This document shows positions 1 to 64,000 of a stretch of 64,000 bases of DNA, piece after piece (within the stretch, counting starts at the first letter, position 1; each line of letters begins with the position of its first letter). The stretch is from contig JAUVZJ010000005.1 in the NCBI GenBank assembly GCA_030602585.1, positions 973 to 64,972 on the forward strand, read 5' to 3'. The DNA is from Candidatus Methanophagales archaeon. Its GTDB lineage: Archaea; Halobacteriota; Syntropharchaeia; Alkanophagales; Methanospirareceae. A program made the translations under genes and the position numbers. The notes beneath the pieces are model-generated. The model was not told the origin of the DNA. It worked only from the letters and a program-made list of their open reading frames with translations, and did not search any database.

Positions 1-2
1 AC

Positions 3-89
3 AGAGACCCAACGAAGAAAGTAAGCGAAGAGTACGATGAGTCTGTCTTCGTGAGCACGTTGGTGATGGAGACGAGGGGGGCTGAATGA
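3..89 (+). CDS. 3' end of upstream gene, partial, product unknown
   Basis: The frame is open from the window edge. Stop TGA at 87-89 overlaps the cooC ATG by 4 bp (ATGA coupling). Confidence 0.25.
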   Translation, partial: RDPTKKVSEEYDESVFVSTLVMETRGAE

Positions 90-865
90 AGAAGATAATC
101 GTTACAGGGAAGGGAGGGGTAGGAAAGACGACAATCATCGCAACGCTCTCGAGGTTATTAGCAAGGGAGGGGCATCGGGTTTTAGTGATAGACTGCGACC
201 CAAGCATGAATCTTGCGATGTCACTTGGCGTTTCGCTTTCTGATGTCCTCCCTCTTGCTGAAAATAAAGCGAATATCCATGCGAAGTTGGAGCTGGACCT
301 GGACGATGAACATGCGCATGAAAATGGAAACGAAATCGAAATAGACGAAGTCATCGAGGACTATATTGTCGAAACGAAGGATGGAGTGAAGTTGATTGTA
401 ATGGGAACGATTCCTTATGGTGGTTCCGGCTGCCTGTGTTCATCCATTGCGCTGGTGAAGCTGCTGATAGGATACATTGCATCTGGAGATAACGATTTTG
501 TCATGGTGGATTCTCAAGCAGGAGTTGAAATCTTTGGCAGGGGGCTGGCATCGGAGTTCGACTTTACTCTTGTCATTACAGAACTGATGCCAAAGGCAAT
601 CGAAGTGACAAGGCATGTGATGACGCTATCAAGGGACCTGGGTGTTAAGAAGCAGATTGTAATCGTGAATAAGGTTGAAGATGGCACGGAATGTGAGACA
701 ATCTCACGAGAACTGGGGCTCAATGCAGACCAAATGTATTCTGTGCGATGCGACAAGAAAGTCATTGAGGCGGATAAGAAGGGGCTTCTGATTCTCGATT
801 ACGCACCGCAGGCATCAGTTGTAGAGGATATACAAAGGATAAAAGAAGAGATACTGGAGGGTTAA
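86..865 (+). CDS. cooC: CooC/AcsF-family Ni-insertion ATPase (MinD/ParA fold) for CODH/ACS maturation
   Basis: Deviant Walker A GKGGVGKTT and a CDP motif. A CxC-type motif GCLCSS is positioned like the CooC Ni site. There is a His/acidic insert DDEHAHENG. Confidence 0.7.
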   Translation: MKKIIVTGKGGVGKTTIIATLSRLLAREGHRVLVIDCDPSMNLAMSLGVSLSDVLPLAENKANIHAKLELDLDDEHAHENGNEIEIDEVIEDYIVETKDGVKLIVMGTIPYGGSGCLCSSIALVKLLIGYIASGDNDFVMVDSQAGVEIFGRGLASEFDFTLVITELMPKAIEVTRHVMTLSRDLGVKKQIVIVNKVEDGTECETISRELGLNADQMYSVRCDKKVIEADKKGLLILDYAPQASVVEDIQRIKEEILEG

Positions 866-872
866 ATTTAAA

Positions 873-1073
873 ATGTGCGAATTTGTTGTGTATTTAGAGG
901 AAAATGGGAGTAAAGAAAGAGAAGTGGTGGCAAGGAAGATAATCAAGGCAAAGAAGAGGGATGGAAAGACTGTTCTGATGGATACATCTGGTAATGTGAC
1001 ACCGGTTGAGCATGTAAGTATCGAGGTGGTAGATACGCTTATGCAGGAGTTGATCTTGAGAAAGGAGAGATGA
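873..1073 (+). CDS. cooT: CooT-like small nickel-binding protein
   Basis: 66 aa, begins MC (Cys2 is the CooT Ni ligand). It lies 8 bp downstream of cooC and matches the length of characterised CooT. Confidence 0.45.
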   Translation: MCEFVVYLEENGSKEREVVARKIIKAKKRDGKTVLMDTSGNVTPVEHVSIEVVDTLMQELILRKER

Positions 1074-1094
1074 AGATCGAAAAAGAAGTGAAAA

Positions 1095-1908
1095 ATGGAA
1101 AAAGAAAAGTTTGAATCAGCCAGGGTAAAGGAGAAGATAAAAGAATACTGGGATCGCACAAAGGAGCACGCTTTCTTCAAAGATGATGCGGAAGAAGAGG
1201 CATGGAGGAACTCGCTTCGTGAAGAGTTTGGTGTTGATGGAGAAAAACTAAAAATATTGGACGTTGGTACTGGCAACGGTTCATTAGCTCTCCTTCTCGC
1301 CGAGATGGGACATGATATTGTAGGAATTGACGTCTCAGAGGGAATGCTATCAGTAGCAAGAAAGAAGGCAAAGGAAAGAGGGGTCAACCCTAATCTAAGG
1401 ATTGGTGATGCCGAATCGTTGGATTTTGAAGACGAGTATTTCGATGCAGTTGTCAGTCGGATTGTCCTCTGGACGCTTCCTCATCCTGAGACGGCAATTA
1501 GCGAATGGAGGCGAGTGTTGAAGCCCGGCGGGAAGGTGCGGGAAGGTGTACACATTTGAAATCGATTCGCCTGGTAAAAGGAAAGAAACAGGTAGAAAGA
1601 TCAAGAGGAATCTGGGATTGCTCTTGATCACGATAATTGAGCGGAAGAATGCCTGGAGCAGAATGGCAGATTACGGTGAGGATATAAAGGAAAATCTCCC
1701 ACTGTGCTACGATAAAGCTTCTTCAAGTGCTATCAATAAGGTGGAACTCTTCAGGAAGGGTGAATTCGAAGATGTGACGCTCTTCAAGATGGACGAGGTA
1801 AACGAGATACTCAATAAACAGGAGGAAGTTCCGTTAAGATACAAACTCGTATGGGGTGACTTCGGTGATCGTGTGTGGTACTATATTAGGGGCTGTAAAC
1901 CTGTGTAG
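1095..1908 (+). pseudogene. class I SAM-dependent methyltransferase (Methyltransf_11) with C-terminal extension, frameshifted
   Basis: Motif ILDVGTGNG plus EWRRVLKPGGKV. A 10-bp tandem direct repeat (gggaaggtgc/gggaaggtgt at 1530-1549) shifts the frame. Deleting one copy joins ORFs 1095-1559 and 1546-1908 into a protein colinear with the 1917-2699 paralog. Confidence 0.7.
1530..1549. repeat. 10-bp tandem duplication causing the frameshift in the methyltransferase gene
   Basis: gggaaggtgc followed by gggaaggtgt. Removing one unit restores the KPGGKVYTFEIDSPGK reading. Confidence 0.7.
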
Positions 1909-1916
1909 GTGATAAT

Positions 1917-2699
1917 ATGAACGACATAAAGAATAAGATAAAGGACTACTGGAATGAAAGGTCCTCAACTTTTGACCTTTCCCCAGGTCATGTTATAGGT
2001 AGCAAAGAGGAAAGAGAAGCATGGGTATCTCTTTTTCAAGACAAATTTGGCAAAGGAATACAAAAAATACTCGATATTGGTGCTGGAACTGGCTTTCTTT
2101 CTCTTATTTTGGCTGAGATGGGATATGACGTTGTTGGTGTTGACATTTCAGAAGAGATGTTAGAGAGCGCGAAGAAAAAAGCGGTGGATCGAGGGCTTGA
2201 ACTAAAAGTCGAGTTCAAATTGGGTGATGCTGAAGCTCTGCCCTTTAAAAGTGGGTTTTTTGACGCAATTGTAAATAGAGCTGTCCTATGGACTCTCCCT
2301 GAACCGAAAAAAGCACTCAGTGAATGGAAACGCGTGTTAAACCCTGGTGGAAAGCTCTGTTTCTTCCTTCACGAACCACATAACAATGGAATAACACAAC
2401 GCTTACGACGGCAACTTGGGAATGTTCTAATCCTCTTTATAGAGAGGAGAAATCCATGGCATTCTCTTTATAATAAGAAATTGGGTGTGGAACTTCCTTT
2501 TAGAGGCGGTGTAGAACCTTCAGTAATAACGGAGCTTTTAGAGGATGCCGGGTTTGAACAGGTCTCTGCCAAGCCGATGCACGAAATAAGCAGGTTAAAA
2601 ACCGAAAAAATGCCTTTATGTTACAGAATAGCTCACAACCACAACCATATTCAATACTGTTATACTGCCGTTAAACCAGAACCAGAAGGAGGCGAATAA
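1917..2699 (+). CDS. class I SAM-dependent methyltransferase with conserved C-terminal RNPWH-containing domain
   Basis: ILDIGAGTG SAM motif, VLWTLPEP and EWKRVLNPGGK. The C-terminal IERRNPWHSLY segment is shared with paralogs at 2709, 4697 and 1095. Confidence 0.75.
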   Translation: MNDIKNKIKDYWNERSSTFDLSPGHVIGSKEEREAWVSLFQDKFGKGIQKILDIGAGTGFLSLILAEMGYDVVGVDISEEMLESAKKKAVDRGLELKVEFKLGDAEALPFKSGFFDAIVNRAVLWTLPEPKKALSEWKRVLNPGGKLCFFLHEPHNNGITQRLRRQLGNVLILFIERRNPWHSLYNKKLGVELPFRGGVEPSVITELLEDAGFEQVSAKPMHEISRLKTEKMPLCYRIAHNHNHIQYCYTAVKPEPEGGE

Positions 2700-2708
2700 A
2701 AAAGCGAA

Positions 2709-3149
2709 ATGAAAATAAAATCCGAAGATAGAGAAATAAAAAATATTATCAATCGTCATCTTCTCTGGACACTGCCAAATCCTGAGAAGGCGATGTCCGA
2801 GTGGAAACGTGTTTTGAAACCAGAAGGTAAAGTGCTAATAATTGATGGAAGTTGGGGCGATTACAACAGGTTACGTAGACAGGTCTGGCGTTATCTCGTC
2901 TCTATGCCTTTGATTTTAATCACGGAGCGAAGGAATCCATGGCATGGGCATTATGGCAGGGATATTGAGAAACAATTACCAATGAGGCACAGAAAACGCC
3001 CGCAGGCGGATATTGAACTTCTTGAGAATCTCGGATTCAACGTGGATGTGATGGGAGTATCAATCCCAAGAACCCAGTCGTTTCTCGACTCACTGAAATA
3101 TGGCTATTGGAGTAAGCAGTTTTTGGTAAAGGGAGTTAAGGTTAAATGA
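2709..3149 (+). CDS. stand-alone paralog of the methyltransferase C-terminal domain (no SAM-binding domain)
   Basis: Aligns to residues ~110-251 of the 4697-5452 protein (NRHLLWTLPNPEKAMSEWKRVLKPEGKVLIIDGSW...RRNPWHGHY...KRPQADIELLE). It starts only 10 bp after the preceding gene, so the N-terminal Rossmann part is absent. Confidence 0.55.
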   Translation: MKIKSEDREIKNIINRHLLWTLPNPEKAMSEWKRVLKPEGKVLIIDGSWGDYNRLRRQVWRYLVSMPLILITERRNPWHGHYGRDIEKQLPMRHRKRPQADIELLENLGFNVDVMGVSIPRTQSFLDSLKYGYWSKQFLVKGVKVK

Positions 3150-3164
3150 AGGAGGTAATAAAAA

Positions 3165-4709
3165 ATGTCGACTAGAAAGAAAATTAGCACTGGTATAGCA
3201 ATATGCTTGGTACTGCTGAGCAGTATAATGTTGGGGTGCATAGAACAAGGCACTCAAAACTCAAGACAAACATTAACGATTGGATATGGCAAGGATACAA
3301 ATGTTGCTTCTCCGAAAATGATGGATTTCATGCCAGAGATGATGGTTCTGGAGAGGCTCATAGAATACAAAGATGGTGAAGTACTGCCAAGTCTGGCAAC
3401 TTCGTGGGACATCCAGGATAACAGCAAGACGATAGTTTTTCATTTTAAAAAGGACATTAAATTCTCGGATGGAAGCCCATTTACTGCTGAAGATGTAAAA
3501 TTTACATTCGATAGGCTGAAAGCACTGAAATATTACCATTGGACTGAAGTTGATCGAATAAAAAGTGTAGAAGTGATTGATCCACATACGATAGCTTTTC
3601 ATTACGAGGATGGGAAAGAAGGATACATTGCATTGACTGCTTTTGGGGAATATCATTGCAGTATTATGAGTCCCGTATCGGTTGAACCAAAGGGAGATGT
3701 CAAAGAAAAAATCGTGAATCCCATCGGAACTGGTCCTTGGAAGGTAGACGAGTATGTAAAAGATCAGTACACGATATTTGTGCGGAACGAGATTTATCAT
3801 GGCGAAAAACCAAAATTGGATAAGATTATTGTTAAAGTTATACCAGATGCCGAGACAAGGGTCTTGGCTCTCAGATCGGGCGATGTGGATATGATTGTTG
3901 ACTATTACCATGGTGGATCCAGCTATACTCCTAGAAATTTGTTAGAGCCATTGAAAAGCGAAGGATTCAATGTAATCAAAAATGAGATGCCGATGACCAC
4001 GATAATTAAGTTCAATTACAAAAAAGAGCCGTGGAACGATGTGAGAGTTAGAAAAGCCGTAAACTATGCAATCGAGAAGGATGAGGTTTCGGCACTCTTC
4101 GATAACTGGGTGAATCCGGCAAGACACGGATTGTATAGTGAACAAGGACCCTCCATAAAAGAGGTAAAGGTAGAAGCATATACCAACGATATAAATAAAG
4201 CAAAGACCTTACTTAAGAATGCAGGCTATGAGGAATTGAAAGCAGACCTCGTATTGCAGGGCGAAAATCCCGATGAGGTTAAGCTTTGCGAACTTATACA
4301 GGCACAACTCAAAAAAATTGGCATTCAGGTGAAGCTGAGCGTATTGGAGGGTGGTGCATACAGCGAAAGAAGGAATAAAGGAGATTATGATCTTATGGTA
4401 TATTATATTGGCGGTCCCGAAAGGCGCAGCTACACGAGAACGGACGGCAGGTTTAATCCAAACGCTCCTGAGTTTGGGTACGGGGCATACGATGATCCTG
4501 AGTTGTCAGATGTCCTTGAGAAGGCTGTATCATCTTTCGATGGCAAGGAGCGTCAAGAGGAATTCAAACAGTTTTACCAACTGCTCCACGAGAAGGCAGG
4601 TGTCGTTCCACTCTACTATGATGCAGTGTTTATTGTAGCAGATAAGAAGGTGAAAGGGATCAAATATGTAAGCTCAGAGCCTTGCTTTAGCGGGGTGTGG
4701 ATAGAATGA
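3165..4709 (+). CDS. ABC transporter substrate-binding protein, family 5 (NikA/DppA/OppA-like), lipoprotein
   Basis: Signal peptide with archaeal-type lipobox LLSSIMLGC. Family-5 solute-binding-protein fold motifs (LATSWD, KFSDGSPFTAEDVKFTF). It sits upstream of nikBC-like permeases. Confidence 0.8.
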   Translation: MSTRKKISTGIAICLVLLSSIMLGCIEQGTQNSRQTLTIGYGKDTNVASPKMMDFMPEMMVLERLIEYKDGEVLPSLATSWDIQDNSKTIVFHFKKDIKFSDGSPFTAEDVKFTFDRLKALKYYHWTEVDRIKSVEVIDPHTIAFHYEDGKEGYIALTAFGEYHCSIMSPVSVEPKGDVKEKIVNPIGTGPWKVDEYVKDQYTIFVRNEIYHGEKPKLDKIIVKVIPDAETRVLALRSGDVDMIVDYYHGGSSYTPRNLLEPLKSEGFNVIKNEMPMTTIIKFNYKKEPWNDVRVRKAVNYAIEKDEVSALFDNWVNPARHGLYSEQGPSIKEVKVEAYTNDINKAKTLLKNAGYEELKADLVLQGENPDEVKLCELIQAQLKKIGIQVKLSVLEGGAYSERRNKGDYDLMVYYIGGPERRSYTRTDGRFNPNAPEFGYGAYDDPELSDVLEKAVSSFDGKERQEEFKQFYQLLHEKAGVVPLYYDAVFIVADKKVKGIKYVSSEPCFSGVWIE

Positions 4710-5452
4710 AGGCAAAGGATATTATCAAAGAGGAATGGGATCTGTTAGCTCAGGACTTTGATAACAAGGCAGGACATGGAATACGCACAAAAGAAGAAGA
4801 GGAAGCATGGATAAATCTTTTAACTCGTGCAATCGGGACGAAAAGACTCAAAATATTAGATGTGGGCTGCGGTACCGGTGTGATTGCATTACTTCTTGCA
4901 GAGATGGGTCATGAGGTAACAGGCGTTGATATATCGGAGAGAATGTTGGAACGAGCAAGGGAGAAAGCAAAGAGCATAGAGATTCCAGTGAAGTTCGAGT
5001 TCGGTGATGCAGAAGACCTTCCATTCGATGACGGAAATTTTGATGTTGTAGTTAATAGACATCTCCTTTGGACTATGCTAAACCCTGAGAAAGCAGTAAG
5101 CGAGTGGAAAAGGGTTTTAAAGCCAGAAGGCAGGGTGATAATAATCGATGGTAGCTGGAATGGTCAAGCACTACGCAAACGAGTTTGGCGTTTCCTTGCC
5201 GTGCCTCTGATTTTGATCACAGAGCATCGAATCCCATGGCATGGTCATTACGACAAAGATATGGAGAAGAACTTACCGATGAAGCAGAGAAAACGTCCTC
5301 AGGCAGACATCGAAATTCTTGAGTACTGCGGTTTTGTAGATATTAATATGTCGAAGGTGACAATTCCGATAACCAGAACGTTCATCGAACGGCTGAAGTA
5401 TGGTTACTGGGGAAGTGATGAGTTTTTGCTGAGTGCTACCAAATTGAAATAA
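4697..5452 (+). CDS. class I SAM-dependent methyltransferase with C-terminal His-rich domain, embedded in the nik-like operon
   Basis: ILDVGCGTG, DVVVNRHLLWTM, EWKRVLKPEGRV and a C-terminal HRIPWHGHY. It overlaps the binding-protein stop by 13 bp and ends 3 bp before nikB. Confidence 0.75.
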   Translation: MDRMKAKDIIKEEWDLLAQDFDNKAGHGIRTKEEEEAWINLLTRAIGTKRLKILDVGCGTGVIALLLAEMGHEVTGVDISERMLERAREKAKSIEIPVKFEFGDAEDLPFDDGNFDVVVNRHLLWTMLNPEKAVSEWKRVLKPEGRVIIIDGSWNGQALRKRVWRFLAVPLILITEHRIPWHGHYDKDMEKNLPMKQRKRPQADIEILEYCGFVDINMSKVTIPITRTFIERLKYGYWGSDEFLLSATKLK

Positions 5453-5454
5453 AA

Positions 5455-6402
5455 ATGAAGAAATACATAACAAAAAGATTGCTTTTATTGATCCCGATTA
5501 TGCTTGGGGCTTCTGTACTCTCCTTTTCCATCCTTTATATTGCTCCTGGAGATCCTGCAGAGCTAATGCTTGAGAGGCAGCTGCAGGGTGCTCCAACTAA
5601 AGAACAGATAGATGCGTTCAAAGAGGAGCATGGATTAAACGATCCAATTCCAATCCAGTTTGCAAGATGGCTTTATAAGATATTGCGTGGTGATCTCGGT
5701 ACATCGCTTAGAACCGAAGAGCCAGTACTAAAGGAGTATCTAAATAGATTTCCCGCTTCCCTTGTGCTATTTCTTCTCTCACAGATAATCTCCATCACAA
5801 TAGCGATTCCTTTAGGAATTATATCGGCAGTAAAACACAACTCGAAGGTGGATCATTTTTCCAGGTTTATGGCAATGTTTGGTGCTTCCATGCCAAATTT
5901 TTGGCTGGGCTTGCTTTTAATTCTTTTCTTTGCGGTTTATTTGGATTGGCTTCCAGCCTTTGGTTATGGAGGGATTACGCACATAATCCTTCCAGCAATA
6001 GCCTTGGGGGTATCAGGATGTGCATCGATCATGCGGCTAATGAGGGCAAGTCTGCTCGAGGTTTTACACCTGGATTATATAAGGACTGCGAGAGCAAAGG
6101 GTTTGTGCGAAAAGCTCATTATAGTAAAACATGCTTTAAAAAATGCGTTGATTCCAGTCGTAACAGTTATTGGCTTACATATCAGTCATCTCATTTCAAG
6201 TATGGTGATAGTCGAGGCGATATTTGCATGGCCCGGAGTTGGCAGATTTTTGATTGAATCGATACATGCAAGAGATTTTCCAGTGATTCAAGGCTTTGTT
6301 TTGATTATTGCAATGTTTTTTGTCTTTGCTAATCTGATCGTAGATATTTCGTATACATACTTGGATCCCAGAATACGATATGAGATGGAGAGGATAAAAT
6401 GA
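5455..6402 (+). CDS. nikB: ABC permease NikB/DppB/OppB family
   Basis: 6 TM segments, APGDP N-terminal motif and an EAA-like loop (IRTARAKGL). Confidence 0.85.
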   Translation: MKKYITKRLLLLIPIMLGASVLSFSILYIAPGDPAELMLERQLQGAPTKEQIDAFKEEHGLNDPIPIQFARWLYKILRGDLGTSLRTEEPVLKEYLNRFPASLVLFLLSQIISITIAIPLGIISAVKHNSKVDHFSRFMAMFGASMPNFWLGLLLILFFAVYLDWLPAFGYGGITHIILPAIALGVSGCASIMRLMRASLLEVLHLDYIRTARAKGLCEKLIIVKHALKNALIPVVTVIGLHISHLISSMVIVEAIFAWPGVGRFLIESIHARDFPVIQGFVLIIAMFFVFANLIVDISYTYLDPRIRYEMERIK

Positions 6403-7244
6403 GGCTTAAGATCGTTCAGCAGCTTAAAAAAGATAAAATGGCAGTGATTGGAGTAATAATCATCCTCATTCTTGCCTTCCTTGCGATATTTGCCCCATAC
6501 TTGTCTCTGTATGATCCAATGGAAGTAAACATGGAGAATCGTTTGCTGACCCCAAGTGAAAAACATCCTCTGGGAACTGATCAGTTGGGCAGAGACCTTT
6601 TAAGCAGAATAGTTTATGGGACACGGGTTTCAATAGCTGCAGCGACAATGGCTACCCTTATGATTATGATTTTTGGTGTAACGATAGGGGCAATCGCAGG
6701 ATACTTTGGTGGCGTAGTCGATCAAGCAATAATGCGCGTGGTTGATGTATTATTAGCGTTTCCAAGTTTGATTTTGACAATAGCGATTGCAGGAATCTTG
6801 GGGCCCTCGCTTATGAACCTTATAATTGCTATGACCGCAACTGGGTGGGTAGGTTACTCGAGAATAATTCGTGGTTCTGTTTTGTCTGTAAAAGAAAAAG
6901 AATTCATAGAGGCAGCAAGAGCGATGGGCTGTGGCAATTTGTATATTATTGCTCGTCATATCATACCAAACGTTATTTCTCCAGTGATCGTGATTGCAAC
7001 CATAGATATGGGACACACAATTCTCTCAATCACCGGATTAAGTTTTTTAGGATTGGGAGCACAACCCCCTACTCCAGAATGGGGTGCTATGCTCAATGAT
7101 GGAAAGTCTTTCATGACAACGGCACCACATTTAATGATTTTTCCAGGATTGATGATCATGGTTGTAGTGTTAGCTTTCAACTTCCTGGGTGATGGATTAA
7201 GAGACGCATTGGACCCACGGCTAAGGCAGGTGATGATGAAATAA
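6399..7244 (+). CDS. nikC: ABC permease NikC/DppC/OppC family
   Basis: HPLGTDQLGRD motif and permease TM core. It overlaps nikB by 4 bp. Confidence 0.85.
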   Translation: MRLKIVQQLKKDKMAVIGVIIILILAFLAIFAPYLSLYDPMEVNMENRLLTPSEKHPLGTDQLGRDLLSRIVYGTRVSIAAATMATLMIMIFGVTIGAIAGYFGGVVDQAIMRVVDVLLAFPSLILTIAIAGILGPSLMNLIIAMTATGWVGYSRIIRGSVLSVKEKEFIEAARAMGCGNLYIIARHIIPNVISPVIVIATIDMGHTILSITGLSFLGLGAQPPTPEWGAMLNDGKSFMTTAPHLMIFPGLMIMVVVLAFNFLGDGLRDALDPRLRQVMMK

Positions 7245-7861
7245 AAGATAAAATCAGAGCGTGGTGGGATAACGCACATCAGAACTACGATTGGGTTCAG
7301 GCACATGGTGTTCATTCAGAGCAAGAAAAAGAGATATGGAGAAACGCTTTAACTCAATTACTTAGAATCGAAAAAAAGCTAAAAATACTGGATATAGGCA
7401 CTGGTACTGGTTTTTTGGCATTGTTGCTGGCTGAGATAGGGCATGATGTGACAGGGGCAGATTGGTCAAAGAGTAAACTGGAAAAGGCAAAACAGAAGAT
7501 AAAGAACACCAATATTCCTATAAAGTTTGTGATGGAGGATGCCGAAAAGCTATCCTTCGAGGATAATCTATTTGATGCGGTAGTTAGCAGGCATCTGATT
7601 TGGACATTAGCAAATCCAAAAGCGGCATTTAAAGAATGGGCGAGAGTAACAAAGCCCGGTGGCAAAGTCATAGTAGATGTACCAGAAAAATATTCTCATG
7701 TTGGGAGTCATCACTTTGGAGAGGGAATAGGCAAAGAGTTACCATTTTACAACGGTGCTGATCCAGAGGAGATTGTCAAAATGTTTGAAGATGCAAGACT
7801 GGTGAATGTGTCTGTGCAAAGTTTCAAAAAATTGACTTTGGTGAAAGGGGAAAAATTATGA
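7244..7861 (+). CDS. class I SAM-dependent methyltransferase paralog (start codon uncertain, divergent short C-terminus)
   Basis: Homology (KDKIRAWWDNAHQ...EKEIWRNAL...ILDIGTGTGFLALLLAEIG) starts right at the nikC stop. There is no ATG/GTG between the upstream stop at 7190 and 7415. The ORF track calls TTG 7415-7861. Confidence 0.5.
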   Translation, partial: KDKIRAWWDNAHQNYDWVQAHGVHSEQEKEIWRNALTQLLRIEKKLKILDIGTGTGFLALLLAEIGHDVTGADWSKSKLEKAKQKIKNTNIPIKFVMEDAEKLSFEDNLFDAVVSRHLIWTLANPKAAFKEWARVTKPGGKVIVDVPEKYSHVGSHHFGEGIGKELPFYNGADPEEIVKMFEDARLVNVSVQSFKKLTLVKGEKL

Positions 7862-7903
7862 GTGACAAGTATCACAGAAGAGATTTAACAAGTTGATGGT
7901 ACG

Positions 7904-8830
7904 ATGGAAATGATAATAAACTCTATAATTCGTGCGCTCGAGCTTTGGATATGTGTGCTTCCTTTTACGATCGTTGGTATATTGTTAGCAAGTATTGCCA
8001 TTGAATTCAGAATATTTAATCGATTGTTTCCAGTGCTAAAACCGATATTGCAACGAGCACATTTTAGTCCAGGGTCAGGACTTGCGTTTATAACGGCATT
8101 TGGCTCGCCAATCGCAGCCGTAGCGATGGTCGCTGAACTTTATGCTGAGAAAAAAATAGACCAAAAGGAGGCTTTGTTAGTGACCGTAGCAACTTGGTTT
8201 CCGCAGACAATTTATGAAACCATCGCTTATATCTTCCCTATAATACCATTGCTCGGAATGGTTGGTATTGCATATATATTCTTATTTGTGTTGAATGGAA
8301 TAATAGTAGCAATATTAATGTTTATTATTGGTAGAGCCTTGCTAACCGAGAAGAACTACGAATTTGTTAGGGATAATGAAAAGATAGCCGTTAAAGCAGC
8401 ACTTAAAAGAAGTGTAAAGAGTTCGATAAATCTTTTAAAACGACTTATGATTGTAGGGCTTCCAGTGAGCATTGTAGCAATTGCTCTTATTAATATAGGA
8501 ATATTTGATGCATTGCCTAAATATCTTGGTTGGATGCCGCTACCTCCTGAGGCACTGGCTATAATACCGTTGAAAATTGCAAATCCCATGGCGGCATATA
8601 TCACACTTGCAGATTTAATGAAGACAGGAATTTTGGATTTTAAGTTAGCACTGTTGACTTTACTGATTGCTAGTGCTTTTGTGAGTTTACGATACATTTT
8701 TGCACACAGGCTACCGTATTATTTTGGAATTTTTGGTCCTGTAGTAGGTGTGAAGATAACATCGGTGAGTGCAACATTACGGCTCGGATTGACTGGTTTG
8801 ATGATTTTTGCCTTGATATTGTTTTTATGA
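7904..8830 (+). CDS. polytopic membrane protein (8-9 TM), paralog of 39172-40143, possibly nucleoside-recognition (Gate)-like
   Basis: Hydrophobic profile. It shares architecture and motifs with the ORF between cobN and chlID. The family assignment is tentative. Confidence 0.4.
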   Translation: MEMIINSIIRALELWICVLPFTIVGILLASIAIEFRIFNRLFPVLKPILQRAHFSPGSGLAFITAFGSPIAAVAMVAELYAEKKIDQKEALLVTVATWFPQTIYETIAYIFPIIPLLGMVGIAYIFLFVLNGIIVAILMFIIGRALLTEKNYEFVRDNEKIAVKAALKRSVKSSINLLKRLMIVGLPVSIVAIALINIGIFDALPKYLGWMPLPPEALAIIPLKIANPMAAYITLADLMKTGILDFKLALLTLLIASAFVSLRYIFAHRLPYYFGIFGPVVGVKITSVSATLRLGLTGLMIFALILFL

Positions 8831-8869
8831 AACATCATACCTGAAAATAACGATTGAGGTGAAACTACA

Positions 8870-9191
8870 TTGAAGAAGAGAGCAGAAATCGCAGTAACCG
8901 GAACTGAGCTAAAAGAGCAATACAAGAAGTCCATCGGGAGAACAGTCTTCTTCATCCTCACTCCATCCTTTTTAGTTCTAATCTCTGGCATATCTGCATC
9001 GCTCGGAAGCGCAAACATCCCGATATGGGACACGTATTTTGCATTTCTCCACAAATTCTCCTCCGATCGGATGGTGGCTGTCGGTATTTCCGGGATTGAT
9101 GATCATGATCACGGTGTTAGCCTTCAACTTCCTGGGTGATGGATTAAGAGATGCATTAGACCCACGACTAAGGCAGGTGATGATGAAATGA
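8870..9191 (+). pseudogene. chimeric relic: BtuC/FecCD permease N-terminal stub fused to a copy of the nikC 3' end
   Basis: The N-terminus (AEIAVTGTELKEQYKKSIGRTVFFIL) resembles the BtuC N-terminus at 42396. The last ~100 nt (9089-9191) duplicate nikC 7142-7244 ([30 protein letters not shown] stop). Confidence 0.55.
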
Positions 9192-9381
9192 CCAATCAGT
9201 TGCTAAGCATACATAGCGCCGCTGATCCTATCTTATCTTTTCGCTTTTTCATAGTTGTAAGTAAGAAAAAAATCGAAAATAATATATATATCCTCAACAA
9301 TAAAATCTTAATATGTTTATGTATGAAATAAAATAAAGAGAAAAGCGTGAAAGTGAAAATAAAGAGGGAGGGAATAAAAGA

Positions 9382-12300
9382 ATGTCGAGTAAAAAGAAAA
9401 TTGGTATAGCAATATGTTTGGTATTGTTGAGCAGCATGATGCTGGGGTGTATAGAACGAGAAACTCAGGAATCAGCTACAACCACTCAAGTAGAGCAGGT
9501 ATTGACCCAGGGCTCGTATCGAGACTTTAAAGCTACTGCAGAGGGCAAAAACCTTGTCTTGGAGCCTCTGGTAGGCGTTGATGAATGGGGGAATCCGATT
9601 CCTGGACTTGCCGAGTCGTGGGATGTCTCCCCCGATGGGAAAACTTACACGTTCCATCTGAGAAAAGGCGTTAAGTTTCACGACGGAACGCAGTTCAATG
9701 CTGAAGCTGCAAGATTTTTCATCGAGTGGCAGGGAATGCAGAAGGCGTATGGAAAGTATATGGATCGAACAGAGATCGTAAATGATTATACTGTCCGCGT
9801 TTACCTCGAGAAGTACTATTACGGTTTCTTAGGTGAGTTAGGTCAGCTTATCAGCCCCAATGCGGTGGAGCCGGCAGGGGATGTGAACGGTAAACTGGTT
9901 AACTACATAGGAACAGGTTCTTTCAAGCTTGTGGAATATAAAAAGGATCAGGAAGCCGTCCTCGTAAGGAACGATGACTACTGGGGAAAGAAGCCGAAAC
10001 TTGAGAAGGTCATCTGGAAGGTTGTCCCGGACCCTTACACCCAGGTTTTAGCTCTGAAAGCTGGCGAACTTGACTTGATCGGTGCCGCTGAGCATCATAG
10101 CTGCCTGCCCTATATCGAGATTGCAAAGATGCAGAAAGACCACGATTTTGAGGTTATGTTACATTCCTACGGACGCTATCAGGTCATTGACTTCAATTTT
10201 AAGAAGGAGCCATTCAATGACGTCAGGGTGAGGGAGGCGTTTAACTATGCGATCGACAGGGAACTTATGGTTCATACGCTTTTTGCAGACTTAACCAAGC
10301 CTGCATATTTACTTGGCCCACCCGCGCCCGACTGGGGACCACGTAACATCGAAGGGTATAGATATGACCCCGAGAAGGCGAATCAGCTTCTGGCTGAAGC
10401 AGGCTGGAGAGATACAGACGGTGACGGGATCCTGGACAAAGACGGGAAGCCTTTTACCTGCGAGCTTATAGTTCCGTCCGGCGAGGCGAATGCCGATGTG
10501 GTCGCCGTATTCGTTCAATCCGAGCTTAAAAAAATCGGCGTGCAGATGAAAGTCACCACTATGGAAAGCGGCGCTGCGTGGGACATGCGAAAGAAAGGTG
10601 AAGGGGAATATGATCTGTTCGTGCACCATTGCTGCGGTGCAGCTGCGATGGCATGTCTGGGTATAGGAGGTAAATATCATTCCGCTTATGCCTATGGAAA
10701 AGGAGTTTATCACAACGACGAACTGGATAAACAGATAGAGAAGGCTTTTACTTCCCTCGACAAAACCGAGCGGAGAAAGGCATTCGACCAGATATGGAAG
10801 ATATTGCACGAAGAATCTCCTTCTATACCGCTTTACGACATCACGAAGCCCGTGATATTCAGGAATAACATGCAAGGCTTTAAGTTCGGACCGACCATAT
10901 TCGATATGGATTTAAGTGATGTAGAGGTAGTTGAATATGAGGTGGAGGCTCCCACACCAACAGAGCAGGTGCTAATCCAGGGGGCGTATAAAGACTTTAA
11001 ACAGGCTGTAGAGGGTAGAAACCTTGTATTCGAGACTCTAATGGGCGTAGATGAGCAGGGGAATTCCGTTCCAAAACTTGCCGAATCGTGGGAAATATCT
11101 CCCGATGGGAAAACTTATACATTCCATCTAAGAAAGGGTGTTAAGTTTCATGACAGGACGCCGTTCAACGCATCGGTGGCAAAATTTTCTATTGAATGGT
11201 CTGGAAAAAAGAAGGCATTTGGAAAGTATATTGACTGGATAGAAATAGTGGATGACCATACCCTTCGAGTTTACCTCAAGGAATATTATCGCCCGTTTTT
11301 ACTTGACTTGGCAAGCGAGTTCAGTAGCAAAGTCATCAGCCCCAATGCGGTGGAGCCTGCATGGGATGTGAACGGTAAGCTGGTTAATTATATAGGCACA
11401 GGTCCCTTCAAGCTTGCGGACTATAAAAAGGATCAGGAAGCCGTCCTCGTAAGGAATGATGACTACTGGGGAAAGAAGCCGAAGCTTGAGAAGGTTATCT
11501 GGAAGACCGTCCCGGACCCTTATACTCAGGTTTTAGCGTTGAAAGCCGGCGAACTCGATTTAATCGGAGCTGCTGAGCATCATAGCTCCCTACCCTATAT
11601 CGAGATTGCGGAGTTGCAGAAAGACCCAAATTTAGGGGTCATTTTGCATTCCTACGGACGCTATCAGGTCATCAGATTCAATTGCGAAAAGGAGCCATTC
11701 AATGATGTCAGGGTAAGGAAGGCATGTAACTATGCGATTGACAAGGAACTTATGGTTCATACGCTTTTTGCGGATATTCCGAAGCCGAGTTATCGCATAA
11801 CTGACGCAAGATTCGAGTGGGGTCCTTCTAACATCGACGAGAAGTACTACCGATATGATTTGGATAAGGCGAAAAAGCTTATGACTGAAGCTGGCTGGGC
11901 TGATACTGATGGAGACGGGATTCTGGATAAAGATGGGAAGCATTTTACCTGCGAGCTTATAGTCCCGGCTGGCGAGGCGAATGCCGATGTCGTAGCTCCC
12001 TTTATGCAATCCGAATTAAAGAAACTTGGAATTCAGATGAATATTATCACTCTTGAAAGCGGTGCTGCTGGAAAAAGGCAAAAAGAGGGTAAATATGATT
12101 TGTACGTGCACCATAGCGGGTGTTTACCATCTGTCGCAGGATACATAGAAATAGGCGGAAACTATCACGCAGGTGGATGGCCACATGGTTACCAAAACGA
12201 TACGCTGGACAAACTGATAGAGAAAGCATGGACTACTCCTGATGAAGCTGAGTGGAGAGCGCTCTGCGATCAGATCTGGCAACTATTGCATAAAGAGGCG

Positions 12301-12417
12301 CCCTGTATTCCACTCTACGACATCACGAAGCCGGTGGTATTCAAGAAGAACGTGCACGGCTTTAAGTTCGGACCGACCATGTTCGAGATGGATTTAAGTG
12401 ATGTGGAGATAGTGTAG
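9382..12417 (+). CDS. family-5 ABC substrate-binding lipoprotein made of two tandem complete binding modules (1011 aa)
   Basis: Lipobox LLSSMMLGC. Residues ~30-515 and ~520-1011 are colinear paralogs (AESWDVSPDGKTYTFHLRKGVKFHDGTQFNAEAA vs AESWEISPDGKTYTFHLRKGVKFHDRTPFNASVA; both end FKFGPT.F.MDLSDVE.V). Nucleotide identity between the halves is roughly 85%. Confidence 0.8.
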   Translation: MSSKKKIGIAICLVLLSSMMLGCIERETQESATTTQVEQVLTQGSYRDFKATAEGKNLVLEPLVGVDEWGNPIPGLAESWDVSPDGKTYTFHLRKGVKFHDGTQFNAEAARFFIEWQGMQKAYGKYMDRTEIVNDYTVRVYLEKYYYGFLGELGQLISPNAVEPAGDVNGKLVNYIGTGSFKLVEYKKDQEAVLVRNDDYWGKKPKLEKVIWKVVPDPYTQVLALKAGELDLIGAAEHHSCLPYIEIAKMQKDHDFEVMLHSYGRYQVIDFNFKKEPFNDVRVREAFNYAIDRELMVHTLFADLTKPAYLLGPPAPDWGPRNIEGYRYDPEKANQLLAEAGWRDTDGDGILDKDGKPFTCELIVPSGEANADVVAVFVQSELKKIGVQMKVTTMESGAAWDMRKKGEGEYDLFVHHCCGAAAMACLGIGGKYHSAYAYGKGVYHNDELDKQIEKAFTSLDKTERRKAFDQIWKILHEESPSIPLYDITKPVIFRNNMQGFKFGPTIFDMDLSDVEVVEYEVEAPTPTEQVLIQGAYKDFKQAVEGRNLVFETLMGVDEQGNSVPKLAESWEISPDGKTYTFHLRKGVKFHDRTPFNASVAKFSIEWSGKKKAFGKYIDWIEIVDDHTLRVYLKEYYRPFLLDLASEFSSKVISPNAVEPAWDVNGKLVNYIGTGPFKLADYKKDQEAVLVRNDDYWGKKPKLEKVIWKTVPDPYTQVLALKAGELDLIGAAEHHSSLPYIEIAELQKDPNLGVILHSYGRYQVIRFNCEKEPFNDVRVRKACNYAIDKELMVHTLFADIPKPSYRITDARFEWGPSNIDEKYYRYDLDKAKKLMTEAGWADTDGDGILDKDGKHFTCELIVPAGEANADVVAPFMQSELKKLGIQMNIITLESGAAGKRQKEGKYDLYVHHSGCLPSVAGYIEIGGNYHAGGWPHGYQNDTLDKLIEKAWTTPDEAEWRALCDQIWQLLHKEAPCIPLYDITKPVVFKKNVHGFKFGPTMFEMDLSDVEIV

Positions 12418-12436
12418 ATTCCACGGTGAAGTAGCG

Positions 12437-13387
12437 ATGATAAAGTTCATAGCCAGGAGATTGATGATAGCCGTAGTGGTAATGCTTGGCGTTTCATTAA
12501 TCTCCTTTTCTCTCGTTTTTTTTGCGCCAGGCAATCCTGCTGAGGTCATAATCAGGGCAGAAATTGGAGAAGAACCCACGCTTGAAGAAATCGAATTCTT
12601 TTTTCAAGAACATGGTTTAAAAGCTCCTTTTTTTACACAATGTGCGCAATGGTTGTATATGATTACACATGGCGACCTTGGAACTTCTTTCAGGACTGAA
12701 GAGCCAGTTTTGGTGGAATTTATTGACAGGTTCCCAGCAACCCTTGAACTGGCAGTAGCTGCGATGTTCATAGCGATACTCATATCCATTCCATTGGGAA
12801 TCCTCGCGGCGATGAAGCAAAACTCGGTTTTAGACCATGGCAGCAGGTTTGTAGCGCTGTGGGGTGTATCTATGCCGAATTTCTGGCTGGGCTTACTTTT
12901 AATTCTATTTTTCTCTGTCAGACTCGATTTGTTCCCATGTTTTGGCTATGGAGGCATAGAATATCTGATACTGCCAGCCATTACACTTGGAACCGGTATG
13001 ACCGCATCCCTCATGCGATTGATGCGTGCAAGCATGCTTGAGGTTTTACGCCAGGACTACATTAGAACGGCAAGAGCCAAAGGTTTGATGGAAAGGGTGG
13101 TGATATGGAAGCACGGTTTTAAGAACGCGCTAATTCCAGTAGTAACGGTTATGGGCATGCAAGTTGGTCATTTATTGGCTGGTGCTGTAATAGTCGAGAC
13201 AATATTTGCATGGCCCGGGGTAGGCAAATTTCTGGTTGATGGGATATACGCCAGAGACTATCCCGTAATTCAAGGCTTTATTTTGATTATTGCATTGTTC
13301 TTTGTTTTATCAAATTTGGCTGTGGATATTTTATACACCTATTTAGACCCGAGAATAAGATACGATGTAAAAAAGGGGATGAAATGA
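12437..13387 (+). CDS. nikB: ABC permease NikB/DppB family
   Basis: Paralog of 5455-6402 (FAPGNPAEV, IRTARAKGL). Confidence 0.85.
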   Translation: MIKFIARRLMIAVVVMLGVSLISFSLVFFAPGNPAEVIIRAEIGEEPTLEEIEFFFQEHGLKAPFFTQCAQWLYMITHGDLGTSFRTEEPVLVEFIDRFPATLELAVAAMFIAILISIPLGILAAMKQNSVLDHGSRFVALWGVSMPNFWLGLLLILFFSVRLDLFPCFGYGGIEYLILPAITLGTGMTASLMRLMRASMLEVLRQDYIRTARAKGLMERVVIWKHGFKNALIPVVTVMGMQVGHLLAGAVIVETIFAWPGVGKFLVDGIYARDYPVIQGFILIIALFFVLSNLAVDILYTYLDPRIRYDVKKGMK

Positions 13388-14226
13388 TGTCAATCGTTCA
13401 ACAACTTAAAAAGGATAAAATAGCAATGATTGGAGCGGTAATTATCCTTTTTCTTGCTGGTATTGCAATACTCGCTCCGCATATAACTCCATACGATCCA
13501 ATAGAGTTGGACTTAGAGAACCGCTTATCATCTTCAGATGTGAATCATTTGATGGGTACCGATAACCTTGGTAGAGATGTTTTAAGTAGGGTCATTTACG
13601 GGGCAAGGATTTCGCTGAGTATGGCAACAGTTGTTGTCGTGATTGTTATGCTTTTGGGTATAGCGATGGGAACCATTGCAGGATACCTTGGTGGTATTAT
13701 TGATGGAACAATAATGCGAGTGGTTGATGTTTTATTGGCATTTCCAAATATAATCCTGGCATTAGTTATTGCAGGTATTCTTGGTCCCTCTCTCACCAAT
13801 GTTATGATTGCTCTCAGTGCAATATGGTGGGTAGGTTACGCAAGAATAATTCGTGGTTCTGTTTTGTCTGTGAAGGAAAAAGAGTTTGTTGAGGCTGCGA
13901 GAGCAATGGGCTGCAGCGACACACATATCGCCATTCGCCACATACTGCCAAATGTTCTATCACCAGTAATAGTTCTCGCAACCCTTGATATGGGTCATAT
14001 AATACTTTCAATTGCAGCACTGAGTTTTCTCGGATTGGGTGCGCAACCACCGATACCTGAGTGGGGTACGATGCTCAATGAAGGAAGACCCTTTATGGAG
14101 ACCGCTCCGCATTTAATGATTTTTCCGGGATTGATGATCATGGTCGTAGTGTTAGCTTTCAACTTCCTGGGTGATGGACTGCGGGATGCACTGGATCCGA
14201 GGATGAAGGAGGTGATGATGAAATGA
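13384..14226 (+). CDS. nikC: ABC permease NikC/DppC family
   Basis: Paralog of 6399-7244 (NHLMGTDNLGRD). Overlaps the neighbouring gene by 4 bp. Confidence 0.85.
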   Translation: MMSIVQQLKKDKIAMIGAVIILFLAGIAILAPHITPYDPIELDLENRLSSSDVNHLMGTDNLGRDVLSRVIYGARISLSMATVVVVIVMLLGIAMGTIAGYLGGIIDGTIMRVVDVLLAFPNIILALVIAGILGPSLTNVMIALSAIWWVGYARIIRGSVLSVKEKEFVEAARAMGCSDTHIAIRHILPNVLSPVIVLATLDMGHIILSIAALSFLGLGAQPPIPEWGTMLNEGRPFMETAPHLMIFPGLMIMVVVLAFNFLGDGLRDALDPRMKEVMMK

Positions 14227-15164
14227 CATTGCTAAGTATACAAAATCTAAAAGTCCATTTCCATACCGAAGATGGTGCGGTAAGAGCAGTAAATGATGTA
14301 GATCTGGTGATAGAAGAGGGAGAGACCCTGGGCTTAATCGGGGAAACGGGATGCGGTAAAACTGTATTAGGGCTCTCGATACTGCGTCTGCTCTCTGAGA
14401 ACACAAAGGTAGAGGGTAAAATTTTATACAAGGGAAAAGATTTGCTCAAACTCAATGAGGGTGAGATGAGGAAGATAAGGGGAAAAGAGATAGCGATGAT
14501 ATTTCAAAATCCATTAACCTCGATGAATCCGGTTCTTACAATAGGAACACAAATTTCTGAGCCCTTTGAGTTGCACCAAGGCTTAAAAAAGAAAGATGCA
14601 ATACAAAAAGTGATTGCGATATTAAAGTTGGTGCGAATACCGTCACCATCGGAAAGAATAAATGAATATCCTCATGAGTTCAGTGGTGGAATGAGACAGA
14701 GGGCTATGATTGCGATGGGACTTGCTTGTGAGCCCTCATTAATCCTTGCGGACGAGCCGACCAAGGGTCTGGATGTCACGATACAAGCACAAGTTGTAGA
14801 CCTGATGAAAGAACTAACGACAAACTCCAAAACTTCTATGCTGCTGATAACTCACGATCTTGGTGTTGCAGCCGAGTTATGCGATAACATTGCAGTAATG
14901 TATCCCGGTGAAATCGTCGAATACGCAGATATTAAAGAATTGTTCAAAAACCCTAAACATCCATATACACAGGGTTTTCTTGGTTCTCTTCCAGGCAGAG
15001 GTTTAAAGCCAATGAATGGTATGAGTCCATCTCTAATTGATCTTCCAGAAGGGTGTAAATTCCATCCAAGGTGTCCATTCGCAAGAGAGAGATGCAAGAA
15101 TAAGCGACCAGAAATGGTAGAAATAGGGAAAAAACATTTTGTGAGGTGTTTCTTATATGATTAA
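14223..15164 (+). CDS. nikD: ABC ATPase NikD/DppD/OppD family
   Basis: Walker A GETGCGKT, signature FSGGMRQR, Walker B LILADEP, and a C-terminal oligopeptide-ABC Cys-rich tail. Confidence 0.85.
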   Translation: MTLLSIQNLKVHFHTEDGAVRAVNDVDLVIEEGETLGLIGETGCGKTVLGLSILRLLSENTKVEGKILYKGKDLLKLNEGEMRKIRGKEIAMIFQNPLTSMNPVLTIGTQISEPFELHQGLKKKDAIQKVIAILKLVRIPSPSERINEYPHEFSGGMRQRAMIAMGLACEPSLILADEPTKGLDVTIQAQVVDLMKELTTNSKTSMLLITHDLGVAAELCDNIAVMYPGEIVEYADIKELFKNPKHPYTQGFLGSLPGRGLKPMNGMSPSLIDLPEGCKFHPRCPFARERCKNKRPEMVEIGKKHFVRCFLYD

Positions 15165-16101
15165 AGTTGAAAACTTAAAGAAATATTTTTCAACTGGAAT
15201 GTTCAGCAAAAAATACGTTAGAGCGGTGGATGGCCTTAGTTTTGCGATTGAAAAGGGTGAAACCCTCGGTTTAGTAGGTGAGAGTGGATGTGGAAAAACA
15301 ACAGTTGGCAGATTGATTCTAAGGCTCATCGAGCCCACCGAAGGCAAAATCTTTTTTAAAAACACGAATATTCTCGAACTCAACAAGAAGGATTTAAGAA
15401 AGTTAAGACCCAAAATGCAGATAATATTTCAGGACCCCGATTCATCACTTGACCCAAGAATGAAAATAGGGGAAAGCATTGCAGAGCCTTTAAAACTGTA
15501 CAATATTGTTAGCAAAAATGGAAGAGAAGAAAAAATCTCAGAATTAATAGAGATGGTTGGATTAAATCCGGAACATATAAATCGCTATCCTCATGAACTC
15601 AGCGGTGGACAAAATCAAAGAGCGGTGATTGCAAGGATTCTTGCAATAAACCCTAAGTTCATAGTTGCCGACGAGCCAACATCTTCCTTAGATGTTAATG
15701 TGCAAGCGCAGATGCTCTTTTTACTGAAAAAAGTACGAGAAAAGTTTGGGCTTACCTGTTTATTTATTTCCCATGACCTGGAAGTAATAAAGGTTATGAC
15801 CGATAAAATCGCAGTGATGTATCTTGGAAAGCTGGTCGAAGTCGGAAAAACAAGCGATATATTCAATGGTGCAGTGCACCCGTACACACAGGCATTATTG
15901 TCTGCAATTCCTGTTCTGGACCCAGAGGCGAAAAGGAAAAGAATAGTGTTAGGGGGCGAAATCCCCAATCCAATCAATCCCCCATCTGGCTGTAGCTTCC
16001 ACACCAGGTGCCCTTACCGCGAAAGGATATGTGAGATCGAAGAGCCAATGATGATTGATATTGGAGATGGGCACCAGGTAGCCTGTCACCTAAATCGTTA
16101 A
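15157..16101 (+). CDS. nikE: ABC ATPase NikE/DppF/OppF family
   Basis: Walker A GESGCGKTT, signature LSGGQNQR, Walker B FIVADEP. Confidence 0.85.
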   Translation: MIKVENLKKYFSTGMFSKKYVRAVDGLSFAIEKGETLGLVGESGCGKTTVGRLILRLIEPTEGKIFFKNTNILELNKKDLRKLRPKMQIIFQDPDSSLDPRMKIGESIAEPLKLYNIVSKNGREEKISELIEMVGLNPEHINRYPHELSGGQNQRAVIARILAINPKFIVADEPTSSLDVNVQAQMLFLLKKVREKFGLTCLFISHDLEVIKVMTDKIAVMYLGKLVEVGKTSDIFNGAVHPYTQALLSAIPVLDPEAKRKRIVLGGEIPNPINPPSGCSFHTRCPYRERICEIEEPMMIDIGDGHQVACHLNR

Positions 16102-16126
16102 TACCTTTTCAGCTAATGCTATTATT

Positions 16127-17053
16127 ATGATAGAAGTGGAAAATTTAGTGAAAAAATTTGGAGATGCAACTGCTGTGGATGGGATCAGTTTCAAAGTAAG
16201 AAAAGGAGAGATATTTGGCTTTTTAGGACCCAATGGAGCAGGTAAAACCACAACAATCAATATACTGGTAGGTCTATCGCTTCCAAGTTCTGGAATTGCA
16301 AAAATAGCTGGACTCGACGTGACAAAACATCCAATAGGAATAAGAAAAAGACTTGGCATAGCAGCCCAGGCCGCATACTTCGACCACCATCTGAGCATCA
16401 AAGACAATCTTTTCTACCATGGATTGTTGTATGGTCTGCCCAGAAAAGAGCTCAAAAAAAGAGTGGATACCGCTTTACAGTGGAGCAAACTTGAAAAATA
16501 CAGGAATAAAAAATTTCACCAATTATCTGGTGGAATGCAAAGAAGGCTTGTTGTGGCAAGAGCAATGTTATCAGACCCGGAAATACTCTTATTGGATGAA
16601 CCTACAACCGGTCTTGACCCACAAACCAGAAGGCAGGTCTGGGAATTCATAAAGAATCTGAAAGAGGCAGGGAAAACAGTTCTCCTGACAACCCATTACA
16701 TGGAAGAGGCAGATCTTCTTTGCGACAGGATTGCTATTATTGACCATGGGAGAATTATAGCCAGCGGAACACCGAATGAACTAAAAAAGATGCTGGATAA
16801 AAATATTGTAATTGATATAACTTTAAATCCTGAAGTCGCAGGCGACCACATCAAAAGAGACTTAGACATTATCTCTGGTGTTAATTATGTAAGAATGGAA
16901 AGCAATAGAATAAAGATTGGAGTGGTTGATGATGCAATCGTAGAACAGGTATTAAAAAGCCTTATTATAAGAACTAAAATCAGTGAAATTAATATTATCC
17001 GTCCAACGCTTGATGATGTTTTTCTTCATCTAACTGGTAGGGAGATACGATGA
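16127..17053 (+). CDS. ABC-2 type exporter ATPase (DrrA/CcmA-like)
   Basis: Walker A GPNGAGKTT, signature LSGGMQRR, Walker B LLLDEPTTGLD. Confidence 0.8.
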   Translation: MIEVENLVKKFGDATAVDGISFKVRKGEIFGFLGPNGAGKTTTINILVGLSLPSSGIAKIAGLDVTKHPIGIRKRLGIAAQAAYFDHHLSIKDNLFYHGLLYGLPRKELKKRVDTALQWSKLEKYRNKKFHQLSGGMQRRLVVARAMLSDPEILLLDEPTTGLDPQTRRQVWEFIKNLKEAGKTVLLTTHYMEEADLLCDRIAIIDHGRIIASGTPNELKKMLDKNIVIDITLNPEVAGDHIKRDLDIISGVNYVRMESNRIKIGVVDDAIVEQVLKSLIIRTKISEINIIRPTLDDVFLHLTGREIR

Positions 17054-17054
17054 G

Positions 17055-17819
17055 ATGATTGCAAGAGTGATAAAAGCTATGCTTGCGGTATGGGAACGTG
17101 AAATGCATGAGTACATAAGCAATCTGCATGTAAATGCCATGCGTCTTGCAGTAGAGCCATTGCTATTCATTTTTATCTTTGGAATGGGACTTGGCAAGCG
17201 TGTGGTGATTGGAGACGTAAATTATTTATATTTCCTGGCACCGGGCATACTGTTTATGGTTGCGGTAAACAACAGTTATATGACAATATCAATGAGGCTC
17301 ATGATTGCACGAGACTGGGACAAAACATTGATTACTGCGCTCAGTGCTCCGATAAAACCCTTTGAGATTGTTCTTGGCTATGTGTTTGCAGGTGTAACTC
17401 AAGCACTGGCTGCATGCGCTATCTTTATTGTGTTGATGAATTATTTTTTAGGAATACCCTTTGGTTCCGTTTCCCTGATAGTGTTACTTATCATAGCAAC
17501 AGCCGCATTTTTCTCTTCCCTCGGAGTAGCGATATCCATGGTGCTGGATAATCCACATCATCTAATGGTTGTCACATCGCTTGTTGTCATGCCCATGAGT
17601 TTTTTTTGTGGGATATTTATACCTGTTACTGATCTTCCGAACTGGGTGCAGCCCGTTATAGAGGCAATTCCTCTTACCGTGGCGGTACAAGCAGCCAGAG
17701 CGATAGCATTATCAACGGGCAACCCTTATCTATGGCAAAATCTGGCGTATATTATCGCATTTACAATCGCAGTATTTTTGATAGGGTTGCATCTCTTTAA
17801 GAAAAAAGTAATTACTTGA
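17055..17819 (+). CDS. ABC-2 family permease
   Basis: 6 TM segments with ABC-2 topology. Translationally coupled to the 16127-17053 ATPase. Confidence 0.7.
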   Translation: MIARVIKAMLAVWEREMHEYISNLHVNAMRLAVEPLLFIFIFGMGLGKRVVIGDVNYLYFLAPGILFMVAVNNSYMTISMRLMIARDWDKTLITALSAPIKPFEIVLGYVFAGVTQALAACAIFIVLMNYFLGIPFGSVSLIVLLIIATAAFFSSLGVAISMVLDNPHHLMVVTSLVVMPMSFFCGIFIPVTDLPNWVQPVIEAIPLTVAVQAARAIALSTGNPYLWQNLAYIIAFTIAVFLIGLHLFKKKVIT

Positions 17820-17934
17820 AGACAGTCAGGGAAAGAGCACACCCTAAAATAAAAAGAAGGACATGCTCATCAATATGAATAACAATCCAGAAATTTTCGT
17901 TATTGTTTCACTGTTCACTTTTTATCTTTTATAA

Positions 17935-19648
17935 CCTGAATTTTAGCGATTATAGGCACCATGTATAAATTTGTCGACACCCATCGCGTTCATAAGCAAT
18001 TCTTGCTTTTTGGTGGCTCTTGTGAGTTTACCTCTCACCTTACCTTTATAGGAATATTCAACAAGAGTGAGATTCTTTAGTTCATCCACTGCCAGATCAA
18101 CCGACATATCTATGTTAGCGTTCTTCAACCGGAATTTGACAATTGTTCTTAGCAGGTATGCAAGAAACACGATTGTGAGATACGCATCAATCCGTTCCGG
18201 GCGCTGATAACGAATGGGTCCTAAAGAGAGTACACCTTTCAAGCATCTGAAGGCTTTTTCGATCTCATCCCGCTGGAAATAAATCGTGAAAACATTTTTT
18301 GCACTTATCCTTTGGTCTGTGCAGAACATTAGAAAACGACCGTCGATGAATTCTTCCTGTTGTACAAGATTATCATCCACCCTAAAACCTCGTCTCCCTC
18401 TTTGTTTGACGATCACAGATGAAATGACACCTTTAAGTTCATTAACACGATTCTTATCGGTTGTTTCACTCAACTCTTTGATCATCATGTCTCGATTTGC
18501 TTTTTCCATCGCTTTTTGTGTGGGATTTGAAACAACAACTATCAAACCGGATTGCCCATAAAGGGTTCCTTTCCTACCTTTAACATACACCATCCCTTCG
18601 GAAGACCGTTTCACGGCATTCTCCCATGTAGAAACATCTTCGTCATTCCAGTAAGATAGTTCACTGAACACTTCGCTGCGGGTTTCAGGACAGCAGCCGA
18701 TGATATGGAAACCTTTTTTCCGGGCTATCTTGATGTTTCGCGTGCTCAACATTCCTCTGTCTACAATCATCGGAATACCACGATATCCCCATGATTCGAG
18801 TGCTGCAAGCATATCCTCCATCGTAAGCGTATCGTTCTTAGAACCGGGGATAGCACCGCATCTAACCGGGAAGCCATGCTCTCCTGAAATTACAAATCCA
18901 ACACCAATTGTCCATTTGCCTCGCTGCGATAGAGTATAGCCTTTCTCTGAATAACTACATCCGTTACCAAAGTAAGTTATCTTTGTAACGTCGTAGAACA
19001 GATGCTTTCTGCTTTCGGAATCAAGCTTTTGACATCTTTCTGCCATTGTCCGCTGTATGGCAAGCCCGACGCCGGATTTAATTCCGTTTTTAACGAAACA
19101 GAGTTGGCTAAGACCGTTGTCCAAATCCACTCTGGTTAGTGTCTGTTGTTTATAGCCTTCCCACTCTGCTAAAGGTGTATTATTTACCCAAGCAGCAGCC
19201 TTTTCCAGAGAAAGTCTATTACATACTTGATTCATTACAAGAGCAAGAACGGGGAAACTTTGAGAAGGACAGTGCTTCTCCAATGCCTTCCGTAGATCAA
19301 TATATTGTGCTGCATCATAATACAGTGCAAGCTTTCCTACAGGGACAGCTCGTTCAATCTCTTCCATTTTATGAGCGGGTGGTATGAGCTTCTCGTTCCC
19401 CTCTTCTCCGGTATCCACACCGAGATACTGAATCACTCTCTGCCTTGTGCTTTTTTCTCTTTGTCCCAATAATTCTCGACTAGATATCTATATTTCCTAC
19501 CTTCCTTTATTTTGGTGCGTATGAATGTCATGGTGCCTAATAGGCACTATGTCATATAAATAGTTTGCGTAATTATCGCTTTATTGTCGATAATAACTCG
19601 GATATGTAGAGATTCAAGGCATGGTGCCTATAAAGCCAAAAATTCAGG
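17935..19648 (-). mobile_element. insertion sequence (~1.71 kb) with ~29-bp imperfect terminal inverted repeats, IS4/IS1634-like
   Basis: Left end cctgaattttagcgattataggcaccatg. The right-end reverse complement is cctgaatttttggctttataggcaccatg. There are subterminal CATGGTGCC repeats and a single 508-aa transposase ORF. No matching target-site duplication (flanks ttataa / atcagt). Confidence 0.75.
17943..19469 (-). CDS. DDE transposase (IS4 superfamily, IS1634-like)
   Basis: 508 aa, fills the IS between the IRs. The family call is from overall size and organisation and is not verified by search. Confidence 0.6.
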   Translation of the reverse strand: MGQREKSTRQRVIQYLGVDTGEEGNEKLIPPAHKMEEIERAVPVGKLALYYDAAQYIDLRKALEKHCPSQSFPVLALVMNQVCNRLSLEKAAAWVNNTPLAEWEGYKQQTLTRVDLDNGLSQLCFVKNGIKSGVGLAIQRTMAERCQKLDSESRKHLFYDVTKITYFGNGCSYSEKGYTLSQRGKWTIGVGFVISGEHGFPVRCGAIPGSKNDTLTMEDMLAALESWGYRGIPMIVDRGMLSTRNIKIARKKGFHIIGCCPETRSEVFSELSYWNDEDVSTWENAVKRSSEGMVYVKGRKGTLYGQSGLIVVVSNPTQKAMEKANRDMMIKELSETTDKNRVNELKGVISSVIVKQRGRRGFRVDDNLVQQEEFIDGRFLMFCTDQRISAKNVFTIYFQRDEIEKAFRCLKGVLSLGPIRYQRPERIDAYLTIVFLAYLLRTIVKFRLKNANIDMSVDLAVDELKNLTLVEYSYKGKVRGKLTRATKKQELLMNAMGVDKFIHGAYNR

Positions 19649-19960
19649 ATCAGTAGTGATAAAACCAATAGATTCGCGGACCTTTCCACTATCTTCTGCA
19701 ATGTTATACCCGTTTACATATGCAGTTCCCTCTGTGGGTAAAATCAGCGTGCATAATATTTTTATAAACGTAGTCTTGCCAGCTCCATTTGGTCCGAGAA
19801 TACCAAACAATTCCCCTTTTCCAATCTTTATGTTCACCATCTCTACCGCCGTTATCTCATCTTTTCTAAAGGGATGCATGAGAAAGTCGGTAAATCCTTT
19901 TTGCAGTGCGAACTTCTTCGTTAGGTCATACGTTTCAATAGAATATTCCAATATTTTCAT
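19628..19960 (-). pseudogene. ABC-2 ATPase N-terminal fragment truncated by the IS
   Basis: Walker A GPNGAGKTT is present, and the protein ends ...ITTDPEFLAL with the last 7 codons encoded by the IS terminus. Confidence 0.7.
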
Positions 19961-20120
19961 CCTCCTATCGTTTTAACATTTACAAATTGAATTTTAAATT
20001 AAAATATATAAATATTGATAGATTATCATCAAATGTTATATTATGAGAAAGAATTAACAAGGAGGAAGGGGTGAAAAAAATATTTATGTCCACTATGGCA
20101 AGGAGGGCCAAGATAATAAC

Positions 20121-20245
20121 ATGACATCGAGCACTAACCATATCTGGAATAGGAACAAAGAGAGCGGAAATAAAAGCACAATACAAAAAGTTTATCGGGA
20201 GGAAAATTCTATTTATTATTATCTCTTCTCTCATCTTAATTTTTG
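20121..20245 (+). pseudogene. BtuC-type permease N-terminal stub (frameshifted)
   Basis: About 85% nucleotide identity to the 5' end of the gene at 42396 ([29 protein letters not shown] across a frameshift). It runs directly into the truncated ABC ATPase. Confidence 0.6.
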
Positions 20246-21178
20246 AGACCAACTTCTGGAACTGCTTTAATCAATGGATTTGACATAATCAAAGAACCTG
20301 ACAAGGTAAGGAAATCAATTGGGATTGTTTTTCAAGATCCGAGTTCCGACGACGACCTCACAGCTTATGAAAACATGGAGTTCCACGCCATGATATATGA
20401 TATTCCCGTGGAAAGAGCGAATATATTAGAGCTTTTGAGGCTGGTTGAGCTTGATGACAAGGCAGACAGCTTTGTCAAGACTTTTTCTGGAGGCATGAAA
20501 CGGAGGTTAGAGCTCACACGTGGTTTATTGCATCATCCAAAGGTATTGTTTCTGGATGAGCCTACTTTGGGCTTGGACACGCAGACGAGACGCAAAATCT
20601 GGGACTATATACGTGAAATAGCGAACGAAAAAGAAATGACGATCATTCTCACAACTCACTACATGGAAGAAGCTGATAGCATTTGTGACAGAATAGCAAT
20701 AATAGATGAAGGTAAAATAAAGGCGGTTGGCAGCCCGAAGGAGATGAAAAACAATTTGAACGATTATAAATTTATTATAAAACTCATTAAAAACTATGAT
20801 TATTTAGTGTTCGAGAAGGAACTTGAAAGAAGCATTAAGCGTAGAGAACTTGGGGTTGATATAACGGATGTCAATATAACTCAAAACAATGCTGGGAATG
20901 GAGTTAGCGCTAACGAAGTTGTGTTGGAAATCGACCTGAGAATCAATAACGAAAGTAAAAACTCCGATGCTTTACTGATAGATGCTCTTATTTCAGTCAA
21001 AGATGCCTTAAAAGAGTTCAAAAACTTCGAGATAACCACTATTGATTTACACAAACCAACCTTAGATGATGTTTTTATACACAATACGGGTAAAACACTC
21101 CGAGATGAGAGGGCACCACCGGATCGTAGATTGCGAATGGTTGCGAGCAAAATGACATCCGGAGTGAGAATAAGATAA
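20243..21178 (+). pseudogene. ABC-2 exporter ATPase lacking N-terminus and Walker A
   Basis: Begins at the equivalent of residue ~73 (PTSGTALINGFD...) with only a TTG start. Signature FSGGMKRR and Walker B LFLDEPT are present. Confidence 0.65.
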
Positions 21179-21179
21179 G

Positions 21180-22189
21180 ATGGTAAATATAAAGGCGATC
21201 TATATCATTTGGCTGCGGGGAATAAAGTTGTCTTCGAGATATAAGGTAGGTTTCATTAGTCATTTGGGGCAGCCACTACTTTGGCTGCTTCTCCTGGGTA
21301 CAGGGCTTAGAGGCTCGGTACGCATGGGTAGTATGGGTTTAGCGGAGTCAACGGGATAGATTACATGACTTTTATGTTACCTGGAATAATAGGAATGAGC
21401 CTCCTCTTTTCCTCGATGATGGGCGGAATGAGAATTTTGTGGGACAAGAAATTTGGATTTTTAAAAGAGATGATGGTGGCGCCTATATCTACCTGAATTT
21501 TAGCGATTATAGGCACCATGTACAAATTTATCAATCTCCAACGCTTTCATAAGTAATAATCGCTTCTTAGTAGCTCTTTATTTTGGTGCGTATGAATGAC
21601 ATGGTGCCTAATAGGCACTATATCATATAAATAGTTTGCGTAATTATCGCCTTATTGGTGATAATAACGCAGGTATGCAGAGATTCAAGGCATGGTGCCT
21701 ATAAAGCCAAAAATTCAGGTATCTAGAGTAAGTATAGTATTGGGAAATAACTTCAGCATTGCCACAATCTCAATTCTGCAGGGAATCATTATAATATTAT
21801 TGGCACCATTGATAGGTGTTGATTTAAACTTATTCTACATACCAATTGCTTTGTTATTCATTTTAATGATTGGATTAACTTTTACAAGTGTTGGTATAGT
21901 ACTATCAACGCAAATGGAGGACATGGGCTCGTTTCAAGGCATACAAACATTCTTGACTCTTCCTCTTTTCCTTTTATCAAGCGCATTTTTCCCCGTAACT
22001 AAACTGCCCTATCCAATCCAAATAATAGCTTACTTTAACCCTCTGTTCTACGGAGTTGATGGTTTGCATGGTGCATTAATCGGCGTATCTGCACTGCCGA
22101 TGTGGTTCGACCTTTTGGCAGTAACCGCATTCTGTGCTGGTTTAATATTGTTGAGCGCTTATCTATTCAATAAAAGAGAGGGGATATAA
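21180..22189 (+). pseudogene. ABC-2 permease disrupted by a MITE insertion and frameshifts
   Basis: N-terminal half (MVNIKAIYIIWLRG...LPGIIGMSLLF...LKEMMVAPIS) is in broken frames before 21492. The C-terminal half 21692-22189 reads through from an ATG supplied by the MITE end. Confidence 0.65.
21492..21719. mobile_element. MITE-like internal-deletion derivative of the IS at 17935-19648, with 6-bp target-site duplication TATCTA
   Basis: About 75 bp matching the IS left end plus ~150 bp matching the IS right end (~90% identity). Direct repeats tatcta flank it at 21486-21491 and 21720-21725. Confidence 0.8.
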
Positions 22190-22219
22190 AATGAGCAAGA
22201 TGCACTAAGAATGTCTATC

Positions 22220-22324
22220 GGTGTTGTTTTTCCAGATCCCAGTGTAAACACGGAATTAACAGGTAGAGAAAACTTGGATTTTATTGCCAGAATGTACAAA
22301 AAGCTCGCCCATTCCTAAAACATG
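22220..22324 (+). pseudogene. short ABC ATPase internal fragment
   Basis: MSIGVVFPDPSVNTELTGRENLDFIARMYKK matches the Q-loop region of ABC-2 ATPases (compare SIGIVFQDPSSDDDLTAYENMEFHAMIYD). Confidence 0.5.
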
Positions 22325-22578
22325 CTGCATCCACCTTTCATCCCATCCAGATGGAAACTCAGAAATCCTAATGTGGAATTTTTCCACACTTTATTGGATT
22401 TTTTAACATCTTCTATTTTTTTGTTATCTCTTTTTATTTATTATTTGGATAGTTCGATGTATAGAGTCATATTAAAAGATTTTCGGTTTTATTAAAATCA
22501 TACATATTTATATATTGGAATACAAAAAGCATAAAAAAAGGAATTTTGTAAGAATAAAAGGAAGGTGATTAAAAAGAG

Positions 22579-23952
22579 ATGAAGGAAAAAAGAGAAAAAT
22601 GGAAAGGATTGATGCTACCGTCTTTGTTCGTGCTGTTAGCGACTGCTGCTTTACTTGCGTGGACGGTTACGGCGGTGCAGGGAGCGGAAGTAGAGAGCGT
22701 GACGAGGTATGCTCCGTCTGGTCCCGCTCCGGAGGCGGAGTTTGACGTGACGTTAAGGATTAACGGTGAACTTCCTTTAGTCGTTGGTATTGTTGAGACG
22801 ATTCCGAGTGGGTTTAGCTTTGTGAGCACAACGCATCCGGCGGACAATTACAGTGTCTCAGGGCAGATGATTGCTTTTGCGGTGATAAACGAAAAGGAGA
22901 TAAAATATAAAGTGATAGCGCCTCCTTCTGGTGAAGGCACTTTCACAGGGAAATGGATAGACATGCTAAGCGAGAAAGAAGGGAACATAGCAGATACTAC
23001 AGTCATAGTCGGTGGTGGAGGTGCGGGCACACAAGAAGAAGAAGTTACACCTACACCAACACCAACGCCAGCAGTTCCTACAGTAACGAAAGCAAGCAGG
23101 GTCGTTCCGGTGATGGAAGCGGAAAAAGAAGCAGCGATGGTTTTCGAGGACATGGACGTTTCAATGATTACGCTGAAAGCGGATAAAAATGTGAACGATG
23201 TGAAGGTTGAGGTCGAGCGAATAGAGAGAACTCCGGACATACCTGAGCCTTCGGGCGTAGCATACACTTATCTCGACATGAATGTGGAAAATACGGCAGG
23301 TGCGAAAATAGAAGGCAGAGTTGAGTTCAAAGTAATGAAATCGTGGCTCGTGGATAACAATATTGACGAGGCAACGGTCAAGCTGAACAGATACGATGAA
23401 AACGAAGGATGGATGGCGCTTCCAACTACAAAGGTCGGTGAGGATGATGAGGGCTTTGTTTATTTCGAAGCAGAAACGCCTGGATTTTCTACGTTCGCAG
23501 TAACCGGTGAGGAGAAAGTGGAAACGGCGTACGTGAGGCTCGATACAATTGCAACTGTAGGAGTTGGAGAACCGCTGGTTGTAACCGGAACCACTAACAG
23601 AAAGGAAGGGTTTCCAATCGTTATCTCGGTTAAGGGACCAACGGAGCTTGCACCTCAGACCGTTAAAGTAGAAAAAGGTACGTTCAACGCAATGTTTGAC
23701 ACAACAGGTGCAATAGGAGGAATGTACACGGTAAAGGTAGATGATGGAGATGGACATACGGATGAAACGACGGTGGAAATTGTAACAGCGGTACCAACGT
23801 CAAGTCCAACGCCAGCATTAGCGTCTGAGGTGCCGGGCTTTGAAGTTACCCTACCAGCACTTTATTTGATACTCGTGGTTTTTTTCGTATCGGTAGCGCT
23901 GATAATAGGGTATGTGTTTGGAATGAGAAGGAAAGGAGGTAATGCGGAATGA
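22579..23952 (+). CDS. secreted cell-surface protein with PT-rich linker and PGF-CTERM archaeosortase signal
   Basis: Signal peptide, TPTPTPTPAVPTVT linker, and a C-terminal SPTPALASEVPGFEVTLPALYLILVVFFVSVALIIGYVFGMRRKG. Confidence 0.7.
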   Translation: MKEKREKWKGLMLPSLFVLLATAALLAWTVTAVQGAEVESVTRYAPSGPAPEAEFDVTLRINGELPLVVGIVETIPSGFSFVSTTHPADNYSVSGQMIAFAVINEKEIKYKVIAPPSGEGTFTGKWIDMLSEKEGNIADTTVIVGGGGAGTQEEEVTPTPTPTPAVPTVTKASRVVPVMEAEKEAAMVFEDMDVSMITLKADKNVNDVKVEVERIERTPDIPEPSGVAYTYLDMNVENTAGAKIEGRVEFKVMKSWLVDNNIDEATVKLNRYDENEGWMALPTTKVGEDDEGFVYFEAETPGFSTFAVTGEEKVETAYVRLDTIATVGVGEPLVVTGTTNRKEGFPIVISVKGPTELAPQTVKVEKGTFNAMFDTTGAIGGMYTVKVDDGDGHTDETTVEIVTAVPTSSPTPALASEVPGFEVTLPALYLILVVFFVSVALIIGYVFGMRRKGGNAE

Positions 23953-25148
23953 AAAAGAAGATAGCTTCTTACTCAATGGTAACGACGCTTCTTGCATTAT
24001 GTACACTACTGATGGTGACGCCGGTGAATGCAACAGATTATCCTTTTAATATTACAGACTCAGCTGGGAGAGAAGTAACGATTCAGATGCCAATAGAAAG
24101 AATAATTGTCTTGAACACCGACGCTGCGGAAGCTGTCAAAGTGCTTGGAGTGGTCGACAATATCGTTGGCGTGGTTGAAGACATAAAAACAAAGAAGAGT
24201 TATTACTTCCCGGAATTGGGGGATACAGAATCTGTTGGCACATGGAGGGAGTTTGATTATGGGGAGATTGCAAAGCTTGCAACGAACGAGACCACAGAGA
24301 AAACAGACCATACACTCGTAATTACTTATACGTTTAAATTAGAGCCTGTTGAAAAATTAAAAGATTTTGAAAATATCACGGTGGTGGTATTTGACTTTTA
24401 TAAGCACGAGACATTGCATGAAGAAGTAACAAAACTTGGGATGGTCCTTAATGCAACAGATGCCGCAGAGGGATATAATAACTGGTGTCAGGCAAAGAGG
24501 ACCGCAGTCACAAATTCTGTTGCGGGTCTTGAACCGGTATCAAGAGAGGAGCTTGCTAATGCGGTTCTGCCATATCTTAGGGCAACATACCTTGGGGAGA
24601 CGGTAGAACATTTAGAGCTGGATAGGTTGAGAAGGCTTGCTTGGTTCCATTCTTACGAACTGACGCCATGGGTATTCATAGAAGGAACGGTAACGGGATT
24701 GGGAGACATTGCGAGCAAGGGACCCGGGTCTGCCGACCACATCATGTGCACCATGGCAGGTGGCTATAACGTCGCAAGTGATTTGGACAAAGCGTATCCG
24801 CATGTAGAGTGGGAAGAGGTCTTGAAGTGGAATCCAGATGTGATAATCAAAGGAGTATACACGGATGACTGGGGCTGGAGCAGCATTGACGAGCCTGAAG
24901 GACTGATAGACGAAATTAAGGGCCGACCAAGTGCGGAAAGCATATTTGCAGTGAAGGACGACAGAGTTTACGCATTCTGTAATGAACCACTCTATGGGTT
25001 GGATAGTGTCGTTGGACTCACATATTGGGCTAAATTGATTCATCCCGAGCTAAACTTGGATCCAGAAGAAGTTTACAGGGAGTATCTAACGAAATTCATG
25101 GGTGGTATATCATACGGAGATGCGATATTCGTGTATCCGGAGGTGTGA
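23949..25148 (+). CDS. ABC substrate-binding protein, FecB/BtuF-like (Peripla_BP_2 class III)
   Basis: Signal peptide. ITDSAGREVTIQMPIERIIVLNTDAAEAVKVLGVVDNIVGV is typical of siderophore/corrinoid binding proteins. Confidence 0.75.
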   Translation: MKKKIASYSMVTTLLALCTLLMVTPVNATDYPFNITDSAGREVTIQMPIERIIVLNTDAAEAVKVLGVVDNIVGVVEDIKTKKSYYFPELGDTESVGTWREFDYGEIAKLATNETTEKTDHTLVITYTFKLEPVEKLKDFENITVVVFDFYKHETLHEEVTKLGMVLNATDAAEGYNNWCQAKRTAVTNSVAGLEPVSREELANAVLPYLRATYLGETVEHLELDRLRRLAWFHSYELTPWVFIEGTVTGLGDIASKGPGSADHIMCTMAGGYNVASDLDKAYPHVEWEEVLKWNPDVIIKGVYTDDWGWSSIDEPEGLIDEIKGRPSAESIFAVKDDRVYAFCNEPLYGLDSVVGLTYWAKLIHPELNLDPEEVYREYLTKFMGGISYGDAIFVYPEV

Positions 25149-25151
25149 AAG

Positions 25152-26369
25152 ATGAAGAAAGTGTTAGCTTGTATGTTGGTAGTGATGCTTCTTGCATCGT
25201 GTTTGTCGATGGCGGTTGTGCCTGTGAGTGCGCAAGACAGTGTGCCTTCCACTGATGAAGAAATAGAAGAAGTAGCGAGGGCTGTGCTTTCCAATGAAAT
25301 CATGCTGTATCTTAGAGCAACATATTTTGGTGAAGGAATAAATCATCTTTCATTAGAAGAACTGAGGGAATCGGCGAGTTATTATCCGCAGTATCCACGA
25401 CAGATTACGGATTCTGCTGATAGAACGGTGACGATATACAAGCCGGTGGAAAGAATTATTCTCCAACCCACAGCGTCATATGAACCAGTTTGGGTCATTG
25501 GAGCACAAGATAAAGTCGTGGGTGTGACCACAACTGCACTGAAGGAGGAAGACTATTCATGGCTTCCAGGAATCCAAGATAAGCCACCTGTTGGCGCCTA
25601 CAAAGAGCTTGATTACGAGAAGATAATGGAACTCGAGCCGGATATTGTAATAAGTAGTAAGAGTAAAGCAGAGGAGACGAGTGAAAAATTAGAGCCGGCT
25701 GGTATAACAGTAGTTGCACTGAACTTCGTTGAGATAGAAAAGTTTGATTCCGAGCTTAAAATCCTCGCAAAAATACTTGGAAAAGACGAAAAAGCGGAAG
25801 AGTTCATCTCGTGGAGACAAAACCATTTTGATCTGATAAAAGAGAGAACAGAAGGAATAGAACCAAAGGTGCGAGTTTATGTTGAATATCCTGGTACGCT
25901 CTGGGGAACCGGTGGAGAAGGTTCAAGCGGACACTCTGTGATAACAACTGCGGGTGGTTATAACATCGCTGGTGATGAGGTCGGATATTTTGGCTATGTT
26001 GATCAAGAATGGGTCGCTAAAGAGAATCCAGAGGTAATATTCTTTCCAGCATTTGCTGAGTTTGGACAGACGGCTCTCACTGGATACTTCATGGATAGCC
26101 ATGAAAATGCGGAGCAATTTATAGAGGAGGCATGCAATCGAACAGGTCTAAAGGAGACAGATGCAGTAAGCAATGGCAGTGTCTATGTAATCGATGGCTG
26201 TAGTACGTTAGCAGCATGCAGAAGTATCATTGCAGCTCTCTATTGCGCCAAGTGGTTCTACCCCAAACAATTTGAGGACTTAGAGCCGGAGAAAATTCAC
26301 AGGGAATACTTTGAAGAATGGCTCGACGTGGAATATAAAGGAATATGGGTTTATCCGCTATTAGATTAA
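25152..26369 (+). CDS. ABC substrate-binding protein, FecB/BtuF-like paralog
   Basis: ITDSADRTVTIYKPVERIIL...VIGAQDKVVGVT. Close paralog of 29771-30997. Confidence 0.75.
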   Translation: MKKVLACMLVVMLLASCLSMAVVPVSAQDSVPSTDEEIEEVARAVLSNEIMLYLRATYFGEGINHLSLEELRESASYYPQYPRQITDSADRTVTIYKPVERIILQPTASYEPVWVIGAQDKVVGVTTTALKEEDYSWLPGIQDKPPVGAYKELDYEKIMELEPDIVISSKSKAEETSEKLEPAGITVVALNFVEIEKFDSELKILAKILGKDEKAEEFISWRQNHFDLIKERTEGIEPKVRVYVEYPGTLWGTGGEGSSGHSVITTAGGYNIAGDEVGYFGYVDQEWVAKENPEVIFFPAFAEFGQTALTGYFMDSHENAEQFIEEACNRTGLKETDAVSNGSVYVIDGCSTLAACRSIIAALYCAKWFYPKQFEDLEPEKIHREYFEEWLDVEYKGIWVYPLLD

Positions 26370-26536
26370 AAACATGAAAGCAGTGGAGAACACAGGAACA
26401 ACAAAAAGTAAAAAGTTTATTAGGAGGGAGGTCCTTTTGTTTCTTCCTCGCTTTTTTATTTCAAAAAAGAGGGAATTAGGTTCAAATATGTGCAAGAGGG
26501 CAATATCTCAGGAGTATTTCTCTTCTTTTAAATGAG

Positions 26537-27016
26537 ATGGAACGAGTGGCAAAATATGCTGTGGATATAGGATTTTACTGCAACTTCTTCCCTTATCCGA
26601 AAGGTTTTAGTATAAATGCTGCCTTAACCAGACAAGAATATCACCGTGCCATAGAAAATATCGAATCTCTCATTGAAAAGTATCCAAAAAAGGTGTTTAT
26701 AGACTTCCCCCTTGCTGGAGCAACGAATAGGTCGTTGAGAAACATCTGTCCGGCAGTTTTTATTAGCTCACATATTGATGTAGATGGACATCTTAGACTT
26801 TGTAAGTACTCTTCAAAGAAGATTGGATCACTTGAGGAATCATCTTTGATCGATCTTTGGAACAAACAAAGGAATGAAGTGAAAAAGCTGAACCACCTTA
26901 GCTCAAACTGTGAGTTATATCCTGATTGTGGAGGAGGTTGCTTAGCTAATAAAACTGAATATGGTATAGACTATTATTGCCTGAGGTATGCAAATGAACG
27001 AAATAATCAAGGCTGA
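26537..27016 (+). CDS. SPASM/twitch-domain fragment of a radical-SAM maturase (N-terminal radical-SAM core absent)
   Basis: C-terminal Cys pattern LRLCKYS...DLWN...CELYPDCGGGCLANK is typical of SPASM domains. The in-frame upstream stop at 26528 leaves no CX3CX2C region. Confidence 0.5.
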   Translation: MERVAKYAVDIGFYCNFFPYPKGFSINAALTRQEYHRAIENIESLIEKYPKKVFIDFPLAGATNRSLRNICPAVFISSHIDVDGHLRLCKYSSKKIGSLEESSLIDLWNKQRNEVKKLNHLSSNCELYPDCGGGCLANKTEYGIDYYCLRYANERNNQG

Positions 27017-27929
27017 ACACCTGGAAAAGGTATTTGGAGACCAGAAAGCCGTAGATAATCTCTCCTTTACTGTTCACAGAGGTGAGACTTTAGGGTTGCT
27101 CGGACCCAACGGTGCTGGAAAGACAACGACGATTAAGATGTTGATAGGACTCATCAAGCCAACAAGAGGCGGAGCAATTATCGGTGGATATGATGTCCAG
27201 GAAAACCCAATAGAAGTGAAGGAATTATTTGGCATATCTCCACAGGAGCTCAGCTTCGACCATCATCTCAGCCTGATAGAGGATTTGTATTTCTATGTGA
27301 GGCTCTATGGTTTATCGAGAAAAGAAGCGAAAGAAAGAGTAAAGGAGACATTAAAATGGGCAAGATTAGAAAACCATGCTGAAAAGATAGGCTATCAACT
27401 CTCTGGCGGGATGCAGCGCAGATTGCTTATGGCAAGGGCAATGGTCACAGATCCCCCAATTCTGTTCTTGGACGAGCCAACGACTGGTCTCGACCCCCAA
27501 GCTCGGCATGCTTTATGGGATTACATTTTGGACTTAAAAGAAAGAGGAAAGACGATCATTTTAACCACGCATTATCTTGAGGAGGCGGAAATGCTGTGTG
27601 ACCGGGTGATTATCATTGATTACGGCAAAAAAATCGCAGAAGGCACGCCTGATGAGCTTAAGCATATCCTCAAGGTAGAGAATATAGTTACCATAAAGCC
27701 CAGGAATTCAATCAGCCAGAGAGTCATAGAAGAAATCAAGGAATTTACAGGCGTTGAAGACGCTATCTGGCATGATAGCTCGCTAAAAATATATCTAAAA
27801 GATGAATATGTGTTAGAGTTGATTATAAGTCTAATTTTAACGGATGCGGGAATTTTAGAAATGGACATCAAAAGAGCGAGCTTAGAAGATGTGTTTTTAC
27901 ATTTAACTGGAAAGGAGCTGAGGGAATGA
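26988..27929 (+). CDS. ABC-2 type exporter ATPase
   Basis: Walker A GPNGAGKTT, signature LSGGMQRR, Walker B LFLDEPTTGLD. Confidence 0.8.
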   Translation: MQMNEIIKAEHLEKVFGDQKAVDNLSFTVHRGETLGLLGPNGAGKTTTIKMLIGLIKPTRGGAIIGGYDVQENPIEVKELFGISPQELSFDHHLSLIEDLYFYVRLYGLSRKEAKERVKETLKWARLENHAEKIGYQLSGGMQRRLLMARAMVTDPPILFLDEPTTGLDPQARHALWDYILDLKERGKTIILTTHYLEEAEMLCDRVIIIDYGKKIAEGTPDELKHILKVENIVTIKPRNSISQRVIEEIKEFTGVEDAIWHDSSLKIYLKDEYVLELIISLILTDAGILEMDIKRASLEDVFLHLTGKELRE

Positions 27930-28681
27930 AAATGATAAGAGCTCTCAAGGCGATTACCATTACATTTGAGCGTGAGTTGTATGACTTTTACAAGAACCTC
28001 TTTCACTACTCGCTCAGGAGCTTGCTAACTCCAACATTGTACCTCTTAGTTATTGGTATTGGATTGGGGTCAATGGTTGACATGTCAGATGATGTCTCCT
28101 ACATACAATTCTTAATTCCAGGTATCTTAATGATGACCACAGCACAGGTGACACACCTTCACCTCGGCTTTGAAGTTTTGGCTGCGAGAACCTATGAAAA
28201 GTACCTGGAGCTGCTAACCATGGTCGCACCAATTCGTCCTTATGAAGCTGTCATAGGTTATATACTCACAGGGGTTATGATTGCCATTTTTAACGTGATA
28301 ATTTTTCTTATCCCCATATACATTTTCTTCCACACAATCTTTGTATCGCTTCCTCTTCTATTACTCTTTACCGTCGGCTTGGGCATCTTATTCTCAGCAA
28401 CAGGCTTCTCCGCTGGTATATACTTTGATGATCCACACCATATGAGCATCGTAAATTCACTTGTCATAACGCCCCTCTCTTTTCTATGTGGTGTCTTCTT
28501 CCCTCTCGATCTCTATCCAGAGCAAATTCGGCTTTTAGTAGAACTCGTTCCTCTCACCCAGGCAATTGAAGGTCTGCGTGGTAATGGTATTCTCTTATTC
28601 CAAGTTGGGTATGTGTGGCTAACAGCGATAATAGCTGTTGTTTTAGCCATAGTAATCTTTAAAAGAAAGATGATAATATGA
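27926..28681 (+). CDS. ABC-2 family permease
   Basis: 6 TM segments, coupled to the 26988 ATPase. Its 3' end is duplicated at 31133-31343. Confidence 0.7.
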   Translation: MKMIRALKAITITFERELYDFYKNLFHYSLRSLLTPTLYLLVIGIGLGSMVDMSDDVSYIQFLIPGILMMTTAQVTHLHLGFEVLAARTYEKYLELLTMVAPIRPYEAVIGYILTGVMIAIFNVIIFLIPIYIFFHTIFVSLPLLLLFTVGLGILFSATGFSAGIYFDDPHHMSIVNSLVITPLSFLCGVFFPLDLYPEQIRLLVELVPLTQAIEGLRGNGILLFQVGYVWLTAIIAVVLAIVIFKRKMII

Positions 28682-28794
28682 GGATGTGGGTAATGAAAGA
28701 CATTCTGAAGTTGGGGGTGTTAGATTTAAGAAAAGGATACTGATTTAAAGTTTAATTATAGGAAACACCAAACAATTTTGTGAAGTGAAGACCT

Positions 28795-29049
28795 ATGAAA
28801 TCGATAAGCATACCCGAGGATGTATTAATCTCGATAAAAATACCCGAGAAGGATATGGAACAGGAATTAAAGCGGGAATTAGCCACCGCTCTATACCAAA
28901 GGGGGGTTATTTCACTGGGTAAAGCGAGAAAATTAGCTGGGATGAGCAAATGGGAATTTATAGAGGAATTAGGGAAAAGAAAAATCGAAAGGCATTACAC
29001 AGAAAGAGAATTGGAGGAGGACTTAGCCTTTGCCAAAAGTGGTAAGTAA
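28795..29049 (+). CDS. UPF0175-family antitoxin
   Basis: 84 aa (LISIKIPEKDMEQELKRELATALYQRGVISLGKARKLAGMS). Overlaps the downstream DUF3368-like ORF. Confidence 0.6.
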   Translation: MKSISIPEDVLISIKIPEKDMEQELKRELATALYQRGVISLGKARKLAGMSKWEFIEELGKRKIERHYTERELEEDLAFAKSGK

Positions 29050-29254
29050 TTCATCGCCTCTGATCCAGTTAGCCAAGATTGGGCAGCTAAACCTATTGAA
29101 ACACTTTTTTAATGAGATAGGTGTTTTAATAAGGGCGAAAGACGAGGGAAAGATAGCAAGTTTAGGAGAGATCTTAGAGAAGCTAAAAGAAACTGGATTC
29201 TGGATAAGTGATGATTTATACACCAAGATTCTGAGAGAAGGCGGGGAGTTATGA
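29030..29254 (+). CDS. DUF3368 (PIN-like) toxin remnant, internally deleted
   Basis: The N-terminus VVSNSSPLIQLAKIGQLNLL has Asn in place of the first catalytic Asp and is joined directly to the C-terminal LIRAKDEGKIASLGEILEKLKETGFWISDDLY segment. The middle ~80 aa are missing. Confidence 0.5.
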   Translation: MPKVVSNSSPLIQLAKIGQLNLLKHFFNEIGVLIRAKDEGKIASLGEILEKLKETGFWISDDLYTKILREGGEL

Positions 29255-29259
29255 GTATA

Positions 29260-29575
29260 TTGATGATGGTAATATAGATGATTCTTGCATGATGCTATGT
29301 TCTGTGGAGTGCCCTCCCAGAAAAGGATATGAAAAATAATATTATGTAACACTTGATTTATCACAAAATCGATAAATGAATTTTCTCTATAATATCAAAA
29401 CCGAAAATATTTTTATTAATTATAACAAGAATTTGTTAATATCTTACATGAAGGACAAGATAAAAACGAAAATATGGGCGATGAAAAGCGGTGGGTGAGG
29501 GAAGGGATATGGCTAAATAGTGCCACTTACGTGATGCAATATGTGGCGAAGGTGGAAGAAGAAGGAGAAAAAGGA
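29260..29575 (+). promoter_or_regulatory. conserved ~320-bp upstream leader (copy 1) with palindrome TTTATCA-N6-GATAAA and TATA-like box
   Basis: About 80% identical to 33489-33815. Palindrome at 29357-29376, ttttattaattataa at 29411-29425. Precedes the binding-protein gene 29771. Confidence 0.5.
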
Positions 29576-29588
29576 GGTGATGTGAAAA

Positions 29589-29774
29589 ATGAGTGCGAAG
29601 CAGTTTGATCAAACTTTCTTAAAGTTTGTTGCGAAACGTTTTGAAGAATGTTTGAAGGATTATGAACACGACCCAAAGGAGTGCACGCCAGAGCAGATAA
29701 GAGAGTGCCATGGCGATATTGAAGTTGAACGACACCCTTGCGGAGCGGGAAAAATGGGGGGTAATGTGAAATGA
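29589..29774 (+). CDS. small Cys4/His protein, hypothetical (possible metal-binding)
   Basis: 61 aa, EEC..KEC..RECHGD..HPC. The stop overlaps the binding-protein start (ATGA). Confidence 0.35.
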   Translation: MSAKQFDQTFLKFVAKRFEECLKDYEHDPKECTPEQIRECHGDIEVERHPCGAGKMGGNVK

Positions 29775-30997
29775 AAACGAAAAGGATAACATCTATTGTA
29801 TTGGTAATGGTGCTTCTTGCATCTGCGTTGCCATTGGTGGTTATGCCCGCGGCTGCACAACAAGCAGGAATACCATGTGATGATGGGAATAATGAATTAA
29901 CGAGAGATGAACTTGTGAATGCAATTCTTCCATACATGCTCGGTGAAGGCTCTCACACTTTAGATGAGGTTAGAGATGCTGCGTGGGTATATGCATATTG
30001 GGATGGAAAGCCGGAAGAGATTACGGATTCTGCTGGTAGAGAGGTGACGATATGCAGACCGGTAGAAAGAATAATTCCTATGTCCTCGTGGTCCTATGAA
30101 CCCATTTGGATCCTCGAAGCACAGGATAAAGTGGTGGGTGTGACCTCAACTCTAAAAGAAAGCGCTGGTGCATGGCTTCTAGGAATCCAGGATAAGCCAA
30201 CCGTTGGCACCTACAAAGAGCTTGATTACGAAAAGGTACTCGAAGTTAACCCACAGATTGTAATCACCGGTTCAAACAAGGCAGAAGAAATTGCAGAAAA
30301 ACTAGCGCCTGCTGGTATAACAGTAGTTGCAATGAGCTTCAGAAGTCAAGAAAAATTCGATAACGATCTTAAAATCCTCGCGAAAATACTGGGGAAAGAT
30401 GAAAGAGCAAGAGAATTCATTTCGTGGAGACAGAATTGTATAGACGAGATCAAAGAAAGAACAGAGGAGTTGGAACCAGAAGAGAAGATAAAGGTGTATG
30501 GTGAAAGTAACGCACGATTCTGGCTTACTCCCACGAAAGATTCGGGCTTCCACGGAGTAATAACAACGGCAGGCGGTAACAACATCGCAGGTGACCTCCC
30601 TGGTAAATATGTCGATGTTGAATCGGAGTGGGTTGTTAATGAAAGTCCTGAGGTAATAGTTATTGCAGCAACAATGAGTGATTGGATTCCTGGTCCCGGT
30701 CTCGATTATTTTGCAGATGAATCTGATATCGCCGACACGAAACAATACTTAGAAGAAACTTACAATCGAACAGGTCTAATGGAGACGGACGCAGCAAAAG
30801 AGGGTCGTGTTTATTTGCTCCATGGCTACGTAGCGGAAGGAGCATGCCGTTCCTTCGTCGGAGTTGGCTATTGCGCCAAGTGGTTCTACCCAGAACAATT
30901 TGAGGACTTGGAACCAGAGGAATATCACAGGGAATACTTTGAAGAATGGCTCGACATGGAATACAAAGGAGTCTGGGCTTATCCGCCAGTGAGTTAG
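29771..30997 (+). CDS. ABC substrate-binding protein, FecB/BtuF-like paralog
   Basis: ITDSAGREVTICRPVERIIP...ILEAQDKVVGVT. Nearly colinear with 25152-26369. Confidence 0.75.
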   Translation: MKTKRITSIVLVMVLLASALPLVVMPAAAQQAGIPCDDGNNELTRDELVNAILPYMLGEGSHTLDEVRDAAWVYAYWDGKPEEITDSAGREVTICRPVERIIPMSSWSYEPIWILEAQDKVVGVTSTLKESAGAWLLGIQDKPTVGTYKELDYEKVLEVNPQIVITGSNKAEEIAEKLAPAGITVVAMSFRSQEKFDNDLKILAKILGKDERAREFISWRQNCIDEIKERTEELEPEEKIKVYGESNARFWLTPTKDSGFHGVITTAGGNNIAGDLPGKYVDVESEWVVNESPEVIVIAATMSDWIPGPGLDYFADESDIADTKQYLEETYNRTGLMETDAAKEGRVYLLHGYVAEGACRSFVGVGYCAKWFYPEQFEDLEPEEYHREYFEEWLDMEYKGVWAYPPVS

Positions 30998-31132
30998 ACG
31001 CAGGGAAAGGTCGCAAACCAAAATCGTAAAAGTAGGGAGGAGGGAGAAAGCGTTCCTTCTCCATTCATTTTTTCCCCCGGAAGAATTTGTGGAGTTCTAT
31101 CTTAAGCCTGAACGGAAAATGAAGAGATGTTA

Positions 31133-31343
31133 ATGATACTCTTTTCTATGTGGTGTCTTCTTCCCTCTCAATCTCTATCCAGAGCAAATTCGGCTTTTAG
31201 TAGAACTCGTTCCTCTCACCCAGGCGATTGAAGGTCTGCGAGGGAATGGCATTCTCTTATTCCAAGTCGGGTATGTCTGGATAACAGCGATAATAGCTGT
31301 TGTTTTAGCCATAGTAATCTTTAAAAGAAAGATGGTAATCTGA
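31133..31343 (+). pseudogene. duplicated 3' fragment of the ABC-2 permease gene
   Basis: >90% nucleotide identity to 28467-28681, including the stop and downstream aggatgtg..aatgaaaga. Confidence 0.75.
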
Positions 31344-31632
31344 GGATGTGAATAATGAAAGATTGGAGCGAAGAGTGGAAGAAGAGACGTTCTGAGGCTG
31401 GATGGAAGGGGAATCGCAAAAGAAAAGCTTCTCCTGTTTTACTCGTGATTATGATATATCATATAAATCATTGCTAAAGCAGCTCGTCCATCTGGACATG
31501 GATTCTGAGGAAAGGGTGCGTGATTATTTGAAAAAGAGTAACAGACTCCTTAAAAAGAACGGAGAACTTTGGGTAAGGTGTAAATATAGGGATGCACTGA
31601 TTTGGTATCGGAAAGAATGACGAGAAGTAAAG

Positions 31633-31759
31633 ATGACCCATATTCAGTATATCACTCTCAAAACACTCAGATATATTTTCTCATTCCTTGCTATCATTAC
31701 TCTGATTTTTTTTTCGTCCCACGCGTGATGCCCGGTGACCCGTTCATAAAATAAAGGAA
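31633..31759 (+). pseudogene. NikB/OppB-type permease N-terminal remnant
   Basis: MTHIQYITLKTLRYIFSFLAIITLIFF resembles the permease N-terminus. The PGDP motif follows in another frame. Confidence 0.4.
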
Positions 31760-31770
31760 ATATAAAGCTA

Positions 31771-31863
31771 ATGGTATCAAGCACAGATACAATACCCGGA
31801 ACAGAAACAGAAAACGCGAAAATAAAAGAGACAACACGAAAAACAAGAAAATTTTGTTAGGGT
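31771..31863 (+). pseudogene. BtuC-type permease N-terminal stub
   Basis: MVSSTDTIPGTETENAKIKETTRKTRKF matches [25 protein letters not shown] of 42396. A stop falls before TM1. Confidence 0.45.
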
Positions 31864-31959
31864 AAAGTTTTTTATTTTCCTCTCATTTCTATTCTTTATC
31901 GTACTTGAGGACAAAAGGTAAAATGAGCATTTTGGTACAGGTAAACAAAACAGGAAAAA

Positions 31960-32385
31960 TTATTCCGGTGTAACAACCTCCAAAAAATCAACCCTGTCAA
32001 AGTCCGGGTCAAATGTGGCAATTTTTCTTATTCCATAATGTTTGCAGGTGGCAGCAATAAGGGCATCATTTGGAAGTAAGCCATATTTCTTGATGAGCCC
32101 CTCCGCTCCACTTTTGACAGCCTCACCGACATCAAGCGTCCTGTATCTTCCCAGTAGCTCCACGATATCATTGAGTTCAACGGACTTCACGAGCTCAGGC
32201 TGCTTCTTCAATTCGTAGGACTTCTTTCCTGTTTCCGCCTTAATATAGACGAACAAGACTTCCGAAAAGACAATATCATTGATACACCCTTCGAGACCAG
32301 AATACTCCTCAAGAAGTGTTTTTGCCTTTTCTTTCCCTTCTAAGAAGTCCAGGAAGACACTTGAGTCAATAAATACCCCATTCAT
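31960..32385 (-). CDS. vapC: PIN-domain toxin VapC
   Basis: FIDSSV (Asp7), [11 protein letters not shown] and FDPDF acidic residues. Confidence 0.75.
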
Positions 32386-32554
32386 CTTCGGTTTCCTCTA
32401 AGAGCTTCAACAAATCCTTTCCACGGAAAATCCCGAAAAGCTTCTCCGGAAACTTTTTTATATCGACCTTTATCTTTTCCCCTTCTTTTAAGTCCACCTT
32501 CTCCAAAGGCTTAAACACTCCCTTTTCGTACACAACCTCAATTGTCTTTTGCAT
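32366..32554 (-). CDS. vapB: VapB-type antitoxin (AF2212/DUF104-like)
   Basis: [20 protein letters not shown]... Overlaps vapC. Confidence 0.6.
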
Positions 32555-32569
32555 CTCGCTACACCGCCT

Positions 32570-32881
32570 TTATGTATTAATTGGGATATGAATATAAAAT
32601 ACTTTTATCAGATCATTCTGAATGAGTTCAAAAATCACATTAAATCTGTTTTCAACTTCTTTCTTCCCAATTCCTTTAATCCAAGCCCTTTTTATCTCAA
32701 AAAGATTCTCATTTTTTATACTATCGCCAACAATACCAACAATGGTCTTAAATAACGTTTCTTCGAGGACATTGACGGGTATGAAAGCCTCGTAACTCGA
32801 AATTATCTTTTCAAGGGGTTTTGTCCTCATATACAGGATTGCATCTATAAGGACTGAAGAGTCAATAACGACTGGATTCAA
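32570..32881 (-). CDS. PIN-domain protein, C-terminally truncated VapC paralog
   Basis: [12 protein letters not shown]-terminal PIN motif, but only 103 aa and missing the distal acidic residues. Confidence 0.5.
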
Positions 32882-33080
32882 GATATATCTCCCCCAATTT
32901 CTCTGGTTTTAAACGAACGGGTGTGAAGTTCTTCAGTTTGTCTAATATCTCCCTTGCTTTTTCACTTTTGTCTATCTTTTCTTTTATTTCTATCTTTATT
33001 TCTTCTCCTTCCCTCAATTCCACCTTCTCCAAAGGCTTAAACACTCCCTTTTCGTACACAACCTCAATTGTCTTTTGCAT
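32862..33080 (-). CDS. vapB: VapB-type antitoxin paralog
   Basis: The first 21 aa are identical to the 32366-32554 product. 64 bp (33019-33082) is identical to 32493-32556. Confidence 0.6.
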
Positions 33081-33135
33081 CTGGCAGCTCCTCCTTACTA
33101 CTATTGGTTGTTGGATATAAAAATACTTTTTCTTC

Positions 33136-33489
33136 TTATTTTGCTACCAGCTTTTCAATACTTTGTATTCGATAGTTCAATTGGTCAATATACCCTATCC
33201 TTTTTTCAATCTCGTCTATTCTAACTTCAAGTTTTGCAGACTTCCTAATTTCTTCGATAAGCACCTCTCTCGTTTTTTCATGCGAATTATCGATTTTTGG
33301 GAGTACTTCTCGTCTATCCTCTCTTATATCCGCTCTCAACTCAGAGATACTATTTTCTACACTCGCCAGCCTTTTGTTCATTTGTTTAAGTTCTCCCACA
33401 ACTTCTCTCAATTCGGGCACCAAAAAATCCTGAACCGCTTTTCTAAATCCGCCTACTATCTTTTCCTCGTCCATTTCTCTCATTATCAT
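33136..33489 (-). CDS. coiled-coil hypothetical protein
   Basis: 117 aa, heptad-rich and charged. No recognisable domain. Confidence 0.35.
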
Positions 33490-33815
33490 GATTGATGATA
33501 GTAATATAAATGACTTTGTATGATGCTATGTTCTGGAATGCCCTCCCGGAAAAGGATATGAAAAATAATATTATGTAACACCTAATTTATCACAAAATTG
33601 ATAAATGATTTTTCTCTATAACACCAAAACCGAAAATTTTTTTATTAATTATAATAAAAATCTGTTAATGTCTTACATAGAGTTAAGATAAAGAGGGAAG
33701 ATAGGAGGGATAGGGAATAAAAAAGGAATGGCTAAGAGGAGAGAGATGGGTATATGGCGCTCCTTGCGTGATGCGATATGGGGCGAAGGTGAAAGAAGAA
33801 GGGGGGCGATAAAAA
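33489..33815 (+). promoter_or_regulatory. conserved ~320-bp upstream leader (copy 2)
   Basis: Palindrome tttatcacaaaattgataaa at 33586-33605, TATA-like tttttattaattataa ~33639-33655. Precedes the binding-protein gene 33909. Confidence 0.5.
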
Positions 33816-33908
33816 GATGAGAAAAGGAAAGGGAATAGTAGAAAGCGTGAATACACTTTCTTTTAGAAAAAGAACCTGTGCTAAGAAAACAATAGGAGGT
33901 GGTGAGGA

Positions 33909-35152
33909 ATGAGGATGGTATTATCTATTGTATTGGTGATGGTGCTTCTTGCATCTGCGGTGCCGACGGCGGTTGTGCCGGCGGCTGCAAATCCAGCAGG
34001 AATATCTAGAGAATACAAGGAACTATTCGAAGGAGACAACGAACTGACGAGGGACGAACTTGTAGAGGCAATAGTTTCTCATATGCTCGAAGAAGGAAGT
34101 GCTTTACAAATAGACGAGTTGAGAGATGCTGCTCATGTCTATGTATATTGGGACGGGGAGCCGAAGACGATTACGGAATTTGCTAATCCCCCAAGAACGG
34201 TGACGATATACAAGCCGATAAAGAGGATAGTTCCCCTGACTACCGAAGCTACTGAAGCAATACGCACACTTGGAGCTACCGATAAAGTAGTCGGCGTTAG
34301 TAAATATGTCATAGGGGATGAGTTGTTCTACCCGGAATTTAGTGATTATCCTAACCTTGATAGCCCATGGACAGACCTCGGAGTACTAGCAGAACGATTA
34401 TTAGAGTGCAATTCCGATGTGGTCCTCACGTATACAAAATATCCTACACCACCTGCTCTTGAAGAGAAGCTCGAAGGCACCGGCATCACAGTGATTCGTT
34501 TTGATTTCAGCAAGCCTTCAAATTTTGTTGAAGAGGTAAACAACCTTGGTTACATCCTCGAGAAGGAGGATGAAGCCAACGAATTCATAGATTTTTACAG
34601 TAACTATATGGACGAAATAAGTGATGCGGTAGAAACGGGAGATAAACCAAAAGTTTACCTCGAAGCTGACTTCGGGAGTGGTCATGAGAAGTACTATACC
34701 TGCGGTGAAGGGCATGGGCATCATGAACTGATTGTATTAGCTGGTGGTAATAATATCTTTGCTGATGTTAGCTATGGCGGAGAAATAGGTGTAGAAGATG
34801 TGATGGATCGAGACCCTGAGATTATAATCAAGTATAAATGGCCTGCTGGTGGTTTTGATGGGGATATAGAAGAGTTGAAAGCGATAAGAGAAGAGATATT
34901 GGGGCGAGAAGAGTTGCAGGATGAACCCGCGGTGAAGAATGAGACTGTATATGTATTCACATGGTATAACGTGGAGGTGCAAGGTATTTTCTGGGCATGG
35001 GCTATCTAGCGAGGTGGTTCCATCCGGGATTAGATATTGACCCACAGGGAATTTATCAAAAATATCTAACAGACTTCCAAGGACTGAATATTGATTTGGA
35101 TAATGCTGCACTCGTGTATCCCGAAAAGCCAGTTTGTGACGAACCAGCATGA
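33909..35152 (+). pseudogene. FecB/BtuF-like substrate-binding protein with a frameshift near 34990
   Basis: ORF 33909-35009 ends ...VQGIFWAWAI. The conserved C-terminus GYLARWFHPGLDIDPQGIYQKYLTDF...ALVYPE continues in the +2 frame to the stop at 35150-35152. Confidence 0.65.
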
Positions 35153-35285
35153 AAGCACCGAGACAATACTGGGAACACGAACAAAAGCGGAAATAAAAAG
35201 TAATACGAAAAATAAGAAAAATTTGCAGAGAGGGAGATACATTTTCTATTTTCTCCCTTTTTGTTCTCTATTTATAATAAAATAA
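35136..35285 (+). pseudogene. BtuC-type permease N-terminal stub
   Basis: (V)TNQHESTETILGTRTKAEIK...YIFYFLPFCSLFIIK then a stop after TM1. The same frame as ORF 35091-35285. Confidence 0.5.
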
Positions 35286-35313
35286 GGGCATAAAATAAGA
35301 AGAGGTATGAAAA

Positions 35314-36906
35314 ATGAGGGTAACAGCAATAACATGGGGAAGTGATATGGCATTGCTCGTCAATGCATGCAAGGAGCTTGGAATAGAGTTAGACGCGTGG
35401 TCTACACATGATGTGGAAGAAGAGAAGGAGCGAAGGGAGTGCATAAAATCTTTTGAGCAGGCGGACATCGTCCTCTTACATCCGTCAAATGAGGAATATT
35501 GGGATGAGATAGTTGAGAGACGGAATAAAGATATGCCAACGATCTCTTTTGGGCATGATTCATCCTTCTGGTGGCTTTCAAACGTTCCCTTAGAGGTTGT
35601 TGCAACGGTCAATGCCTACCATGTATACGGAGGGGCAGAGAACATAACGAATATGCTCAGGTACATCGGAAAAGAGGTCTTAGGTCTGGATTATAAATAC
35701 GAGAATCCAAAGGAGACGATGTGGCAGGGAATATATCATCCGGATGCCGAAACTGCTTTCGAGAGCATAGAGGACTATTTCGCATGGCATAAACCTTCGC
35801 ACAAACACAAAGTTGGCATTCTCTTCTTTCGTACATATTGGGCAAACAGAGACCTTGAGATCGTGAATGCACTAATTCGTGAATTGGAAAACGAGTTTGA
35901 TGTAATTCCAGCCTTCTGCTATGGACTGGGTGATAAAGAATTAGGTGCTAAATCGAGCGGTGAAGTCATTGAAGCATTCTTCATTAACAGGATTGATGCA
36001 CTCATAAACCTTCAATCTGTCTTTCATGCTGGAAGCAATGAAGGCTCTGTCAATGCACTGAAAAAACTCGATGTCCCGGTATTCCACCCACTAATGGCAT
36101 ACTACAATACAGAAGAAGAATGGAGAGCGGATACTCAAGGAATAAGCAGCATGGAGGTTGGCTGGAGTGTTGCGATGCCAGAATTAGAGGGCGTAATCGA
36201 ACCGATAATTATCGGAGCATCAAGAAGAGATAGCGATAATGATTTTGAGCGACATACGCAGATAGATGAAAGGGCGAAAAAGATTGTGAATAGGGTGAAG
36301 AGATGGATAGAGCTAAAAGATAAACCTAAATCCAAAAGAAGAGTTGCATTTATCCTCCATAACACTCCCTGTGCAAGCGTTGAGGCAACAGTAGGAAGCG
36401 GTTCACATCTTGATACCCTGGAGAGTGTAGCAAGGATACTGAAACAGATGAAAGATGCAGGATATTCGGTTGATACGCCTAAGGACGGCGAAGAGCTTGT
36501 AGAGACCATCATGGATCGCAAAGCAATTTCTGAGTTCCGATGGACAACTGTGGATGAAATCGTAAGTAAAGGTGGTGCACTTGCGCTGATAAGCAAGGCG
36601 GATTATGAAATGTGGTTTGATACCTTTGACCAAAGAGTGAAGGAAAGGACGTGTGAAGCATGGGGAAATCCGCCTGGCGAAGAAAAGAATGGTGTCCCCG
36701 CAGCAATGGTTTACAATGGTAAAATCGTGGTAACAGGCGTTCGATATGGAAACGCAGTGGTGTGCGTTCAGCCGAAGCGAGGCTGTGCTGGTTCAAGATG
36801 CGATGGGCAGGTCTGCAAGATACTTCACGACCCTGAAGTGCCTCCTCCTCATCAATACCTCGCAAAACCTATCATTACCTGGAAACTACCTTCGGTGCAG
36901 ACGTGA
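35314..36906 (+). CDS. cobN: CobN/ChlH-family chelatase large subunit, N-terminal part (gene split by frameshift)
   Basis: CobN-like throughout, ending ...PPPHQYLAK then out of frame. An A4 run at 36864-36867 is the likely indel site. Confidence 0.7.
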   Translation: MRVTAITWGSDMALLVNACKELGIELDAWSTHDVEEEKERRECIKSFEQADIVLLHPSNEEYWDEIVERRNKDMPTISFGHDSSFWWLSNVPLEVVATVNAYHVYGGAENITNMLRYIGKEVLGLDYKYENPKETMWQGIYHPDAETAFESIEDYFAWHKPSHKHKVGILFFRTYWANRDLEIVNALIRELENEFDVIPAFCYGLGDKELGAKSSGEVIEAFFINRIDALINLQSVFHAGSNEGSVNALKKLDVPVFHPLMAYYNTEEEWRADTQGISSMEVGWSVAMPELEGVIEPIIIGASRRDSDNDFERHTQIDERAKKIVNRVKRWIELKDKPKSKRRVAFILHNTPCASVEATVGSGSHLDTLESVARILKQMKDAGYSVDTPKDGEELVETIMDRKAISEFRWTTVDEIVSKGGALALISKADYEMWFDTFDQRVKERTCEAWGNPPGEEKNGVPAAMVYNGKIVVTGVRYGNAVVCVQPKRGCAGSRCDGQVCKILHDPEVPPPHQYLAKPIITWKLPSVQT

Positions 36907-39074
36907 TTATCCATGTAGGAACGCATGGAAACCTGGAATTTTTGCCTGGTAAATCTGTTGCACTTTCAGAAAGCTGTTACCCCGATATAGCTATCGGAAA
37001 TCTGCCTCATCTATACATATATAATTCTGATAATCCCCCGGAAGGGACAATTGCAAAGAGAAGAAGTTATGCAACGCTCATAGACCACATGCAAACCGTT
37101 ATGACAGAAAGTGGTTTGTATGGTGACTTAAAGGAGCTTGAAGACCTTATCGCAGAATATAACAAGACAAAAACATCGGATAAGGCAAGGGCACATGCCC
37201 TGGAGCACATTATTATTGATTTGATAAGGAAAACGAAACTATCAGAAGAGATAAAGCTTGATAAAAAGTTAGAGAGTGGGCATTCCTTTGAGAAAATAAT
37301 AGACATTGCACATGAGGCTATCACTCGCATATACAACACGCAGATTCCTGATGGTATGCATATCTTCGGTGAAGTTCCAGAAGGTGATAAGAAGGTTGAG
37401 TTCATCAACTCGATACTGAGACATGATTCAGAGCTAAGGAAATTGATTTTCGAGCTTATGGGACTCGATATTCAGCCTTCAGAGGCGGAAAGCGAGTTTT
37501 TAGCCGAGGTGGATAGTATTGCAAAGGAATTTATTTCCGCTTTCTTGGCTGAAGAAGAGCATTTAGAAGCAGCGAAGGGGATATTGGGCGATAGATTGAA
37601 GATAAAAGATGAGAATAAGCTTTCTCTGATGAGAGAAAAGGTAATGGATATTTCTTCAAGGATAGAAGCATCGGATGAGATGGGAAGTTTGTTTCACGGA
37701 TTCGATGCAGGATATATCGAACCAGGACCTTCGGGGCTCATAACAAGGGGTAAGCCAGAGATACTACCAACAGGCAGGAACTTTTATTCCCTCGACCCTT
37801 TCAAGATTCCAACAAAGGCTGCATGGGAGATTGGTAAGCGACTTGCGGATGGCGTGATAAGGAAATATGAAGAGGAGAACGAAAAGCTTCCCGAAAACAT
37901 CGCGATGTACTGGATGGCATCCGATATCATGTGGTCAGATGGAGAGCAGTTCGCACAGATATTGCATCTAATCGGCGTAGAGCCTGTCTGGAAAGATGGA
38001 AGGGTAAAAGGATACCGGATAATTCCTTTGGAAGAGCTCGGTCGCCCCAGAATAGATGTCACGGTAAGAGTGAGTGGGATTACGAGAGATTGCTTTTACA
38101 ATTGCATCGAACTTTTAGACGAGGCGATACATGAGGTTGCAATGCTTGACGAGCCCATGGAAAAGAACTATTTGAGAAAGCATGTATCGGCATTGGGGAA
38201 CGTGCGTGAAAATACAAATGAAAATGGGACTGAATTTGCGCGTATATTCGCAAGTAAGCTTGGAACTTACGGGAATGGTGTAAATTTAGCGGTATATGCA
38301 TCGGCATGGAAAGAGGAGAAGGATTTGTCGGATGTGTTTGTGCATTGGAACGGGTATGCCTACGGGAAAAACAATTTTGGTGTTGAAGCGCATGATAGTT
38401 TTGTATCACAGCTTAAAACCGTTGATTTGACTTTCAATAAGACGGTTACAGATGAATACGACCTGTGCGGCTGTTGTTGCTACTTTGGAACGCACGGTGG
38501 ACTCACAACTGCTGCACGAGAGATCTCTGGACACGATGTTTCAGCATATTATGGCGATACGAGAGACCAGAATAAGATAGAAGTAAGAAGCCTTGCAGAC
38601 GAGATGAGAAGAATTGTTCGTTCCAAGTTACTAAATCCAAAGTGGATAGAAGGGATGAAACGTCATGGATACAAGGGTGCAGGGGACATATCAAAACGAA
38701 TAGGAAGAGTTTACGGTTGGGAAGCGACAACGCAGGAGGTAGACGACTGGATATTTGATGACATTGCAAGGACGTTCGTTTTAGATAAAGAAATGAGAGA
38801 GTTCTTTGAGGAGACTAATCCATGGGCGCTTGAGGAGATTGGAAGGAGGTTGTTGGAAGCTTATGAGCGCGGATTATGGGATGCAGACGAAGAAGTGATT
38901 GAAGGATTGAAGAGCGCATACCTTGAGATGGAAGGGTGGATAGAAGAGAAGATGGGCGATGCGAAAGGAGATTTTCAAGGAGGGGCGATAGATGTGATGA
39001 CGATGGAGGATGTCGAGGCATTGGCGGCTAAGATGAAAGACAAGCAGAAGGAGTGGAAAAAGTCGCTTCTTTAA
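36903..39074 (+). CDS. cobN: CobN/ChlH-family chelatase large subunit, C-terminal part
   Basis: The +2 frame from ~36866 reads KTYHYLETTFGADVIIHVGTHGNLEFLPGK, the CobN signature. It continues for 723 aa. Confidence 0.7.
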   Translation: MIIHVGTHGNLEFLPGKSVALSESCYPDIAIGNLPHLYIYNSDNPPEGTIAKRRSYATLIDHMQTVMTESGLYGDLKELEDLIAEYNKTKTSDKARAHALEHIIIDLIRKTKLSEEIKLDKKLESGHSFEKIIDIAHEAITRIYNTQIPDGMHIFGEVPEGDKKVEFINSILRHDSELRKLIFELMGLDIQPSEAESEFLAEVDSIAKEFISAFLAEEEHLEAAKGILGDRLKIKDENKLSLMREKVMDISSRIEASDEMGSLFHGFDAGYIEPGPSGLITRGKPEILPTGRNFYSLDPFKIPTKAAWEIGKRLADGVIRKYEEENEKLPENIAMYWMASDIMWSDGEQFAQILHLIGVEPVWKDGRVKGYRIIPLEELGRPRIDVTVRVSGITRDCFYNCIELLDEAIHEVAMLDEPMEKNYLRKHVSALGNVRENTNENGTEFARIFASKLGTYGNGVNLAVYASAWKEEKDLSDVFVHWNGYAYGKNNFGVEAHDSFVSQLKTVDLTFNKTVTDEYDLCGCCCYFGTHGGLTTAAREISGHDVSAYYGDTRDQNKIEVRSLADEMRRIVRSKLLNPKWIEGMKRHGYKGAGDISKRIGRVYGWEATTQEVDDWIFDDIARTFVLDKEMREFFEETNPWALEEIGRRLLEAYERGLWDADEEVIEGLKSAYLEMEGWIEEKMGDAKGDFQGGAIDVMTMEDVEALAAKMKDKQKEWKKSLL

Positions 39075-39171
39075 GGAGGTCGGGTGAAGAGGTGAAATTA
39101 GACTCTGCTAATAAAAATCGTAATCCACCCATCCGAGGTGTAAACAGAAAAACATATAAACGCCTTAGAAA

Positions 39172-40143
39172 ATGATTAGCTATATTATACACACTTCCCT
39201 GATATATGCCCTTTACTGGATGGCAAAAATTGTTCCTGTCATTGCCATAGGCATCCTTGCAACGAGTTTTGCAGTTAACCTCGGGCTGATGAAAAAGTTT
39301 GACAGGCTAATCAAACCTCTTTCCAGTAAAGCGAATCTCAGCACGCTATCGGCTCTCTCGGTGGTAACGTGCACGTTTAGCCCTACTGCTGGTTATTCCA
39401 TGCTATCTGATGGACTGAACGAGAAAATTATTCCCGAACGCGAGGTCATCGCAACCACGGTAATCAGTTCTTTTCCAAGCAGCTTCTCTCACCTCTTCAC
39501 GTTTTACATACCTGTGGTGATTCCTATTCTCGGCATCACTACAGGGTCAATTTATGTGTGCCTGATGGGGCTTGTAGCATTCTTGAAAACGTGTTTTGGA
39601 ATATTTCTTGCACGAATATGGCTAAAAGACGCTAATGTTTTTTCATCCAGACCGCAATTATCCACCACGCATGACAATGCTCCAATTGAGGACAAAAAAC
39701 ACGAATTGAATAAAAGCGCCAGAAGCACATACAAAATGCTCAAAAGGATTGTGCCCACGATGTTCATCACCCTGTTTCTGGTATCCGTGGCGATGGAACT
39801 GAACTTGTTCGATTCATTTTCTACAATTTTGGAACCGTTCACAAACATGTTGGAATTAGAAAGCGAAGTCGTTCTAATCAGCGCAACTGAGATTGTGAAC
39901 ACTTATTCCGGGTTAATCCTTGCAGGCAGCCTTATGGGTAAAGGATTGATTTCGACAAAAGGGGTGCTAATCGCTCTATTACTGGGCAATGTGGTATCAT
40001 TCTCTACAAAATTTGTAAAACATTCATTACCCTTGCACGTATCGCTGTTTGGTCCTAAATTGGGAAGCAAGACGGTTGCGGTAAATGCTGCGACAACGCT
40101 TGCCATAGATGTGCTATTCATAATAGCATTACTGGTAATCTAA
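39172..40143 (+). CDS. polytopic membrane protein, paralog of 7904-8830
   Basis: Same length class and hydrophobic pattern, with shared motifs around the first loop. It sits between cobN and chlID. Confidence 0.4.
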   Translation: MISYIIHTSLIYALYWMAKIVPVIAIGILATSFAVNLGLMKKFDRLIKPLSSKANLSTLSALSVVTCTFSPTAGYSMLSDGLNEKIIPEREVIATTVISSFPSSFSHLFTFYIPVVIPILGITTGSIYVCLMGLVAFLKTCFGIFLARIWLKDANVFSSRPQLSTTHDNAPIEDKKHELNKSARSTYKMLKRIVPTMFITLFLVSVAMELNLFDSFSTILEPFTNMLELESEVVLISATEIVNTYSGLILAGSLMGKGLISTKGVLIALLLGNVVSFSTKFVKHSLPLHVSLFGPKLGSKTVAVNAATTLAIDVLFIIALLVI

Positions 40144-40323
40144 AATTATTTTCTTACAAAATTCTTTTATTTTATGCTTTTCGTATCTCAATATATATAA
40201 ATATATATGCTTTTAATAAAACCAAAAATCTTTTAATATGATTATGCACATCAAATTAAATGTTATTATATTATCTCAAATGGTTAAAAACAAAGAAGGA
40301 AAAAAAGGAAAGGGTGAGAAAAA

Positions 40324-42399
40324 ATGACATACCACATTAGAAGGGAGATATTGCCATTTACAGCAATTGTAGGGCAGGAGAAGATGAAGAAGGCGCTTAT
40401 TTTGAACGCTATTAACCCGCGTATAGGCGGAGTGCTTATAAGGGGCGAGAAAGGAACGGCGAAGTCCACTGCCGTTCGAGCTCTTGCAGAACTGTTACCA
40501 GAAATCGAGGTGGTTAACGGCTGTCCGTTCAATTGCAATCCTTATGACGAGGGGGAGATGTGCGACCTATGCTATGCGGAAAAAACGAATGGTGAAAATC
40601 TGGAAGCGGCGAAGCGAAGGATGTGGGTCATAGACCTTCCGTTAGGTGCTACCGAGGACAGGGTCGTGGGTTCAATAGACGTTGAAAAGGCAATAAAACA
40701 GGGAATAAAGGCGCTGGAGCCGGGGATATTGGCTGCTGCAAATAGGGGTATTCTCTATATTGACGAGGTAAACCTTCTTGATGACCACGTTGCAGACGTC
40801 ATTTTAGATTCGGCTGCGATGTCAATAAACGTTGTCGAGCGAGAAGGTGTCTCGGTTTCTCATCCATCCAAGTTCATCTTGGTGGGAACGATGAACCCTG
40901 AGGAAGGCGAGCTCAGACCTCAACTTCTGGATAGATTTGGTCTTCAAGCGAGTGTAGAAAGTATAGACGATGCAGAGAAAAGGGTAGAAATAGTGAAGCT
41001 GGTAGAAGGTTTTGAAAGGGACCCGGGAGAGTTCGAAGAGCGATTCGAGGAAAAACAAAAAGAGTTGAGAGAGAAAATTGTGCAAGCGAAACAAATAGTT
41101 AATGAGGTGGAGATTAGCGATGATTTACTGAATCTAACTGCAGATACCTGCATAAAACTCGGCGTCAGGACACACAGAGCTGAAATCGTTATAACCAGAG
41201 CGGCAAAAACGATTGCTGCATTTGATAGCAGAAAGAAAGTCACTTTTGAGGACATAAAAGAGGCGATGGAATTAGCACTTCCGCACAGAATGCGCAGAAA
41301 GCCTTTTGACCCACCAAGTTTGGATACTGAAAAACTCGATGATATGATGTCGGACACAAAAGAGCAGCATAAAGGTGAGAAACAAGAGAATGAGCAAGAG
41401 CAAAGGAAAGAACACGAACATAAACACACCCCCACAAATCCAGAAAGTGAAGATGCTAACAACAATGATGCTGTGAAAGAAACAGAACCACAGAAGGAGT
41501 TTGTTTTTGACATAGGCGACCCGATTGATACCGGAGTAGTAAGGCAAAAACAAAAGAAAGACAGAACATATCGCAGGAAGATTTCCGGAAGAAGAATACC
41601 CACACTCTCTCTTCGTAATAACGGGAAGTATGTGCGCTGTGGATTCCCGAAGGGAGAAATAAAGGACGTTGCACTTGATGCTACGATACGTGCAGCGGCA
41701 CCTTACCAGAAAGAGAGAATGGTTGATTCAGACTTAGCTGTTGTTATCAAAACTCAAGATATTCGAGAGAAGATTCGTGTAGGAAAGGTGTCAACAGCAA
41801 CGATGTTTGTTGTGGATGCCTCTGGTTCAATGGGTGCGAATCGAAGGATGGAGAGTGCAAAAGGTGCTGTTCTCTCTTTATTACTGGATTCGTATCAACA
41901 AAGAGACAAAGTTGGAATGGTTGCGTTTAGAGGTGATCAGGCAGATGTTTTGCTTCCTCTATGTTCAAGCGTAGATTTAGCATATAAAAGCTTGAAGGAA
42001 CTCCCAACTGGCGGAAGAACACCTCTATCAGCAGGTCTGGAAAGGGGATTTAATCTTCTGATGAATGAAAAGCAGAAGGACGAAGGAGCGATACCCGTGC
42101 TGGTGTTAATATCTGACGGTCGTGCAAATGTTTCATCTTCAAATAAAGATATTAAAGTGGAGTTGTTAGCGCTCGCTGAGCAGGCGCGTGCTAAGGGTAT
42201 ACATGTGATTGTGATTGATACCGAAGTAATTAATAAATCGTTCATACAAATGCAGCTTGGATATTGCAGAGATATAGCGAGCTATTCCGGGGGAAAATAT
42301 TATTCCATCGTTGATTTGACATCACAAGCAGTGCATGATATTGTGATTCAGGAGCGAGAGCGAAGTTTATCGAATGATTTGCAGGCTGTTTTGGGATGA
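40324..42399 (+). CDS. Mg-chelatase-type ChlI/ChlD fusion: AAA+ ATPase plus C-terminal von Willebrand A (MIDAS) domain
   Basis: Walker [10 protein letters not shown], ChlI core, acidic linker, and vWA domain [10 protein letters not shown]...LISDGRAN. Confidence 0.8.
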
Positions 42400-43493
42400 A
42401 AATGACGTCAAGCACTGAGACCATATCAGGAACGAGAACAAAGAGCGCCGAAATAAAAGAGCAATACAAAAAGTTTATCGGAAGGAAAATTCTATTTATC
42501 CTTTTTTCCCTCATCCTAATTTTTATTATCGCAGGCATAGCTGCAACACTTGGCTCTTATCCTATCACAGTCACTGAGGTCTACTCAATAATATGGCAGG
42601 GTCTATTTCAAAATCCGGAAACGACAAAAGAGATTGTCGTCTGGAACTTGAGATTGCCACGCATCATAATGGGTATTTTAGCTGGCATAGGGCTTGCAAT
42701 TGCAGGCACGATGATGCAAGGTATTTTAAGAAACCCACTTGCAAGCCCCTTTACGCTGGGAATCGCATCAGGTGCGGGGTTTGGTGCGGCTCTTGCTATC
42801 CTTTTAGGTGCGGGTATTATCGCTGGTGAGACTGGTAAGTATCTCATCATAGTAAATGCGTTTGCCTTTTCTCTCATTCCCACATTTGTTATCATAGGAT
42901 TGACCCGTTACAAAAGAGCTACGCCTGAGACAATGATTCTCGCTGGTATCGCAATGTTATATATCTTTAGCGCGGCGACGACTTTATTAATGTACTTTGC
43001 CGAATCAGAAGCGGTAAAAGCAGCATATTTCTGGATGGTTGGCAGTCTTGGAAAAGCTTCATGGGATGCCATCCTCCCAGTATCTATCATGCTTGCAGGT
43101 TGTGTTCCCCTGCTTCTGTGGAAGTCATGGGATGTCAACGTAATGGGTGCTGGAGATGAAACTGCAAAAAGCTTGGGCGTAAATGTCGAACGAAGCAGAA
43201 TCCTTATATTGGTTATTGCTTCTTTGATGAGCGCAGGCATTGTTTGCTTCACCGGAACCATTGGATTCATAGGATTGGTTGCCCCACACATGTGCCGCAT
43301 GGTTATCGGTGGTGATAACCGGTTTTTAATTCCTGCTTCCGGTTTTTTTGGTGCCGCCCTTCTACTTGGGGCTGATACCCTCGCAAGAACAATCATAGCA
43401 CCTGTAATCCTCCCGGTAGGAGTCTTGACATCCTTCATGGGAGGTCCTTTATTCCTTTACTTGATAATGAGAAAAAGGAGGGAGTTTTGGTGA
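42396..43493 (+). CDS. btuC: FecCD/BtuC-family ABC permease (intact) with ~30-aa N-terminal extension
   Basis: 10 TM FecCD fold ([24 protein letters not shown]). The N-terminus [25 protein letters not shown] is the sequence recurring as stubs elsewhere. Confidence 0.8.
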
Positions 43494-43494
43494 A

Positions 43495-44295
43495 ATGAAA
43501 CTAAAAGTAAAAGAGGTAGAGTTCAGCTATGCAAGTGTGCCTATACTCAAGGATATATGTATAGAGCTTGCCGCATCGGAGATGTTAGGCGTGGTGGGTC
43601 CAAATGGCGCAGGGAAATCTACGCTGATCAGATGTATAGACAGGATTTTAAAGCCTCAGCGCGGAATCATACTGCTGGATGAGCGTGATATAAAAGATAT
43701 GCGTCTAATGGAACTCGCCAAAAAAATAGGGTATATCCCACAAAGCACTTCTCAGATCTTTCCTGCTACGGTCTTCGATACCGTTCTCATGGGCAGACGT
43801 CCTCATATTGGGTGGCGAAGCAGCGAAAAAGATACTGAAATGGTTTTAGAGATGCTGCAAATGCTGAACATCGAAGAGTTCGCCATGCGGGACATTAACG
43901 AACTCAGTGGTGGTCAACAGCAGAAAGTGTTTATTGCACGCGCACTCACGCAAGAGCCTGATGTCCTTTTGTTAGACGAGCCCACTTCTAACCTTGACAT
44001 AAAACACCAGCTTGAAGTAATGGACATCATAAAAAACATCGTGATAGAAAAGCAAATCTCGGCGATTATGGCTATCCATGACTTGAATTTAGCTTCAAGA
44101 TACGCCGATAGGATACTAATGATGAATAGCGGTAAGATTTTTGCCGCAGGCAACCCTGTTTCTGTCCTTACACCGGCTAATATAAAATGGGTTTATGGTG
44201 TGGAGGCTGAGGTGAACAATAACAACGGAAGACCGTATATCGTGCCTATAAGACCTGTAAGAAAAATGGAGGTAGAAATGGGGTGTGAGGTGTGA
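43495..44295 (+). CDS. btuD: BtuD/FecE-family ABC ATPase
   Basis: Walker A GPNGAGKST, signature LSGGQQQK, Walker B LLLDEPTSNLD. Confidence 0.8.
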   Translation: MKLKVKEVEFSYASVPILKDICIELAASEMLGVVGPNGAGKSTLIRCIDRILKPQRGIILLDERDIKDMRLMELAKKIGYIPQSTSQIFPATVFDTVLMGRRPHIGWRSSEKDTEMVLEMLQMLNIEEFAMRDINELSGGQQQKVFIARALTQEPDVLLLDEPTSNLDIKHQLEVMDIIKNIVIEKQISAIMAIHDLNLASRYADRILMMNSGKIFAAGNPVSVLTPANIKWVYGVEAEVNNNNGRPYIVPIRPVRKMEVEMGCEV

Positions 44296-44298
44296 GGT

Positions 44299-44412
44299 GT
44301 GAGTGGGATAAAGAGGTTTGAGGATTTGAAGGTGTGGCAGAAGAGCCATGAACTTGTGCTCGAAGTTTATAAAGTTACATAGCAATTTCCAAATGAAGAA
44401 AAGTTTGGATAA
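44299..44412 (+). pseudogene. degenerate four-helix-bundle (TIGR02436-like) gene remnant
   Basis: (GTG) SGIKRFEDLKVWQKSHELVLEVYKVT then an in-frame TAG, then QFPNEEKFG and further stops. Flanked by (GGTGTGA)3 and cctcaaacctc repeats. Confidence 0.55.
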
Positions 44413-44550
44413 GTGAAGAAATAGGAAGAATGTTAAATGGACTAATAAAATCACTCTCAAACCGAAAACGTGAGGAGGTGAAGACGTGAGGTGTGAGAAT
44501 CAGAAGGCAGGACTCTGGCTCCTCAAACCTCACCACTCAAACCTAAAAAA

Positions 44551-45429
44551 ATGAGACAAATAGCATTTTATGGCAAAGGAGGCGTTGGAAAATCCACAGT
44601 AAGCTCAAACATCGCGGCGGCATTGGCTGAGCATGGGGTCGCCGTGATGATGATTGGCTGCGATCCAAAGCACGACTGCACGAGGAACTTGCGAGGCGAT
44701 GCTGAGATACCAACTATCCTTGACGTATCACGTGATAAAGGTATAGAGCGGTTGGGTCTTGAAGGGCTGGTAGAAGGAAATAAAATCGAGCTGGATGAAG
44801 TCATCTACAAAGGTTACAGGGGTGTTTACTGTGCAGAGTGTGGAGGCCCAAGACCGGGTGTTGGATGCGCAGGTAGAGGAGTTATTGTTGCGATAGATTT
44901 ACTCAAGAGGCTGAATGCCTTCGAAGAACTAAAGCCGGACGTGGTGATATACGACGTGCCGGGAGATGTAGTATGTGGTGGTTTTGCGATGCCCCTGCGG
45001 AGAGGTTTGGCAGACGAGGTCTATATTGTAACATCAGTGGATTATCTTGCTCTTTACGCTGCAAACAACATTTGCAAAGGTATCAGCGAGTTCGCAACCA
45101 AAGGAGGGTCTCCATTAGGCGGTATTGTCTATAATGTTAGAGGCATGCTTGACGATGAGGCTGTCGTCCACGACTTCGCAGAAAAGGTCAAGTCGCAAGT
45201 TATTGGGCACGTCCCTAACGCACATCAGATCGCAGAAGCTGAGATTGCGGGTAATACAGTGATTGAATATGACCCCGATAGCGATATTGCCGATTTGTTC
45301 CGGGAGTTAGCCCTGGGAATCTACACTAACACGCAGACTTCAGTTCCTGAGCCATTACCACCGGAAGAGATGACGAGAATAGGTCAGGTAATCAGGAAGA
45401 GGACAAAAGAGAAGTGGCAGCAGCGATAA
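44551..45429 (+). CDS. NifH/BchL/CfbC-family Fe-S ATPase (nitrogenase iron protein-like)
   Basis: P-loop [15 protein letters not shown], and both cluster cysteines ([23 protein letters not shown]). There is no adjacent NifD-like partner. Confidence 0.75.
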
Positions 45430-45448
45430 GGATAAAAGTATTTGTATA

Positions 45449-45487
45449 GTCATGATGCATGATGCATGATGCATGATACAAGATACA
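45449..45487. repeat. (CATGATG)4 tandem repeat plus left arm of the inverted repeat CAAGATACAGG flanking the four-helix-bundle gene
   Basis: catgatgcatgatgcatgatgcatgatacaagatacagg. The right arm at 45874-45900 reads cctgtatcttgcatcctgtatcttg (two units). Confidence 0.7.
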
Positions 45488-45492
45488 GGAGA

Positions 45493-45873
45493 ATGAGGGC
45501 ATTTCAGACATATAAGGATTTGGAAATATATCAGTTAAGTCATGATTTGGCAATTGAAATTCATAAGGTAAGCCTTAGCTTGCCAAAATTCGAGTTATAC
45601 GAAGAAGGGAGCCAACTGAGGAGATCTGCTAAGGCTATTCCTGTGAATATCGTTGAGGGATTTGGTCGCCGCCGATACAAAAATGATTTTATCCGATTTC
45701 TTACATTTGCTTTGGCATCATGCGATGAAACAAAAGAGCATCTTAAAATTTTGTATGAGACAGAGGCACTCAATGATAACGATATTTTTGATAGCTTTAT
45801 CTTGAGATATGAAGAATTAGGACGAAAAATCCACAATTTCATTAAAGCTGTGGAATCTGGTCATAAATCATAA
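45493..45873 (+). CDS. four-helix-bundle protein (TIGR02436, 23S rRNA IVS protein-like)
   Basis: [25 protein letters not shown]...IPVNIVEG matches the family consensus. ORF track 45466 starts within the flanking repeat. The stop abuts the right inverted repeat. Confidence 0.65.
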
Positions 45874-45929
45874 TCCTGTATCTTGCATCCTGTATCTTGA
45901 AACTTGACAGCTAAACAAATACAAGTTAC

Positions 45930-46121
45930 TCATTTCTCCCTTTTCGCAGTTATCGGGATAACTCCTTTCTCGAATTCCTCGATAGCCATCTCTATGGGGT
46001 CTATTTCTTCTGTTTCTATGAGCACTGGTGCACCCATGGCTATCTGCAGTGCTCTTGCCCCTATGATACGTGCTTTTTCGTATTTCGTGTATTTATCTCT
46101 TTCTTCTTCCAAGAAGATCAA
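45930..46121 (-). CDS. rpoK: DNA-directed RNA polymerase subunit K/Rpo6
   Basis: [17 protein letters not shown] motif. Position in the L18e-L13-S9-rpoN operon. Confidence 0.75.
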
Positions 46122-46151
46122 CCTTTCCTTGATTTGATTTGAATGAGAAAA

Positions 46152-46226
46152 TGGGGTTGCTGAGATTTGAACTCAGGTCTCGGCGTCCCGAACGCCGAAG
46201 GATAGACCAAGCTACCCTACAACCCC
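46152..46226 (-). tRNA. tRNA-Pro (anticodon CGG), no encoded CCA
   Basis: Manual fold of the reverse complement GGGGTTGTAGGGTAGCTTGGTCTATCCTTCGGCGTTCGGGACGCCGAGACCTGAGTTCAAATCTCAGCAACCCCA gives a 7-bp acceptor, D arm, anticodon loop TTCGGGA, T arm CTGAG/TTCAAAT/CTCAG. Confidence 0.8.
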
Positions 46227-46240
46227 CTTTATCTCCACTC

Positions 46241-46426
46241 TTATCCATACGGCGCTATCTCGTCTATCAGCTCTGCGTGCGTTAGAAGTATTCTTCGACA
46301 GCAATATCTGTTTATTCCCAGGCCGTCCAGCACCTTCCCCGGTTCCTCGTGCTTTATCCTTTCCCTATACTCCTCCCAGACATCGGATATTACTTTTCCG
46401 CATGTATAACACCTGACGGGAATCAT
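46241..46426 (-). CDS. rpoN: DNA-directed RNA polymerase subunit N/Rpo10
   Basis: [13 protein letters not shown]...YCCRRIL zinc motif. Confidence 0.85.
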
Positions 46427-46444
46427 TGGACTTCACCTACTGAT

Positions 46445-46876
46445 TCACCGATAAGACTTTTGCCTCTTCGCCCTTGCACCTTTTGCACCAAACTTCTTTG
46501 GCTCCTTCTTCCTCATGTCACTAACCAACAAGCTTCTATCATATCTCAGATAAGACTGCTTTAGTTCTTCATCCCCTGTCCAATCCACTAATCCACGAGC
46601 AATAGCAGTTCGTGCTGCTTCTGCCTGCCCCATGAAACCGCCACCGCGCACGTTTACCTCCGCATCAATGCTATCAATATCAACGTCCGGAAGCTGAGAA
46701 GCGATAACCAAAGGTTCCGCTATCTTTGCTCTTACCACTTCTGGCTCTATTATTTCCAGCGGTTTCTTGTTTATCCTCACAAGACCCTTACCCTCTTTTA
46801 TCGTTACTCGTGCAATTGCCGTCTTCCTCTTACCCACCTGATTCACTATTTTCTTTACCTTTGTTTTGGTACCCAT
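46445..46876 (-). CDS. rps9: 30S ribosomal protein S9 (uS9)
   Basis: Conserved C-terminal GARAKRQKSYR and GKRKTAIARV. Confidence 0.85.
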   Translation of the reverse strand: MGTKTKVKKIVNQVGKRKTAIARVTIKEGKGLVRINKKPLEIIEPEVVRAKIAEPLVIASQLPDVDIDSIDAEVNVRGGGFMGQAEAARTAIARGLVDWTGDEELKQSYLRYDRSLLVSDMRKKEPKKFGAKGARAKRQKSYR

Positions 46877-47298
46877 CCTAACTTTTCACTCACCTCCCCC
46901 AACGTTACATACTTGCGAGACAATCTTTCTGCCTTTGCATATTCCACTTTTTTCCTCTCACTCTTTTCATATTCTTCCGGTATGCCAAGATAAACCTTCA
47001 AACGAGAAAGAGCATCTCTTCCCCTTGCCTGCTTATAGGGAAGCATCCCCCTTATTGTCCTCTTCACAATTCTATCGGGCATTTTAGGGAAGAAGGGTCC
47101 TTGCTCTTTCGACCCCCTGTCCTTCTTTTCTTTGTAATCCGTAAATATTCTTTCTTTAGCACCGCTTATTATCACTCGTTCAGCATTAACGATTGCGATT
47201 TCCTTATCTTTCTCTTTTAGCAACTTCTTCGCCACTTCGCTCGCCAATCTTCCCAGAATGAGACCTTCCCCATCTATTATTTCCATTTCATCACCCAT
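46855..47298 (-). CDS. rpl13: 50S ribosomal protein L13 (uL13)
   Basis: IIDGEGLILGRLAS...VIISG N-terminus typical of archaeal L13. Confidence 0.85.
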   Translation of the reverse strand: MGDEMEIIDGEGLILGRLASEVAKKLLKEKDKEIAIVNAERVIISGAKERIFTDYKEKKDRGSKEQGPFFPKMPDRIVKRTIRGMLPYKQARGRDALSRLKVYLGIPEEYEKSERKKVEYAKAERLSRKYVTLGEVSEKLGWVPKQR

Positions 47299-47366
47299 CG
47301 CCTTTCTTTTTTCTTTAATAAACCTTTCTTTTCTCTTCTTTTTGATAAACTTTTTTTGTTTTTTGG

Positions 47367-47393
47367 ATCAAACCTTTTTCTAAAAGGTTTGAT
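47367..47393. other. perfect 12-bp stem / 3-nt loop hairpin between rpl18e and rpl13
   Basis: atcaaacctttt tct aaaaggtttgat. No oligo-U follows on the transcribed strand, so it is probably a processing or stability element and not a terminator. Confidence 0.5.
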
Positions 47394-47395
47394 TA

Positions 47396-47755
47396 TTAAA
47401 CGATAATCTTCACACCTGACCCTTTCGGGTTATTCTCCATCAGTTCCTCGATGCTCACGCACTTCCCGTGCTCGCTGATTTTCTCATACGCCTTTTTACT
47501 GAACCCCAACGCAGCAACGGTGACTGGCTTATCAATCGCTCCCGCGCTCAGTACCTTCCCCGGCACCAATATCATGTCATCCGCATCGGAATATCTATTT
47601 ATCTTGCTCAGGTTTACCTCTGCATAATTCCTTCGTGGCTTCTCCAATCGCTTCGCTATATCCTTCCATATAGGTGCGCGGCTCTCTCTTGCAATCCTCT
47701 TTAAATCTTCTATTAGCTTGTCAATCTTCGGATCCGCCTTCCTTTTTCTTCTCAT
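47396..47755 (-). CDS. rpl18e: 50S ribosomal protein L18e (eL18)
   Basis: 119 aa basic protein at the conserved operon position preceding L13. Confidence 0.7.
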
Positions 47756-47834
47756 CTTTTCGCTTTCGCCTTTGCCTTCACCCTTCGCCTTTGAACATTT
47801 GAAGATACCTTTTTATAAAGGTTGTGAATGGAAT

Positions 47835-48716
47835 TCAATTTTTATCCACCATTTCATTCAAAAAAACCTTATATCCTCCCAATTTACCACCATAATTTCC
47901 CGCTGATATTTTCAGCAGTCCTTCAACGTCTCTCACGCTATCTATCGCCGCTTTCATCGCTTCTCTCACCGAATCAAGAGAAACACCATTTATAACGACT
48001 TCAGGAATGAAATTTACACCTTCCGGGACTTTCGACACGCTTATTTTCTGCTTTAACGTGGGGCAATAAGGGTGATTAGTCGTGGGACCTATCTCCGGAT
48101 ATTTCGTTTCCGGTTTAGAACCTGCAGCGCAAATATCAAAAGGGGTTATCGCACCTTCTACCCTGTTTATTGCGCTGATTGCCTTTTCACCCGCTTCTAA
48201 TGCCGCTTCCAGACTTTCGCAAAAGAACCATAAGTTCCCACCCATCACTCCCTTATTATAGCCTAAATAGTGTTCCACGAGGAATTCACCCATCATTATC
48301 GGTACCACTATTACTTCTCTTCCAAACCTTTGCTCAATTGTCTCGTATCCATCGCCGCAATGCCCTATTCCATTCATGGTATCAATTTTTCCATCGGGAA
48401 GCGCATTGAAGACCGATGTCGTAGGCACTACCAGTATCCCCTGCCGTATCCGTTTCGATATTTCGTATTCAAGCTTCTTTGCCGCGCCTTTATCATAATT
48501 CACCCATATTTGAACCAGCGCTCCTTTCCTGTCGTCAGGCGTTTCATGTGCATTCAACCATTTCTCTATCCCCCCCTCTGATTCACCAAAGACCGTGGAG
48601 GGCAATGCAGTGGCGCCGTAAGCCGCTCGCTTCAATCTCTTCTCATCTCTCGCTGTTATGCATAATCTCGCAAATAACCCATCGAATGCCTCACAGTAGG
48701 TGTCTTCTATTTCCAT
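47835..48716 (-). CDS. ftr: formylmethanofuran--tetrahydromethanopterin N-formyltransferase
   Basis: MEIEDTYCEAFDGLFARL...ITARD N-terminus and full-length colinearity with Ftr (293 aa). Confidence 0.85.
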   Translation of the reverse strand: MEIEDTYCEAFDGLFARLCITARDEKRLKRAAYGATALPSTVFGESEGGIEKWLNAHETPDDRKGALVQIWVNYDKGAAKKLEYEISKRIRQGILVVPTTSVFNALPDGKIDTMNGIGHCGDGYETIEQRFGREVIVVPIMMGEFLVEHYLGYNKGVMGGNLWFFCESLEAALEAGEKAISAINRVEGAITPFDICAAGSKPETKYPEIGPTTNHPYCPTLKQKISVSKVPEGVNFIPEVVINGVSLDSVREAMKAAIDSVRDVEGLLKISAGNYGGKLGGYKVFLNEMVDKN

Positions 48717-48899
48717 TTTTCAAAATTCAATAACCTCCCGCTTACGAAGCACGGTCAGGTCTATCGAGTATGCTTTTTTGCCTTCTATCTCGATGTCCTT
48801 AAAAGTTCGTGCCATCTCTTTCCTCACTTTATTGAATCTATAAAGATACAATAAATATATTCTGGACATCCTTTTATAATATATGGTATATCATTCATA

Positions 48900-49790
48900 A
48901 TGATGCACATGACAAAAACGATAAAAGAACATTTAGAAGGAATTGACAGCGATTTAGGTTCTTTAATTCTTAAAATAAGCGGCATCGCAAACACGATAAG
49001 TAACGAACTTCCATACAGAAGAGGTAAGGCAGATACAAAAAACGTATTTGGTGAGCTTCAACTGGTTGCAGATAAATGGGCAGATCAGTTTATAATTGAT
49101 GAATTGAGAAAATCGCGTCTGGTTAAAACAGTAGTATCAGAAGAACAGCCCGATCTGGTAAAACTTAGTGATACGGGGACGTTTAATATCACTCTGGACC
49201 CGTTAGATGGCTCGTCAAATATTGAGAGCAACAACCTGGTAGGGACGATAGTGGGAATATACAAAGAAGATTTGCCGGCACCGGGAAAGCATCAGGTAGC
49301 TGCAATGTATATCTTATATGGTCCAGTAACAACTTTAGTTTATACCGCACAGAACGGCGTCCACGAATTTTTACAGACAAAGAAGGGGTTTGTTTTACGA
49401 GGAGAAAATATGAAGTTCCCTGAGCCGGGTAAGTTATATGGCATAGGCGGGCTGCGAAAAGACTGGCTGCCTTCATTTAGAAAATATATAGAAGAGTTGG
49501 AAACAGCGGGCTACAAATTACGATATGGCGGGTCTTTTGTTGGTGACTTCAATCAAATACTGCACTATGGCGGAATTTTTGCATATCCTGCACTAACGAC
49601 TAAACCAACCGGGAAGTTAAGACTGCTGGTCGAGAGCAATACTATGTCTTTTATAGCGAAACAAGCAGGAGGCGCTTCAACTAATGGTAAGTCTTCAATA
49701 CTGGAGATTGTGCCGGAAAGTATAACTCAACGAGTTCCGACATGTATAGGAAACAAAGGCCTGATTGAGAAGTTGGAGAAGATACTGTAA
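48900..49790 (+). CDS. fbp: fructose-1,6-bisphosphatase class I
   Basis: DPLDGSSNIE metal-binding signature and GKLRLLVE motif. Confidence 0.7.
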   Translation: MMHMTKTIKEHLEGIDSDLGSLILKISGIANTISNELPYRRGKADTKNVFGELQLVADKWADQFIIDELRKSRLVKTVVSEEQPDLVKLSDTGTFNITLDPLDGSSNIESNNLVGTIVGIYKEDLPAPGKHQVAAMYILYGPVTTLVYTAQNGVHEFLQTKKGFVLRGENMKFPEPGKLYGIGGLRKDWLPSFRKYIEELETAGYKLRYGGSFVGDFNQILHYGGIFAYPALTTKPTGKLRLLVESNTMSFIAKQAGGASTNGKSSILEIVPESITQRVPTCIGNKGLIEKLEKIL

Positions 49791-49821
49791 AGGAAAAAAT
49801 TATATTGGAAGGGTGAAAAAG

Positions 49822-50979
49822 ATGGAAGAAAGAGATGAATTTGGACCAATACCCGGGAATAAGATGTTCGAGGCTTTGTACAATACCGAAGGGATTATAA
49901 TGGCTGCAAATACCAGAATCGTTCCCGGCATTGCAAAAGGGATATTTAGAGCGGCAAAAAGTTTGAGAGCAGCAGTTATCTTCGAGCTTGCGAAATCAGA
50001 GAGCGATTTGAGCGGTGGATATACGGGTTTGACACCACAGGATTTTTCAAATGCCGTTCACGACATTGCTAAGGAAGTTGGTTTTGCGGAATGGGCGCTA
50101 CATGCAGACCACACAACAGTAAAGAAGGGGGCGGACGACGAAGTAAGAGAAGTAAAGAGCTTAATAGAGGCTCAAATTGCGGCTGGATATACTTCCTTTG
50201 CAATAGACGCTTCTTTTCTCTTTGATCTGAGCGAAACAACCGTTTTAGGTCAACTTCAGCGGAATATTGACGTGACCACGGAGCTTGCTAACTTCATTGA
50301 GGAAAAGATGGCAGGAAGAGAATTTGGATTAGAAGTAGAAGTTGGAGAGATAGGGAAGAAGGATAAAGATGGATTAGTTCTTACAACGGTGGAGGAGGCA
50401 ACTACATTCATTAAAGAGTTGCACAAGAGGGACATATTTCCACAAGTTCTTGCTATTGCCAACGGGTCAACGCATGGAAACATATATGATGATTATGGGA
50501 ATCTCATTGAGCAGGTTTCAATAAATATAGAACGAACGGTGGAGATAGCTAAGGCGATTGAAGCTTTTAACGTGAGGATTGCACAGCACGGCATCACCGG
50601 CACTCCGCTTAAATTCATAAACACGAAGTTTCCTAAAGGTTTGATTCTAAAAGGTAACGTTGGCACGTTCTGGCAAAATCTCGCATGGGAAGTATTTGAA
50701 ATATTTGAACCTGCGTTATATGAAGATATAGTGAATTGGACTTTGAACAGGTACAGGGATGAAGCGGCAAAGAAGGGTATAACTAAAAATAACGAAATTT
50801 TTGGTAAGTACAGTAAGTTTGCAATAAAGGAATTTAAGAATAGAATATACGGCGTTTCTGAAGAGACGGAACAAGAGTTTGAGGCGAAGGCGTATGCAGA
50901 AGCTATGATGTTCTTCAAAGCTTTTGGTGCCGTAGGCACTGCTGATAAAGTCGGCGAATACTTAACTAAATCAAGATAG
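49822..50979 (+). CDS. class II fructose/tagatose-bisphosphate aldolase family protein
   Basis: ALHADHTT, FAIDASF and IANGSTHGNIYDD resemble the class II aldolase LHLDHG/MIDGS/HG motifs. Likely start ATG 49822 with an upstream GGTGA. Confidence 0.5.
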   Translation: MEERDEFGPIPGNKMFEALYNTEGIIMAANTRIVPGIAKGIFRAAKSLRAAVIFELAKSESDLSGGYTGLTPQDFSNAVHDIAKEVGFAEWALHADHTTVKKGADDEVREVKSLIEAQIAAGYTSFAIDASFLFDLSETTVLGQLQRNIDVTTELANFIEEKMAGREFGLEVEVGEIGKKDKDGLVLTTVEEATTFIKELHKRDIFPQVLAIANGSTHGNIYDDYGNLIEQVSINIERTVEIAKAIEAFNVRIAQHGITGTPLKFINTKFPKGLILKGNVGTFWQNLAWEVFEIFEPALYEDIVNWTLNRYRDEAAKKGITKNNEIFGKYSKFAIKEFKNRIYGVSEETEQEFEAKAYAEAMMFFKAFGAVGTADKVGEYLTKSR

Positions 50980-51066
50980 CTAGCCAATTGGAAGTACTAC
51001 GAGGAGTAACGTCCGTATCAGGGGAATTAAGCGTTATCAATATCTATCATAAATAATTACGCATTC

Positions 51067-51480
51067 TCACATTTCAGAAGATAATATACCCTGTGCTTCT
51101 TCATTCCTGCGTTTATATTCCTGCTTTATCATCTCCCCACGCTTGAAATACTCCTCTGCTTTCTCCGCATCGCCCATATTTTTGTAAACATTGCCAAGAT
51201 TGTAGCAAGCCGATATACCTTCGTCTAATAGATAATCGCTGAGATTCAATGCTGCGTTGAAGAACCCAATCGCCATTTCATACTGCTCTAAACTTGCATA
51301 AGCAACTCCACAATTGTTACAAGTCTTAGCCAGCGTAGGACGAATTGGATTTTTCTTTACTATCTCCTTGTAAACTTCTATTGCTTCTTCATATTTCTCT
51401 TCCGCAAGATATTCCCCTCCGGTTATAAGCAAATCCTCAGCAGTTTCTTCTTCTAGCTCCCCCGCTTCTCTCTCTTCCAT
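51067..51480 (-). CDS. TPR-repeat protein
   Basis: Three or four 34-aa A/Y/G-patterned repeats (AYASLEQYEMAIGFFNAALNL...). Confidence 0.55.
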   Translation of the reverse strand: MEEREAGELEEETAEDLLITGGEYLAEEKYEEAIEVYKEIVKKNPIRPTLAKTCNNCGVAYASLEQYEMAIGFFNAALNLSDYLLDEGISACYNLGNVYKNMGDAEKAEEYFKRGEMIKQEYKRRNEEAQGILSSEM

Positions 51481-51538
51481 AGCAATATATCATTTTACTT
51501 CATTCTATTAAAATATATAACTTCTTGCGCAGAGGCGT

Positions 51539-52891
51539 GTGAAAATGGACCTTGAGGGTTTTGCAAAGAGGAAGTTAAGGGCGGGAGAAAAAGAAGAGGA
51601 AATCATTCTTGAAATGCAGCGTCGCATAGCAGAGATAAAGCGCAATCGTATAAGAGAGGAAGAGGCAGATGCGATTTCGAGGGCGATTCTGGAGGAAGCG
51701 AAGAGAACGATTGATTTAAAAGACGAATCGGGTATTTTCACTGAAATAAAATCGGATGTAAGAATGGGCGAGTTGGGTGTCGGGTCGAGAGGGTCCGGTG
51801 ATTTTTACGTTCATGAGAAAATAGGGAAGCTAATAGGTCCAACAAAGGCGGTGGTTGACTCCTCAAGCTTGAGTGATTCGGGCGTGGTGCGTTTTCTTGA
51901 CGGAGGCAAAGAAAAGTTTATCGTGGTAACTGTGGATGGAATGCACTCGAGGCTGAGCGATTTCCCCTTTCTTGCTGGTTTTCATGTGGCAAGAGCGGCT
52001 CTTCGTGACGTGTACGTAATGGGCGCTACACCTGTTGCGCTATTCTCGGACATTCACGTGGCGGATGACGGCGACGTTGCGAAGATATTCGACCACGTTG
52101 CGGGGATTTCAACAGTATCAGATGCGGCTGGCGTTCCTCTCGTCACGGGTTCCACGTTGAGAATAGGCGGTGACGTGGTAATAGGCGAAAGGATGACTGG
52201 ATGCGTTGGCGCCGTTGGTCTGGCTGATACGGTCGTAACAAGAGAAGGTGCAGAAGAAGGGGATGTAATATTGATGACCGAAGGAGCAGGTGGAGGCACC
52301 ATATCCACCGCCGCTTTGTATTATGGCGAACCTGAAGTCGTGAAAGAAACGTTGAACATAAAATTCCTACGGGCTTCCAATGCGCTTATCGAAGAAGGTA
52401 TGGTAAAAAAGATTCATCTCATGACCGATGTTACGAATGGCGGCATCAGGGGCGATGCAAACGAGATTTCAAATGTTGCATCCGTAAAACTCCTTTTCTA
52501 CGAAGATAGGATAAGCGGTTTGGTGAAAGAGAAGGTGTTTGGGATGCTGGAAAGGCACGGGATAGACTATTTAGGCGTCTCGCTGGATGCTCTTCTGGTT
52601 ATTTGTCCGGAAACCGTTGCAGAAGATGTGCAGGCGGTTGTAAGGAGCGCAGGAGTGAAAATTGAACAGATTGGCAGGGTTGAAAAAGGCAGAGGTGCTG
52701 AAATTGTTGTAAATGGCGAAAGGAAAGAATTCGTTCCCAAATTCAGGGAGGCTGCATATACCCCAATAAAGAAGGTTGTAGGTGAATCCGGGGGCGATTT
52801 TGAGGGGATGAAGCGGAAAGTGGATGAGGCGGTTAAAGCTGCACTCAGGAAGAAGGACAGGGTGAAGCGGATATTGGAATATGTAAAATAA
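51539..52891 (+). CDS. PurM-like (AIR synthase-related) superfamily protein
   Basis: Two-domain PurM/HypE/ThiL-like pattern (VVTVDGMHS, DVYVMGATP, DVILMTEGAGGGT) with an N-terminal charged extension. Confidence 0.5.
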   Translation: MKMDLEGFAKRKLRAGEKEEEIILEMQRRIAEIKRNRIREEEADAISRAILEEAKRTIDLKDESGIFTEIKSDVRMGELGVGSRGSGDFYVHEKIGKLIGPTKAVVDSSSLSDSGVVRFLDGGKEKFIVVTVDGMHSRLSDFPFLAGFHVARAALRDVYVMGATPVALFSDIHVADDGDVAKIFDHVAGISTVSDAAGVPLVTGSTLRIGGDVVIGERMTGCVGAVGLADTVVTREGAEEGDVILMTEGAGGGTISTAALYYGEPEVVKETLNIKFLRASNALIEEGMVKKIHLMTDVTNGGIRGDANEISNVASVKLLFYEDRISGLVKEKVFGMLERHGIDYLGVSLDALLVICPETVAEDVQAVVRSAGVKIEQIGRVEKGRGAEIVVNGERKEFVPKFREAAYTPIKKVVGESGGDFEGMKRKVDEAVKAALRKKDRVKRILEYVK

Positions 52892-52979
52892 TTTTCCAAA
52901 TATCGAAATCTTACTATCAGCAATCGGAACTTTTTTATGTGCTCAGAAACATAAATTTATAGGAAGGAGGAGCGATATA

Positions 52980-53429
52980 ATGATGAGAAATATTCACGTT
53001 TTGAGCGTTATTCTCATGGTATCATTTTTAGCGTGTTTGCCTGTTCCCGGACTGGCTGAGCCTAATTCACCTGACAATGAAAATAGCATAAATAACTTCT
53101 TTGAATCCATACAGCAAGCAAACGGAACCACGGCGAGCGGTAATACGAGTTTTGACAGTGCGAGAGAAATGCTCGAAAATATGACCGCGCAATCGGAAGA
53201 AATGCTTAATCAATCTCAAAAAGAGTATTTGGAAGCTAAAAATGAATCCGGTCTGAATTCAAGTGTTCTTAATGACTTTGAGGCAACGTTATCCGTGATT
53301 GAGCAATTAATTAACTTTTTGACTGATTTAATAGATAGCGCTGCTACTATAATAGACTATGTTTCTGCCTTTACTAAAAAATTATCTATGTGGATGATAG
53401 CGGTATCAAATCAAACAGTATTGAAATGA
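52980..53429 (+). CDS. secreted hypothetical protein
   Basis: N-terminal signal peptide. Low-complexity N/S-rich. Confidence 0.35.
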   Translation: MMRNIHVLSVILMVSFLACLPVPGLAEPNSPDNENSINNFFESIQQANGTTASGNTSFDSAREMLENMTAQSEEMLNQSQKEYLEAKNESGLNSSVLNDFEATLSVIEQLINFLTDLIDSAATIIDYVSAFTKKLSMWMIAVSNQTVLK

Positions 53430-53902
53430 AAAATAAAGAGAAGACTGAGGATGCGCTCGCATCACTTAAAAAAGAAGTCGGATATTTGAAAAAGAGAATT
53501 AATTCTGTCTCTGAATCGGAGCTTTCAAGAGATATAGAAACACAAAAATTAAGAATACAGGGTATCGAAAGGACAAATATTGGTATTTCATGGCTATTTC
53601 ACGAATCAAAGAAAAGCGGCGTGATGTCTATTTCTTTACCCTTTCTTCTGGCGATTATCGCTTTCCGTTTTGCTCACTCTATCCTGGGTGGCATTCTTCA
53701 TGGACAGGGTGAGGTACTTCAAATGTTAGGGGGCGTGGGTTTTGACCTTACTCCGATGTTAAATATGATTCCGCTCCTTGTTTTTATTTTAGCGTATGTG
53801 AGTGGCTTTAAGATAACGTATCTTATCACCGGTATTATTGTAAAGCATGGCATATTGAAAAGAGAAAAAAACAAACTAAGAATGTTGGAATCGCGTGTTT
53901 AG
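53390..53902 (+). CDS. membrane hypothetical protein
   Basis: Charged N-terminus followed by 3-4 TM segments. Confidence 0.35.
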   Translation: MDDSGIKSNSIEMKNKEKTEDALASLKKEVGYLKKRINSVSESELSRDIETQKLRIQGIERTNIGISWLFHESKKSGVMSISLPFLLAIIAFRFAHSILGGILHGQGEVLQMLGGVGFDLTPMLNMIPLLVFILAYVSGFKITYLITGIIVKHGILKREKNKLRMLESRV

Positions 53903-55458
53903 CCCCACTCCTTTCTCGTTCCCTCATCCTGCATGCCCGGCACCTCTACTGGTGGTTTACCTGGTGACTCACCACCTTCAACTTCTTTCCGCTCTTTCCG
54001 ACCTGGTATGCGTTTGCCAAACTTACTATACAAAAAGAGAGATGCAACAACGATTACAATTACAATCGCTACGTAGCCAAGCAGACCAAATATGCCTCTG
54101 CCCTCTGCTCCGGGTTCACCCGTGGCAGTTGCGTTCGTGTCGTTCACAGACGAAGGCGAAGGTGTGGAGGTAGATGTTAAAGTTGGAGAAGAACTTGGCG
54201 TGGGAGTTGAAGTTGGACTTGGTGTTGGAGAAGGAGAAGTCGTTACATTTGTTACACCCTGCTCAGCTATTATCTTAACATACCCCCTCGAAGGTAACCA
54301 TCGCTCGCTCGCCTCCTCCAGACTTAATACGAGATATATTTTACCCGCGCTATCAACCTCGATTTCACGTGTGTTGCCCAGAAAATTTCCTGCTTTACCG
54401 ACAATAACAATCGTGTCTCCTCCACGGAGAGATAAATTAAAAAGATTGTCCACAGGCATCATCTCGCCATGCACAAAATCGTAATGCCACGAACTATAAA
54501 CTCTCGCAACACCCCTTTTCTCTTCTGTGGTATTCACCGGTTCCAACGGTTTTAAAAATATCAAATAATAATTTTGATAACTATACCTTATCTTGTCCAC
54601 CTTTGCCTTCAATGTGATGTTTTCAGCACCATACGCTCCACTTATGAATTCCTCGTAGGTCAGTGAACGATTGCTGGGTGCAATGGGAGCGAATCCAAAT
54701 CCTAATAGCTCCTCTCCATCGCTTATTCCATCACCATCCGTATCCCATTTCGTTGCGTCTGTTACAACTCCGTATATTCCGAATACTTCTTCGGAGTCCA
54801 ATAACCCATCTCCATCCGTATCCCGTTTCGTTGCGTTTGTGCTATATTCGTGAACTTCATCACCATCGCTGAGCCCATCGTAATCTGAATCTACAAGATT
54901 GGGATTGGTGCCCGCAGAAATCTCGGCGCCATCATTTAGCCCATCACCATCCACATCTGAATTCGTGGGGTCGAGTTCGTATGGATACGTCCTGCTTAGA
55001 TTGGTTATATTCACCATTACAGTTAATCTATCGGTTTCATTCGGGTATATCTCATCCATCTGTGTTTCATCACTCGTATTAATATACATGCAGGTTTCTG
55101 TCAAATCGTTTAATCCATCTCCATCCGTGTCTGATACGAGGGGGTCGGTAAAAAAGCCGAATAAAGCCCAGGATTCCGCATAATTCGATATTCCATCGTT
55201 ATCCGTGTCCTCATCCCAGGGGTCAGAACTATTCTTGTATTCCTGATAATTTGTCCGCCCATTGTGATTATAGTCAAGACTTGCATCACGTGCATCATTT
55301 GGATTTAGCCCATGTGTATCTTCCCAACCGTCGGGTATGCCATCGGCATCCGTATCCTCTTTTAGCGGATCCAGTCCCGATACTGATGCAGATGCCAGAA
55401 CCAATACTATTCCAAAGAACACAAAAAGCTGCGTAAATACTTGATTTGATTTCCACAT
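53899..55458 (-). CDS. secreted Ca-binding thrombospondin type-3-like repeat protein with PT/S-rich linker and C-terminal TM anchor
   Basis: Signal peptide, at least 7 DxDxDGxxDxxE repeats, TTSPSPTPSPTSTPTPSSSPT linker, and a C-terminal hydrophobic helix plus basic tail. Confidence 0.6.
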   Translation of the reverse strand: MWKSNQVFTQLFVFFGIVLVLASASVSGLDPLKEDTDADGIPDGWEDTHGLNPNDARDASLDYNHNGRTNYQEYKNSSDPWDEDTDNDGISNYAESWALFGFFTDPLVSDTDGDGLNDLTETCMYINTSDETQMDEIYPNETDRLTVMVNITNLSRTYPYELDPTNSDVDGDGLNDGAEISAGTNPNLVDSDYDGLSDGDEVHEYSTNATKRDTDGDGLLDSEEVFGIYGVVTDATKWDTDGDGISDGEELLGFGFAPIAPSNRSLTYEEFISGAYGAENITLKAKVDKIRYSYQNYYLIFLKPLEPVNTTEEKRGVARVYSSWHYDFVHGEMMPVDNLFNLSLRGGDTIVIVGKAGNFLGNTREIEVDSAGKIYLVLSLEEASERWLPSRGYVKIIAEQGVTNVTTSPSPTPSPTSTPTPSSSPTLTSTSTPSPSSVNDTNATATGEPGAEGRGIFGLLGYVAIVIVIVVASLFLYSKFGKRIPGRKERKEVEGGESPGKPPVEVPGMQDEGTRKEWG

Positions 55459-55537
55459 ATTAATATAAAATTCTCAAATAAGCTATAAATAGTCATTCAT
55501 CGCTGAAAAATAATTTGTTAATAGTTTAAAAATAATT

Positions 55538-55849
55538 TTATATTATATACATCTCTATCTCATCCGTTAGTTCATTTTTAGTTTCTTTTCCAGTTTCTAT
55601 CCCCTTTCCCTCAACCTTTGTTGCCACGGTTTCGAGGAAGTTTTTCTCAATGAGGCTTACTGCCGCGACACTCAGTTTTTCATCTTTTTTCACCAACACC
55701 CCTTTTGGATTGTAAACACTTATTGTTCCGCCCTCCGGGTTCGTCACCACCTTATATATTTTCCCGCTCGGCATTAGCCATGCCCATATTTTCTCTTTCT
55801 CTTCTTCCATTTTTATTGCATTAATTAGACCACGAATACGCATTGGCAT
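55538..55849 (-). CDS. hypothetical protein
   Basis: 103-aa ORF with no recognisable motif. Confidence 0.3.
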   Translation of the reverse strand: MPMRIRGLINAIKMEEEKEKIWAWLMPSGKIYKVVTNPEGGTISVYNPKGVLVKKDEKLSVAAVSLIEKNFLETVATKVEGKGIETGKETKNELTDEIEMYII

Positions 55850-56202
55850 ACCTTATTGGCATAAATAACCGCATATAACATCATTAATGTAATTACGGAA
55901 CTCAATCCACTTATACCTATTATTCTTTTTCCTCGCTCTGATTTATTAGAATGGTACAGGGCGAGATAAAAGGCGAGCAGGAAAATCGGTGCGAATATCT
56001 TCAAAGGCATGGAATAAGGGTGATAATAAAAGAGGTTTAGTTCGTATAGGTTCTCACTGGTTGCCAGAACTATTTTTGTGGTGATAAGGTCAAGTAAGTT
56101 AAGAATGAAGTAGAGGATGGAAAATGCGAACATTCTACTTGGGTAGTAACCCCGACTCCAACTCCAGCTCCAATCACAACTATCTATTTTATTATACATC
56201 AA
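55825..56202 (-). CDS. hypothetical membrane protein
   Basis: Three predicted TM segments. Confidence 0.3.
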   Translation of the reverse strand: MMYNKIDSCDWSWSWSRGYYPSRMFAFSILYFILNLLDLITTKIVLATSENLYELNLFYYHPYSMPLKIFAPIFLLAFYLALYHSNKSERGKRIIGISGLSSVITLMMLYAVIYANKVCQCVFVV

Positions 56203-56428
56203 TTATAAATGAGTTATAAAGGCAACATATAAGTTTAACGGTCTTTTAAAGAAAAATAACCGATATTCGCTTTCCATTCATTCATAAAAGCGTTGTAAGT
56301 AGTTCTTTAGTGTAGTAAAGAATAATGATATAAAAACTTCTGATATTAGAAACTAAATTCACATCATTTGCAATTTTACTATTGTAATCTCGTATTGAAA
56401 TCTGCGTTAATCAGTGTCTTTAAAAAAT

Positions 56429-56665
56429 TTATTCGTATCTTTTGCCCACCGCATAGCCAAGTGCAATACCGCCCGCAGCTATAAGTGCCGCAAACAATAT
56501 AACATTCCAGAATACAACCGTTGATTCGCTAATGTATCCGACTATCGCTAGCCGAAAGATGAGTTCTCGCACCATTCTTGCCGTGATGTAGATGCCACCG
56601 AAGCCAACGAGTAATGATAAGATACCCGCTATTACAAGTGCAATAGAGAAAGCGTCTTTTACCAT
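56429..56665 (-). CDS. small membrane protein
   Basis: Two TM segments, 78 aa. Confidence 0.3.
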   Translation of the reverse strand: MVKDAFSIALVIAGILSLLVGFGGIYITARMVRELIFRLAIVGYISESTVVFWNVILFAALIAAGGIALGYAVGKRYE

Positions 56666-56738
56666 TTTTTATCTCCCTTTTTTTAACATGCAGATAGAAT
56701 ATATGATAACCAACCCTATATAAAGGTATCGGATAGTC

Positions 56739-57608
56739 TCACTTATTTACCCTGAACCCCTCCGTCAATTTTAAAAATTTAAGTAACATTTCTCGTGAAA
56801 ACGTTGGTCCACGCAATAAACCCTCCGCTCCTTCCTCAAGCTTAAATATCAAGGACTGCCGCTTCTTTGAATATCCCATCTCTATTATCCCCTTCTCTTC
56901 CAACTCTCCCAGAGGAGTCTGTATAGACTCTGGACTGACCTCGATGCCAAATTTACGGTATATTTCTTCTTTTATATCCCTCACACTCATCGGCTTATCC
57001 ATAATGAGTCCCAAAATGATTAAATCTATGTTCTCCCTGAGCAATGAAATGATATCAACATGCTTTCCTTCCAGTCCACGTTCCAATTTCTTTGTAGCGC
57101 TCTGAAGTTTCTTATTCCTCTCCTCTAACTCTTTTAGCTTCTTTTCGCTTTCTTTTTCTTTTGCCCGCTCCTCTACCACCTCCCGAATATATTGCCCCAG
57201 CGTATCAAATAGAGCAGCCGGGTTACCTTCCTTCCTGATATATCTGTTCGCCCCTTTATTTAACGCCTCCATTGCCACCTTCTCTTCTCCTTTGCCGGTG
57301 AAGATAATAAAAGGAATGTTATTCCCTTTCTTCCTCAGCTCTTCCAGAAATTCCAGTCCATTCATTCCCGGCATCTTGTAATCAGAAACAACGATGTCAA
57401 AAGTTTCACGTTCCAGTTTTTCCAACCCAAGCTCCGCGGATAATACCGGCGTAATTTCAAAATTACTATGCCCTCTCCGTTTCAGAAACAATCTTGTTAT
57501 CTCAAGAGCCCCCTTCTCATCTTCCACATGCAAAACCCTTATCGGTCCAGGCATCGAGTTTGAATCCTCGTGCTGAACATCATTTATCATTGCTCCTTTT
57601 ATAACCAC
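56739..57608 (-). CDS. response regulator: CheY-like receiver plus coiled-coil plus C-terminal winged-helix-like domain
   Basis: The receiver has D..DYKMPGMNG..FTGKGEEK residues. The C-terminus (ILGLIMDKPMSVRDIKEEIYRKFG...LEEKGII) resembles a PadR/HalX-type wHTH. Confidence 0.65.
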   Translation of the reverse strand: MVIKGAMINDVQHEDSNSMPGPIRVLHVEDEKGALEITRLFLKRRGHSNFEITPVLSAELGLEKLERETFDIVVSDYKMPGMNGLEFLEELRKKGNNIPFIIFTGKGEEKVAMEALNKGANRYIRKEGNPAALFDTLGQYIREVVEERAKEKESEKKLKELEERNKKLQSATKKLERGLEGKHVDIISLLRENIDLIILGLIMDKPMSVRDIKEEIYRKFGIEVSPESIQTPLGELEEKGIIEMGYSKKRQSLIFKLEEGAEGLLRGPTFSREMLLKFLKLTEGFRVNK

Positions 57609-57635
57609 AGATTTTCACAAGAGAACAATTGAAGA

Positions 57636-57690
57636 TGCAAGATACAAGATGCAAGTCAAACCTGTATCCTGTATCCAGCATCTTCTTCTT
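57636..57690. repeat. imperfect hairpin built from CAAGATACA(A/G)G units, the same unit that flanks the four-helix-bundle gene
   Basis: gaagatgcaagatacaagatgcaag tcaaa cctgtatcctgtatccagcatcttc. Confidence 0.6.
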
Positions 57691-57795
57691 CTGCTAATCT
57701 TGCGTAATCACGTGGTTTTTTTCCTCTGCTATACTAATTATATTTGTAAAATATCTATAAAAAACTTACACTTACTTCAATTCTTTTTGCAGCTA

Positions 57796-58254
57796 TTAGC
57801 AATTTTTTTGATTCCCTTTTTCTACCGCCGCATCACGCAAAGTTATTCCAATATCTAATAATTCCTCTGCACTCACGTCTCCCATCTCGTCCATCGCTGT
57901 CCTCAGTGCCACATCCATCTCGTCCTCCTCGTCCTCCTCCTCTCTCAAGCTGTATATCAAATCGTCCTTGTCCTCTCCTTTCTCGTCCTTTTCGTAATCT
58001 TCCCATTCCTCTCCCTCTTCTTCGGGTTCCTCTTCTACTACCTCCTCCACTCCTTTTTGTAACCACCACTGCTCTACTTTTTCTTTTTCCTTGTCGGAAT
58101 CATCGAATATTTCTGTTTCTTCTTCTACTGCTTCTTCTGTATCCGTGCCCTTCTCCTCTTCCGGAGCCGATGGCTGTGGCGGTGGCGGGGGTGAAATATC
58201 CTTATCCTGTTCCTCACCCTCACTCTCCGACCCATTCTCTTTTAAAGAATCCAT
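57796..58254 (-). CDS. highly acidic (Glu-rich) hypothetical protein
   Basis: 152 aa, more than 35% E/D. Confidence 0.35.
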   Translation of the reverse strand: MDSLKENGSESEGEEQDKDISPPPPPQPSAPEEEKGTDTEEAVEEETEIFDDSDKEKEKVEQWWLQKGVEEVVEEEPEEEGEEWEDYEKDEKGEDKDDLIYSLREEEDEEDEMDVALRTAMDEMGDVSAEELLDIGITLRDAAVEKGNQKNC

Positions 58255-58285
58255 TTTGCTTTGCGTTCCTCCTTATCTTTCTTTC

Positions 58286-59734
58286 TCAGCCGCTAAGTTG
58301 CATTGAAAAAATGCTATCAGCCATTATTGGGATTACGACCAGAATGATAGCGGAGACGAAGAATAAGATAGAAGCGTAGAAGCATAGCGAGTATTTGCTA
58401 CTACCGGCTGCGAACATCACCGCAAACGTATTGGAAATCGTTAGTACGAGGAGAATGAAAGTCACGTAATCCGCGATGAAATCGAGATCAGTAACCCCGC
58501 CGATATTAAAGTACCCCATGCTTGTCGGCATACTCCCCCCCGCTCCTCCGACCTCTGCTGAATGCTCCTCCATCATCAGTGCTACTGAATTATTGAACGA
58601 AAACATTATCCGGTATATGAACATGAGAACACCGCCCATCGCCGCATGCAGGGGTATTACAAGATTCATGAACCCGGCGGATACAAGCTTTCTTTTCTCT
58701 CTTAATATGGCTATTCCCAGTGAAGATTTAGCAACTATTTCGCCTATCCTTGTCGGATTACCTCCAAGGTTTATCGCATCCAGGAACACGTTTGTAAATT
58801 TGTTTATTGATTCGGACCCGGTTTCTCCTACGAAATACTGCCAGCATATCTTCGGTTTTATTCCGTTAGTTAATCGTTTATGTAGCCTAATCACGGTATT
58901 TTCTAACGAACCAACGGATTTCTTATCCAGGTGGTCCATTGTCATCGCAAGCGTAGTCCCCGCAATTCCCGCAGTAGAACCAAGGCTCTTTAAAAATGAT
59001 GAGATGTCCATATCCTTTTCCTCTATCCTTTTTCCGTCTATCATTCCAATCACGCCTATCGGTGCGAACAAAGCTCCGACAACGGTAAATATAATCCAGT
59101 GTTCCACACCTATTACCAGTAAAATAAGAGAGGTAATACCAATCGTGGGTAAAATAACCATGCTCACCTTTTTCGCCAGTTTCTGCTCTTCCGATTTTAT
59201 TTCCAGTGAATGCGTCATTTTCTCGTATGGTGCTGCACGGAATATCACATAAACACCGAAAAAAGAAACGAAGCAAAATAAAAGACCGGCTAACATTGAC
59301 GTAGTGAATGTATCGCCCATGTTGAATAGCATGGAGCTTATAAGAAATACAGCAATGACCAGTACTACCGATACGAGCAGCGCAGCATATCCATCCGTCC
59401 ACTTCTTCAGTGTTTCTACATCACTCGTATATTTATTTGTGTACACTTCCACCATTCTTTCTGCTTCGCCGCGCAAGAATTTCTCTTCCTCCTCTCCCGT
59501 GCTTAATGAATTCGAGAACCTGATAAGGAAGTCTTTAAGAGCAGGATGATGAGCCTCCATTGCAACTATTTTGCATGCAGTCGAAGAATCATATCCGTAA
59601 TTCTTCGCTAACAAATGTATTTTTCCCAGCGATTCTGCCGCGGTTCCGTCTTGCTGACCTCCGAGCTCGAATAATTTCAATCTAGTCTGAGGTTGCAACG
59701 GATGACATATAGGTAAGCATGTTAAGAAGGTCAA
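58286..59734 (-). CDS. flaJ: FlaJ/TadC-family polytopic membrane protein (type IV filament platform)
   Basis: Two T2SSF-like repeats with about 9 TM segments. Directly downstream of flaI. Confidence 0.65.
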   Translation of the reverse strand: MTFLTCLPICHPLQPQTRLKLFELGGQQDGTAAESLGKIHLLAKNYGYDSSTACKIVAMEAHHPALKDFLIRFSNSLSTGEEEEKFLRGEAERMVEVYTNKYTSDVETLKKWTDGYAALLVSVVLVIAVFLISSMLFNMGDTFTTSMLAGLLFCFVSFFGVYVIFRAAPYEKMTHSLEIKSEEQKLAKKVSMVILPTIGITSLILLVIGVEHWIIFTVVGALFAPIGVIGMIDGKRIEEKDMDISSFLKSLGSTAGIAGTTLAMTMDHLDKKSVGSLENTVIRLHKRLTNGIKPKICWQYFVGETGSESINKFTNVFLDAINLGGNPTRIGEIVAKSSLGIAILREKRKLVSAGFMNLVIPLHAAMGGVLMFIYRIMFSFNNSVALMMEEHSAEVGGAGGSMPTSMGYFNIGGVTDLDFIADYVTFILLVLTISNTFAVMFAAGSSKYSLCFYASILFFVSAIILVVIPIMADSIFSMQLSG

Positions 59735-59876
59735 GCATTATTGCCTGGTCCTCTTTTATTTTACGCCCAATATCAAAATCAATATTTTTCTTCTTCTCCT
59801 TCTTCTTTATCTTCATTTCCTCTCTATTTTTCCCCCTTTACTTTCATAAAATAAAATAAAATCTGCATTTTTTATT

Positions 59877-61664
59877 TTACGACACACCCTCGCTTTCCAT
59901 CTTGGATAATACGGCGAAGAGATCGTAGAAGCCCCTAACCCCGGAATCGTGTATTTTCTTCAATATCCTCGCCCTCTTCTCCAGTATCTTATACATCTTT
60001 CGCACGTCACTCGACGGAATTCCTTTTTTCGGTGCTATTCTATGCTCCAGCATATACGAATTCATGTTTCCGACGAATTCGAAGGTGTCATTTGTGGGAT
60101 TCCACCTGAAAGTTTCGATAAAAGAGAAAGTTTCAGTAGAGGCGTCATATCCTACTATTTCACTTACACTCGTTACTCTTCTTAGCATTCTACCCTCTGG
60201 ACCTCGCACTGCATTTTGCATGATAACGAAATTTAAGTTGTCAATATACGTCTTAGGGACGTTTATGGGGTCACCGGTAATCCTTTGAATGAGCTTCTCG
60301 ACTGTTGCGGCATGGAAAGTGGACATGGCAGGATGTCCGGTCTGCATCCCTTGAAATACAATAAGTCCTTCCTCTCCCCTTATCTCACCCACGATTATCT
60401 CGTTTGGACGCTGTCTCAAAGAAGCTTTTAAGAGGTCGAACATTTCTACTCCCGCTCCTTCTCCTTCTTTCTTACCCTTATTGGGTCTCGTAATTTCTCT
60501 TATCCAGTTATGATGTGGGACCTGGAGTTCAGGAGTCTCCTCGATGGAAACTATCTTCGACATTGGTGGAATGAAAGTGGTAATAGCGTTCATAGTCGTT
60601 GTTTTTCCCGATGCGGTCTCACCAACGATGAAAACATTCATTCCTTCATAAATAGCAATCCAGAAATACGCCGCCATTATGTAATCGAAAGTGCCAAATT
60701 CTATAAGTTCAAAGATGCTATAAGGAGTTTCGCTGAATTTCCTTATAGTAACGTTGGAGCCTTTCTTCGATATGTCTTTCCCATATACGATGTTTATCCT
60801 TGAGCCATCGGGTAATACGGAATCCAGGATAGGAACACGGTAAGTTAGTGGCTTTCCTATCTTCTCAGAAAGTTTCATGACGAAGTCGTCTAAATCCTCT
60901 TCATTTGCAAACGTTACCGGTGCTTTCAACGATTCAAATATCTTATGCTCTATGAATATGTTCCCTAATCCAGAGCAGGATACATCCTCGATGTTTGGGT
61001 CGCGAAGAAAAGGCTGCAAAACGCCTAATTCCACTCTATCCCTTATCATAAGGTATTTTATTGCTTTAAGCTCAAAAGGAGTTACAGAGATTTTTTCATC
61101 ATCATTTCCATTCCAGAATTTAGGTATAAACTTCAGTAATTTACCATTACCATTACCATTACCATTCCACTTTCCATTTCCACTCACGGCATTTGTCTCT
61201 GTTTTTACTTCGCACACCTCATCTATGCACTCCAGAAGAATCGCCTTTTTCTCTTCATTATCTTTCGGCTGATCGTAATTAGCCACCAATCCCGCTAATT
61301 TTCTCTCTACCACGTCTATCAATCTATCATAGTTATTGAACATGTTAGGCTCAATAGGAATGTAAAAGTCCCTCGCATCCTCTTTATCAGGGCATATATG
61401 CACGGCTACGTCTTTATTTACGGGATAGATTAAATTCGGACGCTTTATAGTTTTCATCTTCGTTGTAAGTTTCGGATAGAATTTTGGAGTTCCAATAGTA
61501 TCCAGAGGAAGCATGTGCAAATACTGGAGAACGTGTTTGCTTTCCTTAACGTGTTCCTTACCCTCTTGTGACAGTATCTGGTATAACCCACACTGCGACA
61601 GGTCACACGAGTCTTCATTATTTTCGACTTTATTATGCTCAAAAGGTAGGTCTGTACTTGGCAT
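59877..61664 (-). CDS. flaI: FlaI/GspE/VirB11-family secretion ATPase
   Basis: Walker A VGETASGKTT, Asp box, Walker B and His box. Carries an (NG)n insert GNGKWNGNGNGNGK. Confidence 0.8.
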   Translation of the reverse strand: MPSTDLPFEHNKVENNEDSCDLSQCGLYQILSQEGKEHVKESKHVLQYLHMLPLDTIGTPKFYPKLTTKMKTIKRPNLIYPVNKDVAVHICPDKEDARDFYIPIEPNMFNNYDRLIDVVERKLAGLVANYDQPKDNEEKKAILLECIDEVCEVKTETNAVSGNGKWNGNGNGNGKLLKFIPKFWNGNDDEKISVTPFELKAIKYLMIRDRVELGVLQPFLRDPNIEDVSCSGLGNIFIEHKIFESLKAPVTFANEEDLDDFVMKLSEKIGKPLTYRVPILDSVLPDGSRINIVYGKDISKKGSNVTIRKFSETPYSIFELIEFGTFDYIMAAYFWIAIYEGMNVFIVGETASGKTTTMNAITTFIPPMSKIVSIEETPELQVPHHNWIREITRPNKGKKEGEGAGVEMFDLLKASLRQRPNEIIVGEIRGEEGLIVFQGMQTGHPAMSTFHAATVEKLIQRITGDPINVPKTYIDNLNFVIMQNAVRGPEGRMLRRVTSVSEIVGYDASTETFSFIETFRWNPTNDTFEFVGNMNSYMLEHRIAPKKGIPSSDVRKMYKILEKRARILKKIHDSGVRGFYDLFAVLSKMESEGVS

Positions 61665-61695
61665 ATTTCATTCAGTTACTCCCTTTTGCTTATGC

Positions 61696-62445
61696 TTATG
61701 CTTTTGCTTTGGTAACAGGAATTATTCGCAAGCCAAATGAAGGCTCGACTTCAAATGCGATTATGTTTCCCGTTGTCCTCTGCGCGCCTCTTATCTTTGC
61801 AACCTCCATTGTTCTTATCAGTCTATCTCCCACCTCTTCTTTCTTTAAGCTGAGATGTGCGTCACATATAGACCTCACGCGGGTCAGCACTTCCTCACCG
61901 AAAGCAAACGTGTGAGCAGTTATCAAGAGTGTCTTGCCGGAATCGCATACTCTCACACAACCAGAGAAGAAACGGAGAATATCTTTATCCGGGGCGTCAG
62001 CGACGAAAACAGTAAGCGAATCTATGAGTATTACGTCCGCATCCTTCGTCTTTATGTCATTAAGGATGTAATCGAGAATAGAAATCTCTTCAGTCCATTC
62101 TACGCCTTCCAAATGGACGGGATAAATCTTAAGGTTTCCAAACACGAAATAATCTGATATGTCCAGGGATAAACTGTCCATTTGTCTCAACAAGCTTTTT
62201 ATGGTGTTTTCCGTGGTATAGGTAGCAAAGCGAAAGCCCTGCTGCAGTCCTCCCCACAGTAATTGTTGCGTTAAAACACTTTTCCCGGTATCGTTTGCAC
62301 CTTCGATAAGAGTAAGAGAGCCGGCGGGTATTCCACCTCCCATCTTCTTGTCCATCTCTGTGTTCCCGCTGGTAAGTACGTCTTTACTGCCATAAACAGA
62401 AGTAATTCTTATTTCTTGATCGTCCGCATCCTTTTCTTCGCTCAT
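61696..62445 (-). CDS. flaH: FlaH-like KaiC/RecA-fold ATPase
   Basis: 249 aa with P-loop GANDTGKSVL and a KaiC-like single domain. Position upstream of flaI-flaJ. Confidence 0.6.
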   Translation of the reverse strand: MSEEKDADDQEIRITSVYGSKDVLTSGNTEMDKKMGGGIPAGSLTLIEGANDTGKSVLTQQLLWGGLQQGFRFATYTTENTIKSLLRQMDSLSLDISDYFVFGNLKIYPVHLEGVEWTEEISILDYILNDIKTKDADVILIDSLTVFVADAPDKDILRFFSGCVRVCDSGKTLLITAHTFAFGEEVLTRVRSICDAHLSLKKEEVGDRLIRTMEVAKIRGAQRTTGNIIAFEVEPSFGLRIIPVTKAKA

Positions 62446-62631
62446 CCTATTTCATCTCTTATTATACTGATATACGATAATAGTAGACAAAAAGGTTTTG
62501 CTGAGCTACTTTTTTTTAACAAACGTTTGTAGTTTTATTAACGAACGAATGATAAAAAAATAGTATTTGATTGGCTCTTTTTTATAACTACAAGATTACA
62601 CAACACTTTTTCTTTTTTAATAAAGATAAAT

Positions 62632-63255
62632 ATGATTAAAAACTATTTTATTGAGTTCATGCTCATGGAAAAAGGAGAGGAAAAGGAGACAGGGGAAGCG
62701 ACGGGGGATAAAGTATGCAGAATGATAGAGGAAGGCTACCTGATGAGTGAGATATGCGAAGAGTTGAAGATAAGCTCAGCGAGTTATTGGGAACTAAAGA
62801 AGGAATGGGAGGAGAGAAAAAGGAGTGAGAGTACAGAGAGGAGGGAATTTCACAGGTTGAGAGTTAGAGTTCATGAAAAATGTAAACGGTTGTTGATGCG
62901 GCTCACAAAGGAAGTGGCAGGATGTTGTGAAAAGGGTGCGGTTGAAGAAATAGAGAGAATACTGGAAGGGCTGCCATTAGTGAGTGATAAAGAGGCGTTA
63001 CAAAAGGATATGGAGGTGTTAAGGGAGAAAGAGAAGGAGATAGAGGATGCCGAGCATAAAACGGGAGTAGAAAGGAGAAGAGGACAAATTAGACAATTCC
63101 TTGAGGGGTTAGTGAAAGCAGAAGAGAGAAGATTAAAGGCTTTGGACGAATATGCAGCAAAACAGGGGTTGAGTCCTGAGGAGAAGAGGAAAATAGAGAA
63201 GCGAATAAGAGAGCAATATGGCGATAAAATGAAAAAAGAAGAAGAATCAGAATGA
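62632..63255 (+). CDS. charged coiled-coil hypothetical protein (possible HTH near N-terminus)
   Basis: EEGYLMSEICEELKISSASYWELKK is a putative helix-turn-helix. The rest is K/E-rich. Confidence 0.3.
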   Translation: MIKNYFIEFMLMEKGEEKETGEATGDKVCRMIEEGYLMSEICEELKISSASYWELKKEWEERKRSESTERREFHRLRVRVHEKCKRLLMRLTKEVAGCCEKGAVEEIERILEGLPLVSDKEALQKDMEVLREKEKEIEDAEHKTGVERRRGQIRQFLEGLVKAEERRLKALDEYAAKQGLSPEEKRKIEKRIREQYGDKMKKEEESE

Positions 63256-63263
63256 ATCTTTAT

Positions 63264-63908
63264 TTAAAAATTACTCAAACCTTCACGCTCTGCCTTTTCT
63301 TTTATTCTTCTTACCTTTTCTTTCACTCTCCTCAGCTCCTTCTCATATACCTTTAACTTCTTCATATCCAAAGCATGAACTATCTTATCGCTTATCCTCT
63401 CTGCATGCATTTTCGCAGAATAATACCATGGTTTTCCCATATCATCAATAAGCACTTCTACAAAATCCTCACATTCCTCAAAAAGCATATCCAATCGCTG
63501 ATTAAACCGTAGATTTTTCATATCTCTTTTTCTTTCTGTTATCTCGTTTTGTATATTCTCTGTATCATGTAGCCAATCAAGAAAAACACTGTATGAGTAC
63601 TCACTATCCCCTTCTACCTTTTCTTTTATTCCTTGTGCCTCTGCTTTCACACGCTTCAAATCCGTCTCACATATTTCCAGCTTCTCTATATCCAGGGCAT
63701 GAGTTATTCTCTCGCTTATCCTCACTGCATCGTTTATTGCCGAATCCCAGGGTTTCCCCGTATCGTCAATAAGTTCCTCTATAAAATCAGTACATTCCTC
63801 GTAAAGCATATCTCTCTTCTGGTGAAATGGCAGGCTTTCCTTATCTCCTTCCACTCTCTCCTCATGCTCCTTTTCCGACACGGTAGATTCACTTTTTGCC
63901 TTTGCCAT
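63264..63908 (-). CDS. hypothetical protein with internal tandem duplication (~100 aa x2)
   Basis: DMLYEECTDFIEELIDDTGKPWDSAINDAVRISERITHALDIEKLEI... repeats as DMLFEECEDFVEVLIDDMGKPWYYSAKMHAERISDKIVHALDMKKLKV... Confidence 0.35.
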   Translation of the reverse strand: MAKAKSESTVSEKEHEERVEGDKESLPFHQKRDMLYEECTDFIEELIDDTGKPWDSAINDAVRISERITHALDIEKLEICETDLKRVKAEAQGIKEKVEGDSEYSYSVFLDWLHDTENIQNEITERKRDMKNLRFNQRLDMLFEECEDFVEVLIDDMGKPWYYSAKMHAERISDKIVHALDMKKLKVYEKELRRVKEKVRRIKEKAEREGLSNF

Positions 63909-64000
63909 AACCCTTTCTTTTGAACGGCTTCACCGTTCCATTGCTTTCAGCAATGCTGAAAAGAAAGCTTCATCAAAGAAAAAGTATCTGCTCAATGAAC

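What the first reader, a model, noticed from the sequence alone, without database searches (positions are those of the whole stretch)
86..17819. Nickel-handling island: cooC-cooT followed by two nik-type importers, one without ATPases
CooC-like and CooT-like Ni-insertion genes sit directly upstream of an operon reading binding protein - methyltransferase - nikB - nikC - methyltransferase - membrane protein, which has no nucleotide-binding subunits. A second nikABCDE operon with a full ATPase pair and an ABC-2 exporter follows. The first importer presumably borrows NikDE from the second operon, or is regulated separately. The density of Ni-related functions next to CODH maturation genes suggests a dedicated Ni supply module.
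Basis: partly seen in the sequence, partly recalled or inferred. Interest (0 to 1): 0.5.

Follow-up and report, generated by a model that had tools for sequence, protein, structure and literature searches.

The report
Nickel uptake cluster with linked methyltransferases
A methane-oxidising archaeon keeps nickel-capture proteins, two nickel-type import pumps that appear to share one motor, nickel chaperones and an uncharacterised family of methyl-adding enzymes in one gene cluster; that enzyme family also sits beside metal-chelate importers in many unrelated microbes, which hints at an unknown step in metal uptake.

Summary
They are CooC (CXC motif), CooT (Cys2), two NikA/B/C-type sets, one OppD/F-like ATPase pair and an ABC-2 exporter.

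- CooT is not directly upstream of the first importer. Three methyltransferase (MT) genes lie between them, and two are broken.
- The second binding protein is a 1011-aa tandem double NikA.
- The second MT of "operon 1" has lost its start codon.
- The "membrane protein" is a CbtX-like Gate-domain permease.
- A DUF4198 gene (a family with a Ni-binding member) heads the array.
- No CODH gene is in the window.

A close relative has the simple operon DUF4198-CooC-CooT-3 MT-NikA2BCDE. The ATPase-less unit is a 6.1-kb block recombined into that operon, with scars. It is still under purifying selection. Relatives also carry ATPase-less SBP-NikBC sets and at most one NikDE pair in the DNA held, so ATPase sharing is plausible.

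The new point is the MT family. In two MT-seeded scans, 58% of family members lie within 5 kb of Nik-type or Fec/Btu-type importer genes, against 2% of generic MTs. What the MTs do (ligand methylation?) and which metal is carried (Ni or Co) remain inferred.

The parts
1..85 (+). 3' end of a DUF4198 gene, the first gene of the array; the rest lies upstream of the window
   Evidence: L001 is 100% identical to window 1-7193 and carries the full gene. PF10670 scores 87.4 bits against a gathering score of 34. One DUF4198 family member binds Ni2+ with Kd 18 nM (PMC12537917) and another binds Zn (PMC12663993).
86..865 (+). CooC-like Ni-insertion ATPase
   Evidence: CbiA/ArsA/NifH-type P-loop. Best PDB hit is CooC1 3kje, E 9e-21, with the CXC motif aligned. 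GKGGVGKT and GCLC are seen in the translation.
873..1073 (+). CooT-like small Ni chaperone
   Evidence: PF10133 scores 33.6 bits against a gathering score of 27, covering 1-62 of 66 aa. N-terminal Met-Cys. No PDB hit by phmmer.
1095..1908 (+). MT1, importer-linked class I SAM methyltransferase, split by a frameshift (ORFs 1095-1559 and 1546-1908)
   Evidence: Methyltransf_11 at 98.7 bits. A 10-nt insertion near 1528 relative to the intact 267-aa orthologue in L002. The same split is present in the independent assembly L001.
1917..2699 (+). MT2, intact member of the MT family (260 aa)
   Evidence: Methyltransf_11 at 102 bits. Family alignment A2. AF2 model pLDDT 89.7. Foldseek neighbours are small-molecule MTs.
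2709..3149 (+). MT3', MT with a 327-nt in-frame internal deletion that removes the SAM-binding motifs
   Evidence: Only Methyltransf_11 profile positions 57-95 remain. Deletion mapped against L002.
3257..9356 (+). 6.1-kb block inserted relative to the simple operon of close relative L002. It is bounded by duplicated SBP 5' (signal-peptide) segments at 3180-3263 and 9391-9474.
   Evidence: blastn of L002 against the window gives two segments, 1068-3815 to 1-2747 and 4539-11620 to 9357-16427. Repeat D10 is 79% identical.
3165..4709 (+). SBP1, NikA/CntA-like lipoprotein binding protein (514 aa)
   Evidence: SBP_bac_5 at 279 bits. NCBIfam nikA 251, CntA 215, peptide families at most 145. PDB top hits are an entry deposited as 'Peptide ABC transporter, peptide-binding protein' (9pl3, 164 bits), then NikA and CntA at about 156. 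LGC lipobox, and no His416 equivalent by hand alignment.
4697..5452 (+). MT4, intact MT of the MT3 subtype (251 aa)
   Evidence: Methyltransf_11 at 105 bits. 58-61% identical to L002 MT3. Absent from the otherwise collinear L086, present in L026.
5455..6402 (+). NikB1 permease
   Evidence: NCBIfam Opp2B nickel permease 386 against cut-off 350. 61% identical to NikB2 with the EAA loop conserved. dN/dS 0.22 against L086.
6399..7244 (+). NikC1 permease
   Evidence: TIGR02790 nickel_nikC 361.7 against cut-off 358.45. 68% identical to NikC2. dN/dS 0.15.
7244..7861 (+). MT5, short-type MT that has lost its start codon; probably inactive
   Evidence: The frame is open but has no ATG, GTG or TTG before 7415. 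The L086 orthologue (78% identical) starts MESRNTEIKDK after a 45-nt spacer.
7904..8830 (+). Gate1, CbtX-like (COG3366-type) Gate-domain membrane protein, a predicted secondary Co/Ni permease
   Evidence: PF07670 scores 25.9 bits, below the gathering score of 29.6. Paralogue of Gate2 at 39172-40143 (49 bits; blastp E 3e-27). A 53%-identical Methanosarcina homologue is named 'putative cobalt transporter in sulfate-reducing delta-proteobacteria', matching CbtX of PMC545781. AF2 pLDDT 82; weak CNT-like fold, TM 0.45-0.50.
8894..9058 (+). Fragment of a FecCD-type permease N-terminus (recombination scar)
   Evidence: tblastn against residues 1-56 of the FecCD that follows Gate in Methanosarcina sp. 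DH2: 50% identity, E 5e-14.
9045..9191 (+). Fragment of a NikC C-terminus (recombination scar)
   Evidence: 90% nt identity to 7140-7242 (D8). tblastn against NikC1 residues 238-281, E 7.5e-21.
9382..12417 (+). SBP2x, tandem double NikA-like lipoprotein (1011 aa)
   Evidence: Two SBP_bac_5 stretches, 606 bits in total. Halves are 74-88% identical at nt level. Each half scores nikA 312 and 304 bits. PDB best hits are B. suis and E. coli NikA, and the His416 equivalent is conserved.
12437..13387 (+). NikB2 permease
   Evidence: Opp2B 389 against cut-off 350.
13384..14226 (+). NikC2 permease
   Evidence: TIGR02790 360.1 against cut-off 358.45.
14223..15164 (+). NikD-position ATPase (OppD/DppD-like, with oligo_HPY)
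   Evidence: ABC_tran plus oligo_HPY. Best NCBIfam match is OppD at 349 bits; nikD scores 240 against cut-off 318.7.
15157..16101 (+). NikE-position ATPase (DppF/OppF-like, with oligo_HPY)
   Evidence: ABC_tran plus oligo_HPY. nikE scores 253.5 against cut-off 332.55. With 14223-15164 it forms the only PepT-type ATPase pair in the 64 kb.
16127..17053 (+). DrrA-type ABC-2 exporter ATPase
   Evidence: TIGR01188 drrA 332 against cut-off 312. A DrrA-type ATPase follows nikE in L092 too. In L002 a truncated 100-aa ORF with no Pfam record starts 25 nt after nikE, where the DNA is collinear with the window up to 16427.
17055..17819 (+). ABC-2 exporter permease
   Evidence: ABC2_membrane at 98.5 bits.

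Best explanation
Window 1-17819 is a nickel (possibly nickel and cobalt) acquisition and delivery supercluster of an ANME-2/Methanosarcinales archaeon.

**Shown by sequence**
- An extracytoplasmic DUF4198 protein, from a family with a Ni-binding member.
- Two lipoprotein NikA-type binders, one of them a tandem double.
- Two NikBC permease pairs and a single OppD/F-type ATPase pair.
- A CbtX-like Gate-domain permease.
- The cytoplasmic Ni chaperones CooC and CooT.
- Five paralogous small-molecule-type SAM methyltransferases (two intact).
- An ABC-2 exporter.

**History**
Relative to the simple operon of a close relative (DUF4198-CooC-CooT-MT-MT-MT-NikA2-BCDE-...), a 6.1-kb module (SBP1-MT4-NikB1-NikC1-MT5-Gate1) has been recombined in between duplicated SBP 5' segments. 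It left a FecCD fragment and a NikC fragment as scars.

**Inferred mechanism**
1. Metal, free or as a chelate, is captured outside the cell by DUF4198 and the NikA modules.
2. It is imported through NikB1C1 or NikB2C2. Both are powered by the one NikDE pair. Gate1 may offer a secondary route.
3. It is handed to CooT and CooC for insertion into Ni enzymes or cofactor pathways.
4. The methyltransferases act in the cytoplasm on the organic ligand or cargo of the importer. The ABC-2 pump may remove the product.

Approximate confidence: metal-uptake and chaperone cluster about 0.8; ATPase sharing about 0.6; MTs acting on the imported ligand about 0.3.
For: - **Family assignments.**
- **Independent assemblies** confirm the sequence.
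- **Simple ancestral-type operon** in L002-L005, with insertion junctions mapped.
- **ATPase-less SBP-NikBC sets in other loci.**
  - L092: three sets, one NikDE pair, then DrrA/ABC-2.
  - L098: SBP-NikB-NikC-Gate-NikD-NikE, plus a divergent MT-SBP-NikB-NikC without ATPases.
  - L086: SBP-NikB-NikC-MT-Gate, then DUF4198.
- **Integrity of the ATPase-less unit.** Operon-1 genes are intact, with dN/dS of 0.15-0.27 against L086. The EAA coupling loops of NikB1/B2 and NikC1/C2 are conserved.
- **MT-importer link.** 40 of 69 family-type MT loci have Nik-type (26) or Fec/Peripla_BP_2-type (16) importer genes within 5 kb. The figure for MT-core-only controls is 1 of 59 (Fisher p 3e-13). Examples:
  - L089 and L095: MT in operon with Peripla_BP_2-FecCD-ATPase.
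  - L178, Methanosarcina sp. DH2: Peripla_BP_2-DUF4198-MT-Gate-FecCD-ATPase.
  - Bacterial MT-NikABCDE loci.
- **MT fold.** The neighbours are small-molecule MTs. The translations show no obvious N-terminal signal peptide or hydrophobic segment; this was read by eye, not run through a predictor.
- **DUF4198** binds Ni with nanomolar affinity in one member (PMC12537917).
- **CbtX** was predicted as a Co transporter and found in all five Methanosarcinales surveyed (PMC545781, PMC2667541).
Against: - No experiment or expression data are available.
- The rest of the genome could not be searched for another NikDE pair.
- The NikA modules fall below the NikA equivalog cut-off. The Arg137 loop is absent, and SBP1 lacks the His416 equivalent.
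- The ATPases are Opp/Dpp-like.
- No NikR site or riboswitch was found.
- Three of the five MT genes are damaged in this genome. The MT function is therefore at least partly dispensable or redundant here.
- Pairwise dN/dS cannot detect recent loss of function.
- The MT substrate is unknown.
Confidence: 0.6

Rival explanations
1. Cobalt or corrinoid supply and not nickel. On this reading the transporters, the CbtX-like permease and the methyltransferases serve cobalt or cobamide acquisition, linked to the CobN/ChlID chelatase cluster downstream. This is not mutually exclusive with a nickel role.
For: - The Gate1 family corresponds to CbtX, a predicted cobalt transporter (PMC545781).
- Downstream lie CobN (split), a ChlI/D-like 'putative cobaltochelatase' (TIGR02442, 798 against cut-off 779) and BtuC-like FecCD genes, with a second Gate paralogue between them.
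- In Clostridia locus L024 a cobalamin riboswitch (97.5 bits) heads a BtuFCD-like operon immediately upstream of an MT-MT fusion and NikABCDE.
- The best sub-threshold NCBIfam hits for the MTs include the corrinoid-protein-associated MT CpaM.
- B12-riboswitch-regulated NikABCDE-type systems are known (PMC2667541).
Against: - CooC (CXC) and CooT (Cys2) are nickel chaperones.
- A DUF4198 member prefers Ni (PMC12537917).
- The permeases pass nickel-permease cut-offs.
- The SBP2x modules keep the NikA His416 equivalent.
- A 566-nt gap with no riboswitch separates the L024 B12-controlled genes from the MT-Nik genes.
- No riboswitch was found in seven other bacterial loci or in the archaeal loci.
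Confidence: 0.25
2. The ATPase-less unit (3165-8830) is a non-functional by-product of rearrangement. On this reading it is a decaying partial transporter that does not borrow NikDE.
For: - The unit lies in a recombined 6.1-kb block with FecCD and NikC fragments at its end.
- MT5 has lost its start codon.
- MT1 and MT3 nearby are broken.
- An IS1634 transposase and a broken ABC-2 pair lie just downstream.
Against: - SBP1, MT4, NikB1, NikC1 and Gate1 are full-length.
- dN/dS is 0.15-0.27 against L086.
- The same unit without ATPases occurs in L086. ATPase-less SBP-NikBC sets also occur in L092 and L098.
- The unit is tightly packed and co-directional with upstream genes, with gaps of 42 nt or less.
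Confidence: 0.15
3. The methyltransferases build a secreted metallophore. On this reading the ABC-2 pump (or an MFS) exports it and the Nik systems re-import the metal complex, as in a staphylopine-like cycle.
For: - DrrA/ABC-2 genes follow nikE in the window and in L092, and an MFS gene sits among the MTs in L092. In L002 only a truncated, unannotated ORF occupies that position.
- Several distinct MT subtypes co-occur: MT1, MT2, MT3/4 and MT5 types.
- SBP1 scores well against CntA and lacks a direct metal-ligand His.
Against: - No nicotianamine-synthase, opine-dehydrogenase, NRPS or other scaffold-building gene is present in the 64 kb.
- Methylation alone does not make a chelator.
- The minimal conserved unit in most other loci is MT plus importer, with no exporter.
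Confidence: 0.15
4. The transporters carry peptides or another non-metal solute, the methyltransferases are unrelated neighbours, and the nickel flavour is coincidental.
For: - No SBP module reaches the NikA cut-off.
- The ATPases match OppD/DppF best and carry oligo_HPY.
- The top PDB hit for SBP1 is deposited as a peptide-binding protein.
- Family names for the PepT superfamily are unreliable predictors of substrate.
Against: - NikA is the best model for all three modules by more than 100 bits over the peptide families.
- The permeases pass nickel-specific cut-offs.
- The array also carries CooC, CooT, DUF4198 and a CbtX-like gene.
- The same parts recur together in L098 and L178.
- The MT-importer association is 58% against 2%.
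Confidence: 0.08

Closest known systems
NikABCDE of E. coli, and the S. aureus NikA (Opp5A) plus NikBCDE (Opp2) nickel importers of the PepT ABC family
   Same: - Same five-component architecture in 9382-16101.
- NikB and NikC pass the NCBIfam Opp2B and nickel_nikC cut-offs.
- The SBP modules score best against NikA. The closest solved structures for the SBP2x modules are B. suis and E. coli NikA.
- The His416 equivalent is kept in both SBP2x modules.
   Different: - The binding protein is a lipoprotein with two fused NikA modules (three in P0024).
- The Arg137 loop is absent, and W398/Y402 are replaced by HHCC or HHSGC.
- The ATPases carry oligo_HPY and are Opp/Dpp-like.
- There is a second SBP-NikBC set without ATPases.
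- No NikR site was found.
- Methyltransferases, CooC/CooT, DUF4198 and a CbtX-like permease lie in the same array.
Staphylopine system CntKLM-CntABCDF-CntE of S. aureus (opine metallophore synthesis, export and re-import)
   Same: A NikA/CntA-like binding protein and a PepT importer are encoded together with cytoplasmic SAM-using enzymes and an exporter. SBP1 scores 215 bits against CntA and lacks a direct metal-ligand His.
   Different: - No CntL/nicotianamine-synthase or CntM/opine-dehydrogenase homologue is present in the window.
- The SAM enzymes are Methyltransf_11-type methyltransferases.
- The exporter is ABC-2, not MFS.
- The CntA cut-off of 800 bits is far from met.
CooC/CooT(/CooJ) maturation factors of Ni,Fe-CODH (R. 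rubrum, C. hydrogenoformans)
   Same: CooC has the deviant Walker A and the CXC motif and matches ChCooC1 best. CooT passes the Pfam gathering score and has Cys2.
   Different: There is no cooS/cdhA and no cooJ in the 64 kb. The genes sit between a DUF4198 gene and importer genes, so they look like general Ni hand-off factors of an uptake operon.
CbtX (COG3366), candidate cobalt transporter predicted by Rodionov et al. 2004 and found in Methanosarcinales by Zhang et al. 2009
   Same: Gate1 is a multi-helix membrane protein of about 310 aa. Methanosarcina homologues carry that SEED-style name. The context is metal-related (PMC545781; PMC2667541).
   Different: CbtX was predicted from clustering with cbiK in delta-proteobacteria and has never been tested. 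Here it sits inside Nik-type or Fec-type ABC operons, next to an MT and DUF4198.
ABC importers that share an ATPase (for example MsiK serving several sugar permeases in Streptomyces; stated from general knowledge, not checked here)
   Same: Several binding-protein and permease sets per ATPase gene set.
   Different: Here the sharing is within the PepT (Opp/Dpp/Nik) family, involves a heterodimeric ATPase pair, and is only inferred from gene content.
ChuW/HutW, radical-SAM methyltransferases in anaerobic haem-uptake operons that release iron from imported haem (stated from general knowledge; functional analogy only)
   Same: A SAM-dependent methylating enzyme encoded with a metal-chelate importer, acting on the imported chelate in the cytoplasm.
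   Different: This is a different fold: radical SAM against class I Rossmann MT. The substrate is a different chelate. No homology is claimed.

Membership tests
CooC (Ni-insertion ATPase of CODH maturation) | Deviant Walker A P-loop (GKGGVGKT) | tested here: met
   MKKIIVTGKGGVGKTT in the translation. CbiA/ArsA/NifH-type P-loop Pfam hits.
CooC (Ni-insertion ATPase of CODH maturation) | Cys-X-Cys metal-binding motif aligned with that of ChCooC1 | tested here: met
   GGSGCLC aligns with GGSQCYC of 3kje, which is the best PDB hit (E 9e-21).
CooC (Ni-insertion ATPase of CODH maturation) | Encoded with a Ni,Fe-CODH (cooS/cdh) gene | tested here: not met
   No CODH/ACS family was found among the window ORFs scanned.
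CooC (Ni-insertion ATPase of CODH maturation) | Ni-dependent dimerisation and ATPase activity | not testable with these tools
   Requires biochemistry.
CooT (PF10133) | Score above the Pfam gathering threshold over the full domain | tested here: met
   33.6 bits against 27; residues 1-62 match profile positions 1-59 of 60.
CooT (PF10133) | Conserved Cys2 nickel ligand | tested here: met
   The sequence starts MCEFVVYL. The role of Cys2 is stated from general knowledge of RrCooT and ChCooT.
CooT (PF10133) | CooT fold | not tested
NikA (TIGR02294 nickel ABC substrate-binding protein) | Score at or above the curated equivalog cut-off of 393 bits | tested here: not met
   SBP1 251.3; SBP2x module 1 311.9; module 2 303.5. 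NikA is nevertheless the top family for all three.
   NikA and CntA models exceed Opp4A, DppA, GsiB and OppA by 60-200 bits. The PDB ranking for SBP2x module 1 is NikA (218-198), then CntA (180), then DppA (146). SBP1 is less clear against the PDB. This is an HMM-score proxy; no tree was built.
NikA (TIGR02294 nickel ABC substrate-binding protein) | His416 (E. coli numbering) metal ligand | tested here: inconclusive
   Conserved in SBP2x module 1 (..GGKYHSAY..) in the HMMER alignment to 1zlq. Conserved in module 2 (..GGNYHAGG..) by hand alignment. Absent from SBP1 (..RFNPNAPEF..) by hand alignment.
NikA (TIGR02294 nickel ABC substrate-binding protein) | Arg137 loop that binds the chelator carboxylate | tested here: not met
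   The 'LPRPF' segment of E. coli and B. suis NikA falls in a gap of SBP2x module 1.
NikB/NikC nickel ABC permeases | Scores above the NCBIfam nickel-permease cut-offs | tested here: met
   NikB1 and NikB2 score Opp2B 386.1 and 389.0 against 350. NikC1 and NikC2 score TIGR02790 361.7 and 360.1 against 358.45, and Opp2C 337 and 342 against 300.
NikD/NikE nickel ABC ATPases | Scores above the TIGR02770 and TIGR02769 cut-offs | tested here: not met
   240.3 against 318.7 and 253.5 against 332.55. The best matches are OppD/DppD and DppF/OppF, and oligo_HPY domains are present.
Complete ABC importer (for the unit 3165-8830) | Own nucleotide-binding subunits | tested here: not met
   No ABC_tran ORF lies between 3165 and 9381 on either strand. 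The nearest pair is at 14223-16101.
CbtX / COG3366 candidate cobalt transporter | Homology to proteins annotated as CbtX; Gate-domain membrane protein | tested here: inconclusive
   Gate1 scores PF07670 25.9 against 29.6. Paralogue Gate2 scores 49.2. The 53%-identical P0185 carries the SEED name. No COG model was available to test directly.
Opine-metallophore (Cnt-type) system | CntL (nicotianamine-synthase-like) and CntM (opine dehydrogenase) genes | tested here: not met
   No such Pfam family was found in any window ORF scanned. The CntA model scores 215-255 against 800.
Named methyltransferase families (UbiE/MenG, ArsM, CpaM, DVU_1556, BchM, BioC) | Score above any curated NCBIfam cut-off | tested here: not met
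   The best scores are 70-90 bits against cut-offs of 155-263. Matches cover only the SAM-binding core.
Importer-linked MT family (defined here) | N-terminal W..R..(F/Y)D..PGH helix and C-terminal ERRNPW lid, next to a metal-chelate ABC importer | tested here: met
   Alignment A2 gives the invariant and near-invariant columns. The motif is fully present in MT2 and recognisable in variant form in MT1, MT3, MT4 and MT5. 40 of 69 family-type loci lie within 5 kb of importer genes, against 1 of 59 controls.

The most novel reading that the evidence does not exclude
A previously unrecognised family of class I SAM-dependent small-molecule methyltransferases is a core cytoplasmic component of metal-chelate (Ni/Co) uptake systems in methanogens, ANME and anaerobic Firmicutes. 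It often occurs with DUF4198 and a CbtX-like permease. On this reading it methylates the organic ligand of the imported complex, so that the metal is released to chaperones such as CooT and CooC and cannot be chelated again. The spent ligand is then expelled by the adjacent ABC-2 or MFS exporter. This would be a release mechanism distinct from reductive or hydrolytic release, and analogous only in logic to ChuW.
Probability: 0.25. Interest if true: 0.8.

Novelty: new variant of a known kind. Interest (0 to 1): 0.52.

Why it matters
ANME archaea and methanogens need very large amounts of nickel for F430/MCR, CODH/ACS and hydrogenases, and of cobalt for cobamides. They live in sulfidic sediments, where both metals are scarce and strongly complexed. 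How they obtain these metals is poorly known.

This locus, with its relatives, defines a recurrent toolkit:
- DUF4198
- NikA-type or BtuF-type binders
- several permease sets per ATPase pair
- a CbtX-like permease
- CooC and CooT
- a dedicated methyltransferase family

The toolkit can be tested directly in genetically tractable Methanosarcina strains that carry it. If the methyltransferases process the imported ligand, that would add a new step to the biology of metal acquisition. It would also give a function to a widespread set of 'UbiE-like' genes, including those in human-gut Lachnospiraceae. The multi-module NikA fusions and the shared ATPase pair are also of interest for how ABC importers work.

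Tried and rejected
- **NikR-type operators.** I looked for inverted repeats upstream of the operons (window 8830-9400; the L002 and L086 leaders). Only AT-rich, low-quality repeats appeared.
- **Riboswitches.** An Rfam scan of the window and five related archaeal loci found none. Eight bacterial MT-Nik/Fec loci gave one cobalamin riboswitch, in L024, which is not directly in front of the MT-Nik genes.
- **PDB sequence searches.** CooT gave no hit. Gate2 gave no hit.
- **Foldseek of the Gate1 model.** It gave only a weak match to concentrative nucleoside transporters, E 0.1. I take this as consistent with a transporter fold and nothing more.
- **Foldseek and PDB searches of the MT.** They returned generic small-molecule MTs with TM scores of 0.67 or less, so no substrate can be inferred.
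- **Collection scans seeded with the MT alignment.** Those were recovered instead through exact-protein look-ups.
- **dN/dS as a pseudogene test.** The broken MT1 and MT3 remnants still give 0.15-0.56. The lesions are therefore recent, or the signal comes from the intact partner lineage. The test was not informative for them.
- **Pyrrolysine or selenocysteine read-through as an explanation for the split MTs.** I rejected this. MT1 is a true frameshift caused by a 10-nt insertion, and MT3 is an internal deletion.
- **MTs as F430-modifying or MCR-modifying enzymes.** Nothing found here supports this. There are no mcr or cfb genes adjacent, and the family also occurs in Firmicutes loci.
- **Literature.** Searches found no description of an MT-Nik or MT-Fec link.

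Full report
**What is there**

The + strand from 1 to 17819 is one co-directional array with very short gaps.

- **DUF4198 tail.** Window 1-85 is the tail of a DUF4198 gene. This is seen in L001, an independent assembly that is 100% identical to window 1-7193.
- **CooC and CooT.** 86-865 is a CooC-type ATPase. It has the GKGGVGKT P-loop, GCLC aligns with the CXC motif of C. hydrogenoformans CooC1, and that protein is the best PDB hit at E 9e-21. 873-1073 passes the CooT gathering score (33.6 against 27 bits) and begins Met-Cys.
- **The ATPase-less unit.** 3165-8830 reads SBP1, MT4, NikB1, NikC1, MT5 and a membrane protein. It has no ABC ATPase.
- **The complete importer and the exporter.** 9382-16101 reads a 1011-aa tandem double NikA-like protein, NikB2, NikC2 and two ATPases with oligo_HPY domains. 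16127-17819 is a DrrA/ABC-2 exporter pair.

**Organism and reliability**

Cluster look-ups place close relatives in ANME-2 cluster, Methanosarcinales and (one) Methanophagales MAGs. The window also carries formylmethanofuran:H4MPT formyltransferase.

Two independent Logan assemblies reproduce window 1-7193 and 7167-9966 at about 100% identity. They break only inside a repeated nikC 3' end. L086 independently confirms the nikC1-MT5-Gate1 join.

**Family tests**

- **Permeases.** They pass the nickel-specific NCBIfam cut-offs. Opp2B scores 386 and 389 against 350; TIGR02790 scores 361.7 and 360.1 against 358.45.
- **Binding-protein modules.** None reaches the NikA equivalog cut-off of 393 bits (they score 251, 312 and 304). 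NikA is still the best model for all three, CntA is second, and the peptide families are 60-200 bits lower.
- **SBP2x pocket.** For module 1 the best solved relatives are B. suis and E. coli NikA. The His416 equivalent is conserved, and by hand alignment also in module 2. The Arg137 loop is missing. W398 and Y402 are replaced by an HHCC motif (HHSGC in module 2).
- **SBP1.** It has no His416 equivalent. Its PDB ranking is ambiguous between a protein deposited as peptide-binding, NikA, CntA, HbpA and DppA.
- **ATPases.** They are Opp/Dpp-like and below the NikD and NikE cut-offs.
They are not triggered, but strict membership of NikA is not shown.

**History of the locus**

A close relative (L002-L005; 84-98% amino-acid identity, 91-93% nucleotide identity) has the simple operon DUF4198-CooC-CooT-MT(267)-MT(262)-MT(253)-double NikA-NikB-NikC-NikD-NikE. 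A truncated ORF starts 25 nt after nikE, at the position that the DrrA-type gene occupies in the window.

Against that operon, the window shows several changes.

- **Damage to the MTs.**
  - MT1 has a 10-nt insertion that causes a frameshift.
  - MT3 has a 327-nt in-frame deletion that removes the SAM-binding motifs.
- **An inserted block.** A 6.1-kb block (about 3257-9356) lies between two copies of the SBP signal-peptide segment, which are 79% identical.
- **Scars.** The block ends with a FecCD N-terminal fragment (8894-9058) and a NikC C-terminal fragment (9045-9191).
- **Location in a relative.** In L086 the same module (SBP-NikB-NikC-MT-Gate) lies upstream of DUF4198 instead.
- **Origin of the FecCD fragment.** In Methanosarcina sp. 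DH2 the MT-Gate pair is followed by FecCD within a Peripla_BP_2-DUF4198-MT-Gate-FecCD-ATPase operon, which accounts for the fragment.
- **MT5.** Comparison with L086 indicates a deletion of about 57 nt that removed the nikC stop, the spacer and the first seven MT5 codons.

Only MT2 and MT4 are intact in this genome.

**Is the ATPase-less importer real?**

SBP1, NikB1, NikC1 and Gate1 are full-length. Their dN/dS against L086 is 0.15-0.27. The EAA coupling loops of NikB1/B2 and NikC1/C2 are well conserved.

Multiple SBP-NikBC sets per NikDE pair recur in other loci:
- L092 (Methanosarcinaceae) has SBP-NikBC, then SBP-NikBC-MT-MT, then an MFS gene, then MT-MT-SBP-NikBCDE-DrrA-ABC2.
- L098 has MT-DUF4198-SBP-NikB-NikC-Gate-NikD-NikE, plus a divergent MT-SBP-NikB-NikC.

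Sharing of the single NikDE pair is therefore the most economical reading. It remains an inference, because the rest of the genome could not be searched.

**The membrane protein**

Gate1 is a paralogue of a second Gate-domain protein at 39172-40143, which lies between CobN and a ChlI/D-like gene. Methanosarcina homologues carry the SEED name for CbtX. CbtX is a candidate cobalt transporter predicted from context (PMC545781) and was found in all five Methanosarcinales surveyed (PMC2667541). The AF2 model (pLDDT 82) resembles concentrative nucleoside transporters only weakly.

**The methyltransferases**

- **A distinct subfamily.** They share an N-terminal W..R..FD.SPGH motif and a C-terminal ERRNPW motif. 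None reaches any curated NCBIfam cut-off.
- **Fold.** The MT2 model (pLDDT 89.7) is nearest to small-molecule MTs such as LahSB, phosphoethanolamine MTs, RebM/AtmM, TleD, MitM and TmtA.
- **Context statistic.** Two collection scans were seeded only with MT motifs.
  - Of the 69 loci whose match includes the family-specific N-terminus, 40 have importer genes within 5 kb. These are NikB/C-type in 26 and FecCD/Peripla_BP_2-type in 16.
  - Among matches to the generic SAM-binding core only, the figure is 1 of 59 (Fisher p 3e-13).
- **Taxonomic spread.** The linked loci span Methanocaldococcus, Methanocella, Methanothrix, Methanosarcina, Bathyarchaeia, Clostridia/Lachnospiraceae, Virgibacillus and Electrothrix.
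- **Other partners.** DUF4198 and Gate/CbtX proteins are further recurrent neighbours.
- **Literature.** I found no paper that describes this link.

**Mechanism**

What is shown is the parts list and its conservation. What is inferred is the following sequence:
1. Metal is captured outside the cell by DUF4198 (one family member binds Ni with Kd 18 nM; PMC12537917) and by the NikA modules.
2. It is imported through two permease pairs driven by one ATPase pair.
3. It is handed to CooT and CooC.

For the MTs, I consider the most likely role to be modification of the organic ligand or cargo of the importer. Three observations point that way:
- The minimal conserved unit is MT plus importer, with no exporter.
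- Two unrelated importer classes that both carry metal chelates are involved.
- The fold is of the small-molecule type.

A role in building a secreted metallophore is less likely, because no scaffold-forming enzyme is present.

Nickel versus cobalt is unresolved. CooC, CooT and DUF4198 point to Ni. CbtX, the downstream CobN/ChlID/BtuC-like genes and the B12 riboswitch next to the L024 counterpart point to Co.

**Verdict**

As described, the locus is a new variant of known Ni uptake and chaperone systems. Three points add value:
- the mosaic history of the locus;
- the multi-module NikA fusions;
- the statistically strong and, as far as I could find, undescribed coupling of a methyltransferase family to metal-chelate importers.

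Noticed in passing
window 9382-12417; P0024 (HJH25685.1), P0026, L002 4564-7614: The NikA-like binding proteins are fused in frame as tandem modules: two in the window and in L002 (1011-1016 aa), and three in a 1536-aa protein from a Methanophagales-labelled MAG. Only the first module has a signal peptide and lipobox. Methanosarcinaceae relatives (L092) have single modules.
   Followed up: partly
window 9382-12417 (about residue 420 of module 1 and the equivalent position of module 2): At the positions of E. coli NikA W398 and Y402 the modules carry His/Cys-rich motifs (FVHHCCGAA.. and YVHHSGCLP..), next to the conserved His416 equivalent. This may be a direct metal-binding site suited to an anoxic habitat.
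   Followed up: no
window 1095-1908, 2709-3149, 7244-7861: Three of the five importer-linked MT genes are damaged in this genome by three different lesions: a 10-nt insertion, a 327-nt in-frame deletion, and loss of the start codon through a deletion of about 57 nt. The orthologues in L002 and L086 are intact.
   Followed up: yes
window 17943-19469 (-), 20243-22189: An IS1634-family transposase (201 bits against cut-off 100) lies next to fragments of a second ABC-2 pair (an ABC_tran fragment and the C-terminal half of an ABC2_membrane). This suggests insertion-associated disruption just downstream of the intact exporter.
   Followed up: no
window 22579-45429: A second metal/tetrapyrrole-type cluster lies here. 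It contains a PGF-pre-PGF protein, four Peripla_BP_2 binders, another intact DrrA/ABC-2 pair, a SPASM-domain fragment, CobN, Gate2, a ChlI/D-like 'putative cobaltochelatase' (798 against 779 bits), a BtuC-like FecCD gene with its ATPase, and a NifH-family 'nitrogenase reductase-like' gene (453 against 350 bits; below the CfbC cut-off).
   Followed up: partly
window 35314-36906 and 36903-39074: CobN is encoded as two overlapping ORFs of 530 and 723 aa, covering profile positions 2-413 and 427-1089. It is either a genuinely split gene or a frameshift.
   Followed up: no
L024 5505-16597 (Clostridia MAG JALCQR010000004): A cobalamin riboswitch (97.5 bits) heads a Peripla_BP_2-FecCD-ATPase operon. 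This is followed by a 446-aa fusion of two MT domains and a full NikABCDE set. It is a bacterial counterpart that hints at a cobalt or B12 connection.
   Followed up: partly
L178 2802-9102 (Methanosarcina sp. DH2, WJBI01000005): A cohesin-domain gene precedes Peripla_BP_2-DUF4198-MT-Gate-FecCD-ATPase, in one orientation. This fits the report that ANME and Methanosarcinales binding proteins use dockerin/cohesin anchoring (PMC9012536).
   Followed up: no
L007 (Bathyarchaeia MAG JBNIDO010000027) 3142-10762: Five MT-family genes lie in a row, interleaved with Peripla_BP_2 and FecCD genes. This is the most extreme expansion of the family seen here.
   Followed up: no
window 31960-32385 (-), 45466-45873: A PIN-domain gene and a gene for a '23S rRNA intervening sequence protein' family member lie between the metal clusters. 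Their relevance is unknown.
   Followed up: no

Follow-up and report, generated by a model that had tools for sequence, protein, structure and literature searches.

Why a cluster of nickel-importer genes should carry five copies of a methyltransferase (MT) gene, and what the encoded enzymes might methylate, are the questions raised by positions 1095-7861 of the 64-kb stretch of DNA analysed here (hereafter the window). An initial annotation had counted five paralogous copies in this interval, regarded the arrangement as non-standard, and suggested either that an imported ligand or a metallophore is methylated or that a conserved, His-rich C-terminal domain has a metal-dependent regulatory role. 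All five genes are members of a single uncharacterised SAM-dependent family with a class I fold, for which we found no substrate assignment in curated families, solved structures, or the literature, and no biochemical or genetic data in the literature.

Gene content of the cluster

The cluster is co-directional and includes the following features:

86-865, forward strand: cooC-like Ni-insertion ATPase with a CbiA/ParA/NifH-type P-loop (Pfam), opening the cluster
873-1073, forward strand: cooT Ni chaperone (PF10133 CooT, 33.6 bits; cut-off 27)
1095-1908, forward strand: MT1, frameshifted methyltransferase pseudogene (Methyltransf_11, N part)
1917-2699, forward strand: MT2, intact class I SAM methyltransferase of 260 aa (Methyltransf_11)
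2709-3149, forward strand: MT3, truncated 146-aa remnant (Methyltransf_11 profile positions 57-95 only)
3165-4709, forward strand: Nik/Cnt-like extracellular substrate-binding lipoprotein (SBP_bac_5, Pfam E 8.5e-83)
4706-5452 (alternative GTG start at 4697), forward strand: MT4, intact class I SAM methyltransferase (Methyltransf_11)
5455-6402, forward strand: nikB-type permease (386 bits to NCBIfam Opp2B 'nickel ABC transporter permease'; cut-off 350)
6399-7244, forward strand: nikC-type permease (361.7 bits to TIGR02790 nickel_nikC; cut-off 358.45)
7241/7244-7861, forward strand: MT5, start codon lost (Methyltransf_11), abutting the nikC stop
9382-16101, forward strand: second nik operon (fused double binding protein, nikB, nikC, nikD, nikE)
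16127-17819, forward strand: DrrAB-type ABC-2 exporter (ATPase and permease), immediately 3' of nikE

The cooC-like product carries a CXC motif (GCLC) and the CooT translation begins MCEF, with Cys2 present; orthologous cooC-cooT-MT arrangements also occur in loci L001-L005, and a 79%-identical relative has the same operon. The translation of the binding protein at 3165-4709 begins with a signal sequence followed by a cysteine. In NCBIfam it matches nickel_nikA best, with 251 bits where the cut-off is 393, and CntA second; its PDB relatives NikA, CntA, HbpA, and DppA are nearly tied. Nickel is the metal favoured: nikB and nikC pass curated nickel cut-offs and cooC and cooT lie in the same operon; the binding protein, falling below the NikA cut-off and standing nearly as close to DppA and HbpA, could instead carry something other than a nickel chelate. 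In the second operon, nikA is the top NCBIfam match of each half of the fused binding protein (9382-12417), and nikD and nikE, the sole genes of the nikD/E ATPase type in the cluster, match OppD/DppF and NikD/E-type models, all under curated cut-offs. The drrA product scores 332 bits against the TIGR01188 (NCBIfam) cut-off of 312. Elsewhere in the window are CobN, ChlI/D-type chelatase, and NifH-like genes.

The cluster resembles NikABCDE of Escherichia coli in its gene order, binding protein-B-C-D-E, and in the curated nickel-permease matches of nikB and nikC. The E. coli operon, however, lacks a methyltransferase, whereas here MT genes are part of the cluster and cooC and cooT are co-transcribed; one binding protein misses the NikA cut-off and another is a fused double.

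Number and integrity of the methyltransferase copies

Searches of the window by tblastn with each copy as query returned exactly five MT-homologous segments, all inside 1095-7861, in agreement with the earlier count. They represent four old subfamilies and did not originate by recent duplication. The Methyltransf_11 domain attributed to all copies is present in four (Pfam E values of 2.8e-28 for MT1, 2.6e-29 for MT2, 3.1e-30 for MT4, and 1e-26 for MT5), MT3 being the exception.

MT1 had been read as frameshifted, and is, because of a 10-bp tandem duplication (CGGGAAGGTG, copies at 1529-1538 and 1539-1548); once one repeat unit is taken out, intact orthologs (loci L016, L014, L008, L012, and L007) align with it over the full length, at 71-73% identity across 266 aa. 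MT2 is 77% identical to L005 7615-8439, and its orthologs come immediately after MT1-type genes in six loci. The description of one copy as reduced to its C-terminal part fits MT3, which lacks the SAM-binding half with its motifs I-III and matches MT4 residues 111-251 at 60% identity; full-length orthologs (255 aa) in L008 and L007 share 69-71% identity with it. A 13-bp overlap between MT4 and the binding-protein gene had been reported, which presumes the GTG at 4697. The likely start is the ATG at 4706, used in the 248-aa orthologs P0001 and P0004, which gives a 4-bp ATGA overlap with the binding-protein stop; the nikB ATG begins 2 bp past the MT4 stop.

MT5, of a distinct subfamily of about 208 aa, abuts the nikC stop as described. 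No ATG, GTG, or TTG occurs from the upstream stop (about 7190) to 7415, an ATA stands at the junction in place of the expected nikD ATG, and orthologs begin MNAEIKDKIR where the window reads ..GDDEIKDKIR. The start codon was lost when a block comprising MT5, a Gate-domain gene, and part of a fecCD gene recombined into the 3' end of nikC. The remainder of this block and its far edge are as follows:

7904-8830, forward strand: Gate-domain membrane protein (Pfam Gate at E 1.4e-5, with 25.9 bits where the cut-off is 29.6)
8870-9086, forward strand: remnant of the inserted block, the 5' part of a fecCD-type permease gene (BLASTP)
9087-9189, forward strand: duplicate of the nikC 3' end, a direct repeat of 7140-7242

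The fecCD fragment is 51% identical over 45 aa (BLASTP E 4e-11) to the FecCD encoded elsewhere in the window (42396-43493), and the 103-nt repeat, 90% identical to its counterpart, delimits the insertion on its far side. The MT5/nikC junction recurs in an independent contig (L084, 99.96% identical). The MT/nik cluster of this genome is a recombination mosaic. MT-Gate pairs also occur in L030, L032, L038, L040, L022, L077, and L085 of M. acetivorans, and the Gate-domain protein is a conserved partner of MT5-type genes. MT1, MT3, and MT5 are broken, which leaves MT2 and MT4 as the only copies capable of activity in this genome; with three of the five broken, selection on extra copies is weak here.

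Fold and the C-terminal segment

The AlphaFold model of MT4 (pLDDT 91.1, pTM 0.89) is one class I MT domain in which residues 141-251 form strands 5-7 and the lid helix, leaving no separate domain of the kind proposed. Nor is the segment conserved: identity between paralogs is lowest there, at 14-37% against 49-56% in the core. Although ascribed to most copies, the motif E(R/H)R.PWHGHY...KRPQADIE is exact only in MT3 and MT4; MT1 and MT2 have degenerate versions and MT5 has none. That the segment is a His-rich, metal-binding domain giving the MT a metal-dependent regulatory role is therefore hardly credible. EHR/ERR-x-PWHGHY is indeed common to MT3 and MT4, and H27 and H122 are nearly invariant among 76 homologs, but these two residues lie elsewhere in the protein; the segment has 3 His per 102 residues, only 15/76 and 24/76 homologs (20-32%) have the PWHGHY histidines, and its 22 matches in 1.84 billion representatives are only C-terminal ends of proteins of about 250 aa or short fragments. 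A single fold with few and unconserved histidines makes the segment the normal end of an MT family, although not of one with a known target, because this family has no assigned substrate.

The SAM motifs are invariant across the 76 homologs. The family-invariant polar residues K7, W14, D22, H27, E34, W38, R121, H122, W125, D151, R165, and E176 map to the cap helices, the loops after strands 4 and 5, and the lid, parts that build the substrate pocket in small-molecule MTs of class I. The MT5 type has a short lid and accompanies Fec-type rather than Nik-type importers, which, with the divergence of lid and C-terminus, is consistent with enzymes that track different ligands.

Linkage to importers in other genomes

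We surveyed 79 loci from other species, one genome per species, drawn from the best 80 of 420 hits and scored with our own ORF calls and BLAST clusters, without a matched control family. An SBP_bac_5 or NikB/C gene lay within 300 bp of the MT in 43/79 loci, any ABC-importer gene within 300 bp in 60/79, and a metal-uptake family within 5 kb in 67/79; transporter context was absent from 12/79, mostly in Methanomicrobiales. An MT4-type gene stood immediately upstream of a binding-protein gene 34 times and immediately after an ATPase gene 14 times. The loci span archaea (Methanosarcinales, Methanomicrobiales, Methanocaldococcus, Archaeoglobus, and ANME-1) and bacteria (Bacillota, Chloroflexota, and Desulfobacterota). 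Homologs are thus not scattered, and the functional tie to the importer that had been suggested is borne out: the linkage is real and general. An MT inside an importer operon is unusual compared with textbook nik operons, as first noted, but standard within anaerobes and not special to this genome.

This linkage bears on whether the MTs are housekeeping quinone methylases of the UbiE/MenG type, present in importer operons by chance. Many homologs carry the JGI name 'ubiquinone/menaquinone biosynthesis C-methylase UbiE', and the family shares with UbiE/MenG/COQ5 (COG2226) its Pfam superfamily, a similar length, and a partial TIGR01934 match. That match, however, scores 89 against a cut-off of 158, the context is metal import rather than quinone synthesis, the importer linkage is tight across phyla, and MT start and stop codons overlap or abut transporter genes; the reading is contradicted and next to negligible.

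Recurrent neighbours are DUF4198, FmdE, CbiX, CooC, and Gate genes, with CbiMNQO genes also near MT loci, and the MT is mostly the sole enzyme of its operon. We found no nickel-responsive operator or riboswitch directly upstream; cobalamin riboswitches lie near only 4/17 bacterial loci, in a position unsuited to control of the MT operon. DUF4198, a metal-capture family (PMC12663993), is encoded within six genes of the MT in 19/79 loci and immediately adjacent in several. Neighbouring DUF4198 copies lack a signal peptide and have a ..GHE(I/V)W.. N-terminus, and the MT might accordingly be imagined to modify a nearby metal-trafficking protein (the N-terminal His region of cytoplasmic DUF4198, CooT, or a transporter subunit), tuning its metal binding. 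The closest structural neighbour, LahSB (PDB 6UAK), methylates peptide C-terminal carboxyls in a lanthipeptide pathway. Its profile match, however, covers only the Rossmann core (positions 45-148), with unrelated cap, lid, and C-terminus, and it belongs to a RiPP cluster with no transporter link, whereas the MT family is importer-linked. The remaining top neighbours are small-molecule enzymes, N-terminal protein MTs ranking only 47th and 54th; a cap, a lid, and an insertion between strands 6 and 7 are features usual in small-molecule enzymes; and most loci offered no one candidate target protein. We consider protein methylation improbable.

Candidate substrates and a proposed mechanism

Given the importer linkage, the best reading of the substrate is still the one first suggested, an organic ligand that carries nickel or cobalt through the importer, which we would put at somewhat short of an even chance. 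The extracellular lipoprotein would take up Ni(II), possibly Co(II), on a small organic chelator, as do its relatives NikA and CntA; the complex would enter through NikBC, working with the ATPases NikD and NikE that the second operon encodes; and a cytoplasmic MT would use SAM to methylate a donor group, perhaps a carboxylate, or else a thiol or imidazole. The chelator's affinity would then drop and the metal be handed to CooT/CooC, or in other genomes to DUF4198 or CbiX proteins, and the spent ligand would not be re-chelated, leaving perhaps through DrrAB-type or Gate-type membrane proteins. Against this reading stand the loci without transporter context, the failure to find a nickel-responsive operator or riboswitch directly upstream, the closeness of the binding protein to DppA and HbpA, and the three broken copies here; we also know of no precedent for methylation-triggered metal release. 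Family membership, fold, copy integrity, and conserved gene linkage are shown by the data, whereas we infer the transported ligand as substrate, the group methylated, and the timing (after import or before export).

Methylation would come before export if the MTs produced or completed a methylated nickelophore starting from a common metabolite, methylation being the only dedicated chemistry, for release by the adjacent DrrAB-type ABC-2 exporter or Gate-domain permease and re-import by Nik as the Ni complex. The staphylopine locus CntKLM-CntABCDF-CntE similarly unites a Nik/Opp importer of a metal-chelate, a cytoplasmic SAM-using enzyme, and an exporter. A DrrA-type exporter follows nikE immediately in the window and in L005, L011, L013, L015, and L016, MT-Gate pairs are conserved, the operon often opens with an MT, and Methanosarcinales have three or four MT subfamilies in tandem and a CbiX-MT fusion, which looks like a multi-step pathway. 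CntL, however, transfers aminobutyrate from SAM and has the nicotianamine-synthase fold, whereas the enzymes here are true Methyltransf_11 methyltransferases; the recurrent neighbours included no genes like CntK and CntM and no nicotianamine-synthase-like or opine-dehydrogenase-like genes; a single MT, unaccompanied by an exporter or further biosynthetic genes, is found at most bacterial loci and at many archaeal ones; and no methanogen metallophore was reported in the literature searched. Such a biosynthetic role is unlikely, though worth serious consideration.

A carboxyl MT like ChlM/BchM, methyl-esterifying metal-tetrapyrroles or corrinoid/F430 precursors, imported or cellular, seems to us quite improbable. 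ChlM/BchM, which works with the Mg-chelatase ChlH, is likewise a class I MT and acts directly after a CobN-family chelatase; the CobN, ChlI/D-type, and NifH-like genes of the window are in keeping with this, as are CbiX-MT fusions adjoining family members (L008 8782-10002) and the heme binders HbpA and DppA among the SBP_bac_5 relatives. Yet TIGR02021 (BchM/ChlM) gives a score of 56 where the cut-off is 159, CobN occurs in only 2/79 loci, dozens of other MTs are as close as ChlM, and the MT part of the CbiX fusion falls in a different MT cluster.

Detoxification, that is, methylation of toxic metalloids or thiols entering with the metal in the manner of TehB, ArsM, or thiol MTs, is very improbable. 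The hosts live in sulfidic habitats and there are weak Pfam TehB and partial NCBIfam ArsM matches, but all NCBIfam scores for ArsM and TehB stay far under the cut-offs (ArsM 60 against 263 for MT4, TehB 37 against 303 for MT5). ArsM requires a Cys triad, and the family has no conserved cysteines; ars, teh, and efflux genes are not among the recurrent neighbours. The thiol S-methyltransferases GtmA/TmtA and XrdM serve self-protection in fungal and bacterial secondary metabolism without transporter coupling and share less than 20% identity with the MTs.

Returning to ligand methylation, we tentatively regard these MTs as a small-molecule family that is a regular accessory of Nik-type (less often Fec/Btu-type) importers in strict anaerobes and methylates the chelator, a view we hold as plausible without calling it probable. 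The recurrent pairing of MT and importer suggests that a so far undescribed methylation step accompanies the uptake of nickel or cobalt.

Organization of the methyltransferase cluster

Every gene between positions 86 and 17819 lies on the forward strand with close spacing, and five copies of one SAM-dependent methyltransferase (MT) family, MT1 to MT5, stand among cooC, cooT, and the importer genes:

86-865, + strand: cooC, first gene, with a CXC motif
873-1073, + strand: cooT, Cys2 present
1095-1908, + strand: MT1, frameshifted
1917-2699, + strand: MT2, intact, 260 aa
2709-3149, + strand: MT3, truncated remnant
3165-4709, + strand: lipoprotein-type SBP_bac_5 binding protein (SBP)
4697/4706-5452, + strand: MT4, intact
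5455-6402, + strand: nikB
6399-7244, + strand: nikC
ending at 7861, + strand: MT5, start codon lost
7904-8830, + strand: Gate-domain membrane protein
8870-9189, + strand: debris, a 5' fecCD fragment followed by a copy of the nikC 3' end
9382-12417 and onward, + strand: second nik operon, consisting of a fused double binding protein (9382-12417), nikB, nikC, nikD, and nikE
16127-17819, + strand: DrrAB-type ABC-2 exporter, after nikE

DNA identity of the window is 92.6% to an ANME-2 MAG contig and ~79% to a Methanosarcinales MAG, and an Ftr gene is present in the window; the host is accordingly ANME-2-like. The count of five copies within 1095-7861 held up, as tblastn searches of the 64 kb with each MT returned exactly five homologous segments and none elsewhere. 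Among the tandem copies, the one reported as frameshifted is MT1, which carries a 10-bp tandem duplication (CGGGAAGGTG, 1529-1538 and 1539-1548), and the one reported as reduced to its C-terminal part is MT3, in which everything before strand 4 is gone. Removing one repeat unit restores the MT1 reading frame, and over ~266 residues the product is 70-73% identical to intact orthologs of 262-275 aa; full-length MT3 orthologs exist in other genomes (71% for positions 9995-10762 of locus L008). An exact-sequence look-up recovered neither the frameshifted MT1 product nor the truncated MT3 product from existing records, so both lesions rest on this assembly; the MT5 junction described below is independently confirmed. 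The 13-bp overlap of MT4 with the SBP gene, part of the initial annotation, stands only if an upstream GTG is used. The closest MT4 homologs are 248 aa long and begin at the position equal to the ATG at 4706, which is most likely the start codon as judged from these alignments and which reduces the overlap to the ATGA shared with the SBP stop.

Pairwise identity among the paralogs is 35-51% (60% for MT3 and MT4), orthologs of each type are found in other Methanosarcinales at 68-79% identity, and an MT1-type gene followed by an MT2-type gene is an order kept in six loci; the paralogs are thus old. MT5 belongs to a separate subfamily of ~208 aa with members in Methanosarcina at 68-89% identity and full coverage, which rules out its being a shortened MT4. 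The window aligns in blocks with one relative whose order is simpler, cooC-cooT-MT2 type-SBP-MT4 type-nikBCDE-ABC2, which shows that a second cluster type contributed MT1, the MT3 remnant, and the MT5 block. In the window's genome, the majority of MT copies are decaying.

The MT5 junction

MT5 orthologs begin MNAEIKDKIR; the counterpart in the window is ..GDDEIKDKIR, and MT5 has no ATG, GTG, or TTG available before 7415. The junction of nikC with MT5 falls in a 7-nt microhomology (GAAATAA) shared by the 3' end of the former and the 5' end of the latter. A second copy of this nikC end, 103 nt long, lies at 9087-9189 (90% identical to 7140-7242), directly 3' of the fecCD 5' fragment, and the native setting of the MT5 subfamily in M. 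acetivorans is PBP2-DUF4198-MT-Gate-FecCD, where PBP2 denotes Peripla_BP_2. It follows from the repeat, the fragment, and this setting that recombination brought an MT5-Gate-fecCD' block into a nik operon, where it displaced nikD and nikE. An independent assembly from SRR14872670 contains the identical junction, with 99.96% identity over 7167-9966, which rules out an assembly artefact. Comparison of 7230-7246 with 14212-14228 places an ATA at the site of the second-operon nikD ATG (AAATAA versus AAATGA), a GGTGAT element precedes both, and the same single-base difference turns the nikC stop from TGA into TAA. A programmed frameshift from nikC into MT5 is unlikely, as the Lys codon before the stop lacks good -1 re-pairing (GAA).

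Importer identity

The nikB-type permease scores 386 against a cut-off of 350 for the NCBIfam model Opp2B, and the nikC-type permease 361.7 against 358.45 for TIGR02790. For all three binding domains of the two operons, nikA is the best NCBIfam model; the single SBP scores 251, below the cut-off of 393, and the fused protein 610 summed over its two domains. The PDB relatives of the SBP, namely NikA, CntA, HbpA, and DppA, are in a near tie. The first operon (3165-7244) lacks nikD and nikE, with MT5-Gate in their place, and the NikD and NikE of the second fall below their cut-offs (240 versus 319 and 254 versus 333). Both in the window and in relatives, cooC and cooT share an operon with the MTs. 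The second-operon SBP itself (1011 aa) joins two complete SBP_bac_5 domains in one protein, and equally long SBP genes occur in relatives (L011 10754-13900, L015 3837-7000).

Family assignment and the C-terminal region

A Methyltransf_11-like N-terminal domain had been ascribed to all five copies. This applies to MT1, MT2, MT4, and MT5 (94-105 bits against a Pfam cut-off of 21.2; E-values 1e-26 to 3e-30); in MT3 the match is confined to the final 39 positions of the profile, at 26.6 bits. The SAM-binding motifs (GxGxG, the acidic end of strand 2, and GDAE) are likewise present in these four and absent from MT3. D55, G57, G59, G61, D78, and A105 are invariant in 76 homologs, and conservation reaches 90% or more at G103, D104, and E106. 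The seven-stranded Rossmann-like fold is present as well, in the model described below, which places the family among the class I SAM-dependent methyltransferases (Pfam Methyltransf_11/25/31), with methyl transfer as its predicted activity.

None of the MTs reaches the cut-off of any NCBIfam model. The UbiE/MenG models TIGR01934 and PRK00216 are missed (MT4 89 versus 158, MT2 76, MT5 85), and the "UbiE" label common on annotations of these genes is wrong. The CpaM (87 versus 180) and DVU_1556 (79 versus 155) families were rejected as well. ArsM, which needs a catalytic set of cysteines, scores 60 against 263 (PRK11873), and no conserved cysteine column exists in alignments of 22 or 76 homologs; metalloid detoxification is a less well supported role for the family than the one proposed below. 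The same grading is given to tetrapyrrole esterification; ChlM/BchM scores 56 against 158.9 (TIGR02021), and a CobN/chelatase linkage of the MT is found in only 2 of the 79 loci surveyed.

The C-terminal region has no Pfam match, and the initial annotation took it for a conserved His-rich domain with a PWHGHY motif. This is contradicted by the AlphaFold model (76 homologs), a single confident domain (pLDDT 91.1, pTM 0.89) in which strands 5-7 of the class I sheet are made up of residues 141-152, 213-221, and 242-249, and the remainder is filled out by a lid helix (159-176) and another helix lying between strand 6 and strand 7. Histidine accounts for 3 of 102 residues, and the motif histidines are rare among the 76 homologs (H177 in 6, H182 in 15, H184 in 24), in which E176 (73) and P180 (68) are well kept. 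Identity among paralogs is lowest of all parts here, at 14-37% versus 49-56% in the core. Used as a query against 1.84 billion representatives, the last 102 residues retrieved just 22 proteins, the full-length matches being the C-terminal ends of ~250-aa proteins and the remainder short fragments, which rejects a mobile domain. On these grounds the region is the substrate-side half of the enzyme, specific to this family, and no metal-binding module has been added.

Gene neighborhood in other genomes

A scan of one genome per species yielded 420 relatives, of which we analyzed the neighborhoods of the best 79 loci (identified by L numbers); ORFs were called and clustered by BLAST for this purpose. 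In 43 of these 79 loci the MT has an SBP_bac_5 or NikB/C gene within 300 bp, a number that rises to 53 when the distance is widened to 5 kb. The survey also found any ABC-importer gene within 300 bp in 60, and any metal-uptake family within 5 kb in 67; the 12 loci devoid of such context belong mainly to Methanomicrobiales. With transporter loci of this kind numbering perhaps ten in a typical genome of a few thousand genes, rough reasoning puts chance adjacency at a few percent. The linkage to transporters raised by the initial annotation is real, and it is stronger and far more general than is visible from the window alone. MT4-type genes sit immediately 5' of an SBP gene 34 times and immediately 3' of an ATPase gene 14 times. 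The family occurs in archaea (Methanosarcina, Methanothrix, Methanoregula, Methanospirillum, Methanocaldococcus, Archaeoglobus, ANME-1, ANME-2, and ANME-3) and bacteria (Desulforudis, Desulfofundulus, Desulfosporosinus, Dehalococcoidia, Desulfobacter, and clostridia).

Recurrent neighbors across the 79 loci include DUF4198 (19 loci), Peripla_BP_2/FecCD (17), FmdE (11), Gate (11), CooC (5), and CbiX-MT fusions (12); together with MT and Nik, these are the only recurrent clusters, the annotation having covered clusters present in more than a few loci. Opine metallophore loci of the Cnt type differ in having CntL (nicotianamine-synthase-like) and CntM (opine dehydrogenase), neither of which is among the recurrent clusters. 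L008 encodes (8782-10002) a fusion of a CbiX small-chelatase domain with a class I MT of a different subfamily, immediately 5' of an MT3/MT4-type gene and overlapping it; ORFs that cluster with this fusion occur in 12 other loci. DUF4198 is a metal-capture fold (PMC12663993). The MT-adjacent DUF4198 proteins (L021 10232-10993, L025 8737-9462, L005 5904-6641, L085 9220-9984) lack a signal peptide, unlike the characterized periplasmic member, which is secreted; they have a short leader and then a conserved ..GHE(I/V)W.. motif, and may be cytoplasmic metal carriers.

Some bacterial loci have CbiMNQO genes and cobalamin riboswitches nearby. An Rfam search of 17 bacterial loci placed these riboswitches in L023, L025, L027, and L042, none directly 5' of the MT-nik operon; they precede BtuFCD or CbiMNQO genes, are on the opposite strand, or lie downstream. 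A search of 85 upstream regions for a NikR-type palindrome found nothing recurrent outside close kin and no common operator. The permease scores and gene content favor nickel as the imported metal, with cobalt also possible given the nearby CbiMNQO genes and riboswitches.

Other metal-related and disrupted genes in the window

A CobN-type chelatase gene (35314-39074) is divided into two ORFs, 35314-36906 and 36903-39074, which match positions 1-533 and 546-1276 of NCBIfam PRK05989.2-4 and represent either a frameshift/pseudogene or a genuine two-piece CobN. It is followed by a second Gate-domain protein (39172-40143), a ChlI/ChlD-type chelatase ATPase (40324-42399, above the TIGR02442 cut-off), FecCD, an ABC ATPase, and a NifH-like protein (44551-45429) that passes PRK13230 and scores 339 for CfbC, below 402. 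Together, the genes at 39172-45429 form a putative chelatase-plus-importer island. Four Peripla_BP_2 (Fec/Btu-type) genes, starting at 23949, 25152, 29771, and 33909, are interspersed with ABC-2 exporter genes within 23949-35009, an unusual density of metal uptake. Within 17943-22189, a DDE transposase (17943-19469, - strand) adjoins a disrupted ABC-2 exporter, of which the ATPase N-terminus is at 19628-19960 (- strand), the rest at 20243-21178 (+ strand), and a C-terminal fragment alone of the permease at 21692-22189. The 159-aa ORF at 26537-27016 contains a SPASM iron-sulfur domain without the radical-SAM core and is probably a gene remnant, and a 519-aa protein (53899-55458, - strand) has bacterial thrombospondin type 3 (TSP3) calcium-binding repeats in an archaeal genome.

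Proposed role and significance

NikA and CntA, relatives of the SBP, bind metal-chelate complexes and not bare ions. The MT is cytoplasmic and usually the sole enzyme in its operon, its invariant polar residues map to those parts of the class I fold from which the substrate pocket is built (AlphaFold and 76 homologs), and its lid is variable, differing between the Nik-linked and Fec-linked subfamilies. Together, these observations suggest that the MT acts on the metal's organic ligand, and the enzyme would methylate a ligand that travels with the metal; protein methylation is a less well supported reading. If it follows import, methylation would loosen the chelate and free nickel for CooT/CooC or other carriers, a version that single-MT, exporter-free bacterial operons fit; if it precedes export, methylation would complete a nickelophore, a version that in Methanosarcinales the DrrAB-type exporter 3' of nikE and the conserved MT-Gate pairs fit. 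Both release after import and completion before export are steps that we infer. We tentatively propose, as a possibility below even odds, that SAM-dependent methylation is an integral and unrecognized step of chelated nickel (or cobalt) uptake in strict anaerobes, serving as a release switch, in which capping of the imported nickelophore lets chaperones take over the metal, or in the synthesis of a methylated, sulfide-suited nickelophore.

Methanogens and methane-oxidizing archaea have a large nickel demand (MCR/F430, CODH/ACS, and hydrogenases), and sulfide makes nickel scarce in their habitats. Among the full texts that our search covered, which take in part of the subscription literature, we found no publication linking this MT to nik operons, and a recent paper states that the mechanism of nickel uptake in methanogens is unknown. 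A conserved enzyme in importer operons offers a concrete handle on this process that is genetically tractable in Methanosarcina, where M. acetivorans and M. barkeri provide loci of the types MT-SBP-nikBCDE-MT (L046/L069) and PBP2-DUF4198-MT-Gate-FecCD (L085). If the MT acts on the transported ligand, it would open the way to identifying a nickelophore of anaerobes chemically and represent a new mode of metal-chelate handling. If methylation is indeed a step of uptake, the family would count as a newly defined accessory part of importers of the Nik and Fec types, carried by methanogens, ANME archaea, sulfate reducers, Dehalococcoidia, and clostridia.

Follow-up and report, generated by a model that had tools for sequence, protein, structure and literature searches.

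An uninterrupted open reading frame in the window, the 64,000-nucleotide stretch of Candidatus Methanophagales DNA that was analyzed, codes for a protein of 1011 amino acids that is identical to P0001 in NCBI. Its parts and neighbors are collected in Table 1. The amino acid sequence matched PF00496 (SBP_bac_5) in two stretches with 606.5 bits, the gathering cut-off being 32.4, and AF2 modeling produced a complete fold for each half. These results agree with the original prediction of one polypeptide holding two full NikA/DppA-like modules, and its description as a lipoprotein is likewise a prediction. The leader reads as a KKK n-region, a hydrophobic core, and an M-L-G-C23 end, of which the M-x-G-C pattern is kept in the orthologues, and lipid anchoring of the whole protein through this single lipobox leader is predicted. 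The AF2 model has low confidence through residue 36, with pLDDT below 50 at residues 16-36. Module 2 lacks a signal peptide of its own and begins at the mature N-terminus (EQVLIQGAY versus EQVLTQGSY). The linkers of the orthologues are rich in Thr, Pro, and Glu and similar in length to the 10-residue linker of the window protein, whose last part is module 2; nikB has an open reading frame of its own that starts 20 nt past the stop codon.

Table 1. Features of the two-module receptor gene and its surroundings (positions in the window).
Feature	Position	Strand	Basis
Upstream gene remnants: FecCD-like N-terminal fragment, nikC C-terminal tail	8870..9213	+	Sequence similarity
Two-module family-5 solute-binding protein gene, including stop codon	9382..12417	+	ORF list; Pfam SBP_bac_5
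Signal peptide with lipobox-like end (MSSKKKIGIAICLVLLSSMMLGC, Cys23)	9382..9450	+	Sequence; lipid anchor predicted
Thr/Glu-rich tether from lipobox Cys to module 1 (IERETQESATTTQV)	9451..9492	+	Sequence; AF2 pLDDT <50
Module 1 (aa 38-517), predicted complete NikA-like binding domain, type A loop	9493..10932	+	AF2, Foldseek, TIGR02294
AAEHHSCLPY motif, module 1	10084..10113	+	Alignment, sequence
Module 1 loop VHHCCGAAAMACLGIGGKYHSAYAYGKGVYHND, type A, Cys-rich	10621..10719	+	Sequence; NikA 395-420 alignment
Inter-module linker EYEVEAPTPT (aa 518-527)	10933..10962	+	Sequence; AF2 pLDDT <50 at 520-526
Module 2 (aa 528-1011), predicted complete NikA-like binding domain, type B loop	10963..12414	+	AF2; TIGR02294
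AAEHHSSLPY motif, module 2	11569..11598	+	Alignment, sequence
Module 2 loop HHSGCLPSVAGYIEIGGNYHAGGWPHGYQND, type B	12109..12201	+	Sequence
Permease genes, nikB-like (12437-13387) and nikC-like (13384-14226)	12437..14226	+	Pfam BPD_transp_1 with BPD_transp_1_N or OppC_N
ATPase genes, nikD-like (14223-15164) and nikE-like (15157-16101)	14223..16101	+	Pfam ABC_tran with oligo_HPY
ABC-2 (DrrA/DrrB-type) ATPase and permease pair	16127..17819	+	TIGR01188, 332 bits (cut-off 312); synteny

The receptor gene is followed by two permease and two oligo_HPY ATPase genes, the arrangement of a Nik/Opp/Dpp-type importer operon, and the synteny of these genes is conserved in four related loci (L068, L070, L071, and L072). 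In the related loci the ABC-2 pair always comes after nikE. On the other side, the upstream gene remnants mark a past rearrangement of the locus, and nucleotides 9087-9189 are 90% identical to nucleotides 7140-7242. The window also holds CobN, a ChlID-type cobaltochelatase, a NifH-like gene, and Ftr, and Peripla_BP_2/FecCD systems lie in the same island as the tetrapyrrole chelatases. In L068 the orthologue is adjoined by a CbiX gene that scored 146 bits with the CfbA nickelochelatase model, above its cut-off of 120. A DUF4198 gene also adjoins orthologues, a family annotated as a periplasmic component of Co/Ni uptake systems. The genes listed next to the window gene and its orthologues included UbiE-type methyltransferases but none for opine synthesis, and an Rfam scan of the whole window produced no match and hence no riboswitch upstream. 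With nikBCDE and the chelatases CfbA, CobN, and ChlID, the neighborhood suggests nickel or cobalt as the metal.

The two halves were compared with each other and with those of relatives. The repeat unit is about 1470 nt long, and positions 9492-10931 match positions 10962-12413 with 75.5% nucleotide identity over 1468 nt (68-70% at the protein level). The value of about 85% given in the original prediction was too high; identities of 0.89-0.94 are confined to local tracts (aa 167-210 and aa 487-517). Such a structure could in principle be mimicked by the collapse or expansion of a repeat, or by a gene call that wrongly joins two neighboring genes. No point in favor of an artefact of this kind was found, and the difference of 25% in the DNA of the halves makes repeat collapse or expansion implausible. 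Furthermore, the leaderless module 2 is in register with mature module 1, and continuous open reading frames with the same two modules recur across four sources (JGI, ENA, Logan, and NCBI), in six or more independent assemblies. The orthologues from independent assemblies are 1010-1038 amino acids long, and the architecture is kept down to 57% identity. An artefact is therefore exceedingly improbable and, given the same architecture across independent assemblies, excluded in practice.

The number of modules varies among close relatives. A Methanophagales contig (L071) with flanks 90-95% identical to those of the window carries a third module, a 1585-nt in-frame insertion located directly before the stop codon, and protein P0267 has three PF00496 stretches. 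In a sister clade, a one-module gene (L003) and a two-module gene (L072) lie between flanks that are 95.7% identical. Modules are gained and lost among near-identical genomes. The existence of close relatives with one or three domains indicates that the window gene is no recent duplication but a genuine fusion, old and modular.

Neighbor-joining was used for all trees. Five lineages formed orthologous module-1 and module-2 clades with 100% bootstrap each, and the split between the modules predates these lineages. Outside aa 395-452, modules 1 and 2 were sisters (91% bootstrap). Within aa 395-452, module 1 grouped with the stand-alone type A proteins P0122, P0125, and P0128, which come from other organisms (83% bootstrap), and with module 2 in 0% of replicates. 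Module 1 is thus a mosaic, with a body that is sister to module 2 and a Cys-rich loop from the stand-alone-type class. Identical nucleotide runs between the modules were longer than in permutations and placed differently in different lineages, with P values that are too optimistic as the permutation test ignores uneven constraint along the gene. The dS between modules was 0.96, or about 1, in the window gene versus 3.2 or saturated in the orthologues. These are signs that gene conversion may have partly homogenized the module bodies while the loops were kept distinct. The recent in-gene tandem duplication that had been proposed for this gene is ruled out by the dS value, the orthologous clades, and the mosaic loop. 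A pure fusion of two old paralogues without later exchange was also rejected, in view of the bodies being sisters at 91% and of the long identical runs. The gene may have originated by an old fusion followed by homogenization or by a duplication followed by import of a loop. Both modules are under purifying selection, as comparisons of orthologues gave a dN/dS of 0.08-0.15 for either one.

The AF2 model of module 1 alone had a pLDDT of 91.9 and a pTM of 0.89, and Foldseek superposed it on liganded E. coli NikA (1zlq) with TM 0.89-0.90 and rmsd 2.5-2.7 Å. The full-length model (pLDDT 84, pTM 0.61) showed secondary-structure elements that match one to one between the halves and a high pLDDT for module 2, the loops themselves being of low confidence. 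Each module therefore models as a complete NikA-like fold, which belongs to cluster C in the standard structural classification of solute-binding proteins. The best family for both modules was TIGR02294 (nickel_nikA), with 311.8 bits for module 1 and 303.5 bits for module 2, below its cut-off of 393. The CntA model NF047575 was second with 255.8 and 242.4 bits, respectively, short of its cut-off of 800.

The residues of E. coli NikA that bind the chelate are Arg97, Trp100, Arg137, Trp398, and Tyr402, with numbering confirmed against the 1zlq sequence. The MAFFT multiple alignment shows that the modules lack the Arg97/Trp100 loop. Arg137 is deleted in module 1, which in the window lineage has a 5-residue deletion at the Arg137 loop, and is replaced by Phe in module 2; Trp398 and Tyr402 are also substituted. 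His416 is the protein ligand to nickel in E. coli NikA, and the PDB title of 3qim calls it essential. In pairwise alignment with HMMER, His416 faces His433 of module 1 and His929 of module 2, a pairing that is not seen in the MAFFT multiple alignment, and in some orthologues the HMMER-aligned position is Thr or Tyr. Both modules share the AAEHHS and VHH motifs and a conserved Cys at the position of NikA Gly399. The EHH signature aligns around NikA Glu221, a region in which the modules have 2-3 extra residues, and the His pairs of the modules align near NikA positions 221 and 395-396. Within the family-5 binding proteins, the modules fall into a subfamily of their own, named "EHH" here.

The scores under the NikA and CntA cut-offs and the absence of the canonical chelate-binding residues would also fit a substrate other than a nickel or cobalt ion or chelate, such as an oligopeptide, an opine-like compound, or a metallo-tetrapyrrole (heme, corrinoid, or F430) held through His/Cys axial ligands. 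Peptide and heme binders exist within family 5, and the Peripla_BP_2/FecCD systems and tetrapyrrole chelatases of the island are compatible with this explanation. We regard it as distinctly unlikely, since NikA and CntA were consistently the top matches in sequence and among solved structures, ahead of Dpp, Opp, and HbpA, and since the CfbA nickelochelatase and DUF4198 genes adjoin orthologues.

Campylobacter jejuni NikZ and Clostridium carboxidivorans NikZ-II are family-5 nickel binders in which a His-His pair points into the cleft and a variable loop tunes affinity and specificity; the NikZ-type motif consists of GHHG near the C-terminus (His480/481 in CjNikZ) plus a conserved Arg (bioRxiv 10.1101/2022.10.03.510666). 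We propose that the window modules follow the same logic, a His pair plus a variable loop, through their EHH and VHH motifs and their loop, with the difference that the His pair of NikZ is C-terminal and those of the modules are located elsewhere in the sequence. A search for the GHHG prong found no His-His pair in the C-terminal segment of the modules, which have Phe at the column of E. coli NikA Thr490, and the identification of the VHH motif with the NikZ "HH-prong" was rejected for this reason.

The modules differ most in the loop that the original prediction had singled out, and both of its loop sequences were found exactly as quoted (aa 414-446 and aa 910-940). The loop aligns to segment 395-420 of E. 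coli NikA, which carries Trp398, Tyr402, and His416, and because of this match a role in the recognition of a ligand or metal is reasonable. Loops of types A, B, and C are each found in single-module proteins; the single-module proteins of L001 and L002, as well as P0121 and P0123, carry type B. Relatives combine them in other ways: P0007 and P0283 pair B with C, and P0267 joins A and B to a module of the classical Arg137 type.

Two functions had been suggested for the double protein, the recognition of two ligands and a raised local capture efficiency. The first fits better because the loops belong to different old classes and stay distinct while the bodies are partly homogenized. If instead both modules bound the same metal species, the fusion would double the sites per anchor. 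Such redundancy would be in line with the 68-70% identity of the modules, their common AAEHHS, VHH, and Cys features, and the single translocator that serves both. It appears unlikely, although it is the most serious of the competing explanations, since the differing loop is the segment with the ligand-contacting residues in E. coli NikA, falls in a separate old class (83% versus 0% bootstrap), and has remained distinct although the rest of the modules bears signs of gene conversion, and since relatives combine further loop types.

We therefore hypothesized that the protein is probably a tandem receptor with two specificities, analogous to GlnPQ, for nickel or cobalt species that enter through the downstream importer. 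In this methanogen- or ANME-type archaeon, the product would serve outside the cell as the receptor for the NikBCDE-type ABC importer, whose genes follow immediately downstream. The lipobox leader would anchor it to the membrane, and a tether of about 14 residues leads to two complete NikA-like domains joined by a flexible 10-residue linker. The main difference between the domains is a loop in the second lobe, type A (Cys-rich) in module 1 versus, in module 2, the type B of single-domain relatives. The domains would capture distinct nickel or cobalt species, as free ions or as chelates, or would bind one metal with unequal affinities, and both would deliver to one NikBC translocator, as the tandem domains of GlnPQ do. 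We infer the identity of the metal, the difference in specificity, and the docking of both domains on the translocator.

In Lactococcus lactis GlnPQ, the tandem SBD1 and SBD2 have different specificities, act independently, are joined by a 14-residue linker, and are both functional. Like GlnPQ, the window protein has two binding domains per polypeptide and a short flexible linker (10 versus 14 amino acids). However, GlnPQ binds amino acids with small cluster F domains that share a chain with the membrane domain GlnP, whereas those of the window protein are family-5 domains of about 480 amino acids on a separate predicted lipoprotein, with the permeases encoded by separate genes and no fusion to a transmembrane domain. 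The literature searched for tandem family-5 binding proteins yielded GlnPQ and OpuA work only. E. coli NikA (NikABCDE; 1zlq, 3mvw, and 3qim) shares the bilobal family-5 fold and the gene order receptor-nikB-nikC-nikD-nikE with the window system. NikA is a single domain, free in the periplasm, only 26% identical to the window modules, in contrast to the two domains and predicted lipid anchor found here. Staphylococcus aureus CntA, the staphylopine-metal receptor (5yh8) and second-best family and structure match, is a lipoprotein that takes up Ni, Co, and Zn chelates but also has one domain. Helicobacter pylori NiuB1 and NiuB2 are two nickel-binding paralogues that share 85% identity, have their genes in tandem, and serve one transporter with differing efficiencies; they are separate genes and proteins of structural class III, and the window protein is a fusion.

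The tandem arrangement raises the question of access, as a distal module on a 10-residue linker must get past module 1 to reach the translocator, and the 5-residue deletion at the Arg137 loop of module 1 could be taken as a loss. It is conceivable that one module alone delivers the substrate and that the other has no part in transport, whether it stores or buffers metal outside the cell, acts as a sensor, or is a copy in decay. We consider this highly unlikely, given the low dN/dS in both modules, their complete and confident predicted folds, the persistence of the architecture across lineages, and the functionality of both tandem domains in GlnPQ.

Only a few ABC importers are textbook cases of tandem binding domains; GlnPQ is the main example, with small domains fused to the permease. 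The window gene would extend this principle to large family-5 domains of the nickel type on a separate predicted lipoprotein. The finding does not overturn current understanding, and if the domains are redundant it amounts to an unusual domain architecture. More tentatively, with somewhat less than an even chance in our judgment, these genes may form combinatorial arrays of one to three NikA-like domains per lipid anchor with interchangeable loops (A, B, C, and Arg137 type), in which whole domains are gained and lost at the 3'-end over strain-level timescales, conversion keeps the bodies alike, and selection keeps the loops apart. Besides a defined loop that would behave as a specificity cassette, the locus comes in natural forms with one, two, or three domains within nearly identical genomes, a ready experimental series for the effect of domain number and loop type on metal uptake. 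Methyl-coenzyme M reductase, the key enzyme of these archaea, depends on nickel. If the array reading is true, a single NikBCDE translocator could be quickly retuned to different nickel or cobalt species, which would match the heavy demand of methane-metabolizing archaea for F430 and cobamides.

The ORF at window 9382-12417 (+) is uninterrupted and encodes 1011 amino acids, in which a Pfam scan identified two stretches of SBP_bac_5 (606 bits, cut-off 32.4). Self-comparison of the gene revealed a single repeat, 9492-10931 versus 10962-12413, and the DNA of the two halves is 75.5% identical over 1468 nt. The ~85% nucleotide identity given in the original prediction is wrong overall; identities of 0.89-0.94 between the halves occur only in local tracts (aa 167-210 and 487-517). 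The N-terminal and C-terminal domains, modules 1 and 2, share 68-70% amino acid identity over ~490 residues. Both loops quoted in the original prediction were found as exact matches, at aa 414-446 and 910-940.

Features of the window protein, of its surroundings and of the loop classes
Feature	Location	Remarks
Leader	aa 1-23	ends in lipobox-like M-L-G-C
Tether	aa 24-37	14 residues
Module 1	aa 38-517	
Linker	aa 518-527	EYEVEAPTPT
Module 2	aa 528-1011	start aligned with that of mature module 1; lacks a separate leader
UbiE/CpaM-like methyltransferases	window 1095-1559, 1917-2699, 4697-5452, 7415-7861; L071:19-2384; L072:3852-5078	
DDE transposase gene	window 17943-19469 (-)	directly after nik and ABC-2 cluster
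Metal and tetrapyrrole island	window 20243-45429	
Peripla_BP_2 paralogues (four)	window 23949, 25152, 29771, 33909	
CobN in two overlapping ORFs	window 35314-36906 (530 aa), 36903-39074 (723 aa)	jointly span Pfam CobN-Mg_chel profile
Second Gate-domain protein	window 39172-40143	
ChlID-type putative cobaltochelatase	window 40324-42399	
NifH-like protein	window 44551-45429	score under CfbC cut-off
Loop type A	window module 1; P0122; variants in P0125, P0128	VHH[CS]CG.A[AT]M[AG]CLG..GKY[HT]
Loop type B	window module 2; L001, L002, P0121, P0123; P0007 module 1	VHHSGC[LM]P...
Loop type C	P0007 module 2; P0124, P0129	[VL]HH.G.IP..P.GLL

In the full-length AF2 model (mean pLDDT 84) the secondary-structure elements of the halves match one to one, and only the leader and tether, residues 308-314, the linker and the two loops are of low confidence. 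The pTM of this model is low (0.61), and the relative placement of the modules would not be given by it. Module 1 modeled alone with a deeper alignment reached a pLDDT of 91.9 and a pTM of 0.89. The structure closest to the models in Foldseek was liganded E. coli NikA (TM 0.88-0.90, rmsd 2.5-2.7 Å), followed by CntA. The models and these matches show that both modules are complete bilobal binding domains, and together with the two SBP_bac_5 stretches they agree with the two full NikA/DppA-like modules originally predicted.

An assembly or gene-calling artefact could also produce a two-module gene. A search of 5.8 billion proteins returned an exact copy of the window protein (NCBI), together with relatives that also have two modules (1016-1036 aa, 57-84% identical) from ENA, JGI and Logan assemblies. 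The contigs of the relatives carry the same unbroken gene followed by nikB, nikC, nikD and nikE, and its continuity across these sources speaks against an artefact. Furthermore, halves that differ at one quarter of their nucleotides would be too divergent for repeat collapse. An artefact is hardly credible, and the two-module architecture is real.

Neighbour-joining analysis of the separated modules placed the module-1 sequences of five lineages in one clade and the module-2 sequences in another (100% bootstrap each); therefore, the split between the modules is older than those lineages. The dS between the modules (Nei-Gojobori) was 0.96 in the window gene, 3.2 in the orthologue P0005 and saturated in the orthologue P0003. 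Between orthologous modules dN/dS was 0.08-0.15, alike for modules 1 and 2, and both are therefore under purifying selection; that one of them has a non-transport function is quite improbable. The longest identical nucleotide runs between modules were 35 nt in the window gene (permutation P 0.011), 58 and 41 nt in P0003 (P <2e-4) and 46 nt in the three-module relative P0267 (P 4e-4). These runs exceed the permuted lengths and their positions differ from lineage to lineage. Together with the lower dS in the window lineage, they suggest short gene-conversion events between modules, on evidence that is moderate because the permutation test takes no account of uneven constraint along the gene. The branching orders within the two clades, drawn for P0002-P0005 and the window gene, conflict: P0005 module 1 pairs with P0003 (100%) and its module 2 with P0002 (100%), a pattern suggestive of inter-lineage recombination at the linker or of chimeras in the metagenome assemblies.

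HMMER, run exhaustively against 1.84 billion cluster representatives, yielded 72,317 hits, among which stand-alone single-module proteins fall into three recognisable loop classes. In sliding windows, residues 398-450 of module 1 are 0.56-0.67 identical to the stand-alone type A protein P0122 versus 0.32-0.44 to module 2, while outside this region the identity of module 1 to module 2 reaches 0.9-1.0. For the loop region (65 columns), 83% of bootstrap replicates placed module 1 with type A stand-alone proteins and 0% placed it with module 2; the other 485 columns made the two modules sisters (91% bootstrap). By these comparisons, module 1 is a mosaic, with a body sister to module 2 and a loop akin to those of type A stand-alone proteins. 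Because the loop groups apart from the body, the pair is no simple recent copy. The two-module protein is real, and the recent in-gene tandem duplication proposed for it is not borne out. The gene arose either by fusion of two old subtypes, with later homogenisation of the bodies, or from an old duplicate that gained a foreign loop; under both scenarios the loop was kept distinct. Pure redundancy of the two modules is possible but unlikely.

The number of modules varies among relatives. The 90%-identity cluster of the window protein includes HJH25685.1 (1536 aa, labelled Methanophagales archaeon), which has three SBP_bac_5 stretches. Its contig, L071 (DQIN01000124.1 of Methanophagales MAG GCA_020793595.1), is 90.2% identical to window 9347-12410, the two-module gene, and 95.0% identical to the next 5.3 kb (12412-17712). 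Between both blocks, opposite window 12410-12412, L071 has an extra 1585 nt (5422-7006) that lie in frame directly before the stop codon and code for the third module, which is of the classical Arg137 type and 50% identical to the dockerin-bearing relative P0009. In the sister clade, the gene on contig L003 (labelled Ca. Methanoperedens) has one module and is directly followed by nikB; L072, whose upstream sequence is 95.7% identical to that of L003, carries an additional type C module at this point (L003 5780-5920 versus L072 7397-7540). This difference is a second, independent whole-module indel. Multi-module family-5 proteins are otherwise rare among close relatives: the best 150 of the 72,317 hits include two others, a bacterial protein of 1137 aa with two (Cu_amine_oxidN1 + SBP_bac_5) units and P0262, a 4308-aa metagenome surface protein with six SBP_bac_5 stretches, Big_7 and PKD. 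P0262 is an unrelated multi-SBP architecture.

The best NCBIfam model of each module was nickel_nikA (312 and 304 bits, under the curated cut-off of 393), followed by CntA (256 and 242 bits, cut-off 800). In comparison with E. coli NikA (1zlq sequence recovered from alignments), the Arg97/Trp100 loop, Arg137, Trp398 and Tyr402 are missing from the modules and from their single-module relatives. Common to all of these are an EHH motif aligning around Glu221, with 2-3 more residues there than in NikA, a VHH motif at 394-396 and a Cys conserved at the position of Gly399. Pairwise HMMER alignments set His433 and His929 opposite His416; the multiple alignment does not, and orthologues have Thr or Tyr at the HMMER-aligned position. 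In NikZ proteins, a double-His "prong" and a variable loop are a documented nickel-binding device (bioRxiv 10.1101/2022.10.03.510666). The NikZ prong sits near the C-terminus, where the window modules lack a His-His pair; the resemblance is one of logic and not of membership.

Downstream of the window gene are nikB, nikC, nikD, nikE and then an ABC-2 pair (ATPase and permease), which all related loci have kept. Upstream, orthologous loci encode an S-layer-domain protein, a DUF4198 protein, UbiE-type methyltransferases and a CbiX that exceeds the CfbA (sirohydrochlorin nickelochelatase) cut-off (146 bits versus 120). The window is a metal and tetrapyrrole island, with four Peripla_BP_2 paralogues, a FecCD permease, CobN, a putative ChlID-type cobaltochelatase, a NifH-like protein and Ftr, which marks methanogen-type C1 metabolism. 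This neighbourhood supports, but does not prove, a nickel or cobalt cargo; a non-metal or tetrapyrrole ligand is distinctly unlikely.

The island also holds repeated ABC-2 pairs, some fragmentary, and an ATPase with the FecCD permease; the two ORFs of its CobN may be a truly split gene, or may result from a frameshift or a sequencing error. UbiE/CpaM-like SAM methyltransferases occur as several paralogues, some of them truncated, and are found with the SBP gene in every case; one in L072 is fused to CbiX, and a tie to metallophore or F430 modification is purely speculative. Near the transposase gene, a stretch of 144 nt is repeated (19505-19648 and 21576-21719, 94% identical). Relative to L071, the window has ~6.1 kb of extra DNA (3265-9346). 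This segment encodes an SBP body, a methyltransferase, nikB' and nikC' with no ATPase genes, a fragment of another methyltransferase gene and a membrane protein with a Gate domain, and it closes with two gene remnants, one from a FecCD permease (8870-9050) and one from the tail of nikC (9087-9189). The single-module SBP gene at 3165-4709 and the double SBP gene encode nearly identical leaders (MS[TS][RK]KKI..GIAICLVLLSS[IM]MLGCIE; 80.5% nucleotide identity between 3145-3256 and 9361-9467), also found on the second SBP of contig L068; the mature products of the two window genes are just ~36% identical. Near-identical leaders on divergent SBPs look like a shared leader cassette or recombination handle.

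The best-supported reading is a tandem receptor with two specificities or affinities and one translocator. The predicted lipid-anchored protein would serve a single NikBCDE, to which its two domains may offer differing specificities or affinities by analogy with GlnPQ, where tandem binding domains joined by a 14-residue linker act independently. The likelihoods given here to the alternatives should not be read as mutually exclusive shares; what the substrate is can be asked under any of the architectural readings. The window protein carries the known tandem-domain principle over to large family-5 nickel-type domains in a separate predicted lipoprotein, with mosaicism of the loop cassettes and with natural variants that have one, two or three domains.
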